NCBI GenBank assembly: GCA_026770705.1
Contig: JANJGN010000557.1
Location: 62,001-126,000 of the forward strand
Direction of reading: 5' to 3'
Length of the DNA: 64,000 nt
DNA from: Isurus oxyrinchus
Lineage: Eukaryota
The notes under the pieces are model-generated. The model saw nothing but the letters and a program-made list of their open reading frames with translations. It was not told where the DNA came from and made no database searches. Both the position numbers and the translations under genes were made by a program. The first letter of the stretch is position 1; the number at the start of each line of letters is the position of its first letter. Shown here in pieces: positions 1 to 64,000 of this stretch.

Positions 1-753
1 TGTGAGAGAGAGAGAGAGCAGTAGAGTGCGATAGAGAGAGATTGTGAGTGTTAGAGAGAGAATGTGTGTGTGAGAGAGAGAGAGAAATAGAGCAGAAGAG
101 TGTGATAGAGAGAGATTGTGAGTGTTAGAGAGAGAATGTGTGTGTGTGAGAGAGAGAGAGAGAGCAGAGGAGTGTGATAGAGAGAGATTGTGAGTGTTAG
201 CGAGAGAATGTGTGCGTGTGAGAGAGAGAGATAGAGCAGAAGAGTGTGATAGAGAGAGATTGTGAGTGTTAGAGAGAGAATGTGTGTGTGTGAGAGAGAT
301 AGAGCAGAAGAGTGCGATAGAGAGAGATTGTGAGTGTTAGAGAGAGAATGTGTATTTGTGAGAGAGAGAGAGCAGAAGAGTGCGATAGAGAGAGATTGTG
401 TTTGTGAGAGAGAGAGAGAGCAGTAGAGTGCGATAGAGAGAGATTGTGAGTGTTAGAGAGAGAATGTGTGTGTGAGAGAGAGAGAGAAATAGAGCAGAAG
501 AGTGTGATAGAGAGAGATTGTGAGTGTTAGAGAGAGAATGTGTGTGTGTGAGAGAGAGAGAGAGAGCAGAGGAGTGTGATAGAGAGAGATTGTGAGTGTT
601 AGCGAGAGAATGTGTGCGTGTGAGAGAGAGAGATAGAGCAGAAGAGTGTGATAGAGAGAGATTGTGAGTGTTAGAGAGAGAATGTGTGTGTGTGAGAGAG
701 AGAGAGAGAGCAGAAGAGTGTGACAGAGAGAGATTGTGAGTGTTAGAGAGAGA

Positions 754-784
<31 letters not shown>

Positions 785-2020
785 CAGTAGAGTGCGATAG
801 AGAGAGATTGTGTTTGTGAGAGAGAGAGAGAGAGCAGTAGAGTGCGATAGAGAGAGATTGTGTTTGTTAGAGAGAGAATGTGTGTGTGTGAGAGAGAGAG
901 AGAGATAGAGCAGAAGAGTGTGATAGAGAGAGATTGTGAGTGTTAGAGAGAGAATGTGTGTGTGTGAGAGAGAGAGATAGAGCAGAAGAGTGTGATAGAG
1001 AGAGATTGTGAGTGTTAGAGAGAGAATGTGTGTGAGAGAGAGAGAGATAGAGCAGAAGAGTGTGATAGAGAGAGATTGTGAGTGTTAGAGAGAGAATGTG
1101 TGTGTGTGAGAGAGAGAGATAGAGCAGAAGAGTGCGATAGAGAGAGATTGTGAGTGTTAGAGAGAGAATGTGTGTGTGTGAGAGAGAGAGATAGAGCAGA
1201 AGAGTGTGATAGAGAGAGATTGTGAGTATTAGAAAGAGAATGTGTGTGTGTGAGAGAGAGAGAGAGCAGAAGAGTGCGATAGAGAGAGATTGTGTTTGTT
1301 AGAGAGAGAATGTGTGTGTGTGTGAGAGAGAGAGATAGAGCAGAAGAGTGCGATAGAGAGAGATTGTGAGTGTTAGAGAGAGAATGTGTGTGTGTGAGAG
1401 AGAGAGATAGAGCACAGGAGTGTGATAGAGAGAGATTGTGAGTGTTAGAGAGAGAATGTGTGTGTGTGTGAGAGAGAGAGAGAGCAGAAGAGTGTGATAG
1501 AGAGAGATTGTGAGTGTTAGAGAGAGAATGTGTGTGTGTGAGAGAGAGACATAGAGCAGAGGAGTGTGATAGAGAGAGATTGTGAGTGTTAGAGAGAGAA
1601 TGTGTGTGTGTGTGAGAGAGAGAGAGATAGAGCAGAAGAGTGCGATATAGAGAGATTGTGAGTGTTAGAGAGAGAATGTGTGTGTGTGAGAGAGAGAGAT
1701 AGAGCAGAAGAGTGCGATAGAGAGAGATTGTGAGTGTTAGAGAGAGAATGTGAGTGTGAGAGAGAGAGAGAGAGAGCAGAAGAGTGCGATAGATAGAGAT
1801 TGTGAGTGTTGGAGAGAGAATGTGTGTGAGAGAGAGAGAGAGACAGAGCAGAAGAGTGTGATCGAGAGAGATAGTGAGTGTTAGAGAGAGAATGTGTGAG
1901 TGTGAGAGAGAGAGAGATAGAGCAGAAGAGTGTGATAGAGAGAGATTGTGAGTGTTAGAGAGAGAATGTGTGTGTGAGAGAGAGATAGAGCAGAAGAGTG
2001 CGATAGATAGAGATTGTGAG
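1..2020. repeat. GA/GT-rich compound minisatellite (~60-bp unit with variable (GA)n/(GT)n)
   Basis: Unit AGAGCAGAAGAGTGTGATAGAGAGAGATTGTGAGTGTTAGAGAGAGAATGTGTG.. is repeated about 30 times. Confidence 0.95.
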
Positions 2021-2284
2021 GACTAAACTCACTGAGAGAAAAAGCTGGACACCCAGCACAGGGAGTGAGGGAACAATGAATTTTTGCCGTGTTTGGTGAA
2101 TCGGTTTGCGATGTCCCTTCTCAATCTCTCCTTCCTTGTCTTGACATTAGTTTATTCCCTGGGGCTGTTTAACTCACTGAAAGGTGCCATTTAACCACAA
2201 GTTGTTGTTTGAGGAAGAAACGCTGGGGACAATTTATGAAAAAGTCTCTGTCTTTATCATTTCCATTTAGATGAGGAACTGAAG

Positions 2285-3451
2285 ATGGGAGAGGTCGGTC
2301 TGATATTGATCTTCATCAGCTTGCTGCAAGGTACAAATTCATTACTGATCAGAACTCAGGGAATTGGATTCTTTCCTGGAATGAGGAAGTGAACATTTAA
2401 TTTTAGAGAACAGGGTTAGTGATCACACAGAGAGTGAGCGAATAGCGAGTCAGAGAATTTAGCAAAAGCAAAAGCCTCATACGGACTCGAAACAACAACT
2501 CTGTTTCTCTCTCCACAGATGCTGTCAGACCTGCTGAGTTTTTCCAGCATTTTCTGTTTGTGCATCAGAGAGCTTGTTTCAATAGGAATGACAGTGCATT
2601 TATATAGCCCTTTAATGCAGTAAAACATCCTTATTGCTTCACAGGATTCCCCCACAAGGGGTAACATCCCCTCAGCATCCACCCTGTCAAACCCCCCACC
2701 ACCTCAGAATCTTATATGTTTCAATAAGATCACCTCTCATTCTTCTAAACTCCAATGGATACAGGGCCCAACCTGCTCAACATTTCCTCATAAGACAAAC
2801 CCCCTTCATCCCAGGAATCAGCCCAGTGATCCTCCTCTGAACTGCCTCCAATGCAGAGTCTATCCCTCCCTAAGTAAGGAGACCAGAACTGTACACACTG
2901 CTCCTGATACAATCTCACCAACGCCCTGTGCAGCTGTTGCAAGACTTCCCTCCTTTTATACTCCATCCCTTTGCAATAAAGGCCAACATTCCACTTGCCT
3001 TCCTCATTCTGTGCTGTTCCTGAATGCTGACTTTCTGTGATTCATGTACAAGGACACCCAGATCCCTCTGTACCGCATTCTGCTGCCTCTCTCCATTGAA
3101 GTAATATTCTGCTTTTTGATGTTCAGTCCCCTCCCTCGTTGCCTTTCAGGAGTGACGTCAGAGGGATGGTCTATGAAGGCGCTGCCTCGGAGGGCCATCA
3201 GCAGCTCTTGTGTGGTTATTCCGTGTAGCTTTGACTTTCCTTCCCACTCTTACACAGCACTGCACGGAGCTTGGTATAAATATTGGTATAGATGGAAATA
3301 TACCATCACATACACCAAAGATCCCAATTATGGGGTGGCCACATTCGTGGGACGTGCTAAAATAATTGGGAACTTGGAAGGGAAGAATTGTTTGGTGAGG
3401 ATTGACAGTCTCAGAGCTGAAGACAGTGACGTGTATTACACCCAATTCTAA
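2285..3451 (+). pseudogene. Siglec-type (MAG/CD22-like) gene remnant: leader exon plus truncated V-set exon
   Basis: Leader 2285-2330 MGEVGLILIFISLLQ-G|gtac. V exon from ttcag|3150 reads GVTSEGWSMKALPRRAISSSCVVIPCSFDFP..GAWY..FVGRAKIIGNLEGKNCLVRIDSLRAEDSDVYY, then TQF*. It has the Siglec Cys pattern but ends in strand F, where retroelement sequence begins. Confidence 0.8.
2373..2394 (+). promoter_or_regulatory. Adjacent STAT-type (TTCCTGGAA) and PU.1/ETS (GAGGAAGTGAA) motifs in first intron
   Basis: Sequence ctttcctggaatgaggaagtgaac; motif match only. Confidence 0.35.
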
Positions 3452-3838
3452 ATCTTTTCACCAATTAGTCGTCCTCATGAAGATGTGTTTTCAGCTGAAG
3501 CCGTGGGTAATAATGCAGAGGTTTAAGTTTAACTCCAGAGTAAGGGCCCCGGGTGAGTCCATCGCAACCTATACAGTGAAGTGGAAGCAGGTGACTGAGC
3601 ACTGGGACCTCGGAGACACACTCAATGACATGTTGCGGGGCCGATTGGTTTGTGTCGTTCACCCCAACGCCATTCAGAGCCGTTTACTTGCAGAAGACGA
3701 CATCGATTTGAAGCGCACCATGGAAATAGCGCCAGGCATGGAAAGTGCTGGGAGAGACTGGCGGGATTTACAGGATGTACAACATGGCACCAGTCCTCAG
3801 CTGGGACAGGAAACAACCACCGGGCGTGAGGCTCAAAC

Positions 3839-3873
<35 letters not shown>

Positions 3874-4520
3874 CCGCCAAGCGAGAGACAGTCTCTGCCG
3901 CTCCAGAAACTAAAAGGTTTCGTGGGAGTATTTCAGCAGCAACTCCGAAGTTGGTCTGTTCTCGATGTGGGGGGGAGTGAGCTCGTACCGGACACCTGCA
4001 GGTTCAAGGGAGCAGAATGCCATCACTGCCACAAGAAAGGGGCGGGTAATAAAGCAATGCAGGGTGAAATCGAGACAGCCCATCAGGCAGTGCACCAACA
4101 TGATGGAAGTGAATAATATCACAGAGCCTGAAGCTGCTGATACCGATGTCTATTCCCTGTCCAATGTCACAGTGGTAAAAACTGAACCTATAACCATCAC
4201 AACCCAAGTGAATGGGCAGCCACTAGTAATGGGGCAGATACGGGAGCCTCAGACACAGTGGTGGAAGAGCTCACATTTAAACAGCTAAATGAAGGAACCC
4301 AGACGCTGAATTTAGAGCCAACAATGGATCAGCTGAAGACACACACTGGAGAATCCATACAGGGAAAGGACCTCATCCCAGTACCTGTGTCCTACAGGCA
4401 GCAGACAGCCCAGCTTCCAGTGATCATAGCGACAGGTGAGGGCCCTAGTCTTCTGGGCCGAGACTGGTTCCAGAAAACCAAGCTCAGCTGCTCTGAAATG
4501 TTTCACTGGAGGAGTTGCTG
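3440..4520 (+). mobile_element. Degenerate Ty3/Gypsy LTR-retrotransposon gag-protease remnant
   Basis: Gag-like QRFKFNSRVRAPGESIATY..LNDMLRGRLVC. Zn-knuckle remnants CSRCGG..CRFKGAECHHCHKKG. Protease VNGQPLVM../DTGAS (frameshifted) and GEGPSLLGRDW. Confidence 0.85.
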
Positions 4521-4809
4521 AGTTGCTGGGGGAATATGAGAGTGTATCTCGGAATGAGTTTGAAGAATTGAAGCATCCTCACAGGCTGCAAGTGTCCCTC
4601 AGGTCAGAGTTGGTTCCACTGGAAAATCCTGAAGAGAAAGAAAGCGAATTCTGTGCCGCTCTGAGCAAACTGAAGAAACAGTTGGCAGGGAAGACCCAAC
4701 CATGTCCAATGTTCCAGGAGGAAGGCAAGAGATACAAGGAAGAGACTGAAGAGCTGAAGATTCAGCTGAATGAAACCAAAGAGGCAGTTACAGTATCACA
4801 ACAAGTTTA

Positions 4810-5230
4810 CAGTGCAGAAGGAGGCCATTCAGCCCGTCGAGCCTGTTACACAGGAACAGGAAGAGGCCCATTCAGCCCCCTCGAGACTGTTACACAGGAA
4901 CAGAAGGGGGCCATTCAGCCCATTGAGCCTGTTACACAGATACAGGAAGAGGCCATTCAGCCCCCTCAAGACTGTTACACAGGAACAGGAGCAAGCCCAT
5001 TCAGCCACTGATGTCTGTTACACAGGAACGGAAGGAGGCCCATTTAGCTCCTCAAGCCTGTTACACAGGAACTGGAGGAGGCCCATTCAGCCCCCTCGAG
5101 CCTGTTACACAGGAACAGGAGGAGGCCCATTCAGCCCCATTGAGCCTGTTACACAGAAAAAGGACGAGGCCCATTCAGCCACTGATGCCCGTTACACAGG
5201 AACAGGAGGAGGCCATTCTGCCCCTTGTAG
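4810..5230. repeat. ~43-bp tandem repeat (GAGGCCCATTCAGCCCCCTCGAGCCTGTTACACAGGAACAGGA)
   Basis: About 10 units. The same family occurs inverted at ~47340-47750 and ~48380-48775. Confidence 0.85.
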
Positions 5231-6819
5231 GGTGTGGTGGTGTGTGTCAGCTTCACCTGCGGCTTCTGAGCCGTCTGAATCGCTCCCACTCCCTGGGTTC
5301 TAGACCTTGGACTTATTCGGGGCTTGTCACAAAGTGCAGCAGACAACTGGTTTTGGGCCTTCATGGGCCCAGCCTCCTGTCTGCAGGGTTTTCCACTTAA
5401 CTCAGCAGTTTAAAGGTGCAAAAGTGATATCCTTGTTGATGATATGGAAAATGTGGGAATTTTGAGAACCCTTCAAGAGATAGGGAGGGTTACAGGGGCT
5501 GGAGGTGGTTACAGGTATAGGGAGGGGTGTAGGGGTTGAAGGTGGTTACAGAGATGGGGAGGGTTGTGGGGGTTGGAGGTGGTTACAGATATAGGGAGGG
5601 GTGTAGGGGTTGAAGGTGGTTACAGAGATGGGGAGGATTGTAGAGGCAGGTGGAGGCTGCCTTAGGGAGGGCTGTAGGGGCTGGAGGAAAGGGAGAGAGA
5701 GAGGAGGTTACAGATATAGGGAGGGAGACAGTCAGAGAGAGAGCCTCCAGGAGATAGAGAGCGATAGAGAGATTGAGAGACAGACAGCGACTGAGAGAGG
5801 GAGAAGAGAGAAGGAGAGTGAGAGAGAGAGAGAACAAGTGTGAAAGATGGTGGAAGGGAAGAGTGGGGAGGTGTTGGCCTGATGGTATTTTCACTGGACC
5901 AGTAATCCAGAGACCCAGCGTAATGGTCCTGGGACCCTGGTTAGAATCTCACCACAGCAGTTGGTGGAATTTCAATTCAATAAAAACCTGGAATTAAAAG
6001 TCCGATGATGACCAGGAAACCATTGCTGATTCTTGTATTTGGGTCACAAATGCCCTTTAGGGAGGGAAATCTGCTGTCCTTACCTGGTCTGGCCTACATG
6101 TGACTCCAGACCCACAGCAATGTGGTTCACTTTTAAAAAGTGGCCTCTGAACAAGGGCAATTAGGGTTGGGCAATAAATGCTGGCCTAGGCAGTGATGTC
6201 CACATCACATGAAAGAATGAAATAAAAGGACAGAGAGGGACAGACAGAGTCGAGAGACACCCAGAATGAAAAAAACACAGTAAACACTGGAAAATAAACA
6301 TTCTGGTCTGATCTGGTCTTGTATACCTTCAAATGGAACACCAGTAAAACAGGGAAATAAGAGTACTGGGCCAAACTGTTAGAGAGGGTCACATTTAGAG
6401 AGAGAGAGAGAGAGAGAAAGAGGGAGACACTGAAAGAGATAAGGACAAGGAAAGAAAGAGTGAGAGAGAGAGACAGACAGAGACACACAAAGAAGTAGAA
6501 AGAAAGTGATAGAGATGAAGCAGGAGAGAATGAGGAGAAAGATAGATAGATAGAGACAGAGGATGGTAGAGAAAGAGAACGAGAGGAAAAGAGACAAAGG
6601 CAGAATGTGATGGAACACTGAATCCTTGTCTATGCGTTTTGAAATCCAGCCCAGAACTATCATTGGAAGATTCAGCGAGTGTCCAGTACAGGGGACCCAG
6701 CCCAACCTTCTCATCCTGACCTTCCCAGTGGGGCTGAAGAGGGCAGAGAGGAAACCTTTCTCTGTTATTCTGTTGTCGAATAAACACAACAATTCTGGAA
6801 CTCTGCCCTTTCTATCTCA

Positions 6820-7410
6820 CAGATTAGAATATAAGGGGGCAGAGGTCATGCTTCAGTCTACATAAAGCCCTGGCTAGACCACACCTGGAGTCACTGTGAG
6901 ACATTCTGGGCCCCACACCTTAGGAAGGATATATTGACCTCGGAGGGAGAGCAGTGTCGATTTACCAGAATGAGACCGGGACTCCAAGGGTTAAATCACA
7001 AGGAGAGATTAAACACAAACTCGGCTTGTATTCCCTGGAAGTTAGAATGTTAAGCAGGAGATTTGATGAAAGTTCGCATGATAATAAGGGGAACAGATCG
7101 GGGGCGATAAAGAGAAACCATTTCCCCTGGTTGGGGGGAGTCTGGGACTCGGGGTCAGAGCCTAAAAAGGAATTAAATTAGGAAGTACAAAGGGTGGGAG
7201 AAATTTGGAACTCTCTTCCCCAAACAGGAACTGATGCACGATCAAGTTGTTCATTTTAAACCTGTGAGACTGATAGATTTTTGTTATCCAAAGGTATTAA
7301 AGGAGATGGGACAAAGGCATATGGGGCTAGTTTGCAGATCAGCCATGAACTCTTTGAACGGTGGAGCAGGCTCGAGGGGCCAAATGGCCTCCTCCTACCC
7401 TTATGTAATA
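6820..7410 (+). mobile_element. CR1-like LINE 3' fragment
   Basis: Decayed RT C-terminus (ALARPHLE..FWAPHLRKD; LGLYSLE) and 3' end GGCTCGAGGGGCCAAATGGCCTCCTCC. Confidence 0.7.
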
Positions 7411-7797
7411 GAAACTTACCTGTCAGAAGCCAGTTTATGTTGATGTGAGTCTGAGTCGATGACTGAACCCAGTTGGTAACTTGTTCCATACAAAGCAAGA
7501 ACGTTCATGCCCTTCAATGTTCCTGGATAAACCATTAACAAAGCTGGTGACAGACAATCTCCACATGGTAAACACTGACCGATCAACACATGACATGGCT
7601 GTTAACCCCTAAACCTCAGCGTAAATCAGCTCCCCCTCGAGGTCCCTTGTCCGAAATAAAAGCAACGCACACAATTTGTAAAATAGTAAGTGTCTGGCAG
7701 GAAGGAGGAGCAATGAGAGGAGTAAGGGGTTAGGGGGCGTGCGCTTCACCTGATTTGCCGACATAAGAACCAGCCCCTATGTTTTTGCTATGTTGTG

Positions 7798-8010
7798 TTG
7801 CATCAATATGAACACATATTTGCACAAGGTGAAGGGCGTTGCGGAGGGACTGATAGTTCTCGGCGCCAGACAGTCAATGTCCCAGTGACCTTACTGCTGG
7901 TCCCAGGCCAGTGGGACAGGGAACATCGACACTGCAATATCCAGAAATGGGTGTGATACCACACAGCAACCCGCCCCCGGCTGTCCCCTTCAAGTGTTTC
8001 AGGTATAAGA
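7798..8010 (+). promoter_or_regulatory. Putative hepcidin promoter: C/EBP-type sites, BMP-responsive GGCGCC + SMAD CAGAC, GC box, TATA
   Basis: TTGCATCA ~7799, TTGCACAA ~7820, GGCGCC 7862-7867 followed by AGAC, CCGCCCCC ~7971, TATAAGA 8004-8010 (~70 bp before the ATG). GGCGCC is the known BMP-RE core of mammalian HAMP promoters. Confidence 0.6.
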
Positions 8011-8080
8011 GCAGGAAGCTCCTCTAGTTACAAACCAAAGCATCAAAGCAGAGCCAGAAGATCAGAAGAGACAGGCAGAG

Positions 8081-11000
8081 ATGGGAAGCTCCCAGATGAA
8101 ATGGCGACTTGTCTTGTTCACTCTGACTTTGCTGCTCTCCCTGCAGCTGAGTCACTTCTTCTCCTTGTCGAGGTTAAGCTAAGAGATGTCCCTCTGGGTG
8201 AGGTGTTTCTTGCACATGACTCTACGTCTACCACCCAGATAGACTGGTCTCTTCCGCAGTTTGATATTATTATGTTCGTGCCTTTAATATTGTCGCCCTC
8301 TATGAATTTAACATCATTTCCTTCTGTCATTTCCCCTGAAATTCTCATTCTTGTTTTCAATCCCTCCTCAGCCACTCCCTATCTCTGTAACCTCCTCCAG
8401 GCCTTACAACCCTCCCTATCTCTGTAACCTCCTCCAGCCCCTACAACCCTCCCTATCTCTGTAACTTCCTCCAGCCCCTACAACCCTCCCTATCTCTGTA
8501 ACCTCCTCCAGCCCCTACTACCCTCCCTATCTCTGTAACTTCCTCCAGCCCCTACAACACTCCCTATCTCTGTAACCTCCTCCAGCCCGTACAACCCTCC
8601 CTATCTCTGTAACCTCCTCCAGCCCCTACAACCCTCCCTATCTCTGTAACCTCCTCCAGCCCCTACAACCCTCCCTATCTCTGTAACATCCTCCAGCCCC
8701 TACAACAATCCCTATCTCTGTAACATCCTACAGTCTCTACAACCCTCCCTATCTCTGTAACCTCCTCCAGTCCCTATAACCCTCCCTATCTCTGTAACCT
8801 CCTCCAGACCCGACAACCCTCCCTATCTATGTAACCTCCTACAGTCCCCACAACACTCCCTATCTCTGTAACCTCCCCCAGGCCCCACAACCCTCACGAT
8901 CACTGTAACCTCCTCCAGACCCTACAACCCTCCCTATCTCTGTAACCTGCTCCAGACCCTACAACCCTCCCTATCTCTGTAACCTGCTCCAGACCCTACA
9001 ACCCTCCCTATCTCTGTAACCTGCTCCAGACCCTACAACCCTCCCTATCTCTGTAAAATCCTCCAGGCCCCACAACCCTCACAATCACTGTAACCTCCTC
9101 CAGCCCCTACAATCCTCCTGAACTCTATAACCTCCTCTCCACACTATAACTCTCCCTATCTCTGTAACCTACTGTGGCCCCTACAGCAGTGTCTATTTTG
9201 GTAACCTCCTCCAGCCTCTACAACCCTCCCTACATCTGTAACCTCCTCCAGCCCTCACAACCACCCCATCTCTGTAACCTCCTACAGCCCCTACACACCT
9301 CCCTACCTCTGTAACCTCCTCCAGCCCCCACAACTCCCCCATCTCTGTAACCTCCTACAGCCTCTACAACCCTCCCTATCTCTGTAACTTCCTACAGCCC
9401 TTACAACCCTCCCTATCTCTGTAACCTCCTACAGCCTCTACAGCCCTCCCTATTTCTGTAACCTCCTCCAGCCCCTACAACCCTCCCTATCTCTGTAACC
9501 TCCTCCAGCCCCTACAACCCTCCCTATTTCTGTAACCTCCTCCAGCCCCTACAACCCTCCCTATCTCTGTAACCTCCTCCAGCCCCTACAACTTTCCCTA
9601 TCTCTGTAACCTCCTACAGCCTCTACAACACTCCCTATCTCTGTAACTTCCTACAGCCCTTACAACCCTCCCTTTCTCTGTAACCTCCTACAGCCTCTAC
9701 AGCCCTCCCTATCTCTGTAACCTCCTCCAACCCCCACAACCCTACCTAAATCACTGGTCTGAGTCTCACTCCAGGGTATTCAGTCCCATAATGTAGATCA
9801 ACGCTCCGTGCTGAGGGAGTGCTGCACTCTCAGAGGGTCAGTAGTGTGGAAGTGTTGCACTATTGGAGGGACAGCACTGAGGGAGTGCTATACTGTCGGA
9901 GGTCAGTACTGAGGGAGTGCTGCTGTGTCGAAGGGTTAGTACTGAAATAGAGCTGCACTGACGGAGGGACAGTACTGAGGGAGCGCAGCACTATCGAAGG
10001 GTTAGTACTGAGGGAGTGCTGCAGTGTCAAAGGGTTAGTACTGAGGGAGCACAACAATGTTGAATGAGACATTAAACTGAGTCCCCCGTCTGCCCTCTCG
10101 GGCGGGTGTGAAAGATCCCACAGCCACTATTTGGAGGAAGAGCAGGGGGTGTTCTCCCCGGTGTCCTGGGACCAATATTTATCCCTCACCCAACATCACC
10201 AAAAACAGATGATCTAGGCCATGATCACATTGCTATTTGTGGGATCTTGCTGTGCACAAATCAGCTGCCACATTTCCTACAGTGTGAGTGCACTTCAAAA
10301 ACATCCTTCAGTGGCTGTGAAATGCTTTGGGATGTGGTGAAAGGCGTTAGAGAAATGCAAGTCTGTCCTCCTCCCCCTCTCTCTCCTGTACCTCTCTCTC
10401 TCTCTCTCCCTCTCCCTCAATCCTCCTCTCACTTTCTCCCTGATAAATTCTTTCTTTTTGCAGGTTGACACTGCTTTAGGTTCTTCGACGATTGAGAAAT
10501 CTGTGGATTCCCCGGACACGGTAGGTGGAAATTCATTCCTTATTTTAAGGTTTCTCCCTGCTCGTTTCTTCCACAGAAAGTTTTCTGATTTCAAGCTGAT
10601 TTCAGTGGCAGTCTGTCTCGGTTATACTCAGGAGGCATGTTTGAAATTGAGCCCCCCCCCCCGCTTATTTTGCAAAGCTGGGAAGAGGCAATTCCAAGGA
10701 AGTGAACATATCCCCACAGGAATTTTAAATGTAACCCACGCCGGGAATAGTGAGAGGGAGACTGATCCAGCCTGGGAGTGGGTTAAAGAGAGGCTGGGAG
10801 TCGAGAGTCGGAGAGAGGGATGGAATGGGGGAGGGAGGGATTGGAAGAGAGAGACAGAGAGTGGGACGGGGAGGGGTGAAAGGGAAAGAACATAGGTGGG
10901 AGAGAGTGACAGAGGGAGAAATTAAAGAAGAGATGCAGAGTGAGGGAAAGTGAAAAGGGAAGAGAGATTGTCCAAGAGAGAGAAATTAACAGGGAAGGGA

Positions 11001-13013
11001 GAGTTACAGAGTGAGCGAAAGGTACAAAAATAGTGTGAGAGAGAGGGAGAGATACAGAGTGGGAGAATGAGACAGGGAGAGAGAGAGGGAGAGAGACAGG
11101 AAAAGGGAGAGAGGAGAGAAAGATTGGGAGAGAGGGCAATTGAGAGGTAGAGTAGGAGAGAGAGAGACAGGGAGAGGAGGAGTGGATGAGAGGAAGAGAG
11201 AGAGAGATATGGAGCAGGAGAACACCTCCTCCGGTCCCGATGTTCCTCCAAAATCTCTGAAATTACTGCATCTCCCGGGTCCCCCTGATTCCCATCGCTC
11301 CATCATTGGCGGCCGTGCCTTCAGCTGCCTGGGGCCCTGAGCTCCGGAATACCCTCCCTTAACCTCTCTGCCTCTCTCTCTTTCTCTCTCTCTCTCCTTT
11401 AAGACGTTCCTTAAAAACTGACATCTTTGACCAAGCTTTTGGTCACCTATCCCTAATATCTCCATATGTGACTCAGTGTTAGACTTCTCTCTGATTTACG
11501 CTCCGGTAATGTGGGCTGGGACATTTTGCAATGTCAGAGGCGCTGTGTAAATGCAAGTTGTGAGTGTTATGTGGAAGGGAGACCCCAGGCGGCAGTCAGT
11601 GCCAGAGACTGGAGTCATTGTGTGCAGACCATATCTAATCTCTCCGAATGCACAATCGGTTTGACTGTCAGCCAAAGCATTTTTGAAATTTGATCCTTCT
11701 AACTGTTTATAACCAGGCCTACATCATACACCGAGAGGCTGGTTAATCAACAGACACCTTAGAGGATCGAGTGAAAGACAAAGAGGACTTGCATTTCTCT
11801 AGCGCCTTCCAACACATCAGGACGTCCCAAAGTGTTTCGCAGACAATCAAGTGCTTTTTTTCTTTCATGTGAGGTCACTGATGTACTGTGGGAAAAGAAT
11901 CAGCCATTGGCGCACAGTAAGATCCCACAGACAGCAGCATGATAATGACCAGCGCGGTCCCAGTACTTGCACTGCAAGAGTCAGTTCAGGGTGTCTGCTC
12001 GATTCTCTGCGACTCTCAGCTCTGAGTTAAAAGGACCACGAGGCGTAATTGAGGAATTACCGAGCTATCGGAGGGTCAGTATTGAGGGTGTGCTGCATTG
12101 TCAGAGGGTCAGTACTGAGGGAGTGCTGCATTGTCAGAGGGTCAGTACTGAGGGAGTGCTGCATTGTCAGAGGGTCAGTCTTGAGGGAGTGTTGCACTGT
12201 CGAAGGGTCAGTACCGGCGGGGGGATGCACAGTCGGAGGGTCAGTACTGAGGGAGTGCTGCATTGTCAGAGGGTCAGTTTTGAGGGAGTGTTGCACAGTC
12301 GGAGGGTCAGTACTGAGGGAGTGTTGCATTGTCAGAGGGTCAGTCTTGAGGGAGTGCTGCACTGTTGGAGGGTCAGTACTGACGATGTGCTGCATTGTCA
12401 GAGTCAGTACTGAGGGGGTGCTGCACTGTTGAAGGCGCTGTCTTTCAGATGAGACATTAAACTGGGGCAACCAATCTGCCCTCTCAGATGGATATAGAGG
12501 ATTCCATGGCCACAATTTAGATGAAGTGCGTCAGGAGTTGGGGGTATGTGTGGAGGGGGTGATGGGGGGTGGATGGGGTGGAGTTATGTCTGCTTTCCTG
12601 GGGCAAACATTTATCCCTCAACTGACATTGGTAAAAAACTGAAAATCGGGGCCATTATCACATTTCTGTTTGTGGGATCTTGCTGTGCGTGAATTGCCTG
12701 CTGCGTTTCCTACATTACAGCGGTGAGCTCACTTCAGAAAAAGTCCTTCCTTCAGCTGTGGAACACTTTGGGCCATCCTGAGGAGGGGAAAGGCGCTATA
12801 GAAATGCGCCATCCTCCTTCCAATGACGCGCCTGATTGAAATGATGCCTTCTTTCTTTCCGGAATGTTCTCACCTATTGTCCTCCTGCTTTTCCAGGGCT
12901 CCTTGCTGCAGCGCCAGAAGAGAATGGGCAGACAGCAGCTCTGCAGATTCTGCTGTAACTGCTGTAATTGGAGAGAACCAAATGAGACTTGTGGTCTCTG
13001 CTGTAGATATTAG
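8081..13013 (+). CDS. HAMP: Hepcidin-like preproprotein, 3 exons (~88 aa if a 1-nt deficit in exon 1 is corrected)
   Basis: Exon 1 8081-8172 signal peptide MGSSQMKWRLVLFTLTLLLSLQLSHFFSL..|gttaag. Exon 2 10464-10520 VDTALGSSTIEKSVDSPDT|gtaggt. Exon 3 12897-13013 GSLLQRQKR-MGRQQLCRFCCNCCNWREPNETCGLCCRY*. Furin site plus the C-CC-CC-C-CC hepcidin cysteine pattern. Confidence 0.88.
8380..9745. repeat. 37-bp minisatellite in HAMP intron 1
   Basis: CTCTGTAACCTCCTCCAGCCCCTACAACCCTCCCTAT, about 36 copies. An inverted short array lies at ~5475-5720. Confidence 0.95.
12065..12430. repeat. 33-bp GAGGGAGTGCTGCACTGTCAGAGGGTCAGTACT array heading a SINE-like element
   Basis: About 11 units. Same family at ~9810-10060, 22785-23115, 33590-33890, 56000-56320. 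Confidence 0.9.
12897..13013 (+). CDS. HAMP: Hepcidin exon 3 (furin site + mature 8-Cys peptide)
   Basis: ttttccag acceptor, phase 0, RQKR|MGRQQLCRFCCNCCNWREPNETCGLCCRY TAG. Confidence 0.93.
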   Translation, partial: GSLLQRQKRMGRQQLCRFCCNCCNWREPNETCGLCCRY

Positions 13014-15364
13014 ACCCTGGCCTCATTCACGCAAGGTCATCCTGCACCATGCCACAGCCTCTCCCCTCCTTATCTACTGCTTAGCAATCTATTTCACACA
13101 GGCCCTGTTCATTAATTCCAACTGAAACTTTACCTGCGTTTTACAGCAGGGAAAGAAGCCATTCGGCCCATCTGCTCCATGCTGGTGTTTCTGCTCCACA
13201 CGAGTCTCCGCCCACCCCTTCTCCATCTCACCCCATCACCATATCCTTCTATTCATTTCTCCCTCGTGTGTTTATCCAGCTTCCCCTTAAATACATCGAC
13301 ACTATTCACCTCACGTGACTGTGTTTGTGTCTGTCTTTATGAGCGTGTGTGTGTGTGTGTGTGTGTGTGTGACTGTCAATATGTGTGTGTCAATGTGAAT
13401 GAGTGAGTGTGTCAGTGTGTCTGTGTGGGTGTGTGTGACTGTGTCAGTGTGTGTCAATGTGAATGAGTGAGTGTGTCAGTGTGTCTGTGTGGGTGTGGGT
13501 GTGTGAGTGTGCAAGTGAATGTGTGAGGAATCTTATGACTAAGTCATTTGAATGGATGTTACTGGGGTTAATGTTAGTTAAAATTCAGAGAGATGTAAAG
13601 CGGGCTCCTGATTTTGCTGCTTTATGCTCCCGGGCACAGATTCACCCCGACAATGTGTTCATGATTCACCATTATCTTGTCGGGACTTTAATTGTAAATA
13701 TTGTGCTTTGTAAAAAAAAATGAATAAACAACTTTTGTCTTCACAAAGTGTCTGGCTTGGTATTTCAGGCTACTTGTCTCCCCGTCACCCTCCCCCCCCA
13801 CCATGCCCCCCACACCAGGGAACAATTGTCCCCCCTTCCTCTGAAGTTCTGGGTAAAGATCAGCTTTGTTCAATGCAAGCTGTTCCGACATCGAGAACGT
13901 TGTTACAAATATCTCACAAAGGGCACACGCCATGATAGCCCACTTTCAACAGATTTTACCAGTTGACCAGGTTGAAAACCTTTTCATAAACCACGACGTA
14001 GGTGTTCAATTCTTGCTGCTGTTTGCTTAATGTTCTCATAACTGCTATAACCTCTCTAGTTCCACTACATAACAACACCAACATAAATAAACAGAAGCAG
14101 GAGTAGGCCTTTTGGCCTCCCAAGCCAGCTTGTCCATTCAATTTGAACCTGGCTCCTGCTGAAAGTTATTTAAGTTGAAGCGATAAAGCCATCAGGTGCA
14201 GGGATTAAAATGTAAGCAAAGGAAAAATAATACTTAGACATGAGATTTAAAATCAGTTTCTGTGAAGAATCATACTGAGGCCATTGCTCTGGATTCCTTC
14301 TTTCCAGAGTGAAGGGTTTAAAACTAGGAGTCACATTTAGCAGCTGCGTTGTCTTCTCTAGTTGACTATTTGGAGGTTGCCTGTAGATGTGAATCAGCAG
14401 GTCAGCAGCTTTGGGGAGTGAGTGAAGGTCCCTTTTATTTACAGGATCTGCCACAGGGTGTGCAGGAATATTCCTGCTGAATTCTCCATCCTTGCATTCA
14501 TGAAGGGTTGGAAACTGGAAGTCATATTCAGCAGCTGCAATGGCCTCTGTAGCCAACTGTCTGGAGGTTGCCTGTACAGGTGGACTCAGCAGGTCAACAG
14601 CTTTGTAGGGCGGGGGGGTGCATGGGTAGTAAAGGTCCCTTTACTTTAAAGGTTCTGCCAGTGCAACACTTGATGATCCTGGGTCAAAATCATGTATCAC
14701 CCTCCCCAACAGCACTGTGGATGTGCCCTATGGAGGTTCCTTGGCTTCGACAAGCAGCCTACCAGCTCTGCTCTCAATTCCTCTTCACACTTGCTTCCTT
14801 CCTCCTCTGGTCTTTACTTTGTTATAGTGTTAGTGTCCGCTCTGCCTTTTTTGTTGCTTTCCCAATTCTTCCCACCAACTCTCTCTGGCTTGATCCTTCT
14901 CTGTGCTCATCTCATTGGTTTGAGTTTCTATCCGTTCATTGACCTGGTGTAATCTGAAACTGGTGCAATCAGGTAGGGATGGGGGGGTTGGCGCTGGCCG
15001 TGGGTGGTGATACACGGCTACCTTTTTACCAAAATTCTTTCACGGGATGTGGACAGCGTTTGTTACCTGTTCCTGACTGAGCCCTGGAGAAGGGGGTGCT
15101 GAGCTGCCTTTTCGAAGTGCTGCAGTTCGCCTGGTTTGACTGGTCTGTGGCGGGTTTTGATATAACTCAGTAGCTTGCTCAGCCATTTCAGGGGCAAGTT
15201 AAGAGTCAACCACATTGCTGTGGGTCAGGAGTCACACGTAGGCCAGAATGGGTAAGGACGGCAGGTTTCCTTCCCCAAAGGGCATTAGTGACCCAGATGG
15301 GTTTTTGCAACAATTGGCCTTAGTTTCATGGTCACCATTACTGAGACTAGCTTCGCATTCCAGA

Positions 15365-17330
15365 TGTCACATCCAGTCGTGGACAATTAAACAACTCACT
15401 GGAGGAGGAGGCTCCACAAATATCCCCATCCTCAATGATGGAGGAGCCCAGCACATCGGTGCAAAAGACAAGACTGAAGCATGCGCAACAATCTTCAGCC
15501 AGAAGTGCTGAGTGGGTGATCCATCTCGGCCTCCTCCTGAGGTCCCCAGCATCAGAGATGCCAATCTTTAGCCAATTCGATTAATTCCACGTGACATCAA
15601 GAAAGGGCTGAAGGCACTGGATATTGCAAAGGCTCCAGGCCCTGACAATATTCTGGCAATAGTACTGAAGACTTGTGCTCCAGAACTTGCTGCGCCCCTA
15701 GCCAAACTTTTCTGGAATTTTCTAGTACAGCTGCAACACTGGCAACTACCCGGCTATGGGGTACGTCCTGTACACAAAAAGCAGGACAAATCCAACCCAG
15801 CCAATTCCCCAGCAGTCTATTCTTGATCATTACTAAAGTGATGGAAGGGGTCATCAACAGCGCTTGCAAGCAGCACCTGCTTAGCAAGAACCTGCTCACT
15901 GACGCTCAGTTTGTGTTCCACCAGGATCATTCAGCTCCTGGCCTCATTACAGCCTTGGTTCAAACATGCACAAATGAGCTGAACTCCAGAGGTGAGAGGG
16001 ACTGCCCTTGACATCAAGGCAGCATTTGACTGAGTGTGGCAAATCAAGGAGCCCGAGCAAAACTGGAGTCAATGGGAATCGGGGGAAAACTCTCCGCTGC
16101 TTGGAGTCATACCCAGCACAAAGGACGATGGTTGTGATTATTGGGGGTCAATCATCTCAGTTCCAGGACATCACTGCAGGAGTTACTCAGGGTAGTGTCC
16201 TAGGCTCAAACATCTTCAACTGCTTCATCAATGACCTTCCTTCCATCATAAGGTCAGAAGTGGGGATGTTTGCTGATGTTTGCACAATGTTCAGCACCAT
16301 TCACGGCTCCTCAGATACTGAAGCAAGTTATGTCCAAATGCAGCAAGACCTGGACAACATCCAGGCTTGGGCTGACAGGTGACAAGTAACATTCATGCCA
16401 CACAAGTACCAGGCAATGACCAGCTCCAACAAGAGAGAATCTCATTGAAGGTGCAGAAAATTTGGATTTATGTTCAAGAGCCAGCCAGGACCAGCAGCTA
16501 GGGCGCCAAAGCGTACACATCCTTACGTGAAAACTTAAAAACCTGTACTAAGGGCTCAGTTGGAAATTTGCAATGAGGAAATGGGAGACACACACACAAG
16601 GACACTGGGTGACTCAATCAAGAAATGGGGAAGGTTATTTCACACCGTCCGATGGCCTTGAACCACATCCAGTCAGCCCCCGGAAACCTTTTGTAGCGAA
16701 CAAACATAGATTCTTTGCTGTCTCAAAAGGACAATAGCCAGTCTCTGCCCTGTAATTACTGTACAAGAACACAATTATCAGCCCACCGGAGGGTCATTGT
16801 GCTGTGGCCTTTGTCTAACTAATACCATTACCTTGTAACTGAGAGTAAAAATATATAAACTGTGCTCATTTGAACCTCGGTGGAGAAGCGCCTGGACTGC
16901 CCAGCGTTTGCTCCCCACATGCCTAATAAAGGAACCACTTGAATATTGCATCTGGAGTCCGAGTGTTGAAATTTTGTACCAGAATATTCCACAGACCATT
17001 CATAACCATCGCCCCTTGGCATTCAATGGCATTACTATCAATGAATCCCCCAATATCAACATCCTGGGAGTTAACATTGAGCAGAAACTGAACTGGACCA
17101 GCCATATAAACACTGTGGCTGCAAGAGCAGGTCAGAGGCTGGGAACCCTGCAGACAGTAACTCACCTCCTGACTCCCCAAAGCCTGTCCACCATCTACAA
17201 CGCACAAGTCAGGAGTGTGATGGAATACTCTCCACATGCCTGGATGAGTGCAGCTCCAACAACACTCAAGAAGCTTGACACCATCCAGGACAATGCGGCC
17301 CGATTGATTGGCTCCCCTTCCACAGAGCTA
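15365..17330 (+). mobile_element. Decayed non-LTR retrotransposon (CR1/L2-clade) ORF2 RT region, interrupted by an insertion
   Basis: GVTQGSVLGSNIFNCFINDL..MFAD; LNWTSHINTVAARAGQRLG; IYNAQVRSVMEYSPHAW. Confidence 0.85.
16446..17002 (+). mobile_element. Probable solo LTR inserted in the LINE
   Basis: 557-bp interruption with TGAA...TTCA termini, TATATAAA ~16852 and AATAAA ~16925. The LINE sequence resumes on both sides; no clear TSD. Confidence 0.55.
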
Positions 17331-18809
17331 GATAGATTCTTGATTAACAAGGGGGTGAAAGGTCATTGGGGGTAGCCAGGAATGTGAGGTTGAGGTGACA
17401 ATCAGATCAGCCATGATCTTACTGAATGGCGGAGCAGGTTCGAGGGACTGAGTGACCTACTCCTGATCCTAACTCAGATATCCAGATGTTCTCAAAGGCA
17501 ATTGGGGATGGGCAACAAATACTGGCCTAGTCAGCGACACCAACATCCCTGAAATGAATAAGAAAAAAATGTATCAATCAATTAAATTTATTGATTAATC
17601 GAATTGAAATTCCTCCAGCTGCCGTGGTGGGATTTGAACCCGTGTCTTCAAAGCATTCACCTGGGCCTCTGGATCACTGGCCTAGTGCCATTCCCATTGT
17701 GCGACTGCTATCATCATGGCTCTTTCACATCGATGTGGAAGTCCTGATAACAGAAGCATTGGACGAGGTACAGAAAGGTGACAAATCAGGAGCTCCATTG
17801 CTCAATATGAACGGATAATAAAGATAAATGAACATAAACCTTCCAGTCGCTAATTAGGGAGTCACTGTGGAGCCCATGAGTCCCTCGCAGCGCTATTGCA
17901 ACCTTCTGGATCCCCAGTAGGGCACTCGGGGTGCAGCTGTGTCTTCCTCATCATTTGGAAAAGCCGGTATTGTTCGGGTGCCCCTTCAAACAGGCCGAAG
18001 ATGCAGTGGGTGATGTCTCCCACAGGCCCTGGGAGACCTCCCCTGCCAATTTGTTTTGTAGCTTATTCTTCAACTGCGACATTGGATCAGCTTGAAAAAG
18101 GGTGAGGCTGAGGCAATACCACCAGGTAAGCGTCTATCCCCTCACACGTCACCCCCCCCCACCCCTGTAACCATCACAGTCCCTCCCATCGTGCTGGAGG
18201 AGCATAATGTGCACATTCCCCTCCTTCCAATCAGTCTCTTCCCTTCCTCTCTAATCCTTGATCTTATTGTGTTCGGGGTTGACATCCCAGTCCTCCTCCC
18301 TAGACTGTCTGATGTTGACATCCCAATGCCCCATGTAGACCTGACCTCTCTCCAACTAGAGGCCCATTGTACTGTGACTTACAGAGACCACCGGCCCCCC
18401 TCTTTTCCACCCCCACCCCTACTCTCTATATTACCTGCTCCCCACTGACAGGCTGCAGATGCCTCCCCTGACTGGGATTGTGCCACCTGCGGCCTAGTAT
18501 CAAGCCACCCACCCCCAGGATGGACGTGTGTGAGGGACTGACCACGTCCTGCACACCATGCTGGGCATGACCAACCCAGGACTGCCAGGCTGTCCCCACC
18601 ACACTGGACTGGGCCTAGAATAGGCGTGCCAAGCACAGCTCTCTAAATCGTGGCGCAGACCCACAGCACTCGCAATGTTTTGTGGCCCGAATCCTTGCTG
18701 AGGAACTGCCCAGCACTAAAAGCAAAAAAACTGCAGATGCTGGAAATCCAAAACAGAAACAGAAATACCTGGAAAAACTCAGCAGGTCTGGCAGCATCGG
18801 CGGAGAAGA

Positions 18810-19095
18810 ACTGAGGGAGTGCGGCACTGTCGGAGGTTCAGTACTGAGGGAGTGCTGCACTGTCGGAGGGTCTGAACTGAGGGAGTGCTGCACTGTCGGA
18901 GGCTCTGAACTGAGGGAGTGCTGCACAGTCGGAGGGTCTGAACTGAGGGAGTGCTGCACTGTTGGAGGGTTTGAACTGAGGGAGTGCTGCATTGTCGGAG
19001 GGTCTGATCTGAGGGAGTGCTGCACTGTAGGACGGTCTGAACTGAGGGAGTGCTGCGCTGTTGGAGGGTCAGTACTGAGGGAGTGCTGCGCTGTC
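18810..19095. repeat. 33-bp array at distal boundary of Siglec unit A
   Basis: GAGGGAGTGCTGCACTGTCGGAGGGTCTGAACT units. Confidence 0.9.
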
Positions 19096-19799
19096 TAAAG
19101 AACATTGTACAAATTGCACAAAATTGCATCTGATGCCTGTGTCTCATGCTAACATGAAGTTCATGCACACAACAGGAATATTTCTCGCTGTTTCTCAGCA
19201 GCAAGACAGCTTTGGTATCACACCACCCACTGGCAAGTGTGTGCAGCTACAATGTGACATGTTTACATTGGAAATTTCTATTATAAAGATGGACAGAGGA
19301 ATTCATCTGATTGGAAAACGTGACAACATGAAGTAATGTCTTTGAGCCAAGAATTTTGCAGCAAAATAAGAATTTTAATCTTTAAATATCTACAGAACAG
19401 GCTGAGCATTTTAATCACTTGAGTTAATCAATGTAATTTTATTCATAAGCCAAATGCTTCTTACAATCTATCGCAGCATGAAAAAGGTGCAGCATTCAGA
19501 AAGCACATTCCAATCAGAGAACAGAGTTTAGCAACGTCACATTTCTGTTCATTCTTATTCGACCATGTTGGCTGCACACAGCCAGACAATGCCGTGGTTA
19601 TGATGTGTCCACACAGCAGGACTGGGGAGCACCAGGTATAAGGAAAAGTTTCAGCTTGCTGAGGAGAAGAAGGAGAATCTCTCGTTCCAGGATTCTCTCC
19701 GTACATTAAGAAGCAGGCATGCCGATGTTTCATTGCGCTCTGTCTGCTGATGGGAGTCCGCTTGGAAATTGCTGTTTGTGCTGATGGAAAGAATAAGCT

Positions 19800-20405
19800 T
19801 TTCATAAATTGAGGGATTGAGTACAAACACAGGGAGGTTATGCTGAACATTTATAAAGCTCTGGTTAGGTCACAACTAGAGTATTGTGTCCAGTTCTGGT
19901 CTCCTCACTTTGGGAAGGAAGTGAGGGTCCTTGAGAGGTTAGGGAGGAGATTGAGCAGAATGGGTCCAGGGATGAGGGATTTTAGCTACAAGGTTGGGTT
20001 GGAGAAGCTGGGGTTGTTCTCCTTGGAACAAAGGAGATTGAGGGGGGATCTGATCGAGGTGTACAAGATGATGATGGGTTTAGATACGGTAGACGAAGAG
20101 AAGCTGTAGCCATTAGCTGATGGTACAAGGACTGGGGGACACAGATTGAAGGTTGTGGGCAGAGGGGGGATGTGAGGAGGAACTTTTTTACACAGCGAGT
20201 GGTAATGAGCTGGAACTCGCTGCCTACGAGGATGGTGGAAGCGGAGATGATGAACGATTTCAAAAGGAAATTGGTTGGACACTTGAGGGGAAATAAACTC
20301 ACAGGGATACGGGGATAGAGCGGGGGAATGGGACTGACTGGATTGCTCTACAGAGAGACAGCATGGACTCAATGGGCTGAATGGGCTCCCACTGTGCTGG
20401 AATGC
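19800..20405 (+). mobile_element. CR1-like LINE 3' fragment (also in units B ~30610-31210 and C ~41380-41975)
   Basis: YKALVRSQLEYCVQFWSPH..LEKLGLFSLEQRRLRGDLIEVYKMM. Confidence 0.85.
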
Positions 20406-20520
20406 CTCTCTGATACGAAGGTGATTCTAACCAGGACACTGACCAATTTCATTACAACTTAACCCAACATCACACGTTATTTGTCCGCACTGACTGACCA
20501 GATTGTTGCTGTACAAAGCT

Positions 20521-23500
20521 TCAAACAGTCTGTCGACTTCCTTTCACTGTTTGTCTCTCCCAGACACAGACTCCAGCGATAGTGATAACCACAGCCACAA
20601 GGAATATCACAGCTCGTATTCCCAGGATCAGGATCATGTGCAGAATCTCTCCTCCACTGTCTAGAGAACACACAGAAAGAAATCATCACTGACTCTCCGC
20701 TTTCAATCTCTCACTCTGGCTGAACAATCAAGCTTCATATCACTGCAACATTTGCTGTAATATTGACCCATCCACTGGGATTCAATGTGGAATGAATGTT
20801 TTCATTGTAAACACTCTAAGAGTGGACAATCGGAACTTTCCCCTTAGCGTGGAACATTGGTGCGAATGGATCATTGTGCTGTTGGACTCCCTGTCCAATG
20901 TTTCTCTCCATCGCTGTGTACAGGATTGTGCTGTAGAAAATTCTGGAAACGTTTAGTGCAGCGTGGAAATCCATCTCGGACGCGTGTGCGAATCGGGCAG
21001 GATCAAGATGGACTCCCTCACGGACTTACTCACCCCGCTTAATAAACAGTTCCAATCTTTACCCAGAGAGAGGGGAGAATGTGGAACTCGCTCCCACAGG
21101 GAGTGGTTGAGGTGAACAGTATCGATGTATTTAAGGGGCAGGAGGGTCGGTAACCAGAGGGACACAGATTGACGAACCGGAGGGGGAGATGAGGAGAATT
21201 TGTTTTGATAGAGTGAGTTGTTGTGATCTGGAAGGTGCTGCCTGAAAGGGCGGTGGAAGCAGATTCAATAGGAACTTTCAAAAGGGAAATTGGATAAACA
21301 CTTGAAGGAGGAAGATGGGGGCAAAGTGGAGTGGTGGTTAGTGGATCTGATTGGATAGAACATTGAAAGACCTGGCACAGGCTCAATGGGCTGAATGGCC
21401 TCCTCCTGTGCTGTATCATTCTCCGCTTCCATGATCTCTCCCCCAGTTAGTAACCGCTCCAGATCCCTCTTGAAGGCAACAGAGAGACAGCAACCACCAC
21501 ACCCACTGACAGCACATTCCCGAGGATCACTACTCTCTGGGAAAAGATGAACTCCCCAACATCCAGCCTATTCCTGCTTCCTGGAGAGTGTAAACCCTTC
21601 CCAGAGCGCGGATGTACCTTTCAATAAACTGTATCATCAAATCTACCATTTGATATATAAGTTAATTTTGATGACCTTACAGCATGTGTAGCAAATTGTG
21701 AAGTGAAGTTGGCTGAAAAGCTGGGAGGTGCAAGGTTAAGCACCACAGTGCCACCACTGGTGGGAGGATGTAAAGAAAGTGTGACGTTTACATAGGATGC
21801 CCCCATTATAAACAGCGTCATTGGACATGATGGCAAAACTGAACACTGGAAAGGTGAGAAAATGAAGTAAGCTCTTCACTAACAGGAAATCCCTTGCTAA
21901 ACTTTCTTATCTCTCCCTTTCTCTCAGATACACAAAATATTTGACACAGGGCATTATAAGGAGGAGTTAGGACAGGCAAGAGTTAGGGATTAGGAAGCTT
22001 CTTAAAGGAGGAGAGAGATACACAGAGAGGTGGGGAGTATCTGTTGGAATCTTTGTGCATGTGAGTTTCTGGAATAGACTTTGTAATTTGGATATTCTTC
22101 GATAAATATGAATGGGAACACAAATCCCAGAATCCAGGAGAACTCTCCAGTGCAGTACTGAGGGAGGTCAGGTAACTCACAGGGGAGTGTGTACTACTGT
22201 GTTAGTGTGTGAGTGTGTCTTTCTGTGTGCTCATGAGTGTGGGATTGTGTGTGTGCATGCACTTTGGGTCTGTACATTTGTGAGTGCTTGTGTGTGTGTG
22301 TGGGAGAGCATCTGAGTATATGTGTTTGGAGATGAGAGAAATATTAAAGTCTGTGTACACTCACATTCCACAGTAATGGTTAGGAACCCCTCCACTGCTC
22401 CATGTTCATTCTCTGCCACACACTGATATTCTCCAGTGTCCCTGGATGTAACATGAGGAATCACCAACCACAGCTCATTGTTGGAACTTGTTCTGTTCAT
22501 TGGGACATTAAGATGTCGCCACATCAGGTTAGAAGCTGGGGAGCTCTCGACAGAGCAGATTATCACTGCAGAATTCCACTCAATTATACTGATTGATGAA
22601 GCGTTAATCATATCTGGAGAAGTAAATGAGAGATTCCGTGGTGCGTCTAAAAACAAATGCAGATCAGTTAACTTAGACTGACTGTGAAGCACTTTGAAAG
22701 ACACTGAGAATGTGAAAGGTGTGATGTCAATGTAGGTTCTTTCACCACATAGCCCGTAATCCAGGCAGACACTTCAGTTCAGTATTGAGGGCGTGCTGCA
22801 CTGTCAGAGGTTCAGTACTGAGGGAGTGCTGCACTGTCAGAGAGTCAGTACTGAGGGAGTGCTGCACTGTCAGAGGGTCAGTACTGAGGGAGTGCTGCAC
22901 TGTAGGAGGGACAGTACTGTGGGAGCGCTGCACTGTAGGAGGGACAGTACTGTGGGAGCGCTGCACTGTAGGAGGGTTACTGCTGAGGTAAAACTGCACA
23001 GTCAGAGCGTCAGTTCTGATTGACCAGTGCAATGTTGGAGGAGCACTACTGAGGGATCATTACACTATTAGAGAGACAGTAATGAGGGAGTGCTGCACTG
23101 TAGAAGGGTCAGTGCTGAGGAGGCAAACACGCTGTTATGTGTGTACTATAGGCCTCCTGTGATAATGTGGAGTGCCAGGTACCTTTAAGAGAATACAAGT
23201 GGATAAACCATGTGACAGTACTGACCAATCACTGGACAGTGTGGGCCACTGGTTAACTGTAAGTCTAGAGCTGGAGGTGGCTGTGGGAGCATGCAAGGAT
23301 TTAGTGCTCTGCCCTCTGTTACTATAAATAATCAGCTTGTTCTAATGTCGGTCTCTCTTGGTTATTGATAGCGAGCATCAGGTAAGAAGAACTCAACAGG
23401 TCTGGCAGCATCGGGGGAGAAGAAAAGAGTTGATGTTTCGAGTTCTCGTGACCCTTCGACAGAACTGAGGTCATGAGGACTCGAAACGTCAACACTTTTC

Positions 23501-26500
23501 TTCTCCGCCGATGCTGCCAGACCTGCTGAGTTTTTCCAGGTAATTCTGTTTTTGTTTTGGATTTCCAGCATCCGCAGTTTTTTTGTTTTTATCAACTAAC
23601 AAGTGTATATGAAGGAGTGCAATTCGAGTTTACTCAACCAGTGAACTCATAGACTCAAGATATAAAACCAACAAACAGTCAGGGAGAGATGGACAATCCA
23701 ACATTTGATCACATTTCAGAGATGTGTAAGAATAATAAAGCAGTAATACTCAGGGATTTTAACTACCCAAATATTAACTGGGACAGCTTTAGTGAGCAAG
23801 GTAGGGAGGGAGAAAAATTCTGAAGTTGCATCCAGGAGAAGATTTTTAGCCTGTGCATAGAAAGCTCAACAAGGGAGGGGACAGTTCTGGACCTAATATA
23901 TGGAAAAGCGCCGGGGAAGTTGGAAAGCGTATCAGTAGGGGAGATGGTGACTGTAACTCAATTGGATTTAGGACAGTTATGGAGAAGGATAAGTTTGTGC
24001 TGGGAATAAAAATTCTAAACTGGGGAAAGGCTAATTTTACTAAGATGAGATATGATTGGGCCCAAGTGGACTGGGAGAAGCTCTTTGCAGATAAAACTGT
24101 GTCAGAGCAGTGGGAGGCATTCAAGGAGGGAATAGCCAGAGTACAGAGCAGATATCTTCCTGTAAAGACAAAGAGGGAGACCAAGTCTGGAGAACCCTGG
24201 AAGACAAGGAACATAAAGGTTAGGACTGAGAAAAAAGAGAAGCTTATGGCAGATACTGAGGGCTCAATACAGCAGAGTCCCTAGAGGAGTATAAATAGTG
24301 CAGATGGGAACTGAAAAAGGACATTAGGAAAGATAAGAGAGTGCATGAGAAAACACTGGTGGGTAGAATAAAGCAAAACCCAGAGGGGTTTTTTAAATAT
24401 GTAAAGAGCAGCAGAATAACTCGGGAAAGAGTGGGGTTGATTAGGGACCATCGAGGTAATGTGTGTGGACCTGGAAGACGTGGGTACAGTCCTCAATGAA
24501 TACTTTGCATCTGTCTTCACAATGGAAAAGGATGATGCAGGTATAACATCAGGGTGGAGGGCAGTGAAATATGAGATGAAATTAACACAGAGAGAGGAGG
24601 TACTAGTGGGTTTAGCGGCCTGAAAAGTGGATAAATCCACAAGCCTGGATGAGATGAATCCAAAGATGTTGAGGGAGGAAAGGGAAGAGATATCAGGGGC
24701 CCTGGCAGTAATTTTCAAATCCTCTCTGGCCACAGGTGAGGTGCCAGAGGACTGGAGGATGGCTAATGTTGTCCCATTATTAAAAAAGGGAGGAAGGGAT
24801 AGATCAGGAAATTACAGGCCAGTCAGTCTAACCTCGGTGGTGGGGAAGTTACTAGTAAGAATTCTGAAGGACAGAATGAATCTGCACAGGGAGAGACAAG
24901 GATTAATCTGGGATATTCAGCATGGATTTGTTAAGGGAAGGTCATGTTTGACAAACCTGATCAAATCTTTTGAGGAGGTAACCAGGAGTGTTGATGAGAG
25001 TAATGCCTTTGATGTGGTTGACATGGGCTTAGGAAGGTTTTTGATAAGGTGCCTCTTGGCAGAGAGGCCAAGAAAGTAAGAGCCCATGGGATCCAAGGCA
25101 AAGTGGCACGTTGGATCCAATATTGGCTGAGGCAGGAAGCAGAGGGTGATGGTGGAGGGATGTTTCTGTGACTGGATGTCTGTTTCCAGTGGGGTTCCAC
25201 AGGGCTCAGTGCTGGGGCACTTGCTGTTTGTGGTGTATGTAAATGAATTGGACTTAAATATAGGGGGAATGATCACGACGCAAATGGAATTCAACCTGGA
25301 AAAGTGTGAGGTGATGCACTTGGGGAGGGAGTTGCTGACCAGCATGGACATTGTGGACTAAATGGCCTCCTTCTGTCCTGTAAGTGTCTATGAGTCTATG
25401 AGTCCATGATGCACTGTCGGAGAGTCAGTATTAAGGATGTACTGCCTGTCAGGAGTCACTTTTTACCAGTTAAAGACCAATGGTTTGTTGGTCAACAAAG
25501 TGCAGTATGTGGGAGCTTGCTGTGCACATTTGATACTATTCCAGCTAATGTAGAATGAAGGATGTCCATACTTACATAGCACAGTCATTACGAGGGTCCG
25601 CTTCGATGAAACAGATGGATATCTCACTCTGCAGCTGAGAGTGTGTCCGTGGTGTTTGAGTGATGGGATCAGGGTCAGAACAGAAGTATAGGTCAGAGTG
25701 ACACCATGCTGAGTTACAGTGTTTGAGACTGATCCAGGTACGTCAGTGGGAGTGTCCCAGGTTAAGACAGGTGCTGCTGTTCCATTGCACGTTGTGTTGA
25801 AGGTGCAGCTTACATCCACACGCTCTCCTGCAATAATTTCAGCAGGGAATATCGTGGGTTTATCTGTGAAATCTAACAGACAGAGAATGGATCCTTTTAG
25901 AGAAATATAACGTGAAGCATCAGTTCAAATAGAAATCACAGTCCCACACGAGAAAGCATTTTACAAGGATGATATCAGAACTGAGAGGTTACAATGATCA
26001 TTTTAGAATTGTCTATTTTTACACTTGTTGAATCTCTGTCACTCAGATTAATACACTCTCACTCAGTGACCCTTGATTTGACCAGACTGGGTGAGGGTGG
26101 AGGAACAGCTCACAGCTTGGGGAGAACAGACTCAGCATTTGGAAAAGGATATCGAGACACTGGAGAGGGTGGTAAAAAGCTTCACAAGGATGATCTCCGC
26201 AATGTGAGGCTTTACCTATCAGGAGAGGATGAACAGGCTGGGTCTCTGTTCTCTTGAACAGAGAAGGTTGAAGGGTGACCTCATTTGATCTTTGAAGTAG
26301 TGAAAGGTTTTGATCGAGTAGACATGGAGAGAGTGTTTCCACTCCTCACAATGAACAAAACCAGAGGCTGACAATATAACATCCTCACTAATAAATCCAA
26401 TGGGGAATTCAGGAGAAACTTCTTTAACCAGAGAGTGGGGAGAATGTGTGCTTCAAGAATCACTTCATTGACTGTGAATTGATTTAGGATCGTCCTGAGG

Positions 26501-28514
26501 TGGTGAAAGGCGCTATGGAAATGCGAGACTTGCTTTTGTATTTTGAAAGCAGGTTTCCAAGGATGAGATGGGAACTGAGAGGTAACAACAATCAGCAGCA
26601 ACTTTCCTATTTTCAAACTTGGTGGGGAATGTGTCACTGAGCTGAATACACTTTCACTCCCAGACCCTTGAATTGCCAACACTGGGGTGTGGGTGATTGA
26701 GCAGCCCACAGCTCATGGAACCCTGGCTCATCATTCTCTCAGAGATCTGGGTCACTGATCCCATTGCCCTCTGTGGGAGCTTCCTGTGCACAAACTCACT
26801 GCCACGTTAGACAGTGACTATACTTCAAGAATTTCTTCATTGTCTGTGAAATGATTTGAAGTTTGCTGAGGTGGTGTAAGGCGCTATAGGAATGCACATC
26901 CTTCTTTTGTCAAATTGTTAGACATTTCAAAAGCATTAGGGAGACTAATGGGAGTGGATAACCTGATAACATTGATGGACACAGTCAATATATTTAATCA
27001 TTGATATTAAAGTGAGTAATAGAGGTTGCTTTAGGACTGAATTGGAAGTTATCACCCGGTTATTGAGAATCAGACAGTCTGTTATAATAAACTGTATTTT
27101 GTGTTAATATGCAAACGTCACAGTTTGTGTTATTTCCCATTGAGTGTTGTATGTGAATTGTTGAGTAATTATAACACAGCACTTACCAGAAACGTGAAGC
27201 CGGGTTACAGGGTAATAGTTATGGCTCGGACCATTGTCAAATTCTATTCTGAAAAAATAAGGTCCCGCATCTTCCCATCTGATGCTGTTTATAATCAGGG
27301 AACAGTCGCCATCTTTCAGGTCTCCAGACAGCCGGGTCCGATGGCGGAACCGTGGTAACTCGTGACTGTGATCCTTGGAGTGAAAGGCAATGGGAGCCCG
27401 CAATTTGTATTTCTTAATATTTAACCAGATTCCGACTTGTCGTTTGTTTTCAAAATATGCTGGATAACTGTAATGACATGGAATCTGTACACACGAACCT
27501 TCCTGCGCTGTCACCTCTCGTGGAGTGTCACCTTTCCACTCTTGTAACAGTCCAACTGGGGAGAGAAATATCAATATTTAACCCTGGATCCTCATTGTTT
27601 AAGGAATCTCTGGATCTTCATTGTTTAATGAATCTCTTTGGATCCTCATTGTCTAAGGGATTATTTCTGATCCAAACCCCATATTGTTGTATTGTTGATT
27701 CCGATGCAGCATTGTAGACTGACTTGTCCCCAAGCTCAGCACTGACCCTACTCCAGCAGACACTGTGAAACACACTAACAAAGCGCCTCTAGCCTGAGCT
27801 CTGCATGTGTCGAGAGAAAGACAAATATACAAACTGAATATTGACCCCTTTACACACAGACAGCTTTACCTTCCTTCTCTCTTTCAGTTATCTTGCTCCC
27901 TTATTGAAGTTTCTAGCAAGGTGAGAATGGACAGGAAGTGTGACACTGAACAGCCTGTCTATTCTAGGAGCTGCTGTGTTGTCTTCATGGGAAATTCTGA
28001 CTAAAATCAGCAAAAGACACTAATTTCAGGCCATTGCTGTCAGAGTCCTAGCCACAAGATAGACTTCATCCCCTGAATTTTGTGTCCAATTTTATACTCA
28101 AACTTTCACCTCCGCACACACCCACCCCGACCCCACAAGTCACTCGCTGACCTACACTGGCTCCCAGTCCAACAACACCTCGATGTGATTATTTTCACAC
28201 TTGATTTCCAATCCCTCCATCCCTCCGCTCCACTCCCTGTCTCTGTAACCTCCTCCAAACCTACAACCCTCTGTGATCTCTGCACTCCTCCAATTCTGCT
28301 GTCAGACAGGGAGTCAGTGTATATCAGTGAGCACAGGGGTGATGGGTGAATGGGACTTGGTGTGAGTTTGTACACTGGCTCACTGCTGAATCAGTTGCCA
28401 ATCACAGCTCAATAAGAATGATCTTTTACGAAGACTATTAACCATCAATTTGCCCGAGCTGACGATGATATTACCTTGGAGAAGTGACAGGAGGCAGTAA
28501 TATTTCCCGATCAT
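20521..28514 (-). CDS. Siglec-like receptor copy A: leader-V-C2-C2-TM(Arg)-short tail, 375 aa, activating type
   Basis: Exons 28514-28475 (MIGKYYCLLSLLQ), 27555-27187 (V-set, SCVQIPC..DCSL..YFFRIE), 25872-25576 (C2), 22646-22365 (C2), 20660-20521 (YSGGEILHMILILGIRAVIFLVAVVITIAGVCVWERQTVKGSRQTV*). All introns are GT-AG, phase 1, and the frame is intact. Confidence 0.9.
23120..25390 (+). mobile_element. Degenerate CR1 LINE ORF2 (EN/RT) in intron of copy A, with nested TG..CA element and SINE
   Basis: VPEDWRMANVVPLLKKGGRDRSGNYRPVSLTSVVGK; QHGFVKGRSCLTNL; SGVPQGSVLG. Nested insert ~23158-23673. Confidence 0.9.
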
Positions 28515-29091
28515 TGTCCACTCCCAGATATTTCAACAGCTTCTCACTCTCAAACTCTGAAAGAGAAAGGAGTTAATGAGACCTCACCTCTTGTCCGACA
28601 GCTCTCGAGAGATCAGAACTGTTTTTGGACAATGTCTTCACAGACTAATTTGATTCTCTGTGGGATGATAGGTGTTCTGCAGAGAGTTACAAGGCTTTAA
28701 GAAAGAAAAACAATGAAGGACTTGCATTTCTATATCGCCTTTCACCTGCTCAGGACACCCCAAAGCTCATGTCCCTGCTCTTCCCTCATCCCTTGAGCTA
28801 GAAAGATGTTCTGTACAACAGACTTGAGCCTCACACCCAGATCTCAATAATCAGTAGAAATCTTTCAAAGGCATCAATCATTGGAATCTGTCTTTATAAA
28901 GTCACAACATCAACAAAGGACGGTGTTGGTCGTGGAAGTGAATTCCAATCGTTCCGTTACTTACCCAGGACCTGTCCGAATGCTCGCCTGGGGAGCAACT
29001 GCCCACACGCTCTGCTTGGGCTGAATGACCTCTTCCTGTGCTGCCCCCTCTGTGTATTTAGTGAGAAAGGGTTGATGTGTCTCTGTGAGAC

Positions 29092-29104
29092 AAAATGGGG
29101 AAGT
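29092..29104. promoter_or_regulatory. PU.1/ETS-type site upstream of putative non-coding first exon (conserved in all copies)
   Basis: AAAATG(A/G)GGAAGT at 29092, 39823, 47228 and 62590, about 130 bp upstream of a conserved G|GTAAGT donor (28965 in A). Confidence 0.5.
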
Positions 29105-29299
29105 AGTAAAGGAGTGAATAAACAGGCATTAGGAATGAGTGCGTAATTTCACAATGCGTTACAACAGAATCAAACTGTTGGCAATTCATCATGACTCTGT
29201 GATCTTTCTGTTTGCTGTTTGTTAACTTCAAATTTCTACCATGGCTCTGAGGGTTTATATTTAAAAATGCTGTTGGAGGAAAAATACTAAGCATGTTCT

Positions 29300-29900
29300 G
29301 CACTGTCGGAGGGTCAGTATTGTTGGAGTGCTACCCTGTCAGAGGGTCAGTACTGAGGGAGTGCTGCACTGTTGGCGCGTCAGTATTGAGGTGTGCTGCA
29401 CTGATGGAGGATAAGCAGCGAGGGAGTGCTGCTCTGTTTGAGGGACAGCAGTGAGGGAGTTCTGCACTGTCAGAGTGTTGGCACTGAGGGAGTGCTGCAC
29501 TGTCGGCCGGTCAGAACTGAGGCAGTGCTGCACTGTTGGAGGGTCTAAACTGAGAGAGTGCTGCACCCGTTGGAGGGTCTGAACTGAGGGAGTGCTGCAC
29601 TGCTGGAGGGTCTAAACTGAGGGAGTGCTGCAGTGTCGGAGGGTCTGAACTGAGGGAGTGCTGCACTGCTGGAGGGTCTAAACTGATGGAGTGCTGCACT
29701 GCTGGAGGGTCTAAACTGACGGAGTGCTGCACTGTCGGAGGGTCTGAACTGAGGGAGTGCTGCACTGCTGGAGGGTCTGAACTGAGGGAGTGCTGCACTG
29801 TTGGAGGGTCTGAACTGAGGGAGTGCTGCACTGTTGGAGGGTCTAAACTGAGGGAGTGCTGCACTGTCGGAGGGTCTGAACAGAGGGAGTGCTGCACTGT
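29300..29900. repeat. 33-bp array at junction of units A and B
   Basis: About 18 units. Confidence 0.9.
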
Positions 29901-31326
29901 CTAAAATACATTGCACAAATTGCACAAAATTGCATCTGATATCAGTGTCTGATGCTCACATGAAGTTCATGCATTTATCAGGAATATTTCTCTCTCTTTC
30001 TGAGCAGCAAGACAGCTTTGATATCACACCACCCACTGGCAATTGTGTGCAGCTGCAGTGTGACGTGTTTACATTGAAAATTTCCATTATAAAGATGGGC
30101 ACAGGAATTCATCTGACTGGAAAAAGTGACAACATGAAGTAATGTCTTTGAGCCAAGAATCTGGCAGCAAAATAAGAATTTTAATCCATAAGTATCTACA
30201 GAACAGGCTGAGCATTTTAATCACTTGTGTTAATCAATGTAATTTTATTCATAACCCAAATGCTTCTTACAATCTATCGCAGCATGAAAAAGGTGCAGCA
30301 TTCAGAAAGCACATTCCAATCAGAGAACAGAGTTTAGCAACATCACATTTCTGTTCATTCCTATTCGACCATGTTGGCTGCACACAGCCAGACAATGCCG
30401 TGGTTATGATGTGTCCACACAGCAGGACTGGGGAGCACCAGGTATAAGGAAAAGTTTCAGCTTGCTGAGGAGAAGAAGGAGAATCTCTCGTTGCAGGTTT
30501 CTCTCCGTACATTAAGAAGCAGGCATGTCGATGTTTCATTGCACTCAGTCTGCTGATGGGAGTCCGCTTGGAAATTGCTGTTTGTGCTGATGGAAAGAAT
30601 AAGCTTTTCATAAATCGAGGGATTGAATACAAACACAGGGAGGTTATGCTGAACATTTATAAAGCTCTGGTTAGGTCACAACTAGAGTATTGTGTCCAGT
30701 TCTGGTCTCCCCACTTTGGGAAGGAAGTGAGGGTCCTTGAGAGGGTGGGGAGGAGATTGAGCAGAATGGGTCCAGGGATGAGGGATTTTAGCTACAAGGT
30801 TGGGTTGGAGAAGCTGGGGTTGTTCTCCTTGGAGCAAAGGAGATTGAGGGGGGATCTGATCGAGGTGTACAAGATGATGATGGGTTTAGATAATGTAGAC
30901 AAAGACAAGCTGTTGCCATTAGCTGATGGGACAAGGACTGGGGGACACAGATTGAAGGTTTTGGGCAGAGGGGGGATGTGAGGACGAACTTTTATACACA
31001 GCGAGTGGTAATGAGCTGGAATTCGCTGCCTACGAGGATGGTGGAAGTGGAGACGATGAACGATTTCAAAAGGAAATTGGATGGACACTTGAGGGGAAAT
31101 AAACTCACAGGGATACAGGGATAGAGCGGGGGAATGGGACTGACTGGATTGCTCTACAGAGAGACAGCATGGACTCAATGGGCTGAATGGGCTCCCACTG
31201 TGCTGGAATGCCTCTCTGATACGAAGGTGATTCTAACCAGGACAATGACCAGTTTCTTTACTATTTAACCCAACATCACACGTTATTTGTCCGCACTGAC
31301 TGACCAGATTGTTGCTGTACAAAGCT

Positions 31327-34300
31327 TCAAACAGTCTGTCGACTTCCTTTCACTGTTTGTCTCTCCCAGACACAGACTCCAGCGATAGTGATAACCACAG
31401 CCACAAGGAATATCACAGCTCGTATTCCCAGGATCAGGATCACGTGCAGAATCTCTCCTCCACTGTCTAGAGAACACACAGAAAGAAATCATCACTGACT
31501 CTCCGCTTTCAATCTCTCACTCTGGCTGAACAATCAAGCTTCATATCACTGCAACATTTGCTGTAATATTGACCCATCCACTGGGATTCAATGTGGAATG
31601 AATGTTTTCATTGTAAACACTCTTAAGAGTGGACAATCGGAACTTTCCCCTTAGCGTGGAACATTGGTGAGAATGGATCATTGTGCTGTTGGACTCCCTG
31701 TCCAATGTTTCTCTCCATCGCTGTGTACAGGATTGTGCTGTAGAAAATTCTGGAAACGTTTAGTGCAGGGTGGAAATCCATCTCGGACGCGTGTGCGAAT
31801 CGGGCAGGATCGAGATGGACTCCCCCATGGACTTACACACCCCACTTAATAAACAGTTCCAATCTTTACCCAGAGAGAGGGGAGAATGTGGAACTCGCTC
31901 CCACAGGGAGTGGTTGAGGTGAACAGGATCGATGTATTTAAGGGGCAGGAGGGTCAGTAACCAGAGGGACACAGATTGACGAACCGGAGGGGGAGATGAG
32001 GAGAATTTGTTTTGACAGAGCGAGTTGTTGTGATCTGGAAGGTGCTGCCTGAAAGGGCAGTGGAAGCAGATTCAACAGGAACTTTCAAAAGGGAAATTGG
32101 ATAAACACTTGAAGGAAGAAGATGGGGGCAAAGTGGAGTGGTGGTTAGTGGATCTGATTGGATAGAACATTGAAAAACCTGGCACAGGCACAATGGGCTG
32201 AATGGCCTCCTCCTGTGCTGTACCATTCTCCGCTTCCATGATCTCTCCCCCAGTTAGTAACCACTCCAGATCCCTCTTGAAGGCAACAGAGAGACAGCAA
32301 CCACCACACCCACTGACAGCACATTCCCGAGTATCCCTACTCTCTGGGAAAAGATGAACTCCCCAACATCCAGCCTATTCCTGCTTCCTGGAGAGTGTAA
32401 ACCCTTCCCAGAGCGCGGATGAACCTTTCAATAAACTGTATTATCAAATCTACCGTTTGATATATGTTAATTTCGATGAACTTACACCATATGTAGCAAA
32501 TTGTGAAGTGAAGTTGGCTGAAAAGCTGGGAGGTGCAAGCTTAAGCACCACAGTGCCACCACTGATGGGAGGATGTAAAGACAGTGTGACGTTTATATAT
32601 GTTGCCCCCATTATAAACAGGGTCATTGGACATGATGGCAAAACTGAACACTGGAAAGGTGAGAAAAAGAAGTAAGCTCTTCACTAACAGGAAATCCCTT
32701 CCTAAACTTCCGTATCTCTCCCTTTCTCTCAGATACACAAAAAATTTGACACAGGGCATTATAAGGAGGAGTTAGGACAGGCAAGAGTTACGGATTAGGA
32801 AGCTTCTTAAAGGAGGAGAGAGATACACGGAGAGGTGGGGAGTATCAGTTGGAATCTTTGTGCATGTGAGTTTCTGGAATAGACTTTGTAATTTGGATAT
32901 TCTTCGATAAATATGAATGGGAACACATATCCCAGAATCCAGGAGAACTCTCCAGTGCAGTACTGAGGGAGGTCAGGTAACTCACAGGGAAGTGTGTACT
33001 ACTGTGTTTGTGTGTGTGTGTCTTTCTGTGTGCTCATGAGTGTGGGATTGTGTGTGTGCATGCACTTTGGGTCTGTACATTTGTGAGTGCTTGTGTGTGT
33101 GTGCGTGGGAGAGCATCTGAGTATATGTGTTTGGAGATGAGAGAAATTTTAAAGTCTGTGTACGCTCACATTCCACAGTAATGGTTAGGAACCCCTCCAC
33201 TGCTCCATGTTCATTCTCTGCCACACACTGATAGTCTCCAGTATCCCTGGATGTAACGTGAGGAATCACCAACCATAGCTCATTGTTGGAACTTGTTCTG
33301 TTCATTGGGACATTAAGATGTCGCCACATCAGGTTAGAAGCTGGGGAGCTCTCGACAGAGCAGATTATCACTGCAGAATTCCCCTCAATTATATTGATCG
33401 ATGAAGCGTTAATCATATCTGGAGAAGTAATTGAGAGATTCCGTGGTGCGTCTAAAAACAAATACAGATCAGTTAACTTACACTGACTGTGAAGCACTTT
33501 GAAAGACACTGAGAATGTGAAAGGTGTGATGTCAATGTAGGTTCTTTCACCACAAAGCCCATAATCCTGGCAGACACTTCAGTTCAGTATTGAGGGCGTG
33601 CTGCACTGTCAGAGGGTCAGTACTGAGGGAGTGCTGCACTGCCAGAGGTTCAGTGCTGAGGGAGTGCTGCACTGTCAGAGGGTCAGTCCTGAGGGAGTGC
33701 TGCACTGTAGGAGGGACAGTACTGTGGGAGTGCTGCACTGTAGGAGGGTTACTGCTGAGGTAAAACTGCACAGTCAGAGCGTCAGTTCTGATTGACCAGT
33801 GCAATGTTGGAGGAGCACTACTGAGGGATCATTATACTATTAGAGAGACAGTAATGAGGGAGTGCTGCACTGTAGAAGGGTCAGTGCTGAGGAGGCAAAC
33901 ACGCTGTTATGTGTGTACTATAGGCCTCCTGTGATAATGTGGAGTGCCAGGTACCTTTAAGAGAATACAAGTGGATAAACCATGTGACAGTACTGACCAA
34001 TCACTGGACAGTGTGGGCCACTGGTTAACTGTAAGTCTAGAGCTGGAGGTGGCTGTGGGAGCAGGCAAGGATTTAGTGCTCTGCCCTCTGTTACAATAAA
34101 TAATCAGCTTGTTCTAATGTCGGTCTCTCTTGGTTATTGATAGCGAGCATCAGCTAAGAATAACTCAACAGGTCTGGCAGCATCGGGGGAGAAGAAAAGA
34201 GTTGATGTTTCGAGTCCTCATGACCCTTTGACAGAACTGAGGTCATGAGGACTCGAAACGTCAACACTTTTCTTCTCCGCCGATGCTGCCAGACCTGCTG

Positions 34301-37300
34301 AGTTTTTCCAGGTAATTCTGTTTTTATTTTGGATTTCCAGCATCCGCAGTTTTTTTGTTTTTATCAACTAACAAGTGTATGTGAAGCAGTGCAATTCGAA
34401 TTTAATCAACCAGTGAACTCATAGACTCAAGATATAAAACCAACAAACAGTCAGGGAGAGATGGACAATCCAACATGTGATCACATTTCAGAGATGTGTA
34501 AGAATAACAAAGCAGTAATACTCAGGGATTTTAACTACCCAAATATTAACTGGGACAGCTTTAGTGAGCAAGGTAGGGAGGGAGAAAAATTCTGAAGTTG
34601 CATCCAGGAGAAGATTTTTAGCCTGTGCATAGAAAGCTCAACAAGGGAGGGGACAGTTCTGGACCTAATATATGGAAAAGCGTCGGGGAAGTTGGAAAGC
34701 GTATCAGTAGGGGAGATAGTGACTGGAACTCAATTGGATTTAGGACAGTTATGGAGAAGGATAAGTTTGTGCTGGGAATAAAAATTCTAAACTGGGGAAA
34801 GGCTAATTTTACTAAGATGAGATATGATTGGGCCCAAGTGGACTGGGAGAAGCTCTTTGCAGATAAAACTGTGTCAGAGCAGTGGGAGGCATTCAAGGAG
34901 GGAATAGCGAGAGTACAGAGCAGATATCTTCCTGTAAAGACAAAGAGGGAGACCAAGTCTGGAGAACCCTGGAAGACAAGGAACATAAAGGTTAGGATTG
35001 AGAAAAAAGAGAAGCTTATGGCAGATACTGAGGGCTCAATACAGCAGAGTCCCTAGAGGAGTATAAATAGTGCAGAGGGGAACTGAAAAAGGACATTAGG
35101 AAAGATAAGCGAGTGCATGAGAAAGCACTGGTGGGTAGAATAAAGCAAAACCCAGAGGGGTTTTTTAAATATGTAAAGAACAGGAGAATAACTCGGTAAA
35201 GAGTGGGGCCGATTAGGGACTATCGAGGTAATGTGTGTGTGGACCTGGAAGACGTGGGTACAGTCCTCAATGAATACTTTGCATCAGTCTTCACAATGGA
35301 AAAGGATGATGCAGGTATAACATCAGGGTGGAGGGCAGTGAAATATGAGAGGAAATTAACGCGGAGAAAGGAGGTACTAGTGGGTTTAGTGGCCTGAAAA
35401 GTGGATAAATCCATAAGCCTGGATGAGATGAATCCAAAGCTGTTGAGGGAGGCAAGGGAAGAGATATCAGGGGCCCTGGCAGTAATTTTCAAATCCTCTC
35501 TGGCCACAGGTGAGGTGCCAGAGGACTGGAGGATGGCTAATGTTGTCCCATTATTAAAAAAGGGAGGAAGGGATAGATCAGGAAATTACAGGCCAGTCAG
35601 TCTAACCTCGGTGGTGGGGAAGTTACTAGTAAGAATTCTGAAGGACAGAATGAATCTGCACTGGGAGAGACAAGGATTAATCTGGGATATTCAGCATGGA
35701 TTTGTTAAGGGAAGGTCATGTTTGACAAACCTGATCAAATCTTTTGAGGAGGTAACCAGGAGTGTTGATGAGAGTAATGCCTTTGTTGTGGTCGACATGG
35801 GCTGAGGAAGGCTTTTGATAAGGTGCCTCTTGGCAGAGAGGCCAAGAAAGTAAGAGCCCATGGGATCCAAGGCAAAGTGGCACGTTGGATCCAATATTGG
35901 CTGAGGCAGGAAGCAGAGGGTGATGGTGGAGGGATGTTTCTGTGACTGGATGTCTGTTTCCAGTGGGGTTCCACAGGGCTCAGTGCTGGGGCACTTGCTG
36001 TTTGTGGTGTATATAAATGAATTGGACTTAAATATAGGGGGAATGATCACGACGCAAATGGAATTCAACCTGGAAAAGTGTGAGGTGATGCACTTGGGGA
36101 GGGAGTTGCTGACCAGCATGGATATTGTGGGCTAAATGGCCTCCTTCTGTCCTGTAAGTGTCTATGAGTCTATGAGTCCATGATGCACTGTCGGAGAGTC
36201 AGTATTAAGGATGTACTGCCTGTCAGGAGTCACCTTTTACCAGTTAAAGACCAATGGTTTGTTGGTCAACAAAATGCAGTATGTGGGAGCTTGCTGTGCA
36301 CATTTTATACTATTCCAGCTAACGTAGAATGAAGGATGTCCATACTTACATTGCACCGTTAGTACGAGGGTCCGCTCCGATGAAACAGATGGATATCTCA
36401 CTCTGCAGCTGAGAGTGTGTCCGTGGTGTTTGAGTGATGGGATCAGGGTCAGAACAGAAGTATAGGTCAGAGTGACACCATGCTGAGTTACAGTGTTTGA
36501 CACTGATCCAGGTACGTCAGTGGGAGTGTCCCAGGTTAAGACAGGTGCTGCTGTTCCATTGCACGTTGTGTTGAAGGTGCAGCTTACATCCACAGGCTTT
36601 CCTGCAATAATTTCAGCAGGGAATATCGTGGGTTTATCTGTGAAATCTAACACACAGAGAATGGATCCTTTTAGAGAAATATAACGTGAAGCATCAGTTC
36701 AAATAGAAACCACAGTCCCACAAGAGAAAGCACTTTTACAAGGATGATATCAGAACTGAGAGGTTACAATGATCATTAAAGAATTGTCTATTTTTACACT
36801 TGTTGAATCTCTGTCACTCAGATTAATACACTCTCCCTCAGTGACCCTTGATTTGACCAGACTGGGTGAGGGTGGAGGAACAGCTCACAGCTCGGGGAGA
36901 ACAGACTCAGCATTTGGAAAAGGATATAGAGACACTGGAGAGGGTGGTAAAAAGCTTCACAAGGATGATCTCAGCAATGTGAGGCTTTACCTATCAGGAG
37001 AGGATGAACAGGCTGGGTCTCTGTTCCCGTGAACAGAGAAGGTTGAGGGGTGACATCATTTGACCTTTGAAGTAATGAAAGGTTTTGATCGAGTAGACAT
37101 GGAGAGAGTGTTTCCACTCATCACAATGAACAAAACCAGAGGCTGACAATATAAGATCCTCACTAATAAATCCAATGGGGAATTCAGGAGAAACTTCTTT
37201 ACCCAGAGAGTGGGGAGAATGTGTACTTCAAGAATCACTTCATTGGCTGTGAATTGATTTAGGATCGTCCTGAGGTGGTGAAAGGCGCTATGGAAATGCG

Positions 37301-39260
37301 AGAATTGCTTTTGTATTTTGAAAGCAGGTTTCCAAGGATGAGATGGGAACTGAGAGGTCACAACAATCAGCAGCAACTTTCCTATTTTCAAACTTGGTGG
37401 GGAATGTGTCACTGAGCTGAATACACTTTCACTCCCAGACCCTTGAATTGCCAACACTGGGGTGTGGGTGATGGAGCAGTCCACAGCTCATGGAACCCTG
37501 GCTCATCATTCTCTCAGAGATCTGGGTCACTGATCCCATTGCTCTCTGTGGGATCTTCCTGTGCACAAACTCACTGCCACGTTAGTCACTATACTTCAAG
37601 AATTTCTTCATTGTCTGTGAAATGATTTGAAGTTTGCTGAGGTGGTGTAAGGCGCTATAGGAATGCACATCCTTCTTTTGTCAAATTGTTAGACATTTAA
37701 AAAGCATTAGGTAGACTGATGGGAGTGGATAACCTGATAACATTGATGGACACAGTCAATACATTTAATCATTGATATTAAAGTGAGTATTAGAGGTTGC
37801 TTAAGGACTGAACTGGAAGCTATCACCAGGTTATTGAGAATCAGACGGTCTGTTATAATAAACTGTGTTTTGTGTTAATGTGTAAACATCACAGTTTGTG
37901 TTATTTCCCATTGAGTGTTGAATGTGAATTGTTGAGTAATTATAACACAGCACTTACCAGAAATGTGAAGCTGGGTTACAGGGTAATAGTTATGGCTCGG
38001 ACCATTGTCAAATTCTATTCTGAAATAATAAGGTCCTGCATCTTCCCGTCTGATGTTGTTTATAATCAGGGAACAGTCGCCATCTTTCAGGTCTCCAGAC
38101 AGCCGGGTCCGATGGTGGAACCGTGGTAACTCGTGACTGTGATCCTTGGAGTGAAAGGCAATGGGAGGCCAGAATTTGTATTTCTCATTATTTAACCAGA
38201 TTCCGACTTGTCGTTTGTTTTCAAAATATGCTGGATAACTGTAGTGACACCGCATCTGTACACACGAACCTTCCTGCGCTGTCACCTCTCGTGGAGTGTC
38301 ACCTTTCCACTCTTGTGACAGTCCAACTGGGGAGAGAAATATCAATATTTAACCCTGGATCCTCATTGTCTAAGGAATCTCTTTGGATCCTCATTGTCTA
38401 GGGGATTATTTCTGATCCAAACCCCATATTGTTGTATTGTTGATTCCGATGCAGCATTGTAGACTGACTTGTCCCCAAGCTCAGCACTGACCCTACTCCA
38501 GCAGACACTGTGAAACACACTAACAAAGCGCCTCTAGCTTGAGCTCTGCCTGTGTCAAGAGCAAAGACAAATATACAAATTGAATATTGACCCCTTTACA
38601 CACGGACAGCTTTACCTTCCTTCTCTCTTTCAGTTATCTTGCTCCCTTATTGAAGTTTCTAGCAAGGTGAGAATGGACAGGAAGTGTGACACTGAACAGC
38701 CTGTCTATTCTAGGAGCTGCTGTGTTGTCTTCATGGGAAATTCTGACTAAAATCAGCAAAAGACACTAATTTCAGGCCATTGCTGTCAGAGTCCTAGCCA
38801 CAAGATAGACTTCATCCCCTGAATTTTGTGTCCAATTTTATACTCAAACTTTCACCTCCGCACACATCCACCCCGACCCCACAAGTCACTCGCTGACCTA
38901 CACTGGCTCCCAGTCCAGCAACGCCTTGATGTGATTATTTTCACACTTGATTTCCAATCCCTCCATCACTCCGCTCCACTCCCTGTCTCTGTAACCTCCT
39001 CCAAACCTACAACCTTCTGTGATCTCTGCACTCCTCCAATTCTGCTGTCAGACAGGGAGTCAGTGTATATCAGTGAGCAAAGGGGTGATGGGTGAATGGG
39101 ACTTGGTGTGAGTTTGTACACTGGCTCACTGCTGAATCAGTTCCCAATCAGAGCTCAATAAGAATGATCTTTTACGAAGACTATTAACCATAAATCTATC
39201 TGAGCTGACGATGATATTACCTTGGAGAAGTGACAGGAGGCAGTAATATTTCCCGATCAT
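31327..39260 (-). CDS. Siglec-like receptor copy B: leader-V-C2-C2-TM(Arg)-short tail, 375 aa, activating type
   Basis: Exons 39260-39221, 38326-37958 (YYFRIE), 36646-36350, 33451-33170, 31466-31327 (ILHVILILGIRAVIF..). Intact; a ~10.8-kb duplicate of unit A. Confidence 0.9.
33895..36170 (+). mobile_element. CR1 LINE ORF2 remnant in intron of copy B (duplicated with unit)
   Basis: Near-identical to 23120-25390. Confidence 0.9.
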
Positions 39261-40059
39261 TGTCCACTCCCAGATATTTCAACAGCTTCTGACTCTCAAA
39301 CTCTGAAAGAGAAAGGAGTTAATGAGACCTCACCTCTTGTCCGACAGCTCTCGAGAGATCAGAACTGCTTTTAGACAATGTCTTCACAGATTAATTTGAT
39401 ACTCTGTGGGATGATAGGTGCTCTGGCGAGAGTTACAAGGCTTGAAAAAGAAAAACAATGAAGGACTTGCATTTCTATATCGCCTTTCACCTGCTCAGGA
39501 CACCCCAAAGCTCATGTCCCTGCTCTTCCCTCATCCCTTGAGCTAGAAAGATGTTCTGTACAACAGACTTGAGCCTCACACCCAGATCTCAATAATCAGT
39601 AGAAATCTTTCAAAGGCGTCAATCATTGGAATCTGTCTTTATAAAGTCACAACATCAACAAAGGACGGTGTTGGTGGTGGAAGTGAATTCCAATCGTTCC
39701 GTTACTTACCCAGGACCTGTCCGACTGCTCGCCTGGGGAGGAACTGCCCACACGCTCTGCTTGGGCTGAATGACCTCCCTCTGTGTATTTAATTAGAAAG
39801 GGTTGATGTGTCTCTGTGAGACAAAATGAGGAAGTAGCAAAGGAGTGAGTAAACAGGCAGTAGGAATGAGTGCTTCATACCACAAAGCGTTACAACATAA
39901 TCACACTTTTGACCTATTTATTGTGACTCTGTGATGCTTCTCTTCTGTTGTTTGCTATTTGGTAACGTCAGTTTTCTACCATGGCTCCGAGGGTTAATAT
40001 TAAATTGTGCTGTTGCAGGGTAAATACTGAGCAAGTGCGGCACCATTAGGGGTCAGTTC

Positions 40060-40680
40060 TGATGGGGTGCTGCTCTGTCGCAGGATCAGGTCTGAAGAAG
40101 TGCTGCTCTGTTGGAGGGTCAGCAGCAAAGGAGTTCTGCACTGTAGAGTATTGTTGTATTGTTGCTGAGGGCGTGCTGCACTGTCAGAGGGTCAGTACTG
40201 AGGGAGTGCTGCACTGTCAGAGGGTCAGTACTGAGAGAGTGCTGCACTGTCAGAGGGTCAGTACTGAGGGAGTGCTGCACTGTTGGAGGGTCAGTACTGA
40301 GGGAGTGCTGCACTGTCGGTTGGTCAGTACTGAGGGAGTGCTGCACTCTTGTATGGTCAGTACTGAGGGAGTGCTGCACTGTTGGAGGGTCAGTACTGAG
40401 GGAGTGCTGCACTGTCGGTTGGTCAGTACTGAGGGAGTGCTGCACTCTTGTATGGTCAGTACTGAGGGAGTGCTGCACTGTTGGAGGGTCAGTACTGAGG
40501 GAGTGCTGCACTGTTGGAGGGTCAGTACTGAGGGAGTGCTGCACTGTCGGTTGGTCAGTACTGAGGGAGTGCTGCACTCTTGTATGGTCAGTACTGAGGG
40601 AGTGCTGCACTGTTGGAGGGTCAGTACTGAGGGAGTGCTGCACTGTTGGAGGGTCAGTACTGAGGGAGTGCTGCACTATC
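40060..40680. repeat. 33-bp array at junction of units B and C
   Basis: About 16-18 units with a higher-order 3-unit pattern. Confidence 0.9.
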
Positions 40681-42090
40681 TAAAGAACATTGTACAAGTT
40701 TCACAAAATTGCATCTAATGCCTTTGTCTCACTAACTTCAAATTTAGAACAGGAATATTTCTCGCTGTTTCTGAGCAGCAAGGCAGCTTTGATATCACAC
40801 CACCCAATGGCAGGAGTGCCTAACTACAATGTGACATGTTTACATGGGAAGTTTCCATTATAATGATGGGCACAATAATTCACATGATTGGAAAATCATC
40901 ACAACATGAAGTAATGTCTTTGAGCCAAGAATTTGCAGTAAAATGAGAATTTTAATGTGTAAATATTTACAGAACAGCCTGAGCATTTTAATCACTTGTG
41001 TTAATCAATGTAATTTTATTCATAAGCCAAATGCTTCTTACAATCTATTGCAGCATGAAAAAGGTGCAGCATTCAGAAAGCACATTCCAGAGAACAGAGT
41101 TTAGCAACGTCACATTTCTGTTCATTCCTATTCGACCATGTTGGCTGCACACAGCCAGACAATGCCGTGGTTATGATGTGTCCACACAGCAGGACTGGGG
41201 AGCACCAGGTATAAGGAAAAGTTTCAGCTTGCTGAGGAGAAGAAGGAGAATCTCTCGTTCCAGGATTCTCTCCGTACATTAAGAAGCAGGCATGCCGATG
41301 TTTCATTGCACTCAGTCTGCTGATGGGAGTCCGCTTGGAAATTGCTGTTTGTGCTGATGGAAAGAATAAGCTTTTCATAAATCGAGGGATTGAGAACAAA
41401 CACAGGGAGGTTATGCTGAACATTTATAAAGCTCTGGTTAGGTCACAACTAGAGTATTGTGTCCAGTTGTGGTCTCCTCACTTTGGGAAGGAAGTGAGGG
41501 TCCTTGAGAGGTTAGGGAGGAGATTGAGCAGAATGGGTCCAGGGATGAGGGATTTTAGCTACAAGGTTGGGTTGGAGAAGCTGGGGTTGTTCTCCTTGGA
41601 GCAAAGGAGATTGAGGGGGGATCTGATCGAGGTGTACAAGATGATGATGGGTTTAGATCAGGTAGACAAAGAGAAGCTGTTGCCATTAGCTGATGGTACA
41701 AGGACTGGGGGACACAGATTGAAGGTTTTGGACAGAGGGGGTGATGTGAGGAGGAACTTTTTTACACAGCGAGTGGTAATGAGCTGGAACTCGCTGCCTA
41801 CCAGGATGGTGGAAGTGGAGACGATGAACGATTTCAAAAGGAAATTTGACGGACAATTGGAAATAAACTCACAGGGATACGGGGATAGAGAGGGGAAATG
41901 GGACTGACTGGATTGCTCTACAGAGAGACAACATGGACTCAATGGGCTGAATGGGCTCCCACTCTGCTGGAATGCCTCTCTGATACGAAGGTGATTCTAA
42001 CCAGGACACTGACCAGTTTCTTTACAACTTAACCCAACATCACACGTTATTTGTCCGTACTGACTGACCAGATTGTTGCTCTACAAAGCT

Positions 42091-45000
42091 TCAAACAGTC
42101 TGTCGACTTCCTTTCACTGTTTGTCTCTCCCAGACACAGACTCCAGCGATAGTGATAACCACAGCCACAAGGAATATCACAGCTCGTATTCCCAGGATCA
42201 GGATCACGTGCAGAATCTCTCCTCCACTGTCTAGAGAACACACAGAAAGAAATCATCACTGACTCTCCGCTTTCAATCTCTCACTCTGGCTGAACAATCA
42301 AGCTTCATATCACTGCAACATTTGCTGTAATATTGACCCATCCACTGGGATTCAATGTGGAATGAATGTTTTCATTGTAAACACTCTAAGAGTGGACAAT
42401 CGGAACTTTCCCCTTAGCGTGGAACATTGGTGAGAATGGATCATTGTGCTGTTGGACTCCCTGTCCAATGTTTCTCTCCATCGCTGTGTACAGGATTGTG
42501 CTGTAGAAAATTCTGGAAACGTTTAGTGCAGGGTGGAAATCCATCTCGGACGTGTGTGCGAATCGGGCAGGATCGAGATGGACTCCCCCATGGACTTACA
42601 CACCCCGTTTAATGAACAGTTCCAATCTTTACCCAGAGAGAGGGGAGAATGTGGAACTCGCTCTCACTGGGACTGGTTGAAGTGAACAGTATCGATGTAT
42701 TTAAGGGGCAGGAGGGTCGGTAACCAGAGGGACAAGATTGACGAACCGGAGGTGGAGATGAGGAGAATTTGTTTTGACAGAGCGAGTTGTTGTGATCTGG
42801 AAGGTTCTGCCTGAAAGGGCGCTGGAAGCAGATGCAATAGGAACTTTCAAAAGGGAAATTGGATAAACACTTGAAGGAGGATGATGGTGGCAAAGTGGAG
42901 TGTTGGTTAGTGGATCTGATTGGATAGAACATTGAAAGACCTGGCACAGGCACAATGGGCTGAATGGCCTCCTCCTGTGCTGTATCATTCTCCGCTTCCA
43001 TGATCTCTCCCCCAGTCAGTAACCACTCCAGATCCCTCTTGAAGGCAACAGAGAAACAGGAACTACCACACCCACTGACAGCACATTCTCAAGGATCCCT
43101 ACTCTCTGGGAAAAGATGACCTCCCCAACATCCAGCCTATTCCTGCTTCCCAGAGAGTGTAAACCCTTCAGGGAGGCACTGAGGAAGTTTTCAATAAAAT
43201 GAATTATCAAATCTATCATTTGAGAAATATTTTAATTCTGATGAACTCACAGCTTGTGTAGCAAACTGGGAAGTGGAGTTGCTTGAAAAGCTGGGAAACA
43301 CAAGGATTAAGTGCTACAATGCCACCACTGGTGGGAGAATGTAACTACAGCGTGACATTTACATAGGCAGTCATCATTATAAACAGGGGCATTGGACATA
43401 CTGGGAAATATGTGCACTGGAAAGGTGAGTAAATGATGTAAGCTTTTCACCAGCAGGAATTCTCTAACTAAACCTCTCCACCTCTCTCTTACTCTCAGAT
43501 ACACAAACAAAATCACACAGAATCAGATAAGGAGGAGTTGGGACCGATGATTGTTCGAAGGGTTAGCTTTCAGGAAGCTTCTTAAAGGGAGAGAGAGAGT
43601 TGGAGAGGCAGAGAGTATCTGTGAGAGCCTCTATGCATCTGAGTGTCTGTAATAGACTTTGTAATTTCCATATACTTCCATAAATATGATTGGGAACACA
43701 AATCCCAGAATCCAGGCCAACTCTCCAGTGCAGTACTCAGGTAAACCACAGGGGAGTGTGTGCTAGTGTGTTTGTTCGTGAGTGTGTCTTTGTATTTGCT
43801 CATACATGTGTGTCTGCACGTGTCTATTTAGTTCTGTATATTTGAGGGTGTTTGTGTAATGTTTGAATCTGAGAGAGATGTTGAAGTCTGTGTACACTCA
43901 CGTTCCACAGTGATGGTTATGAAAACCCCCACTGCTCCATGTTCATTCTCTGCCACACACTGATAGTCTCCAGTGTCCCTGGATGTAACGTGAGGAATCA
44001 CCAACCACAGCTCATTGTTGGAACTTGTTCTGTTCATTTGGACATTAAGATGTCAGGGCAGGAATCAAGAAGCACGTTCGCAGGATTACCAACAGAAAGT
44101 GAACAACAATTTATACTTAATGGGAAGAGAGTGCTGATTGGTTGGCAAGTGGTCTCTGATAGGTGGAGGTGTTACCGTGGAGAATGGTGTGTGCGAGATG
44201 TAAAGTTTAGACAGCTTGTCTCTTCATTCAGCAATAATCAAATAAAGATCAATTAACTTCTATCGACTGTGAAGCACTTTGAGAGGACTGAGAATGTGGA
44301 TACTGAGAATGGGCTGCACTGTCAGAGGGTCAGCGCTGAGGGAGTGCTGATGTAGAATGAAAGTGTATGTAATTACCTTGCACAGTTAGTACGAGGGTCC
44401 GCTCCGATGAAACAGATGGATATCTCACTCTGCAGCTGAGTGTGTGTCCGTGGTGTTTGAGTGATGGGATCAGGGTCAGAACAGAAGTATAGGTCAGAGA
44501 GACACCATGCTGAGTTACAGTGTTTGAGACTGATCCAGGTACGTCAGTGGGAGTGTCCCAGGTCAAGACAGGTGCTGCTGTTCCATTGCACGTTGTGTTG
44601 AAGGTGCAGCTTACATCCACACGCTTTCCTGCAATAATTTCAGCAGGGAAAATCGTGGGTTTATCTGTGAAATCTAACAGAAAGAGAATGGATCCTTTTA
44701 GAGAAACATAACGTGAAGCATCAGTTCAAATAGAAACCACAGTCCCACAAGAGAAAGCACTTTTACAAGGATGATATCAGAACTGAGAGGTTACAATGAT
44801 CAGGAGAGATTTTCTTGCTCTTTGGCAGTAGTGTTTCTGTCTCTCAGCTTAATACACGTTCACTCCGAGACATGTGAATTGAGAACACTGGATGAGAGAA
44901 GAGGCTCAGACCAGAGATTGGAGTTAAAAGCAGAATACTGCGGATGCTGGAAATCTGAAACAAAAACAAAAATTGCTGGAAAGACTCAGCAGGTCTGATA

Positions 45001-46650
45001 GTATCAGTGGAGAGGAAGACAGGGTTAACGTTTCGAGTCCGTATGACTCTTCATCAGACCAGAGGTTTGAGTTCACTGGCTTCTCATTTCCTCAGTGATC
45101 TGGGTGATTTATCACCTTGTGGTTTGTTGGATCTTGCTGTGCACAATCTGCCTGCTGTGTTTTACATCTGTGACTACAATTCAGGAATAATTTCATTGGC
45201 TGTGAAGGGATTTGGATCCTCCTGAGGTGGTAAATTGCGCTGCAGAAATGCACATCTTTCTTTTATCGATACGTCAGACTTTTAAACAGGACAGGAGAGA
45301 TTGATGGGAATGGATAACCTGATAATACAGTTAATGCTTTTCATCATTGATATTAAAGTGAGTATTAGAGGTTGCTTTAGGACTGAACTGGAAGCTATCA
45401 CCAGGTTATTGAGAATCAGACAGTGTGTCTGATGTGTAAGCTGTGTTTTGTGTTAATATGTAAACGTCACAGTTTGTGTTATTTCCCATCAAGTGTTGAA
45501 TGTGAATTGTTGAGTAATTATAACACAGCACTTACCAGAAATGTGAAGCTGGGTTACAGGGTAATAGTTATGGCTCGGACCATTGTCAAATTCTATTCTG
45601 AAAAAATAAGGTCCCGCATCTTCCCGTCTGAAGTTATTTATAATCAGGGAACAGTCGCCATCTTTCAGGTCTCCTGACAGCCGGGTCCGATGGTGGAATC
45701 TTTGATCCCTGTGACTGTGACCTTCGGAGTGAAAGGCTATAGACCATTTAGGCTGTGGATTCACATCTATTCCTTTCAACCAGATTCTGACACGCGATCT
45801 CCCTACTAAATTTGATGAGTAACTGTAATGACATGGAATCTGTACACACGAGCCTTCCTGTGCTGCAACCTCTCGTGGAGTGTCGCCTTTCCACTCTTGT
45901 GACAGTCCAACTGGGGAGAGAAATATCAATATTTAACTCTGGATAGTTTGTAGATCCACTAGACTCGATATCCACTCCCTCCATCACTGGGGCACAGTGG
46001 CTGCAGTGTGGACCATCTACAGGACACACAAGGAACTCCCCAAGGTTTCACAATGGATGGAAGAGATTCCTGGACACAGGAGTGGACAAGTTCATTCTAC
46101 ATTTGCTCATGGTCCTCAGGACCCTGTTTAGTGAAGCCAGTCTTCCACCCAACACAGTGTCTACAAGATACACAGGGAAACTGTGTAAACATCTCATCTC
46201 TCTACACTGACTGGCTTGGCTTCGGTTTAACTTTCAGTTATTTTACTTCCTTATTGTGGTTGCTATGGTGAAACTGTGCAGGAAGTGTGAGGGCTGGACT
46301 CTCTGTCTATTCTCACTGCAGCTGTGATGTGGTCGTGGTGATTGTCAGTAAAATGAATCCCTCTGATCTCCTCCATCCCCGAGGTTTAGCGAGTGAATTC
46401 CAGAGCTCAGGCCCCAGGCAGCTGAAGGCCCGGCCGCCAGTATTGGAGTGATGGGAATCGGGGGATGGTCAAGAGGCCGGAATTGGACTAACACAGAGAT
46501 CTGGGAAGTTGTTTGGGTGAGTTGCAGGAGGTTACAGAGATAAAGAGATAAGAATGATCTTTTACAAAGACTGTTAAACATAAATCTATCCGAGCTGATG
46601 ATGATATTACCTTGGAGAAGTGACAAGAGAAAGTAAGATTTCCCGATCAT
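42091..46650 (-). CDS. Siglec-like receptor copy C: leader-V-C2-TM(Arg); second C2 exon half-deleted
   Basis: Exons 46650-46611 (MIGKSYFLLSLLQ), 45910-45536 (V), 44673-44377 (C2), 42230-42091 (TM Arg). The C2b remnant 43902-~44054 lacks its 5' half and acceptor; skipping it keeps the frame. Confidence 0.78.
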
Positions 46651-47759
46651 CGTCCACTCCCAGATATTCCATCCACTTCTCACTCTCAAGCTGTGAAAGA
46701 GAAAGGAGTTAATGAGACCTCACCTCTTGTCCGACAGCTCTCGAGAGATCAGAACTGCTTTTAGACAATGTCTTCACTGACTAATTTGATTCTCTGTGGG
46801 ATGATAGGTGCTCTGCAGAGAGTTACAAGGCTTTAAGAAAGAAAAATAATGAAGGACTTGCATTTCTATAGCACCTTACACTATCTCCGGATGTCCCAAA
46901 GCTCATGTCTCTGCACTTCCCTCATCCCTTGAGCTAGAAAGATGTTCTGTACAACAGACTTGAGCCTCACACCCAGATCTCAATAATCAGTAGAAATCTT
47001 TCAAAGGCATCAATCATTGGAATCTGTCTTTATAAAGTCACAACATCAAAAAAGGACGGTGTTGGTGGTGGAAGTGAATTCCAATCGTTCTGTTACTTAC
47101 CCAGTACCTGTCCGACTGCTCGCCTGGGGAGGAACTGCCCACATGCTCTGCTTGGGCTGAATGACCTCTTCCTGTGCTGCTCCCTCTGTGTATTTAATTA
47201 GAAAGGGTTGATGTGTCACTGTGAATCAAAATGAGGAAGTGCTTGGTACCAAGTTAGAAAGCAATTCTTTGCCTCACACAGTTAGAAAACTGTTAACCCT
47301 TTGCGTACCAAGAATGTGGTTGAAGGGCCATCGACTGTTCACATGCAAGAGGCTCGAGGGAGCTGAATGGGCCTCCTCCAGTCCCTGTGTAACTGGCTCA
47401 TGTGGCTGAATGGGCCTCCTCCTCCGCTTCTTGTGTAACATGCTTGAGGGGCTGTTTGGGCCCCCTCATGTTCTTATATAAGATGCTTATGTGGCTGAAT
47501 GAGACTTCTCCTGTTCCTATGTCACTGACTTGAGGGGCTGAATGGACCTCCTCCTGTTCCTGTGTAACAAGCTCGAGGGGCTGAATGGGTCTCCTTTTCC
47601 TGTGCAACAGGTTCAGGGGGGCTGAATGGCCTCCTTCTCTCACTGTGTACCAGGCTCATGGGGTTGAGTGGGCCTCCTCCTGTTCCTGTGTAAAAGGCTA
47701 AAGGGGCTGAATTGGCCTTCCCCAGTTCCTGTGTACCAGGCTCGAGTACATTAGGAGCA

Positions 47760-48380
47760 TCATTGGGAGCAGCATTTCACTTGCACTTCCCTCAATTTAA
47801 TCTACTGCCTTCACTGCTCCCAATGTGGTCTCCTCTACATGGGACAGACCAAACACAGACTGGGTGATCGCTCTGATGAACACCTTCGGTCTGTCCACAA
47901 GCATGACCCAGACCTCCCTGTCACTTGCCATTTTAACACCCCACCCTGCTCTCATGCCCACATGTCCGTCCTTGGTCTCCATTATTTTTAAATGTTTTAC
48001 ATCTGTTGTTGTATCTCTACCTTTTAGCCTATTTCAATCCTTTCCCCCACCCCACCCCCACTAGGACTATCTGTCTCTTGCTCGTCCTGCTTTCTACCCT
48101 TAATGTCCCCATTAGCACATTCCTCAGATAATATCACCACCGTCAACACCCCTTTGTCCTTTTGTCTATCACATCTTTGGCAACCTCTTCTTTGCCTCCA
48201 CCTATCACTGGCCCACAATCCAGCTCTACCTGCCCCACCCCCTCTACCAGCTAAAACGTCACCTCATTTCTCGATTCCCTTAGTTCTGATGAAGAGTCAT
48301 ACAGACCCAAAACGTCAAGTGTGTTCCTCTCCGCAGATCCTGTCAGACCTGCTGAGTTTTTCCAGCTATTTTTGTTTTTG
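47760..48380. mobile_element. Penelope/GIY-YIG-like retroelement remnant with SINE-like tail
   Basis: TCTACTGC..CACTGCTCCCAATGTGGTCTCCTCTACAT.GG..ACCAAAC.CAGACTGGGTGATCGC resembles GIY-YIG coding (YC..CSQCGLLY.G.T..RLGDR), decayed. Confidence 0.5.
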
Positions 48381-50107
48381 TTCCCGTTCATGTGGAACAG
48401 GCTTGAGTGGCTGAATGGAACCCCAATTGTTCCTGTGTAACAAGCTTGTGGAGGCTGAATGGGTCTCCTGTACCTGTGTAACAGGCTCAAGGGGACAGAA
48501 TGGGCCTCCTCCTGTTCCTGTGTAACAGGCTCGAGGAGGGTGAATGGGCCTCCTGCTGTTCCTGTGTAACAGGCTCAAGGGGACAGAATGGGCCTCCTCC
48601 TGTTCCTGTGTAATAGGCTCGAGGAGGGTGAATGGGCCTCCTCCTGTTCCTGTGTAACAGGTTCAAAGGGATAGAATGGGCCTCCTCCTGTTCCTGTGTA
48701 ACTGGCTCAAGGGGACAGAATGGGCCTCCTCCTGTTCCTGTGTAACAGGCTCGAGGGGCTGAATGTCCTCCTCTCATTAAAAATAAATACTGCAGATGCT
48801 GTAAATCTGAAATAAAAACAGAAAATGCTGCATTAACTCAGCAGGTCTGGCAGCAGCTGTGGAGAGAGAAACAGAGTTTTTGCTTTGAGACTCTGAAGAA
48901 GGGTCATACGGACTCGAAATGTTATTTCTGTTTATCTCTGCACAGATGCTGCCAGACCTACTCAGTTTCTCCAGCATTTTCTGTTTTTATTTCAGGTGCC
49001 CTCTTGTTCCTGTGTAGCAGGCTCGAGGGGGCTGAATGGCCTCCTCCTGTTCCTATTCAATGGGCAGTTAAAGCATGTGTCTGATTTTGGACCTCGAACC
49101 CAAATCTGTCCTCACCTCATTAACAGAGAAAATGACCAGTTACAGATCAATGCAGGAGGATTATTTATTTTCCCAATCTTTGAATCAAGCATCTCATCAA
49201 ACACAGAGCGGAACCAGGATCAAGTATGTTGGTCTCTGTGATCTGTAACACATCGCACAGTCCACCCATCCACTCACCATCAGGATGGATGCTAATTGTA
49301 CTCTCCAAGTGTGAAAGACTAACATGGTGGTTTATTGCAGCTCTATCTCATTCTGTTATCAAAGCTGTCTCATCCATCCATGACATATTGAAGAAGATAA
49401 ACCTGCAAACAATTTTTCACATCATAGTTTTCAATGTTCATTGGCAACATGAATGTAAACATGTCACGCTGAAATGATGTCCTCCCACCAGTGGTGGCAC
49501 TGTAGCACATCTGTTATCATCTGAGCTGCAGAGAATTTCTCAAATCTCCAATCAAATTGTTTCCGTGTTTCCCAGATTCTTCTTTGTTTCGCTGTTTAAC
49601 GATGAAGTGTAAAATCCAAATATATATCTGAAAATACTTTTGACTACAAAATCGTGAGTAAATTTTGCCAATCTCCTCTGCTCCAATTATCCACCGATCC
49701 TGCATTTCCTGAAGTCCACACTGGCTGATGAATATTCTGTAAACACTGACAGACAGAAAAGTGAATAACAGAATGAAAATTAACTCAATCACGGACACGG
49801 GATTGAATTTGTCCGTTCTGTCCTGGTACATCATCGAACGATATCTAAAGACATTTACAATCAGAATGGAGAGAAGGATGTTTCCAACAGTGAGGGACAA
49901 TTCTGAAGGAGGATGTTCGAATTGAAACCCACAGACAACCATCCTGGATAGATCATTCCGAAGAAATTCCATCAGATTGTAACAAGAGGTTTAAATCTAT
50001 TTCCTGGGAGTGAGTTCCTGTGGATATTAGGAAGGTAAGTTAGAGTTTTGAATGATTCTCCCATTCTGTATTCTCCCCACACTGTGTGTGTCTCATTCTT
50101 GCTCAGT

Positions 50108-50224
50108 TTATAAATTCCCATAAACAGAATCCTTGGCAAAATCACAGTTTGCGTAAAGATCATCATCTGTATCAGGATTGACTCCGCGGTTAGATTTCAT
50201 TTCCAGATCCTTCTCATCGTTCTT
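50108..50224 (-). CDS. Terminal cytoplasmic exon with Tyr motifs LYANC and ITIM SVYGNL
   Basis: ctattacag| KNDEKDLEMKSNRGVNPDTDDDLYANCDFAKDSVYGNL TAA. Confidence 0.8.
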   Translation of the reverse strand, partial: KNDEKDLEMKSNRGVNPDTDDDLYANCDFAKDSVYGNL

Positions 50225-50319
50225 CTGTAATAGAAACAGAAATGATCAGAGTGACAATCAGAGTGATCAGTGTTTAGTATTATTGATCCAAATCGAAAAT
50301 TCCAACCATAATAGAAACA

Positions 50320-51851
50320 TTAATTATTGATACTGAACGTAGTTTGATTATTGATACTGAACAGGGTTTGATTATTGATTCTGAACGGGGTTTGACTATT
50401 GATACTGAACGGGGTTTGATTTTTAATTCTGAATGATGTTTGATTATTGATACTGAACGGGGATTGATTATTGATCCTGAACGAAGTTTGATTATTGATA
50501 CTGAATGGGGTTTGATTATTGATTCTGAACGGTGTTTGATTATTGATACTGAACAGGGTTTGATTATTGATTCTGAACGGGGTTTGATTATTGATACTGA
50601 ACGGGGTTTGATTTTTAATTCTGAATGGGGTTTGATTATTGATACTGAACGGGGTTTGATTATTGATACTGAAAGGGGTATGATTATTGATTCTGAACGG
50701 GGTTTGATTATTGATACTGAACGGGGTTTGATTTTTAATTCTGAATGGGGTTTGATTATTGATACTGAACGGGGTTTGATTATAGAATCTGAACGGTGTT
50801 TGATTAGTGATACTGAACGAAGTTTGATTATTGATACTGAACGGGGTTTGATTATTGATTCTGAACGGGGTTTGATTATTGATACTGAACGGGGTTTGAT
50901 TATTGATACTGAATGGGGTTTGATTATTGATGCTGAACAGGGTTTGATTATTGATCCTGAACGAAGTTTGATTATTGATATTGAATGGGGTTTGATAATT
51001 AATTCTGAACGGGGTTTGATTATTGATTCTGAACGGGGTTTGATTATTGATTCTGAAAGGGGTTTGATTATTGAATCTGAACGGTGTTTCATTCTTGATC
51101 CTGAACGAAGTTTGATTATTGATACTGAATGGGGTTTGATTATTGATTCTGAACGGGGTTTGATTCTTGATACTGAATGGGGTTTGATTATTGATTCTGA
51201 ACGGGGTTCGATTATTGATCCTGAACGAAGTTTGATTATTGATATTGAACGGGGTTTGATAATTAATTCTGAACGGGGTTTGATTATTGATTCTGAACGG
51301 TGTTTGATTATTGATCCTGAACAGAGTTTGATTATTGATACTGAACGGGGTTTGATTATTGATTCTGAACGGGGTTTGATTATTGATTCTGAACGGGGTT
51401 TGATTATTGATTCTGAAAGGTGTTTGATTATTGAATCTGAACGGGGTTTGATTATTAAAACTGAACGGGGTTTGATTATTGATTCTTTACGGGGTTTGAT
51501 TATTGATTCTGAACGGGGTTTGATTATTGATTCTGAACGGGGTTTGATTATTGAATCTGAACGGGGTTTGATTATTGATGCTGAACGGGGTTTGATTATT
51601 GATACTGAACGGGGTTTGATTATTGAATCTGAACGGGGTTTGATTATTGATTCTGAACGGGGTTTGAGTATTGATACTGAACGGGGTTTGATTATTGATA
51701 CTGAATGGGGTTTGATTATTGATTCTGAACAGGGTTTGATTATTGATACTGAACGGGGTTTGATTATTGATTCTGAACGGGGTTTGATTATTGATTCTGA
51801 ACGGGGTTTGATTATTGATACTGATCGGGGTGTGATTATTGATTCTGAACG
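50320..51851. repeat. 24-bp minisatellite (TTGATTATTGATTCTGAACGGGGT), ~64 units
   Basis: Direct inspection; the minus-strand frame is open as (SESIIKPR)n. Confidence 0.97.
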
Positions 51852-53829
51852 GTGTTGGGTGTGAGTTTGGTTGGGTTTGGGAGTGACTGTATAAAACATT
51901 GCAGATACAGGACTGGAGCAGCCATATCAATAACCAGGCTACTGGAGCAGCTGAGAGGCTGGGGATCCTATGGTGTGTGACTCACCTGATTCCTCAAAGC
52001 CCAACCACGCTCACAGTTTTCATAAACAGGACCTCGATATTCATCAACACGGTGGTTCGATTTGATTCCTGCTTTCCCCTCGCCTCTCTTCTGTAATAGA
52101 GATGGAAATGGACAGAGTGACAATCAACATGATGTGTATTCGGTGTTGGGTTTGATTATTGGGGAGAGAGTTCCAGATTTCCACTCCCCTTTGTGTGAAG
52201 AAGTGCTTCCTGACATCACCCCTGAATGGCCTGGCTCCAATCTGAAGTTCCAGCCCCCTTGTTCTGGACTCCACCCGACCCCCACCACCCACCCCCACCC
52301 GAGGGAATAGCTTCTCTCTATCGACCCTATCGAGTGTTTAATCAGTTTGAACCCCTCAGTTAGATCCCTCCTTAATCTCCTAGACCTGAGGGAATATAAT
52401 CGTAGACTGTGTGTAACCTGTCTGCATAATTTAACCAGAAAGATGTTCTGTACAACAGACTTGAGCCTCACACCCAGATCTCAATAATCAGTAGAAATCT
52501 TTCAAAGGCATCAATCATTGGAATCTGTCTTTATAAAGTCACAACATCAACAAAGGACGGTGTTGGTGGTGGAAGGGAATTCCAATCGTTCCGTTACTTA
52601 CCCAGTACCTGTCCGACTGCTCGCCTGGGGAGGAACTGCCCACACGCTCTGCTTGGGCTGAATGACCTCTTCCTGTGCTGCTCCCTCTGTGTATTTAATG
52701 AGAAACGGTTGATGTGTCTCTGTGAGTCAAATCAGGAATTGGGGAACAATTGTGAAAACCCTTTCATTGAAACGTAGGGCCTTAGTTTTGTGTTGTAAGC
52801 AAACTGTTAACTCTTTGTGTCCTGACCCTGTGACGTGATTCTTGTGTAAAGTTGAACAGTCGTTGAGCGAGTTTCAAATCACTGCTCACTCCAGGTGTTG
52901 AGGTGGATTTTCTGAAGGAGCAGATGTTGCTCAGCGCTCCTTAAAAATGTGAGATCCTGAACAATGTGTAAGAGGACGAGAGAAAGAATGAGAAGGAGAG
53001 CATTAGTGGAGATAAGAGAGAGAGTGAATGAGAGAGAGAATGACAAGGAGAGCATTAATGGAGTTAAGAGAGAGAGTGAATGAGAGAGAGAGAGAATGAG
53101 AAGGCCAGCATTAGTAGAGATAAGAGAGAGAGTGAATGCAACAGGGAAAATGGAAAGAGATTGCATTCACTAACAAAAGAAAGGTTTTCATTTATATAGC
53201 ACTTTTCACATCCTCAGTAGGTCACAAGGTATTTTATGGTCCAGGTCAACACTGCCAGTTACAGGACTGCGTTGTGAAACAGTGAATGTTGGATGAGATG
53301 TGAAACAGTGAGTGAACATCAAAGCTCTTCAGGGGCTGTGAAGGGTTTTGTGTTGTCAAAGGTGCTATAGAAATGCAAGTTCTTTCTATAAGGAGAGAAG
53401 GTTGAAGAAAACATGTTCAAAAACAACCAATTAAAGCTTCACACTTACTTTCTCACACACTTGAAGATGAAGAATCCACTCAGTCCAACACTCAAACAGA
53501 TTCCAGCTCCAAGCAATCCTGCTTTCCATTATTGGAATCTCGCCCTGTAAAATCAGCCAATGAATGACTCCGGTACAGTTTGAGAATGGTTCCCTATGTA
53601 CATGTAGTAATTCTGAACTTGTGAAGTGATATTGTCTATGCATGAAAGATCTATACAAATAACATTTATCTATGTAATATTTATTGATAATATCCATGTA
53701 CATGCAGGTTTCTATAAGGAGGATTCACATATAACAGAGGTGCCAAGCTGCTGAGGTGACACACAGGACTACATACACACCAAACAGTGGAAACAACATG
53801 CTATAGACAGAGCAAAGCGATCCCACAAC

Positions 53830-54760
53830 CAACGGGTCAGATCTAAGCTCTGCAGTCCTGCCACATCCAGTCATGAATGGTGATGGACAATTAAAGATCT
53901 AACAGGAGGAGGATGTTCCACAAATATCCCCATCCTTAATGATGGGGGAGCTCAGCACATCAGTGCAAACGACAAGGCTGAAGCATTGGCAACCATGTTC
54001 AGCCAGAAGTGCTGAGTGGATGATCCATCTCAGCCTCCTCCAGAGGGTCCCAGCATCACAGATGTCAGCTTTCAGACAATTCGATTGACTCCACGTGACA
54101 TCAGGAATCAGCTGATTATACTGGATACAGCAAAGGCTATTGGCCCTGGCAACAACCCAGCAACAGGAAATAATGTGGCTACAAGAGCGGGTCAGAGGCT
54201 GGGAACTCTGTGGTGAGTAACTCACCTCCTGACTCTCCAAAGCCTGTCCACCATCGACAAGGCACAAGTCAGGAGTGTGATGGAATAATCTCCAATTGAT
54301 GAGTGCGGCTCCAACAACACTCAAGAAGCTCAACACCATCCAGGAGCAGCTTGTTTGATCGACAGCCCATCCACAGCATAAACATTCATACCCTCCACCA
54401 CTGGCACACAATGGCAGCAGTGTGCACCATCTACAAGATGCACTGCAGCAACTCACCGAGGCTCCTTCGACAGCACCTTCCAAAGACTTAACCTCTTCCA
54501 CCAAGACAGTTCCAAGTCAGTGAGGTGTGTGACTTGGAGGCGAACTTGTGGTGGTGGTCTGCCCTGGGACTTGGAACTATATCAGCCGTTCCTTCACTGT
54601 CGCTGGGTCAAAATCCTGGAACACCCTCCCCAACAGCACTGTGGGTGTACCTACATCACATGGACTGCAATGGTTAAAGAAGGCAGCTCACCACCACCTT
54701 CTCAAGGGGCAGTAACAGATGCGCAATAATTTCTGGTCTTGTCAACAATGCCCACATCCC
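53830..54760 (+). mobile_element. Internally deleted LINE of the same family as 15365-17330
   Basis: Shared segments ACAAATATCCCCATCC.TAATGATGG, GGTCAGAGGCTGGGAAC and a LINE 3' end. Confidence 0.75.
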
Positions 54761-56596
54761 ATGAGCTAATAACAAGAGAACGTTCAATTCTGTGTAACTC
54801 ATGTTCCACAGTGATGGTTATGACCCCCTCCACTGCTCCATGTTCATTCTCTGCCACACACTGATAGTCTCCAGTGTCCCTGGATGTAACATGAGGAATC
54901 ACCAACCACAGCTCATTGTTGGAACTTGTTCTGTTCATTGGGATATTAAGATGTCGCCACGTCAGCTTAGAAGCTGGGAAGCTCTCGACAGAGCAGATTA
55001 TTACTGCAGAATTCTCCTCAATGATATTGATCGATGAAGCGTTAATCATATAAAGAGAAGTAATTGAGAGATTCTGTGGGGCATCTAAAAACATAAAGAT
55101 TTTAATGTGAGCAAGCACAGTGCACAGCAAGACTCCATGCATCATCTCTCTGTATCTGATGTCTGAATGCAATTCCAGGCACCTTCCTCAGCATACGTTC
55201 CTCTGTCACATTTACAATGGATACTGCCTATGTAAACTGTCACACTGCAGTTACATTCTCCCACCCATTGAGGTGCTGTCCATCTAGAATGAAAGAACCT
55301 TCCATTCACATCCTCAGTATTTCACCAAGGGCTGGGCAGGCAATGAATTGTATTTGACCAATGGAGCACTGAGGGGTAAATCTACATTTCTCTGTTCAGG
55401 AGGTTGCTCCATCCAATTCAGGGTCTTGTTGATCTGGAGTTTCCCTTCCTTCAACACAGAATTAGAGCTGACACCGGGACTCCAGTGCAGTGAATGTTTG
55501 TGTGTGCATGTGGTAGATCATTTGTGTATATGTGTTCAAATCTGAGAGAGATGTTGAAGTCTGTGTAACTCACATTCCACAGTGATGGTTATGAACCCCT
55601 CCACTGCTCCATGTTCATTCTCTGCCACACACTGATAGTCTCCAGTGTCCCTGGATGTAACGTGAGGAATCACCAACCACAGCTCATTGTTGGAACTTGT
55701 TCTGTTCATTGGGACATTAAGATGTCGCCACGTCAGGTTAGAAGCTGGGAAGCTCTCGACAGAGCAGATTATCACTGCAGAATTCCCCTCAATTATATTG
55801 ATTGATGAAGCGTTAATCATATCAAGAGAAGTAATTGAGAGATTCTGTGGTGTGTCTGAAAACAAATGAAGATCAGTTACTTACACTGACTGTGAAGCAC
55901 TTTGAGAGACACTGAGAATGTGAAAGGCGTGATATCAATGTAGGTTCCTTCACCACAAAGCACGTAACCCAGGCAGACACTTCAGTTCAGTAAGGAGTGA
56001 GTGCTGACCTGTCAGAGGGTCAGTACTGAGGGAGTGCTGCACTGTCAAATGTTCAGTTCTGAAGGAGTGCTGCACTGTTGGAGGGTCAGTATAGAGGGAG
56101 TGCTGCACTGTCGGAGGGTCAGTCCTGAGGCAGTGCTGCACTGTCGGAGGGTCAGTACTGAGGGAGTGCTGCACTGTCAGAGGGTCTGTACAGAGGGAGT
56201 GCTACACTGTCAGAGGGTCAGTACTGAGGGAGTGCTGCACTGTCAGAGGGTCAGTACTGAGGGAGTGCTGCACTGTCAGAGGGTCAGTACTGAGGGAGTG
56301 CTGCACTGTCAGGGGGTGAGTACATTGTGATTCCTGCTCTGCTCTATCGGTCTCTTGGCTGTAAATAAAAGCCGCTGTGTTACTGTTCAGAAACTGTTAT
56401 TAATGTTGTGCTGGTCACTATTTTCCTGAAAAAACAGATGATCTGTTTCTCATCACAATACCTCTCTATGGGATCCTTCTATGCATAATCTAGAATATTC
56501 CAGCTAATCTGGAATGAAGGATGTCTGTACTTACATAGCACAGTTAGTACGAGGGTCCGCTCCAATGAAACAGATGGATATCTCACTCAGCAGCTG

Positions 56597-56862
56597 NNNN
56601 NNNNNNNNNNNNNNNNNNNNNNNNNNNNNNNNNNNNNNNNNNNNNNNNNNNNNNNNNNNNNNNNNNNNNNNNNNNNNNNNNNNNNNNNNNNNNNNNNNNN
56701 NNNNNNNNNNNNNNNNNNNNNNNNNNNNNNNNNNNNNNNNNNNNNNNNNNNNNNNNNNNNNNNNNNNNNNNNNNNNNNNNNNNNNNNNNNNNNNNNNNNN
56801 NNNNNNNNNNNNNNNNNNNNNNNNNNNNNNNNNNNNNNNNNNNNNNNNNNNNNNNNNNNNNN
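56597..56862. other. Assembly gap (266 N)
   Basis: Run of N inside copy D. Confidence 1.
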
Positions 56863-59822
56863 ACTGTCGGGGGGTCAGTAGGAAGTTGCTCTGCAATGTC
56901 AGAGGTGAATTTTTATCAATAAAAGCAGATGATCTGTTGTTAAACAAACTGTATTTTATGGGTTTTTGCTGTGAAACATGTGGACTATAATGGCCAATGT
57001 AGAATGAAGGTCGTCCGTACTTACCTTGCACAGTGAGTACGAGGGTCCGCTCCGATGAAACAGATGGATATCTCACTCTGCAGCTGAGAGTGTGTCCGTG
57101 GTGTTTGAGTGATGGGATCAGGGTCAGAACAGAAGTATAGGTCAGAGTGACACCATGCTGAGTTACAGTGTTTGAGACTGATCCAGGTACGTCAGTGGGA
57201 GTGTCCCAGGTTAAGACAGGTGCTGCTGTTCCATTGCACGTTGTGTTGAAGGTGCAGCTTACATCCACACGCTTTCCTGCAATAATTTCAGCAGGGAATA
57301 TCGTGGGTTTATCTGTGAAATCTAACAGACAGGGAATGGATCCTTTTAGAGAAATATAACGTGAAGAATCAGTTCAAATAGAAACCACAGTCCCACAAGA
57401 GAAAGCACTTTTACAAGGATGATATCAGAACTGAGAGGTTACAATGATCAGGAAAGATTTTCTTGCTCTTTGGCAGTAGTGTTTCTGTCTCTCAGCTTAA
57501 TACACGTTCACTCCGAGACATGTGAATTGAGAACACTGGATGAGAGAAGAGGCTCAGACCAGAGATTGGAGTTAAAAGCAGAATACTGTGGATGCTGGAA
57601 ATCTGAAACAAAAACAAAAATTGCTGGAAAGACTCAGCAGGTCTGACAGTATCAGTGGAGAGGAAGACAGGGTTAACGTTTCGAGTCCGTATGACTCTTC
57701 ATCAGACCAGAGGTTTGAGTTCACTGGCTTCTCATTTCCTCAGTGATCTGGGTGATTTATTACATTGTGGTTTGCTGGATCTTGCTGTGCACAAACTGCC
57801 TGCTGTGTTTAACATCTGTGACCACAATTCAGGAATAATTTCATTGGCTGTGAAGGGATTTGGATCCACCTGAGGTGGTAAATTGCGCAGCAGAAATGCA
57901 CATCTTTCTTTTATCGATACGTCAGACTTTTAAACAGGACAGGAGAGATTGATGGGAATGGATAACCTGATAATACAGTTAATGCTTTTCATCATCGATA
58001 GTAAAGTGAGTATTAGAGGTTGCTTTAGGACTGAACTGGAAGCTATCAGCAGGTTATTGAGAATCAGACAGTGTGTTATAATAAACTGGGTTTTGTGTTA
58101 ATATATAAACGTCACAGTTTGTGTTATTTCCCATTGAGAGTTGAAAGTGAATTGTTGAGTAATTATAACACAGCACTTACCAGAAACGTGAAGCTGGGTT
58201 ACAGGATAGTAGCTGTATTTATTTCTGCTGTCAAATTCTATTCTGAAAAAATAAGGTCCTGCATCTTCCCGTCTGATGTTGTTTATAATCAGGGAACAGT
58301 CGCCATCTTTCAGGTCTCCAGACAGCCGGGTCCGATGGTGGAACCGTGGTAACTCGTGACTGTGATCCTTGGAGTGAAAGGCTATAGACGATGTTCTCCA
58401 TTCCTCATTATTAAACCAGACTCCAACTCGTGGTTGCTTTTCCAAATGTGATGGATAACTGTAATGACATGGAATCTGTACACACGAACCTTCCTGCGCT
58501 GTCACCTCTCGTGGAGTGTCACCTTTCCACTCTTGTGACAGTCCAACTGTGGAGAGAAATATCAATACTTAATTCTGGATGTTTTTTCGATCCACTAGAC
58601 TTGATATCCAACCCCTCCATCACTGGGGCACATTGGCTGCAGTGTGGACCATCTACAGGACACACAAGGAACTCCCCAAGGTTTCACAATGGATGGAAGA
58701 GAATCCTGGATACGGGAGTGGACAAGTTCATTCTACATTGGCTCATGGTCCTCAGGACCCTGTTTAGCTTTTTTTCAAATTATTCATTCATGGAATTTAT
58801 TGCCCATCCCATGTCCATCAGAGGTATTTAAGAGTCAACCACATTGCTGTGGGTTTGGAGTGACATGTAGGCCAGACTGGGTAAGGGTGGCAGATTTCCT
58901 TCCCTATAGGTGATCAGTGAACCAGGCTTTTTAATCCCATTCATCTGCTGTGATAGGATTCACACCCAGGGCCCCAGAGCATCACCCTGGGCCTCTGGAA
59001 TACTCGCCCAGTGACAATACCTCTCTGCTACCGCTTCCCCTTAGTGAAGCCAGTCTTCCACTCAGAACTCCCCCCATTATCACCGTCATGAATCACTAAT
59101 TAGCCTAACATTCCTGTCTGCTCTTCAACACAGCTGATTGGTTAATCTGATTCAATCTGATTGGTGTTCATTCCCTCTTCAATGTTTAAGGAATCACCAA
59201 TCACTCGGCCTCTAGTTATTCTCCTGCCCACAAGAGGGAACATTCTCTGTCTACCCAGTCAATCAAAACCTTTCATCTAAACCTAGTGGTGCTTGAGTAT
59301 ATAGTCGGGAATCCAGGGCAATGGAGCCTCAGGAGAAGAGATGGAAACCCTGTGAGGTGGAACGTCACTGAGGCCATCCGAGTTGAAGCGACTTTTGGAG
59401 AGAATTCCAAGGCAAGATCTTCGAAGTTGAAGATTGGAATCCCTCATGAGAGAAACAGAGTTTCAGTGAGATTGGTTGACTGACAGTGTTCACTGATGTC
59501 CGGGTGGGTTGTTGTGAAATCCATGGGCTCTATCTTGGTTGCGTTTACAATTTAATGAGTAATGTGGCTGTGAGACCACAGTTTGCCTGTTAATTCACAT
59601 GAGCTCATATTAATCCAGAATGTTAGGGTATAAGGTGGATATTGTGAATTATTTTATCTTTCTGAGCTGGTAAAGTTTATTTTTGTTTGTTTAAAAGCCA
59701 TGGAATCTTGTAGCTTTATTCTCTTCGCAAGCATCTTAAATCTCAAACCTCGTCTACTTGAAACAAAATATTATTGGTTCCTAACTGTAAATTATCAAAA
59801 AAAATTGGGTGTCTCTTCCTCC

Positions 59823-61100
59823 ATCAGCAACTCTTCAGAATCCTGCTGAAGTCACGGATATTTCAGAAGGACAGGGAACAAGAGGTTTCTGGTATCAGCG
59901 TTTTGTGTGGGGCCCAGTTCAGTTTGAACAAATAAACAACACCATCTTTGAAAGTCATGAACCCACCACAGCGGCACCTCCGACACATGCAGAGCTCAGG
60001 CGAGAGGCGCTTTGTTAGTGTGTTTCACAGGGTCTGCTGGAGTAGGGTCAATGCTGAGAGGGTCTGCTCAAGGATCATAACAACCTGCACTTGCACCTTC
60101 CAAGTAATAAGATTTTGTAAATGTATTCATTCATGGGATGTGGGCGTCGCTGCCAAGGCCAGCATTTGCTGCCCATCTCTAATGTCCCGTGATATAATCT
60201 CTGTAGCAGAGTAGAGACAATCATGATCACTCAGGATATTTGACATCTATCCACATGAACAGCTTTACCTTCCTTCTCTCTTTCAGTTATCTTACTCCCT
60301 TATTGAAGTTTCTAGCATGGTGAGAACTGGATGGTTTGCTCGGACATTTCAGAGGAACCACGTTGCTATGAGTCTGGAGTCACATGTAGGCCAGACCAGA
60401 TATAGACGGCAGATTTCCTTCCCTAAAGGCCATTAGTGAACCAGATGGGTGTGTATGACAATCGATGATAGTTTCATGTTCTCCATTACTGAGACTAACT
60501 CCCATTAGTGTAAACAGAGTGAACAGTTCTCCATTGATCCCACCTTTCCCGTTCTCTCCGGTATTTTACACACTATTGCTCGATAATTTGATTCTGCCAA
60601 GGACCCCTTGGAAAATCATGGACCCCAATTAGACAACCAATGGAATAAGGAATCTCTTTGGATTCTTACTGCCAAAGGAATCTCTTTGGATCCTCATTGT
60701 CTAAGGAATCTCTTTGGATCCTCATTGTCTAAGGAATCTCTTTGGATCCTCATTGTCTGAAGAATCTCTTTGGATCCTCATTGTCTAAGGGATTATTTAT
60801 GATCCAAACCCCATATTGTTGTATTGTTGATTCCGATGCAGCATTGTAGACTGACTTGTCCCCAAGCTCAGCACTGACCCTACTCCAGCAGACCCTGTGA
60901 AACACACTAACATAGTGCCTCTAGCCTGAGCTCTGCATGTGTCGGAGGTGCCGCTGTGGTGGGTTCATGACTTTCAAAGATGGTGTTGTTTATTTGTTCA
61001 AACTGAACTGGGCCCCACACAAAACGCTGATACCAGAAAACTCTTGTTCCCTGTCCTTCAGAAACATCTGTGATTCAGCAGGATTCTGAAGATTTGCTGA
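59823..61100. repeat. ~180-bp inverted repeat pair (59823-60000 / 60925-61100)
   Basis: GAAAGTCATGAACCCACCACAGCGGCACCTCCGACACATGCAGAGCTCAGG versus its reverse complement at 60925. Confidence 0.9.
60645..60792. repeat. 27-bp tandem repeat GGAATCTCTTTGGATCCTCATTGTCTA, ~5 copies
   Basis: Shorter versions at ~27585-27660 and ~38355-38400. Confidence 0.85.
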
Positions 61101-63739
61101 TAAGGGTCTTAAATTGTCTGATTGTTGAATGATACAGCACAGGAGGAGCTCATTTGACCCATCGTGCATGTGCTGGCTCTTTCCCAATTCCTCTCCAGCA
61201 CCTTTCACACAGCCCTGCAAATTTCCCTTCAAGTATTTATCCAGTTCCCCTTCTGAAAGTTCCTGTTGAATCTGCTTCCACCGCCCTTTCAGGCAGTGAG
61301 TCAATGGTCTCTCTCTGAGCTGCAAAGTGCTCAGATTCTGTGAAATTTAAACTCTGCAGCAGATCAGAAACAATCATGATAACTCAGAATATTTGACAGT
61401 TTTACACACAGACAGCTTTGCCTCCCTTCTCTCTTTCAGTTATCTTGCTCCCTTATTGAAGTATCTAGCAAGGTGAGAATGGACAGGAAGTGTGACACTG
61501 AACAGCCTGTCTATTCTAGGAGCTGCTGTGTTGTCTTCATGGGAAATTCTTTTTAAAATCAGCAACAGACACAAATTTCAGATTATTGCTATCAGGATCC
61601 TAGAACCTGGATAGATTTCATCCCCCAGTTTTTATCCCTGATTTTCAGCTCAACCCATCCCTCCCCATCTCTCACTGACCAACACCCGACATCACCTGAA
61701 GTTTAAGATTCTGCTCTCGCTGCTACAATTCTGCTAACCCTGTAACCTCCTCCAGCCCCTACAACCCTCTGAGATCTCTGCTCTCCTCCAATTCTGCTGT
61801 CAGACAGGGAGTCAGTGTATATCAGTGAGCACAGGGGTGATGGGTGAATGGGACTTGGTATGAGTTTGTACACTGGCTCACTGCTGAATCAGTTCCCAGT
61901 CACAGCTCAATAAGAATGATCTTTTACGAAGACTATTGACCATAAATCTGTCCAAGCTGACGATGATATTACCTTGGAAAAGTGACAGGAAGAAGTAAGA
62001 TTTCCCGATCATTGTCCACTCCCAGATATTTCCTCAGCTTCTAACTCTGAAGTTCTGAAAGAGAAAGGAGTTAATGAGACTTCAACTCTTGTCCGACAGC
62101 TCTTGAGAGATCAGAACTGCTTTTAGACAATGTCTTCACAGACTAATTTGATTCTCGGTGGGATGATAGATGCTCTGCAGAGAGTTACAAGGTTTTAAGG
62201 AAGAAAAACAATGAAGGATTTGCATTTCTATACAACCTTTCACCTCCTCAGGGCATCCCAAAGCTCATGTCACTCCACTTCCCTCGCCCCTTGAGCTAGA
62301 AGGATGTTCTGTATGACAGACATGACCCTCACACCCAGATCTCAATAATCATTAGAAATCTTTCAAAGGCATCAATCATTGGAGTCTGTCTTCATAAAGT
62401 CACAACATCAACAAAGGACGGTGTTGGTGGTGGAAGTGAATTCCAATCGTTCCGTTACTTACCCAGGACCTGTCCGACTGCTCGCCTGGGGAGGAACTGC
62501 CCACACGCTCTGCTAAGGCTGAATGACCTCTTCCTGTGCTGATCCATCTGTGTATTTAATTAGAAAGAGCTGATGTGTCACTGTGAGACAAAATGAGGAA
62601 GTTGGAACAAAGTGAGTGAACCGCACTTTGCTGTGCACTGTCAGTAAACCCTGTGTCTGTATAAGAATATAAGAACAGAACAAGTAGGATCAGCTGGACA
62701 CCCTGACATTTTCATTCCTTATATGCCAACCACTCATTTTTTTATCCACTCACTGAAACTATTTATCTCCCTCTGCAGCCTCTTTGTGTCCTCCTCACAA
62801 CTTGCTTTCCTGCCCAGCTTATATATTTCCTACCTATCTTCACCATACAGTCAGAAAATCTGTCTACAGTACAGTCAGTCCCTTCATCCAAGTCACTAAT
62901 GTAGATTGTGAATAGTTGAGGCTTTGAAATATCTGTCTAATTATTCCCACGCTCAGCTCTGCTCTCTCCTCCAAAGCCCTGCAAAATGTCCCCTTCAAGT
63001 ATTTATCCAGTTCCCCTTCTGAAAGTTCCTGTTGAATCTGCTTCCACCGCCCTTTCAGGCAGTGAGTCAATGGTCTCTCTCTGAGCTGCAAAGTGCTCAG
63101 ATTCTGTGAAATTTAAACTCTGCAGCAGATCAGAGACAATCATGATAACTCAGAATATTTGACAGTTCTACACACAGACAGCTTTACCTTCCTTCTCTCT
63201 ATCAGTTATCTTGCTCCCTTATCAAAGTTTCTAGCATGGTGAGAATGGAGAGGAAGTGTGACACTGAACAGCCTGTCTATTCTAGGAGCTGCTGTGTTGT
63301 CTTCATGGGAAATTCTGTCTAATATCAGCAAAAGACACAAATTTCAGGATATTGCCATCAGAATCCTAGCACCTGGATATATTTCATCCCCCAGTTTTTA
63401 TCCCTGACTTTCTGCTCAACCCATTACTCCCCGTCTCTCACTGACCAACACCCGACATCACCTGAAGTTTAAGATTCTGCTCTAGCTGTTACAATCCTGC
63501 CTAATTGGGTAACTGTCTCCAGCCCCTACAACCCTCTCAGATCTCAGCTCTCTTCCAATTCTGCTGTCAGACAGGGAGTCAGTGTATTTCAGTGAGCACA
63601 GGGGTGATGGGTGAATGGGACTTGGTGTGAGTTTGTACACTAGCTCACTGCTGAATCGGTTCCCTATCAGAGCTCAATAAGAATGCTATTTTACAAAGAC
63701 TATTAACCATAAATCTGTCCAAGCTGACGATGATATTAC

Positions 63740-63779
63740 CTTGAAGAAGTGACAGGAGGAAGTAAGATTTCCCGATCAT
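63740..63779 (-). CDS. Additional Siglec leader exon (MIGKSYFLLSLLQ-G|gtaata) in ~1.77-kb tandem duplicate of leader module
   Basis: 62960-64000 duplicates ~61200-62250. No V exon lies between the two leaders. Confidence 0.75.
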
Positions 63780-64000
63780 TGTCAACTCCCAGATATTCCA
63801 TTAGCTTCTCACTCTCAAACTCTGAAAGAGAAAGGAGTTAATGAGACCTCACCTCTTGTCCGACAGCTCTCGTGAGATCAGAACTGCTTTTAGACAAGAC
63901 TTACTTGATTCTCCATGGGATGAGAGGTGCTCTGCAGAGAGTTACTAAGCTTTCAGAAAGAAAAACTATGTAGGGTTTGCATTTCTGTAGCACCTATCAC

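Follow-up and report, generated by a model that had tools for sequence, protein, structure and literature searches.

A roughly 90-copy, transcribed array of type 2-like hepcidin genes interleaved with Siglec-like exons in the shark Isurus oxyrinchus

A hepcidin-like exon in a window of 64,000 nucleotides of Isurus oxyrinchus DNA (GenBank assembly GCA_026770705.1, contig JANJGN010000557.1, positions 62,001 to 126,000; the whole stretch that was analyzed) raises the question of whether it belongs to a working gene and what a hepcidin of this kind could do beside the iron hormone. Translation of positions 12897 to 13013 (plus strand) gave GSLLQRQKR, a 29-residue peptide, and a stop, with the RQKR site at 12912 to 12923 and the mature peptide encoded at 12924 to 13010. 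An earlier note, made from the sequence of the window, had called this a hepcidin with all eight cysteines kept, and both points held: the translation carries the eight Cys in the pattern C-x2-CC-x-CC-loop-C-G-x-CC, and the exon scored 31.6 bits against the Pfam Hepcidin model (PF06446; cut-off 27, E = 2e-07), whereas an off-frame control translation gave no score with that model. The best and only PDB match of the peptide was the fish hepcidin 1s6w, with shared CRFCCNCC (E = 0.26). A protein search with the window reading frame alone returned no candidate, and the AlphaFold2 model of the peptide had a mean pLDDT of 49. The exon is genuine hepcidin.

The gene has three exons, with both introns in phase 0, and encodes an 88-residue precursor on the plus strand. 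Coding exon 1 (8081 to 8173; 93 nt, 31 codons) specifies a predicted hydrophobic signal peptide and is colinear with Cetorhinus maximus XP_078389754.1; exon 2 (10464 to 10520; 57 nt) contributes 19 codons of propeptide and is bordered by spliced joints on either side in runs X1 and X2; the coding part of exon 3 (12897 to 13013) supplies the end of the propeptide, the RQKR site, the mature peptide, and the stop. This model is backed by the spliced joints 8173/10464 and 10520/12897 and by the Cetorhinus protein, also of 88 residues and identical at 52 of 59 positions over signal and propeptide. The 3' untranslated region (UTR) runs from 13014 to 13747, with AATAAA at 13723 to 13728 and poly(A) behind 13747. 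A TATA-like box, read from the sequence at 8004 to 8010 and similar in the canonical genes described below, presumably serves as a promoter element. Further upstream, at 7862 to 7871 and 219 nt before the ATG, GGCGCC is followed by AGAC, a putative BMP/SMAD element; GGCGCC occurs only twice in the window, once in this motif.

When exon 3 was compared with its own genome, 92 matches were obtained, of which 89 were array copies (73 to 100% identity), 2 lay on contig C34 (54%), and 1 was a chance match. The 89 copies are spread in mixed orientation over 14 contigs totaling 13.8 Mb, one per 155 kb. Searches with the Pfam model (97 matches) and with a Heptranchias paralog (91 matches) added no further real locus; weak Pfam matches on C126 and C988 were discarded as being without exon-3 similarity, and one on C13 (E = 5.7) as being without the hepcidin pattern. 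Intact copies numbered 43 of 89 and encode 21 distinct mature peptides, preceded by RQKR in 34 copies, RQNR in 7, and HQNR in 2. A second R-x-x-R/K lies three residues downstream in all 86 unshifted copies, so that the mature N terminus may differ from the 29-residue start. Among the defective copies, 36 have TT in place of GT at the intron-1 donor (29 with this lesion alone, 5 also without exon 2, and 2 also missing a Cys), 4 are without exons 1 and 2 in the 8 kb fetched, 3 are frameshifted in exon 3, 2 have a mutated acceptor, and 1 has exon 1 cut by a deletion. The BMP-element-like motif is kept in 32 of the 43 intact copies, the GGCGCC core being lost in the other 11, and in all 36 TT copies. 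In array copies the block around it (window 7733 to 7968) sits about 0.2 kb before the ATG, as against 3.5 and 2.8 kb in the canonical genes (C34 positions 15208402 and 15238581). A partial copy on C557, the contig to which the window belongs (at about 191 to 201 kb), comprises exon 1 and downstream flank with no exon 3 match; thus, hepcidin fragments beyond the 89 exist.

The window copy is itself one of the TT copies. Its intron 1 begins TTAAGC (donor at 8174 to 8175), against GTAAGC in 48 array copies and both C34 genes. Use of the GT one base earlier would leave a 92-nt exon 1 and cause a frameshift that ends translation within exon 2 after 35 residues, and none of the enumerated pairs of GT/GC donors and AG acceptors gave an in-frame product with normal exon ends. 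The shifted joint was absent among the 15 joints listed (there being 222 further). In the available part of PMC6280755, most GT>TT changes are described as disrupting splicing and sites of the G/TTAAG pattern as usable at +1 or -1 in human reporters. At a TT donor, splicing would mostly fail or else move by one base and run into a stop; the window copy is thus probably splice impaired, making little peptide, and is perhaps leaky. Among array copies the TT variant is unlinked to exon 3; it was therefore rejected as a clade marker, and comparisons of exon 3 between GT and TT copies are accordingly weak.

An assembly that holds both haplotypes, or chimeric contigs, could make a small family look large; the copies do lie on 14 small contigs, and the four-gamete patterns reported below could include chimeras. 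Raw reads of a separate sample with the same species label (run X23; 1903.6 million letters) nevertheless contained 93 matching reads, for a mean depth of 27.8x across 12790 to 13130, against a one-copy expectation of 0.383x if the genome is taken to equal the assembly in size (a smaller genome lowers the estimate proportionally), and hence about 73 copies, with many of the same variants. Furthermore, among the 69 copies in which every exon is full length, just one pair was identical over the regions compared, so that 68 of 69 are distinct, and we regard an artifact as very improbable. Run X10, from organism B, yielded one unbranched contig of 471 nt across the exon-3 stretch. The 23-residue core of its peptide from Cys7 on is unchanged, with G2S, R3Q, Q4H, and L6F at the N terminus, and it keeps a 22-nt intron segment that is present in both C34 genes but in only 5 of 89 array copies. 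The paralog thus seems to predate the amplification and to be present in one or a few copies in organism B.

The earlier note had proposed a search for a second, canonical HAMP copy, and two intact canonical genes bearing His3 were found on C34, 31 kb apart. Their mature peptide, MSHLSICMYCCGCCNKKGTKKTCGYCCKL, is identical to that of Cetorhinus at 27 of 29 positions and to the window peptide at only 12 of 29, and its PDB match was human hepcidin. The two genes are flanked by Siglec-like exons, and 105 open reading frames from C34 matched only mobile-element domains. LSR-family exons were not found at C34 15.2 Mb, giving no sign of a wider mammalian-type synteny; four are present elsewhere, at 76.62 and 76.71 Mb of C18 and on C452 and C1620, two of them with identical scores and on small contigs.

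Measured against these and other hepcidins, the features that had been singled out in the window peptide fared unequally. The peptide indeed lacks His at mature position 3, and neither His3 nor the hydrophobic residues 4 and 6 are found in any of the 87 in-frame array copies; nor is the type 1 motif Q-S/I-H-L/I-S/A-L (in the wording of PMC8502971), which both C34 genes have. Net charge is +2 in the window peptide versus +5 in the canonical shark peptide, and the peptides of intact copies range from 0 to +4 (median, +2). The loop from the second CC to Cys6, of 8 residues and with N-E-T in it, was likewise as described, but its supposed atypical length was not upheld, since loops of 8 to 10 residues occur in all five cartilaginous-fish hepcidins retrieved: 8 in Cetorhinus, Mobula, and both Heptranchias proteins, as in the C34 genes, and 10 in Callorhinchus. 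Elsewhere, two frogs have loops of 7 and 10 residues, and sturgeon, a lizard, and two further frogs have loops of 4. The long loop was dropped as a novelty, since all 5 of the chondrichthyan sequences retrieved have it, as do 2 of the 4 frog sequences; judged from database sequences it is normal for cartilaginous fishes, an outcome that the earlier note had itself named as a refutation. The sequon (12981 to 12989; mature positions 20 to 22; a possible N-glycan site) is not distinctive either, as Mobula hepcidin-1 carries N-R-T at that column of the alignment. In the array, 87 of 89 copies carry N-E-T, a frameshift lying upstream of it in the remaining two, and organism B has it as well; the sequon stands 9 residues from the C terminus and adjoins a Cys. 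Sequons near a C terminus and beside a Cys tend to be filled late or incompletely.

Coevolution with shark ferroportin had also been proposed as an explanation of the peptide. Three ferroportin-like genes are present in the genome, and in the ferroportin-1 orthologue (C14, 56.7 Mb) alignment to the human chains showed that C326, Y333, Y501, D504, H507, and F508 are kept. According to the available part of PMC9882908, C326, Y333, Y501, H507, and F508 are contact or metal-site residues, the first six residues of human hepcidin contact ferroportin, and so do the C-terminal carboxylate and the core. With the binding-site residues conserved, coevolution was rejected, and the canonical genes on C34 make it unneeded. 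In a second gene (C14, 74.67 to 74.73 Mb), C326 is replaced by Gly, Y501 by Ser, and H507 by Arg (human numbering); its product, lacking the C-lobe metal and hepcidin site, is predicted to be hepcidin insensitive. The third, a paralog on C3 (138.6 Mb), keeps C326, Y501, and H507.

Transcription was assessed with two runs of organism A, X1 and X2 (a single sample of unrecorded tissue, taken as RNA by an automatic guess). Both runs contained joints at both introns, and depth reached up to 7.8e5 in exon bins versus mostly 1e3 to 1e4 in nonrepeat intron bins. A poly(A) tail follows 24 nt after the start of AATAAA, and X2 showed a 20-nt A tail where the genome is without an A run. X1 contained 0.92 of the sampled words, and 0.35 of the 31-mers of the stretch occur in the C34 genes as well. 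Position 13210 is diagnostic, with T in both C34 genes and in 1 of 89 array copies; T accounted for 17,590 of a depth of 708,759 in X1 (2.5%) and for 54,009 of 249,555 in X2 (22%). By contig depth, a rough measure, array-type alleles thus make up about 78 to 97% of hepcidin depth, and array-type RNA exceeds canonical RNA roughly 40-fold in X1 and 4-fold in X2. The array is transcribed as a family, and its RNA is spliced and polyadenylated; this evidence applies to the family, not copy by copy. Runs X17 (organism A) and X18 (organism B) did not reach the exons, and X21 and X22 gave 0 reads, blanks that carry no weight either way.

How the array peptide diverged from the canonical one is evident from the distribution of changes along the gene. 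Between the window and C34, flanks (intron and near UTR) differ by 7 to 11% and the prepro region by 7 to 8%, whereas the mature region differs by 34.5% (30 of 87 nt, against 23 of 278 in adjacent intron 2; P = 2e-8). By the method of Nei and Gojobori, dN and dS of array versus C34 mature regions were both 0.46 (ratio of 1.0) on only 14.5 synonymous sites, so that the case for positive selection depends on how the region compares with its flanks. Nucleotide diversity within the array was 0.042 in the mature region, 0.017 in noncoding flanks, and 0.005 in the prepro region, and shared variants were found at 16 of 87 mature, 91 of 1189 noncoding (P = 0.002), and 3 of 177 prepro sites. Of 21 distinct mature variants, 19 alter a residue; the changes cluster at mature positions 2, 5, 6, 8, 12, 18, 19, 25, 28, and 29, and the Cys, N15-W16-R17, and N-E-T are almost fixed. 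In these comparisons the mature peptide shows excess amino acid change, while its Cys, W-R, and N-E-T stay fixed. All four gametes occurred at 727 of 990 site pairs, which together with the unlinked donor variant indicates heavy conversion or exchange, and variants shuffled in this way are not independent events. The prepro tree joined array, C34, and Cetorhinus with 98% support; the mature-peptide tree was poorly resolved. A canonical gene may have been duplicated within a lamniform-like lineage, the mature peptide of the new copy being rapidly rewritten; unequal exchange and gene conversion would later have amplified that copy within a cluster of Siglec/CD22-like genes.

The surroundings of the gene bear on how that amplification is read. 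Siglec/CD22/MAG-like genes occupy 22231 to 58535 of the window (minus strand), with V-set, Ig_CD22, and C2-set matches and C-set exons; Siglec-like V exons with domain matches lie at 27215 to 27544, 37986 to 38315, 45564 to 45899, and 58209 to 58535 (minus strand). These V domains are variable in the middle and keep the Arg of a YFFR-type motif, presumably with a role in sialic acid binding, and some of the genes have 10 to 18 tandem C-set exons. A window V exon gave 1034 first-look candidates; the 150 of them that were scored were all on array contigs or C1130. Throughout, the 89 hepcidin copies are interleaved with hundreds of Siglec/CD22-like exons; C557 (397 kb), built of 6- to 12-kb blocks that are 96 to 98% alike, carries 4 copies of hepcidin exon 3 together with about 19 Siglec-type V exons. 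On the plus strand, a divergent immunoglobulin V-set exon (3150 to 3438), part of the amplified cassette, is interrupted at 3438; with its leader exon it spans 2283 to 3438, and a retroelement-like insertion at 3439 to 4520 makes the cut. About 16 uninterrupted copies of this exon exist elsewhere (for example, C557:300011-300277). Among 150 places scored, the interrupted exon matched at 118, of which 102 were the interrupted form or fragments, and it stands 3 to 16 kb upstream of 68 of the 89 hepcidin copies. Cassettes here amplify with broken cargo, and since the interrupted V exon reached a number similar to that of hepcidin, copy number alone is not proof of selection on hepcidin.

The nearest known system is the type 2 hepcidins of spiny-rayed teleosts (HAMP2/hampII of, for example, sea bass, croaker, seahorse, and fugu; PDB 1s6w). 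Like these, the array lacks the iron-regulatory N-terminal motif, is multicopy beside a canonical type 1, and shares the core CRFCC..CG[LIV]CCR[YF]; the diversifying mature peptide of HAMP2 has its counterpart in diversification above noncoding flanks (P = 0.002). Unlike them, the array appears to have arisen from the shark's own gene, as its prepro region (52 of 59 residues identical to the second C34 gene, C34b) and its flanks (7 to 11% apart) derive from shark type 1 and not from the teleost HAMP2 clade; the prepro tree was built without a teleost HAMP2 precursor, and flank similarity could reflect conversion. It further differs from HAMP2 in an 8-residue loop with a fixed sequon, in its Siglec-like setting, and in having 89 copies versus 11 or 8: the largest hepcidin family in the available part of PMC9073008 has 11 genes (fugu), and that of PMC3978493 gives up to eight copies, with HAMP2 only in ray-finned fish; type 2 is described in this literature as confined to teleosts. 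By analogy, then, the array peptide appears HAMP2-like in design but outside the HAMP2 clade. With the type 1 hepcidins of cartilaginous fishes (C34, Cetorhinus XP_078389754.1, Heptranchias XP_067831448.1, Mobula XP_062912710.1, and Callorhinchus V9L3H8), it shares three exons, an 88-residue precursor, 8 Cys, and a loop of 8 to 10 residues, as well as Siglec-like neighbors with the C34 genes and the sequon column with Mobula; unlike the array, these keep an N-terminal x-S/T-H and a net charge of +4 to +6. A second shark hepcidin without His3 is the "hepcidin-like" protein of Heptranchias perlo (XP_067831447.1), which has H-C-R-F-C-C and CGICC like several array variants but differs in having one annotated copy, no sequon, and a loop like that of its own type 1. 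Its prepro region is identical to that of its own type 1 at 58 of 59 positions, so that such paralogs may have arisen repeatedly in sharks; judged from sequence, this protein could have originated independently and in parallel, or it could be an old paralog that conversion has homogenized.

Hepcidin has been detected in nurse-shark plasma (PMC9207270, in the part available). No array-type protein was present in the protein collections searched, hepcidin had 0 occurrences in the open-access shark genome papers found, and neither a shark hepcidin expansion nor a shark type 2 was found in the open-access literature. A roughly 90-copy, transcribed, type 2-like hepcidin array in a shark is thus real and apparently unreported in the open-access literature, with a function that can be proposed as follows.

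We think the chances are a little better than even that, of the approximately 89 copies of this second, His3-less hepcidin, the intact ones supply a host defense peptide that largely spares ferroportin and iron. The product would be secreted by its signal peptide and cleaved by a furin-type protease after RQKR, possibly again after R-M-x-R to leave 26 residues, and would form a four-disulfide hairpin, perhaps N-glycosylated; with the N-terminal ferroportin-docking residues lost, it could be made in large amounts without blocking iron export. Type 2 hepcidins are described as defense peptides without the N-terminal motif in the available part of PMC8502971. The suggestion of an antimicrobial-type hepcidin in the earlier note survives as a type 2-like role, whereas its antimicrobial part is weakened by the net charge near +2, which favors binding, clumping, or endotoxin neutralization over strong membrane lysis; judged from sequence features, low charge and a possible glycan argue against classical killing. 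In the portions available, seahorse type 2 hepcidins agglutinated without killing (PMC9073008), and croaker type 2 peptides with fewer arginines were inactive on bacteria and raised cell iron (PMC6240063). A point against a defense role is that 46 of 89 copies are defective, with one splice lesion in 36.

Those defects, the broken V exon upstream of 68 of 89 copies (the main argument), the excess of Siglec-type V exons over hepcidin (about 19 versus 4 on C557), and the location on array contigs or C1130 of all 150 scored V-exon matches among 1034 candidates would also fit a single functional type 2-like gene caught up in amplification of the Siglec/CD22-like cluster, the extra RNA being a by-product of dosage and the TT allele spreading neutrally or even damping an unwanted dose; the unbranched contig of organism B is consistent with one or few copies there. 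We hold this account, the main rival to a defense role, as a tentative possibility, because variation lies below the noncoding level in the prepro region and above it in the mature region, and because Cys is lost in 0 of 42 full-length GT copies versus 2 of 27 TT copies (small numbers). It explains copy number, not peptide function, and is hence compatible with a defense role. Unlikely, in our judgment, is the more ambitious proposal of an independent shark type 2-like hepcidin in which about 20 glycosylated defense peptides, selected and shuffled by conversion, are functionally linked with the coamplified Siglec-like neighbors; in its boldest form, the N-glycan may be a ligand for Siglec-like receptors or an opsonin tag. 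Slightly more doubtful still is a role in tuning iron export, in which the peptide would act on ferroportin-1, weakly as an agonist or competitively as a decoy, or would serve as ligand of one of the two extra ferroportin-like proteins. The three ferroportin-like genes, the BMP-type element kept in the promoter, the carboxylate and core contacts (PMC9882908, available part), the rise in macrophage iron with a croaker type 2 peptide (PMC6240063, available part), and a very high dose that could compensate for low affinity speak for such a role, but 0 of 87 in-frame copies carry His3 or hydrophobic residues 4 and 6, and the canonical ligand and canonical receptor site are both present in the genome.

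In mammals, the dose of hepcidin is tightly limited because excess blocks iron export. Some 43 intact extra copies that outtranscribe the hormone would be either another, independently evolved way out of that limit, alongside teleost HAMP2, or a case of a gene riding along in an immune-receptor array. Paired shark peptides with the same loop length and prepro region and a different N terminus, together with three ferroportin-like genes, form a natural set for separating hormone from defense-peptide features, and the array itself offers 21 natural variants of a disulfide-rich peptide.

Follow-up and report, generated by a model that had tools for sequence, protein, structure and literature searches.

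Does a shark genome encode activating and inhibitory Siglec receptors as a paired system within a single tandem array? The question is raised by a stretch of shark DNA in which a tandem Siglec-type receptor array lies beside a hepcidin gene (at ~12.9k), and in which both tail types, i.e. a transmembrane exon with an Arg (TM(Arg)) and a neutral TM followed by a Tyr-containing tail, are encoded side by side within the window (the whole stretch that was analysed, 64,000 nucleotides). The array genes are all on the minus strand, in duplication units of roughly 10.8 kb, and that strand contains every motif listed in the original prediction. The array looks like a set of related, non-identical lectin heads wired to opposite outputs, and we consider it fairly likely that it represents a rapidly evolving tandem Siglec cluster with two alternative 3' modules giving those outputs. 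The leaders (MIGK[YS]Y..LLSLLQ) start at 28514, 39260, 46650 and 62012 for copies A to D, with a fifth at 63779:

63740..63779, minus strand: extra leader (the fifth), duplicating the leader region of D, without its own V exon downstream

Siglec identity of the array genes

Judged by sequence comparison and structural modelling, the array genes belong to the Siglec family. Pfam assigns V-set plus Ig_CD22 domains to the array proteins, and the best phmmer sequence matches in the PDB are Siglec-5 (5.5e-16), CD33, MAG, Siglec-8 and sialoadhesin, together spanning 5.5e-16 to 6e-14, while the solved CD22 V domain matches weakly (1.6e-5 versus 5.5e-16 for Siglec-5). The AF2 model of the V domain of D has a pLDDT of 92, and Foldseek returned Siglec V-sets only among the matches listed (to rank 47), with TM-scores of 0.8-0.88. 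The essential Arg on the F strand, which in Siglecs contacts the carboxylate of sialic acid, aligns (shark YFFRIE with YFFRVE of Siglec-5), Y[FY]FRIE being found in 4/4 V exons, which also carry SCVQ(I/M)(P/R)C and DCSL. In the family alignment R101, C26 and C83 are nearly invariant, R101 being present in at least 90%. The Cys pattern (SC..(I/M)(P/R)C and DCSL in the V-set, CTFNTTC..SC in C2-1) is as expected for putative disulfides, an intrasheet B-E bond and a V/C2-1 bond. The V domains would be expected to have a sialic-acid ligand.

The activating-type copies

Copies A and B are intact, with five coding exons each (leader, Siglec V-set, two C2 exons and a terminal exon), phase 1-1 Ig exons and canonical AG/GT sites throughout:

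28965..29049, minus strand: gene A, first exon, probably non-coding; tail exon 2 of D is 97% identical to it
28475..28514, minus strand: gene A, coding part of the leader, MIGKYYCLLSLLQ, with a phase-1 donor
27187..27555, minus strand: gene A, Siglec V-set exon
25576..25872, minus strand: gene A, C2-1 exon; its three Cys lie in CTFNTTC..SC
22365..22646, minus strand: gene A, C2-2 exon
20521..20660, minus strand: gene A, last exon, encoding the Arg-bearing TM and then ERQTVKGSRQTV up to the stop; homologous junction in P0006 and P0019
39221..39260, minus strand: gene B, leader
37958..38326, minus strand: gene B, V-set exon, with the SCVQMRC variant
36350..36646, minus strand: gene B, C2-1 exon
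33170..33451, minus strand: gene B, C2-2 exon
31327..31466, minus strand: gene B, terminal TM(Arg) exon

In the Cetorhinus model P0180, a non-coding exon of the A type is joined to an acceptor that precedes the leader ATG by 41 nt. As had been predicted, A, B and C each end in an Arg-bearing TM exon with a Tyr-free tail of 12 residues: the three terminal exons (20660-20521, 31466-31327 and 42230-42091) read SGGEILH[MV] followed by ILILGIRAVIFLVAVVITIAGVCVW, with a TM segment ..ILILGIRAVIF.., and then ERQTVKGSRQTV and a stop. The basic TM residue and short signal-less tail that mark an activating member are found in three terminal exons. The predicted excess of such members (3:1) holds inside this window, to which the ratio is confined.

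In copy C the C2-2 exon is reduced to its 3' half and has no acceptor; the gene is still able to encode a V–C2–TM(Arg) form:

46611..46650, minus strand: gene C, leader
45536..45910, minus strand: gene C, V-set exon, with D-like flanking introns and a unique C-C' loop
44377..44673, minus strand: gene C, C2-1 exon
43902..44052, minus strand: gene C, C2-2 remnant comprising just the 3' half; it lacks an acceptor and is preceded by a stop
42091..42230, minus strand: gene C, last exon, encoding TM(Arg); joined to the C2-1 donor it keeps the frame (G+AC = Asp)

The remnant is probably skipped in splicing. The resulting form, V-C2-1-TM(Arg), is present in P0207, P0202 and P0253, and has been modelled by RefSeq in the great white shark and catsharks. 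The 5' end of C furthermore resembles D, and its 3' end A and B; compared with D, the introns of C are 93-100% identical, versus 62% for the C-C' patch.

The joints between C2 and TM(Arg) in A, B and C are predicted from RefSeq models of other sharks, in which C2 exons are joined to the same TM(Arg) exon (P0006, P0019, P0202, P0205, P0207 and P0253); no own-species RNA joint was obtained. Models ending in the TM(Arg) exon, joined to either C2-2 or C2-1, come from Scyliorhinus torazame, S. canicula, Chiloscyllium punctatum and Carcharodon carcharias, and the exon is conserved over three shark orders.

Copy D and the assembly gap

The inhibitory-type tail is encoded by four exons at the D end:

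53449..53544, minus strand: D, neutral TM exon, ..NEWKAGLLGAGICLSVGLSGFFIFKCVR; one base missing in the assembly between 53531 and 53530
52602..52686, minus strand: D, tail exon 2, GSSTGRGHSAQAERVGSSSPGEQSDRYW; RNA joint 53449>52686 in X17 and X18
51986..52090, minus strand: D, tail exon 3, ..DEYRGPVYENCERGWALRNQ; joined to the last exon in an X17 RNA contig
50108..50224, minus strand: D, last coding exon, ..DDLYANCDFAKDSVYGNL and a stop

The neutral TM reads GLLGAGICLSVGLSGFFIFKCVRK (53544-53449), and the three predicted Tyr motifs are all present: PVYEN at 52030-52016, LYANC at 50158-50144 and the C-terminal SVYGNL with its stop at 50128-50111. RNA contigs contain the canonical joints 53449>52686 and 51986>50224, neither of which occurs in the DNA runs; the RNA nature of the two runs concerned (X17 and X18) is presumed, and they carry organism code B, versus A for the best DNA sets. 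One part of the prediction that did not hold as it stands is the TM exon, which is out of frame as assembled when compared with shark homologues and two DNA read sets, both of which carry the extra base that restores the frame. Tail exon 3 (the PVYEN exon) is probably a cassette exon, being present in P0203 and absent from P0014. RefSeq models in which C2 is joined to a neutral TM and YxN tail are P0014, P0171 and P0203; the latter two share D's TM, tail-2, YENC and Y.N-COOH exons, as does P0014 except for the YENC exon.

Only SVYGNL fits the ITIM consensus ([ILVS]xYxx[ILV]) among the three named motifs. All three are YxN motifs, PVYEN and LYANC being of the Grb2 type, and the tail typical of CD33-related (CD33r) Siglecs (an LxYAxL ITIM plus TEYSEI) is not found in D, which has only YENC, YANC and SVYGNL.

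The 5' part of D lies on the other side of an assembly gap:

61973..62012, minus strand: gene D, leader
58181..58546, minus strand: gene D, V-set exon
57025..57321, minus strand: gene D, C2-1 exon, to the right of the gap
56597..56862, no strand: assembly gap (N), interrupting a second C2-1-like exon
56535..56596, minus strand: second C2-1-like exon (C2-1'), 3' end, containing a TGA in frame; its GT donor is intact
55574..55855, minus strand: D-side C2-2 exon, covered by RNA contigs with 0-1 mismatches
54803..55084, minus strand: D-side extra C2 exon, with donor AT in place of GT

The extra C2 exon is likely a pseudo-exon. The gap does not fall within a simple intron: on its right there is intron, 162 nt below the C2-1 exon of D, whereas its left flank (56596-56535) is the end of a C2-1-like exon, reading ..SC, the TGA stop, VRYPSVSLERTLVLTVL and the donor gtaagt. 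A reading frame cannot be carried over the N run (56597-56862) and, because the gap cuts a C2-1-like exon with a stop, the linkage of V to tail in D is a putative one. The tail exons are real in the sense that RNA splices them to each other, while their link to the V exon crosses the gap; among the RNA contig matches listed there is no joint from an Ig exon to D's TM exon. We infer that the tail exons (50-53.5k) and the V exon (58.5k) are parts of a single gene D.

Divergence between the copies

The near-identity of leader and C2-1 exons was borne out, with a C2-1 protein identity of 95-99% between copies (96-99% to D), but the V-sets, for which the same had been claimed, are only 72-89% identical. 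Measured against D, the V domain of A is 76% identical, that of B 79% and that of C 72%, the divergence being concentrated in the C-C' loop, which differs in every copy, and the G strand. The highly similar ligand-binding domains that define paired receptors, and that are the hallmark of Siglec-5/14 and Siglec-11/16, are consequently absent here (72-79% between the activating copies and D), and since the V domains of the activating copies differ by 21-28% from that of D, a shared ligand specificity is not implied. In terms of sequence, the pairing is looser than in Siglec-5/14.

Relatives in other elasmobranchs

The same family comprises 116 proteins (E<=1e-20), drawn from over 25 species of sharks, rays and skates, with both tail types represented; the closest annotated relatives are from lamniform sharks. 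In a V-domain tree, an elasmobranch clade (95/99), inside which the tail types are interspersed, stands apart from an amniote CD33r clade (100/100). These two clades and a shark MAG-like protein join at a weak 86/76, in a tree without bona fide human references; the shark MAG-like P0122 and CD22-like P0048 fall outside the elasmobranch clade. A separate clade with interspersed tail types fits a lineage-specific origin of the pairs.

Proposed mechanism and alternatives

Each gene encodes a signal peptide, then a V-set of the sialic-acid-lectin type with one or two C2 domains, and ends in one of the two 3' modules. The first (in A, B, and C as a two-Ig form) is a single exon with a membrane Arg and a signal-less tail of 12 residues; by analogy to Siglec-14, -15, -16 and other receptors with Arg or Lys in the TM, such proteins would need an ITAM adaptor (of the DAP12, FcRgamma or CD3zeta type) and be activating. 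The second (the D end) consists of a neutral TM and three tail exons with YENC, YANC and the C-terminal SVYGNL, and would recruit SHP phosphatases and/or Grb2, like a CD22-type tail. Unequal crossing-over and patchy gene conversion would keep leader and C2-1 nearly identical. Both adaptor pairing and the sign of signalling are conjectured from analogy, and as a 2014 survey lists no FcRgamma homologue in shark data (PMC4016189), the ITAM adaptor is a candidate only.

It could instead be that 'gene D' is a scaffold chimera, the right contig holding the 5' part of one gene and the left contig the inhibitory tail of another, which is possible, albeit doubtful. The left contig would then start inside the other gene's C2-1 exon, the missing 3' and 5' parts lying within the gap. 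Assemblers commonly break at such repeats, and both gap flanks are indeed the same exon/intron segment (56503-56596 is 88% identical to 56993-57086, and 91% to the end of A's C2-1), while the order left of the gap (C2-1', short intron, minisatellite, C2-2) is the canonical A/B layout. However, the gap does not have a round default length. A run of 266 N would accommodate exactly what is missing from a 297-nt exon and about 31 nt more, and this arithmetic agrees with a tandem duplication of about 490 bp at this place. Strand and order are also collinear across the gap, and splicing from C2-1 of D to the TM exon would keep the frame, D-type homologues being V-C2-1-TM. The single gene D that we prefer could, on the other hand, be decaying together with perhaps C, which would leave only A and B functional and no working pair in the window. 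This is unlikely: although D as assembled has a TM frameshift, the TGA of C2-1', one donor that reads AT, and an intron 1 that is rearranged and holds an inverted repeat, and C a half-deleted C2-2, the frameshift is missing from both DNA read sets, spliced RNA contigs include the D tail exons and D's C2-2, and every defective exon could be left out without loss of frame, which from C2-1 onwards gives the V-C2-1-TM form of the RefSeq models in other sharks.

Finally, the Arg-TM copies may not be activating at all, having a non-ITAM partner or acting as decoy or endocytic lectins, with the YxN tail signalling positively via Grb2. For this, it can be said that no shark ITAM adaptor was identified in the searchable literature, and that the D tail is dominated by YxN motifs, shared with teleost and turtle CD22-like/MAG-like proteins. 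Nevertheless, to our knowledge a basic TM with a short signal-less tail means an adaptor-dependent activating receptor in every characterised vertebrate family (KIR, LILR, Siglec-14/15/16, TREM, NITR), an analogy that, together with the retention of the TM(Arg) exon in three shark orders, makes this alternative very improbable.

Comparison with known Siglec systems

The opposite-output array that we favour resembles Siglec-5/14 and Siglec-11/16 in its neighbouring V-set and C2 genes, with a basic TM and short tail versus a Tyr-motif tail, and resembles mammalian paired Siglecs in its signs of gene conversion or recombination (the D-like 5' and A/B-like 3' end of C). The mammalian pairs differ, however, in that their V domains are over 90-99% identical (versus 72-79% between the shark activating copies and D), their tails combine an ITIM with the ITIM-like TEYSEI (versus YxN motifs plus one ITIM in shark D), their TM exons are unrelated in sequence to those of the shark, and they are located in the CD33r cluster, whereas the shark array adjoins HAMP and its V domains fall in an elasmobranch-only clade.

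The likeness to CD33-related Siglecs extends to the V-set (EG.CV..PC and ..CSL.I....D.G.YFFR.E), the domain order, the extra Cys of C2-1 (CxxxxxC) and the best sequence matches (Siglec-5 and CD33). Tails of other members of the shark clade (P0004, P0005, P0011 and P0012), reading LLYANINF...TEYAQIRF, resemble the CD33r LHYASL...TEYSEI. Orthology to CD33-related Siglecs is a candidate reading. MAG and sialoadhesin score almost equally; the published view that fish are without CD33-related Siglecs concerns teleosts only (PMC7226832).

CD22 is adjacent to the mammalian HAMP/MAG region. Mammalian HAMP is found with USF2, MAG and FFAR genes on HSA19 (PMC4453067); the shark array, too, is beside a hepcidin gene and in this resembles the CD22/MAG locus. 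A C-terminal Y-x-N-[VILM] tail is likewise common to the array and automatically named CD22-like/MAG-like proteins of turtle and teleosts, but the shark genes encode 2-3 Ig domains, compared to 5-7 in the CD22/MAG type. As for the supposed novelty of the array, no paper on it, functional or comparative, was found in the searchable literature, although RefSeq already names the genes Siglec/CD33-like. The family is known only under such automatic names in many sharks and rays; the proteins that bear them belong to the same family as the array, and among the TM(Arg) models one bears the name 'Siglec-14 isoform X2'.

Siglec identity and layout of the array

The original prediction of Siglec V-sets is borne out by the domain searches, in which exons were submitted one at a time. 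Every V exon submitted to Pfam gave the V-set and CD22-like first-Ig families, and the C2 exons gave C2-set_2 and Ig_3. Compared with solved structures, the V exon of D (the gene with a neutral transmembrane segment) matched Siglec-5 best (5.5e-16), followed by CD33, MAG, Siglec-8, sialoadhesin, Siglec-10 and Siglec-7, and more weakly by Siglec-15 (2e-8) and CD22 (1.6e-5). In the alignment with Siglec-5, YFFRIE corresponds to YFFRVE and SCVQIPC to LCVLVPC, while C2-1, the first C2-type exon, matched nectin-4, MAG and CD33 domain 2. When the V exon was modelled with AF2 (pLDDT 92.3), the structure matched sialoadhesin, CD33, MAG and Siglec-7, -10, -8, -5 and -15, with Siglecs only among the matches listed through rank 47.

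Self-comparison of the window gives tandem units of ~10.8 kb, of which 18807-29900 and 29615-40646 match at 95-96%. A third unit (40392-47240) matches at ~90% with an internal deletion, a fourth (54.7 to 62.6k) is more rearranged, and the leader region is duplicated at 62972-64000. All coding features of the array lie on the minus strand, and the only N run in the window is 56597-56862. The array contains five leader, four V and four C2-1 exons, plus three complete C2-2 exons (the second C2 type); the V and C2 exons are all phase 1-1 with AG/GT sites.

Leader and terminal exons of the array
28514, minus, leader exon
39260, minus, leader exon
46650, minus, leader exon
62012, minus, leader exon
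63779, minus, leader exon (all five MIGK[YS]Y..LLSLLQ, phase-1 donor)
20660-20521, minus, terminal TM(Arg) exon of A
31466-31327, minus, terminal TM(Arg) exon of B
42230-42091, minus, terminal TM(Arg) exon of C

The activating-type genes

That A, B and C end in an Arg-bearing transmembrane exon with a short Tyr-free tail was correctly predicted, since all three terminal exons encode this TM(Arg) module. A and B each have the full set of leader, V, C2-1, C2-2 and terminal exon, the last of these giving SGGEILH[MV]ILILGIRAVIFLVAVVITIAGVCVW followed by ERQTVKGSRQTV and a stop, and the codon at their C2-2/TM(Arg) junction (T+AC = Tyr) agrees with the '..VQYSRGEILHVILILGIRAG..' junction of a Chiloscyllium RefSeq model. 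C retains leader, V, C2-1 and the TM(Arg) exon, with C2-2 reduced to its 3' half and lacking an acceptor; splicing from C2-1 to TM(Arg) is in frame (G+AC = Asp), and models from Carcharodon (P0207) and Scyliorhinus (P0202, P0253) have the same form, '..LTVQDSGGEILHVILILGIRAV..'. The splice junctions of A, B and C are based on such cross-species models, reads having been examined for the D end only (50050-55950). The TM(Arg) exon gave no usable match in the ESM Atlas, and a word-based query using the TM(Arg) region of the homologous model P0006 returned 2 proteins only, fewer TM(Arg) models than were obtained by a whole-protein search with P0014.

The inhibitory-type D end

Exons of the D end, by homologue mapping
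53544-53449, minus, neutral TM exon
52686-52602, minus, tail exon 2
52090-51986, minus, YENC (PVYEN) exon
50224-50108, minus, last exon, ending ..DDLYANCDFAKDSVYGNL and a stop

The neutral transmembrane segment and the tail with PVYEN, LYANC and SVYGNL that had been claimed for D could be mapped to these four exons, although the TM exon is frameshifted in the assembly (TCCAAT-AATGG, versus TCCAATGAATGG implied by homologues). The same tail of four exons is found in the Stegostoma model P0203 (..PTYENCEIDWALRNQ / ..NIYANCNFDEEAMYGNV); P0014 and P0171 are without the YENC exon. Reads from two probable RNA runs and two DNA runs were mapped to 50050-55950. Both DNA runs, X2 and X5, insert an additional C after plus-strand position 53530 (G on the minus strand), by which ..RDSNEWKAGLLGAG.. 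is restored. A truly broken TM exon is thereby ruled out, as the extra base restores ..SNEWKAGLLGAG.. as found in P0014 and P0171. With this base the TM exon has phases 1>2 and tail exon 2 has 2>0; the two following exons have 0>0 and 0>stop.

Two joints of the tail were seen in RNA, a kind of evidence that had been proposed as a check: the RNA runs contain the canonical joint 53449>52686, which occurs in neither DNA run, and one RNA contig joins 51986 to 50224. No Ig-exon-to-TM joint was among the matches listed for reads on 50050-55950. Because the contig joins 51986 directly to 50224, the 24-bp minisatellite that it spans (50280-51899; ~66 copies; a long frame is open on either strand) is intronic, lying between the YENC exon and the last exon.

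The C2-2 exon of D is covered by RNA contigs with 0-1 mismatches, and the donor of its extra C2 exon (55084-54803) reads AT. A splice in D from C2-1 to TM (G+GG = Gly) or from C2-2 to TM (T+GG = Trp) would be in frame and would skip the defective exons; D-type homologues are V-C2-1-TM. Among the tail motifs only SVYGNL fits the ITIM consensus, and YENC, YANC and YGNL each conform to YxN. A Y-x-N-[VILM]-COOH end also occurs in proteins auto-named CD22-like or MAG-like from a turtle and from teleosts.

The assembly differs from all covering read sets (both DNA runs, plus RNA runs where covering) at 50219, 52052, 52576 and 53530/53531, the last being the one-base TM-exon indel; these differences reflect either imperfect base accuracy here or reads from other individuals. 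A very high-copy interspersed repeat (53793-54777) sits in the intron that separates the extra C2 exon from the TM exon; in all four runs its depth is thousands of times higher than that of the adjacent sequence.

The gap and the first intron of D

On its right the gap borders the intron directly below the C2-1 exon of D (56863-57024). On its left (56596-56535) it borders the 3' end of a second C2-1-like exon, C2-1', which reads ..SC, an in-frame TGA, VRYPSVSLERTLVLTVL and the donor gtaagt. Behind this exon end lies the same post-C2-1 intron segment, and then the 33-bp minisatellite and C2-2; an in-frame connection between the two sides is impossible. A gap in plain intron is ruled out by this left flank, which leaves a local duplication of C2-1 or two abutting gene copies; local duplication is favoured, because the 266 N fit the rest of the 297-nt exon plus ~31 nt.

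The first intron of D (3.4 kb) contains an inverted repeat, as well as a stretch homologous to what immediately precedes the V exons of A and B, but no V exon comes after it. The arrangement appears to be what a deletion or fusion of two once separate genes left behind.

Segments in the first intron of D
59823-60058 and 60867-61101
60715-60947

Divergence between the copies

The original prediction of near-identical domains shared by the copies holds for C2-1 (95-99% protein identity) and not for V, where A and B are 89% identical and every other pair only 72-79%; the TM(Arg) exon is 98-100% identical. The introns flanking the V exon are 93-100% identical between C and D, whereas identity falls to 62% in a patch at 58461-58353 (C-C' loop) and to 75% at 58233-58173 (G strand). 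Each copy thus carries its own C-C' loop on a homogenised scaffold. In this respect the array differs from Siglec-5/14, to which it had been likened and whose heads are nearly identical.

Relatives and origin

The D V exon has 1524 relatives at E<=0.001 among 1.84 billion representatives, the best being shark and ray RefSeq models named Siglec-8/10/12/13/14 or CD33-like, and P0014 retrieved 116 proteins at E<=1e-20 from >25 elasmobranch species. The nearest exons are from Carcharodon and Cetorhinus (95-98% in C2 exons). In a V-domain tree, which was built without curated human references and is hence not decisive on orthology to CD33rSiglecs, the elasmobranch sequences form one clade (95/99) in which TM-Arg, YxN-tail and CD33r-like-tail proteins are intermixed, as would fit module shuffling within the elasmobranch lineage. 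Amniote CD33r-like proteins form a separate clade (100/100), and the two join, together with a shark MAG-like protein, at weak support.

CD22 is adjacent to the HAMP/MAG neighbourhood on HSA19. A hepcidin-like last exon (12860-13010, plus strand; furin site QKR, then MGRQQLCRFCCNCCNWREPNETCGLCCRY and a stop; 8 Cys) places the array beside HAMP, which in mammals neighbours USF2, MAG and FFAR genes on HSA19 (PMC4453067). It is conceivable, though we consider it rather doubtful, that the ancestral HAMP-MAG/CD22 locus of cartilaginous fish houses a large and rapidly evolving Siglec cluster with three interchangeable 3' modules (TM-Arg; YxN/ITIM tail; CD33r-like ITIM + TEYxxI tail), and that the CD33-related type and activating/inhibitory pairing predate the split of cartilaginous and bony vertebrates. 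If this early origin were true, a single locus would be the source of all Siglec subfamilies, and sharks would need an ITAM adaptor, as yet overlooked in surveys, for their Arg-TM receptors.

Paired activating/inhibitory Siglecs are regarded as a mammalian, pathogen-driven innovation, and reviews limit fish Siglecs to Siglec-1, CD22, MAG and Siglec-15. A teleost study reports only these four in fish, without CD33-related Siglecs (PMC7226832), and in a 2014 survey an FcRgamma homologue was absent from shark data (PMC4016189). An array in sharks that combines both signalling types with a hypervariable C-C' loop and concerted stalk evolution would alter the mammal-only picture. It would place the same arms-race architecture, newly arisen or already there, in one of the oldest jawed-vertebrate lineages, and would give a concrete reason to seek shark DAP12/FcRgamma-type adaptors. 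The supposed lack of a prior description stands as far as papers go, none on Siglecs in sharks, elasmobranchs or Chondrichthyes being found in the literature searched, but gene pipelines already annotate the genes as Siglec/CD33-like; since they do so, and since the putative activating and inhibitory functions are read from motifs, the value of the array is tempered.

Upstream exons and repeats

A ~300-bp segment with D tail exon 2 (52437-52738) recurs at 92-97% identity with splice sites kept, some 450-550 bp upstream of the leader ATGs of A, B, C and 62012.

Copies of the tail-exon-2 segment
28800-29094, A
39545-39833, B
46936-47238, C
62298-62610, leader 62012

For the fifth leader (63779), the expected copy would fall past the window end. 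Since in the Cetorhinus model P0180 a copy of this kind is spliced to the acceptor 41 nt before the ATG, the copies are probably non-coding first exons. D tail exon 2 and the 5' exon of the genes have a common origin.

A 33-bp minisatellite (TVQHSLSTDPP in one frame) occurs in introns and between units and is probably a substrate for unequal crossing-over.

Sites of the 33-bp minisatellite
9.8-10.05k
12.0-12.5k
18.6-19.1k
22.74-23.03k
29.3-29.9k
33.55-33.8k
40.0-40.7k
55.95-56.33k

Outside the array's strand, a lone Siglec-like V-set exon lies at 3101-3436 (plus; ..SCVVIPCSFDFP..NCLVRIDSLRAEDSDVYYTQF), without the F-strand Arg and with no further Ig exon after it in the window. LINE-type reverse-transcriptase fragments are present in the C2-1/C2-2 introns of A and B (23.8-25.4k, 34.6-36.1k) and downstream of each TM(Arg) exon (19.84-20.1k, 30.55-30.98k, 41.3-41.9k).
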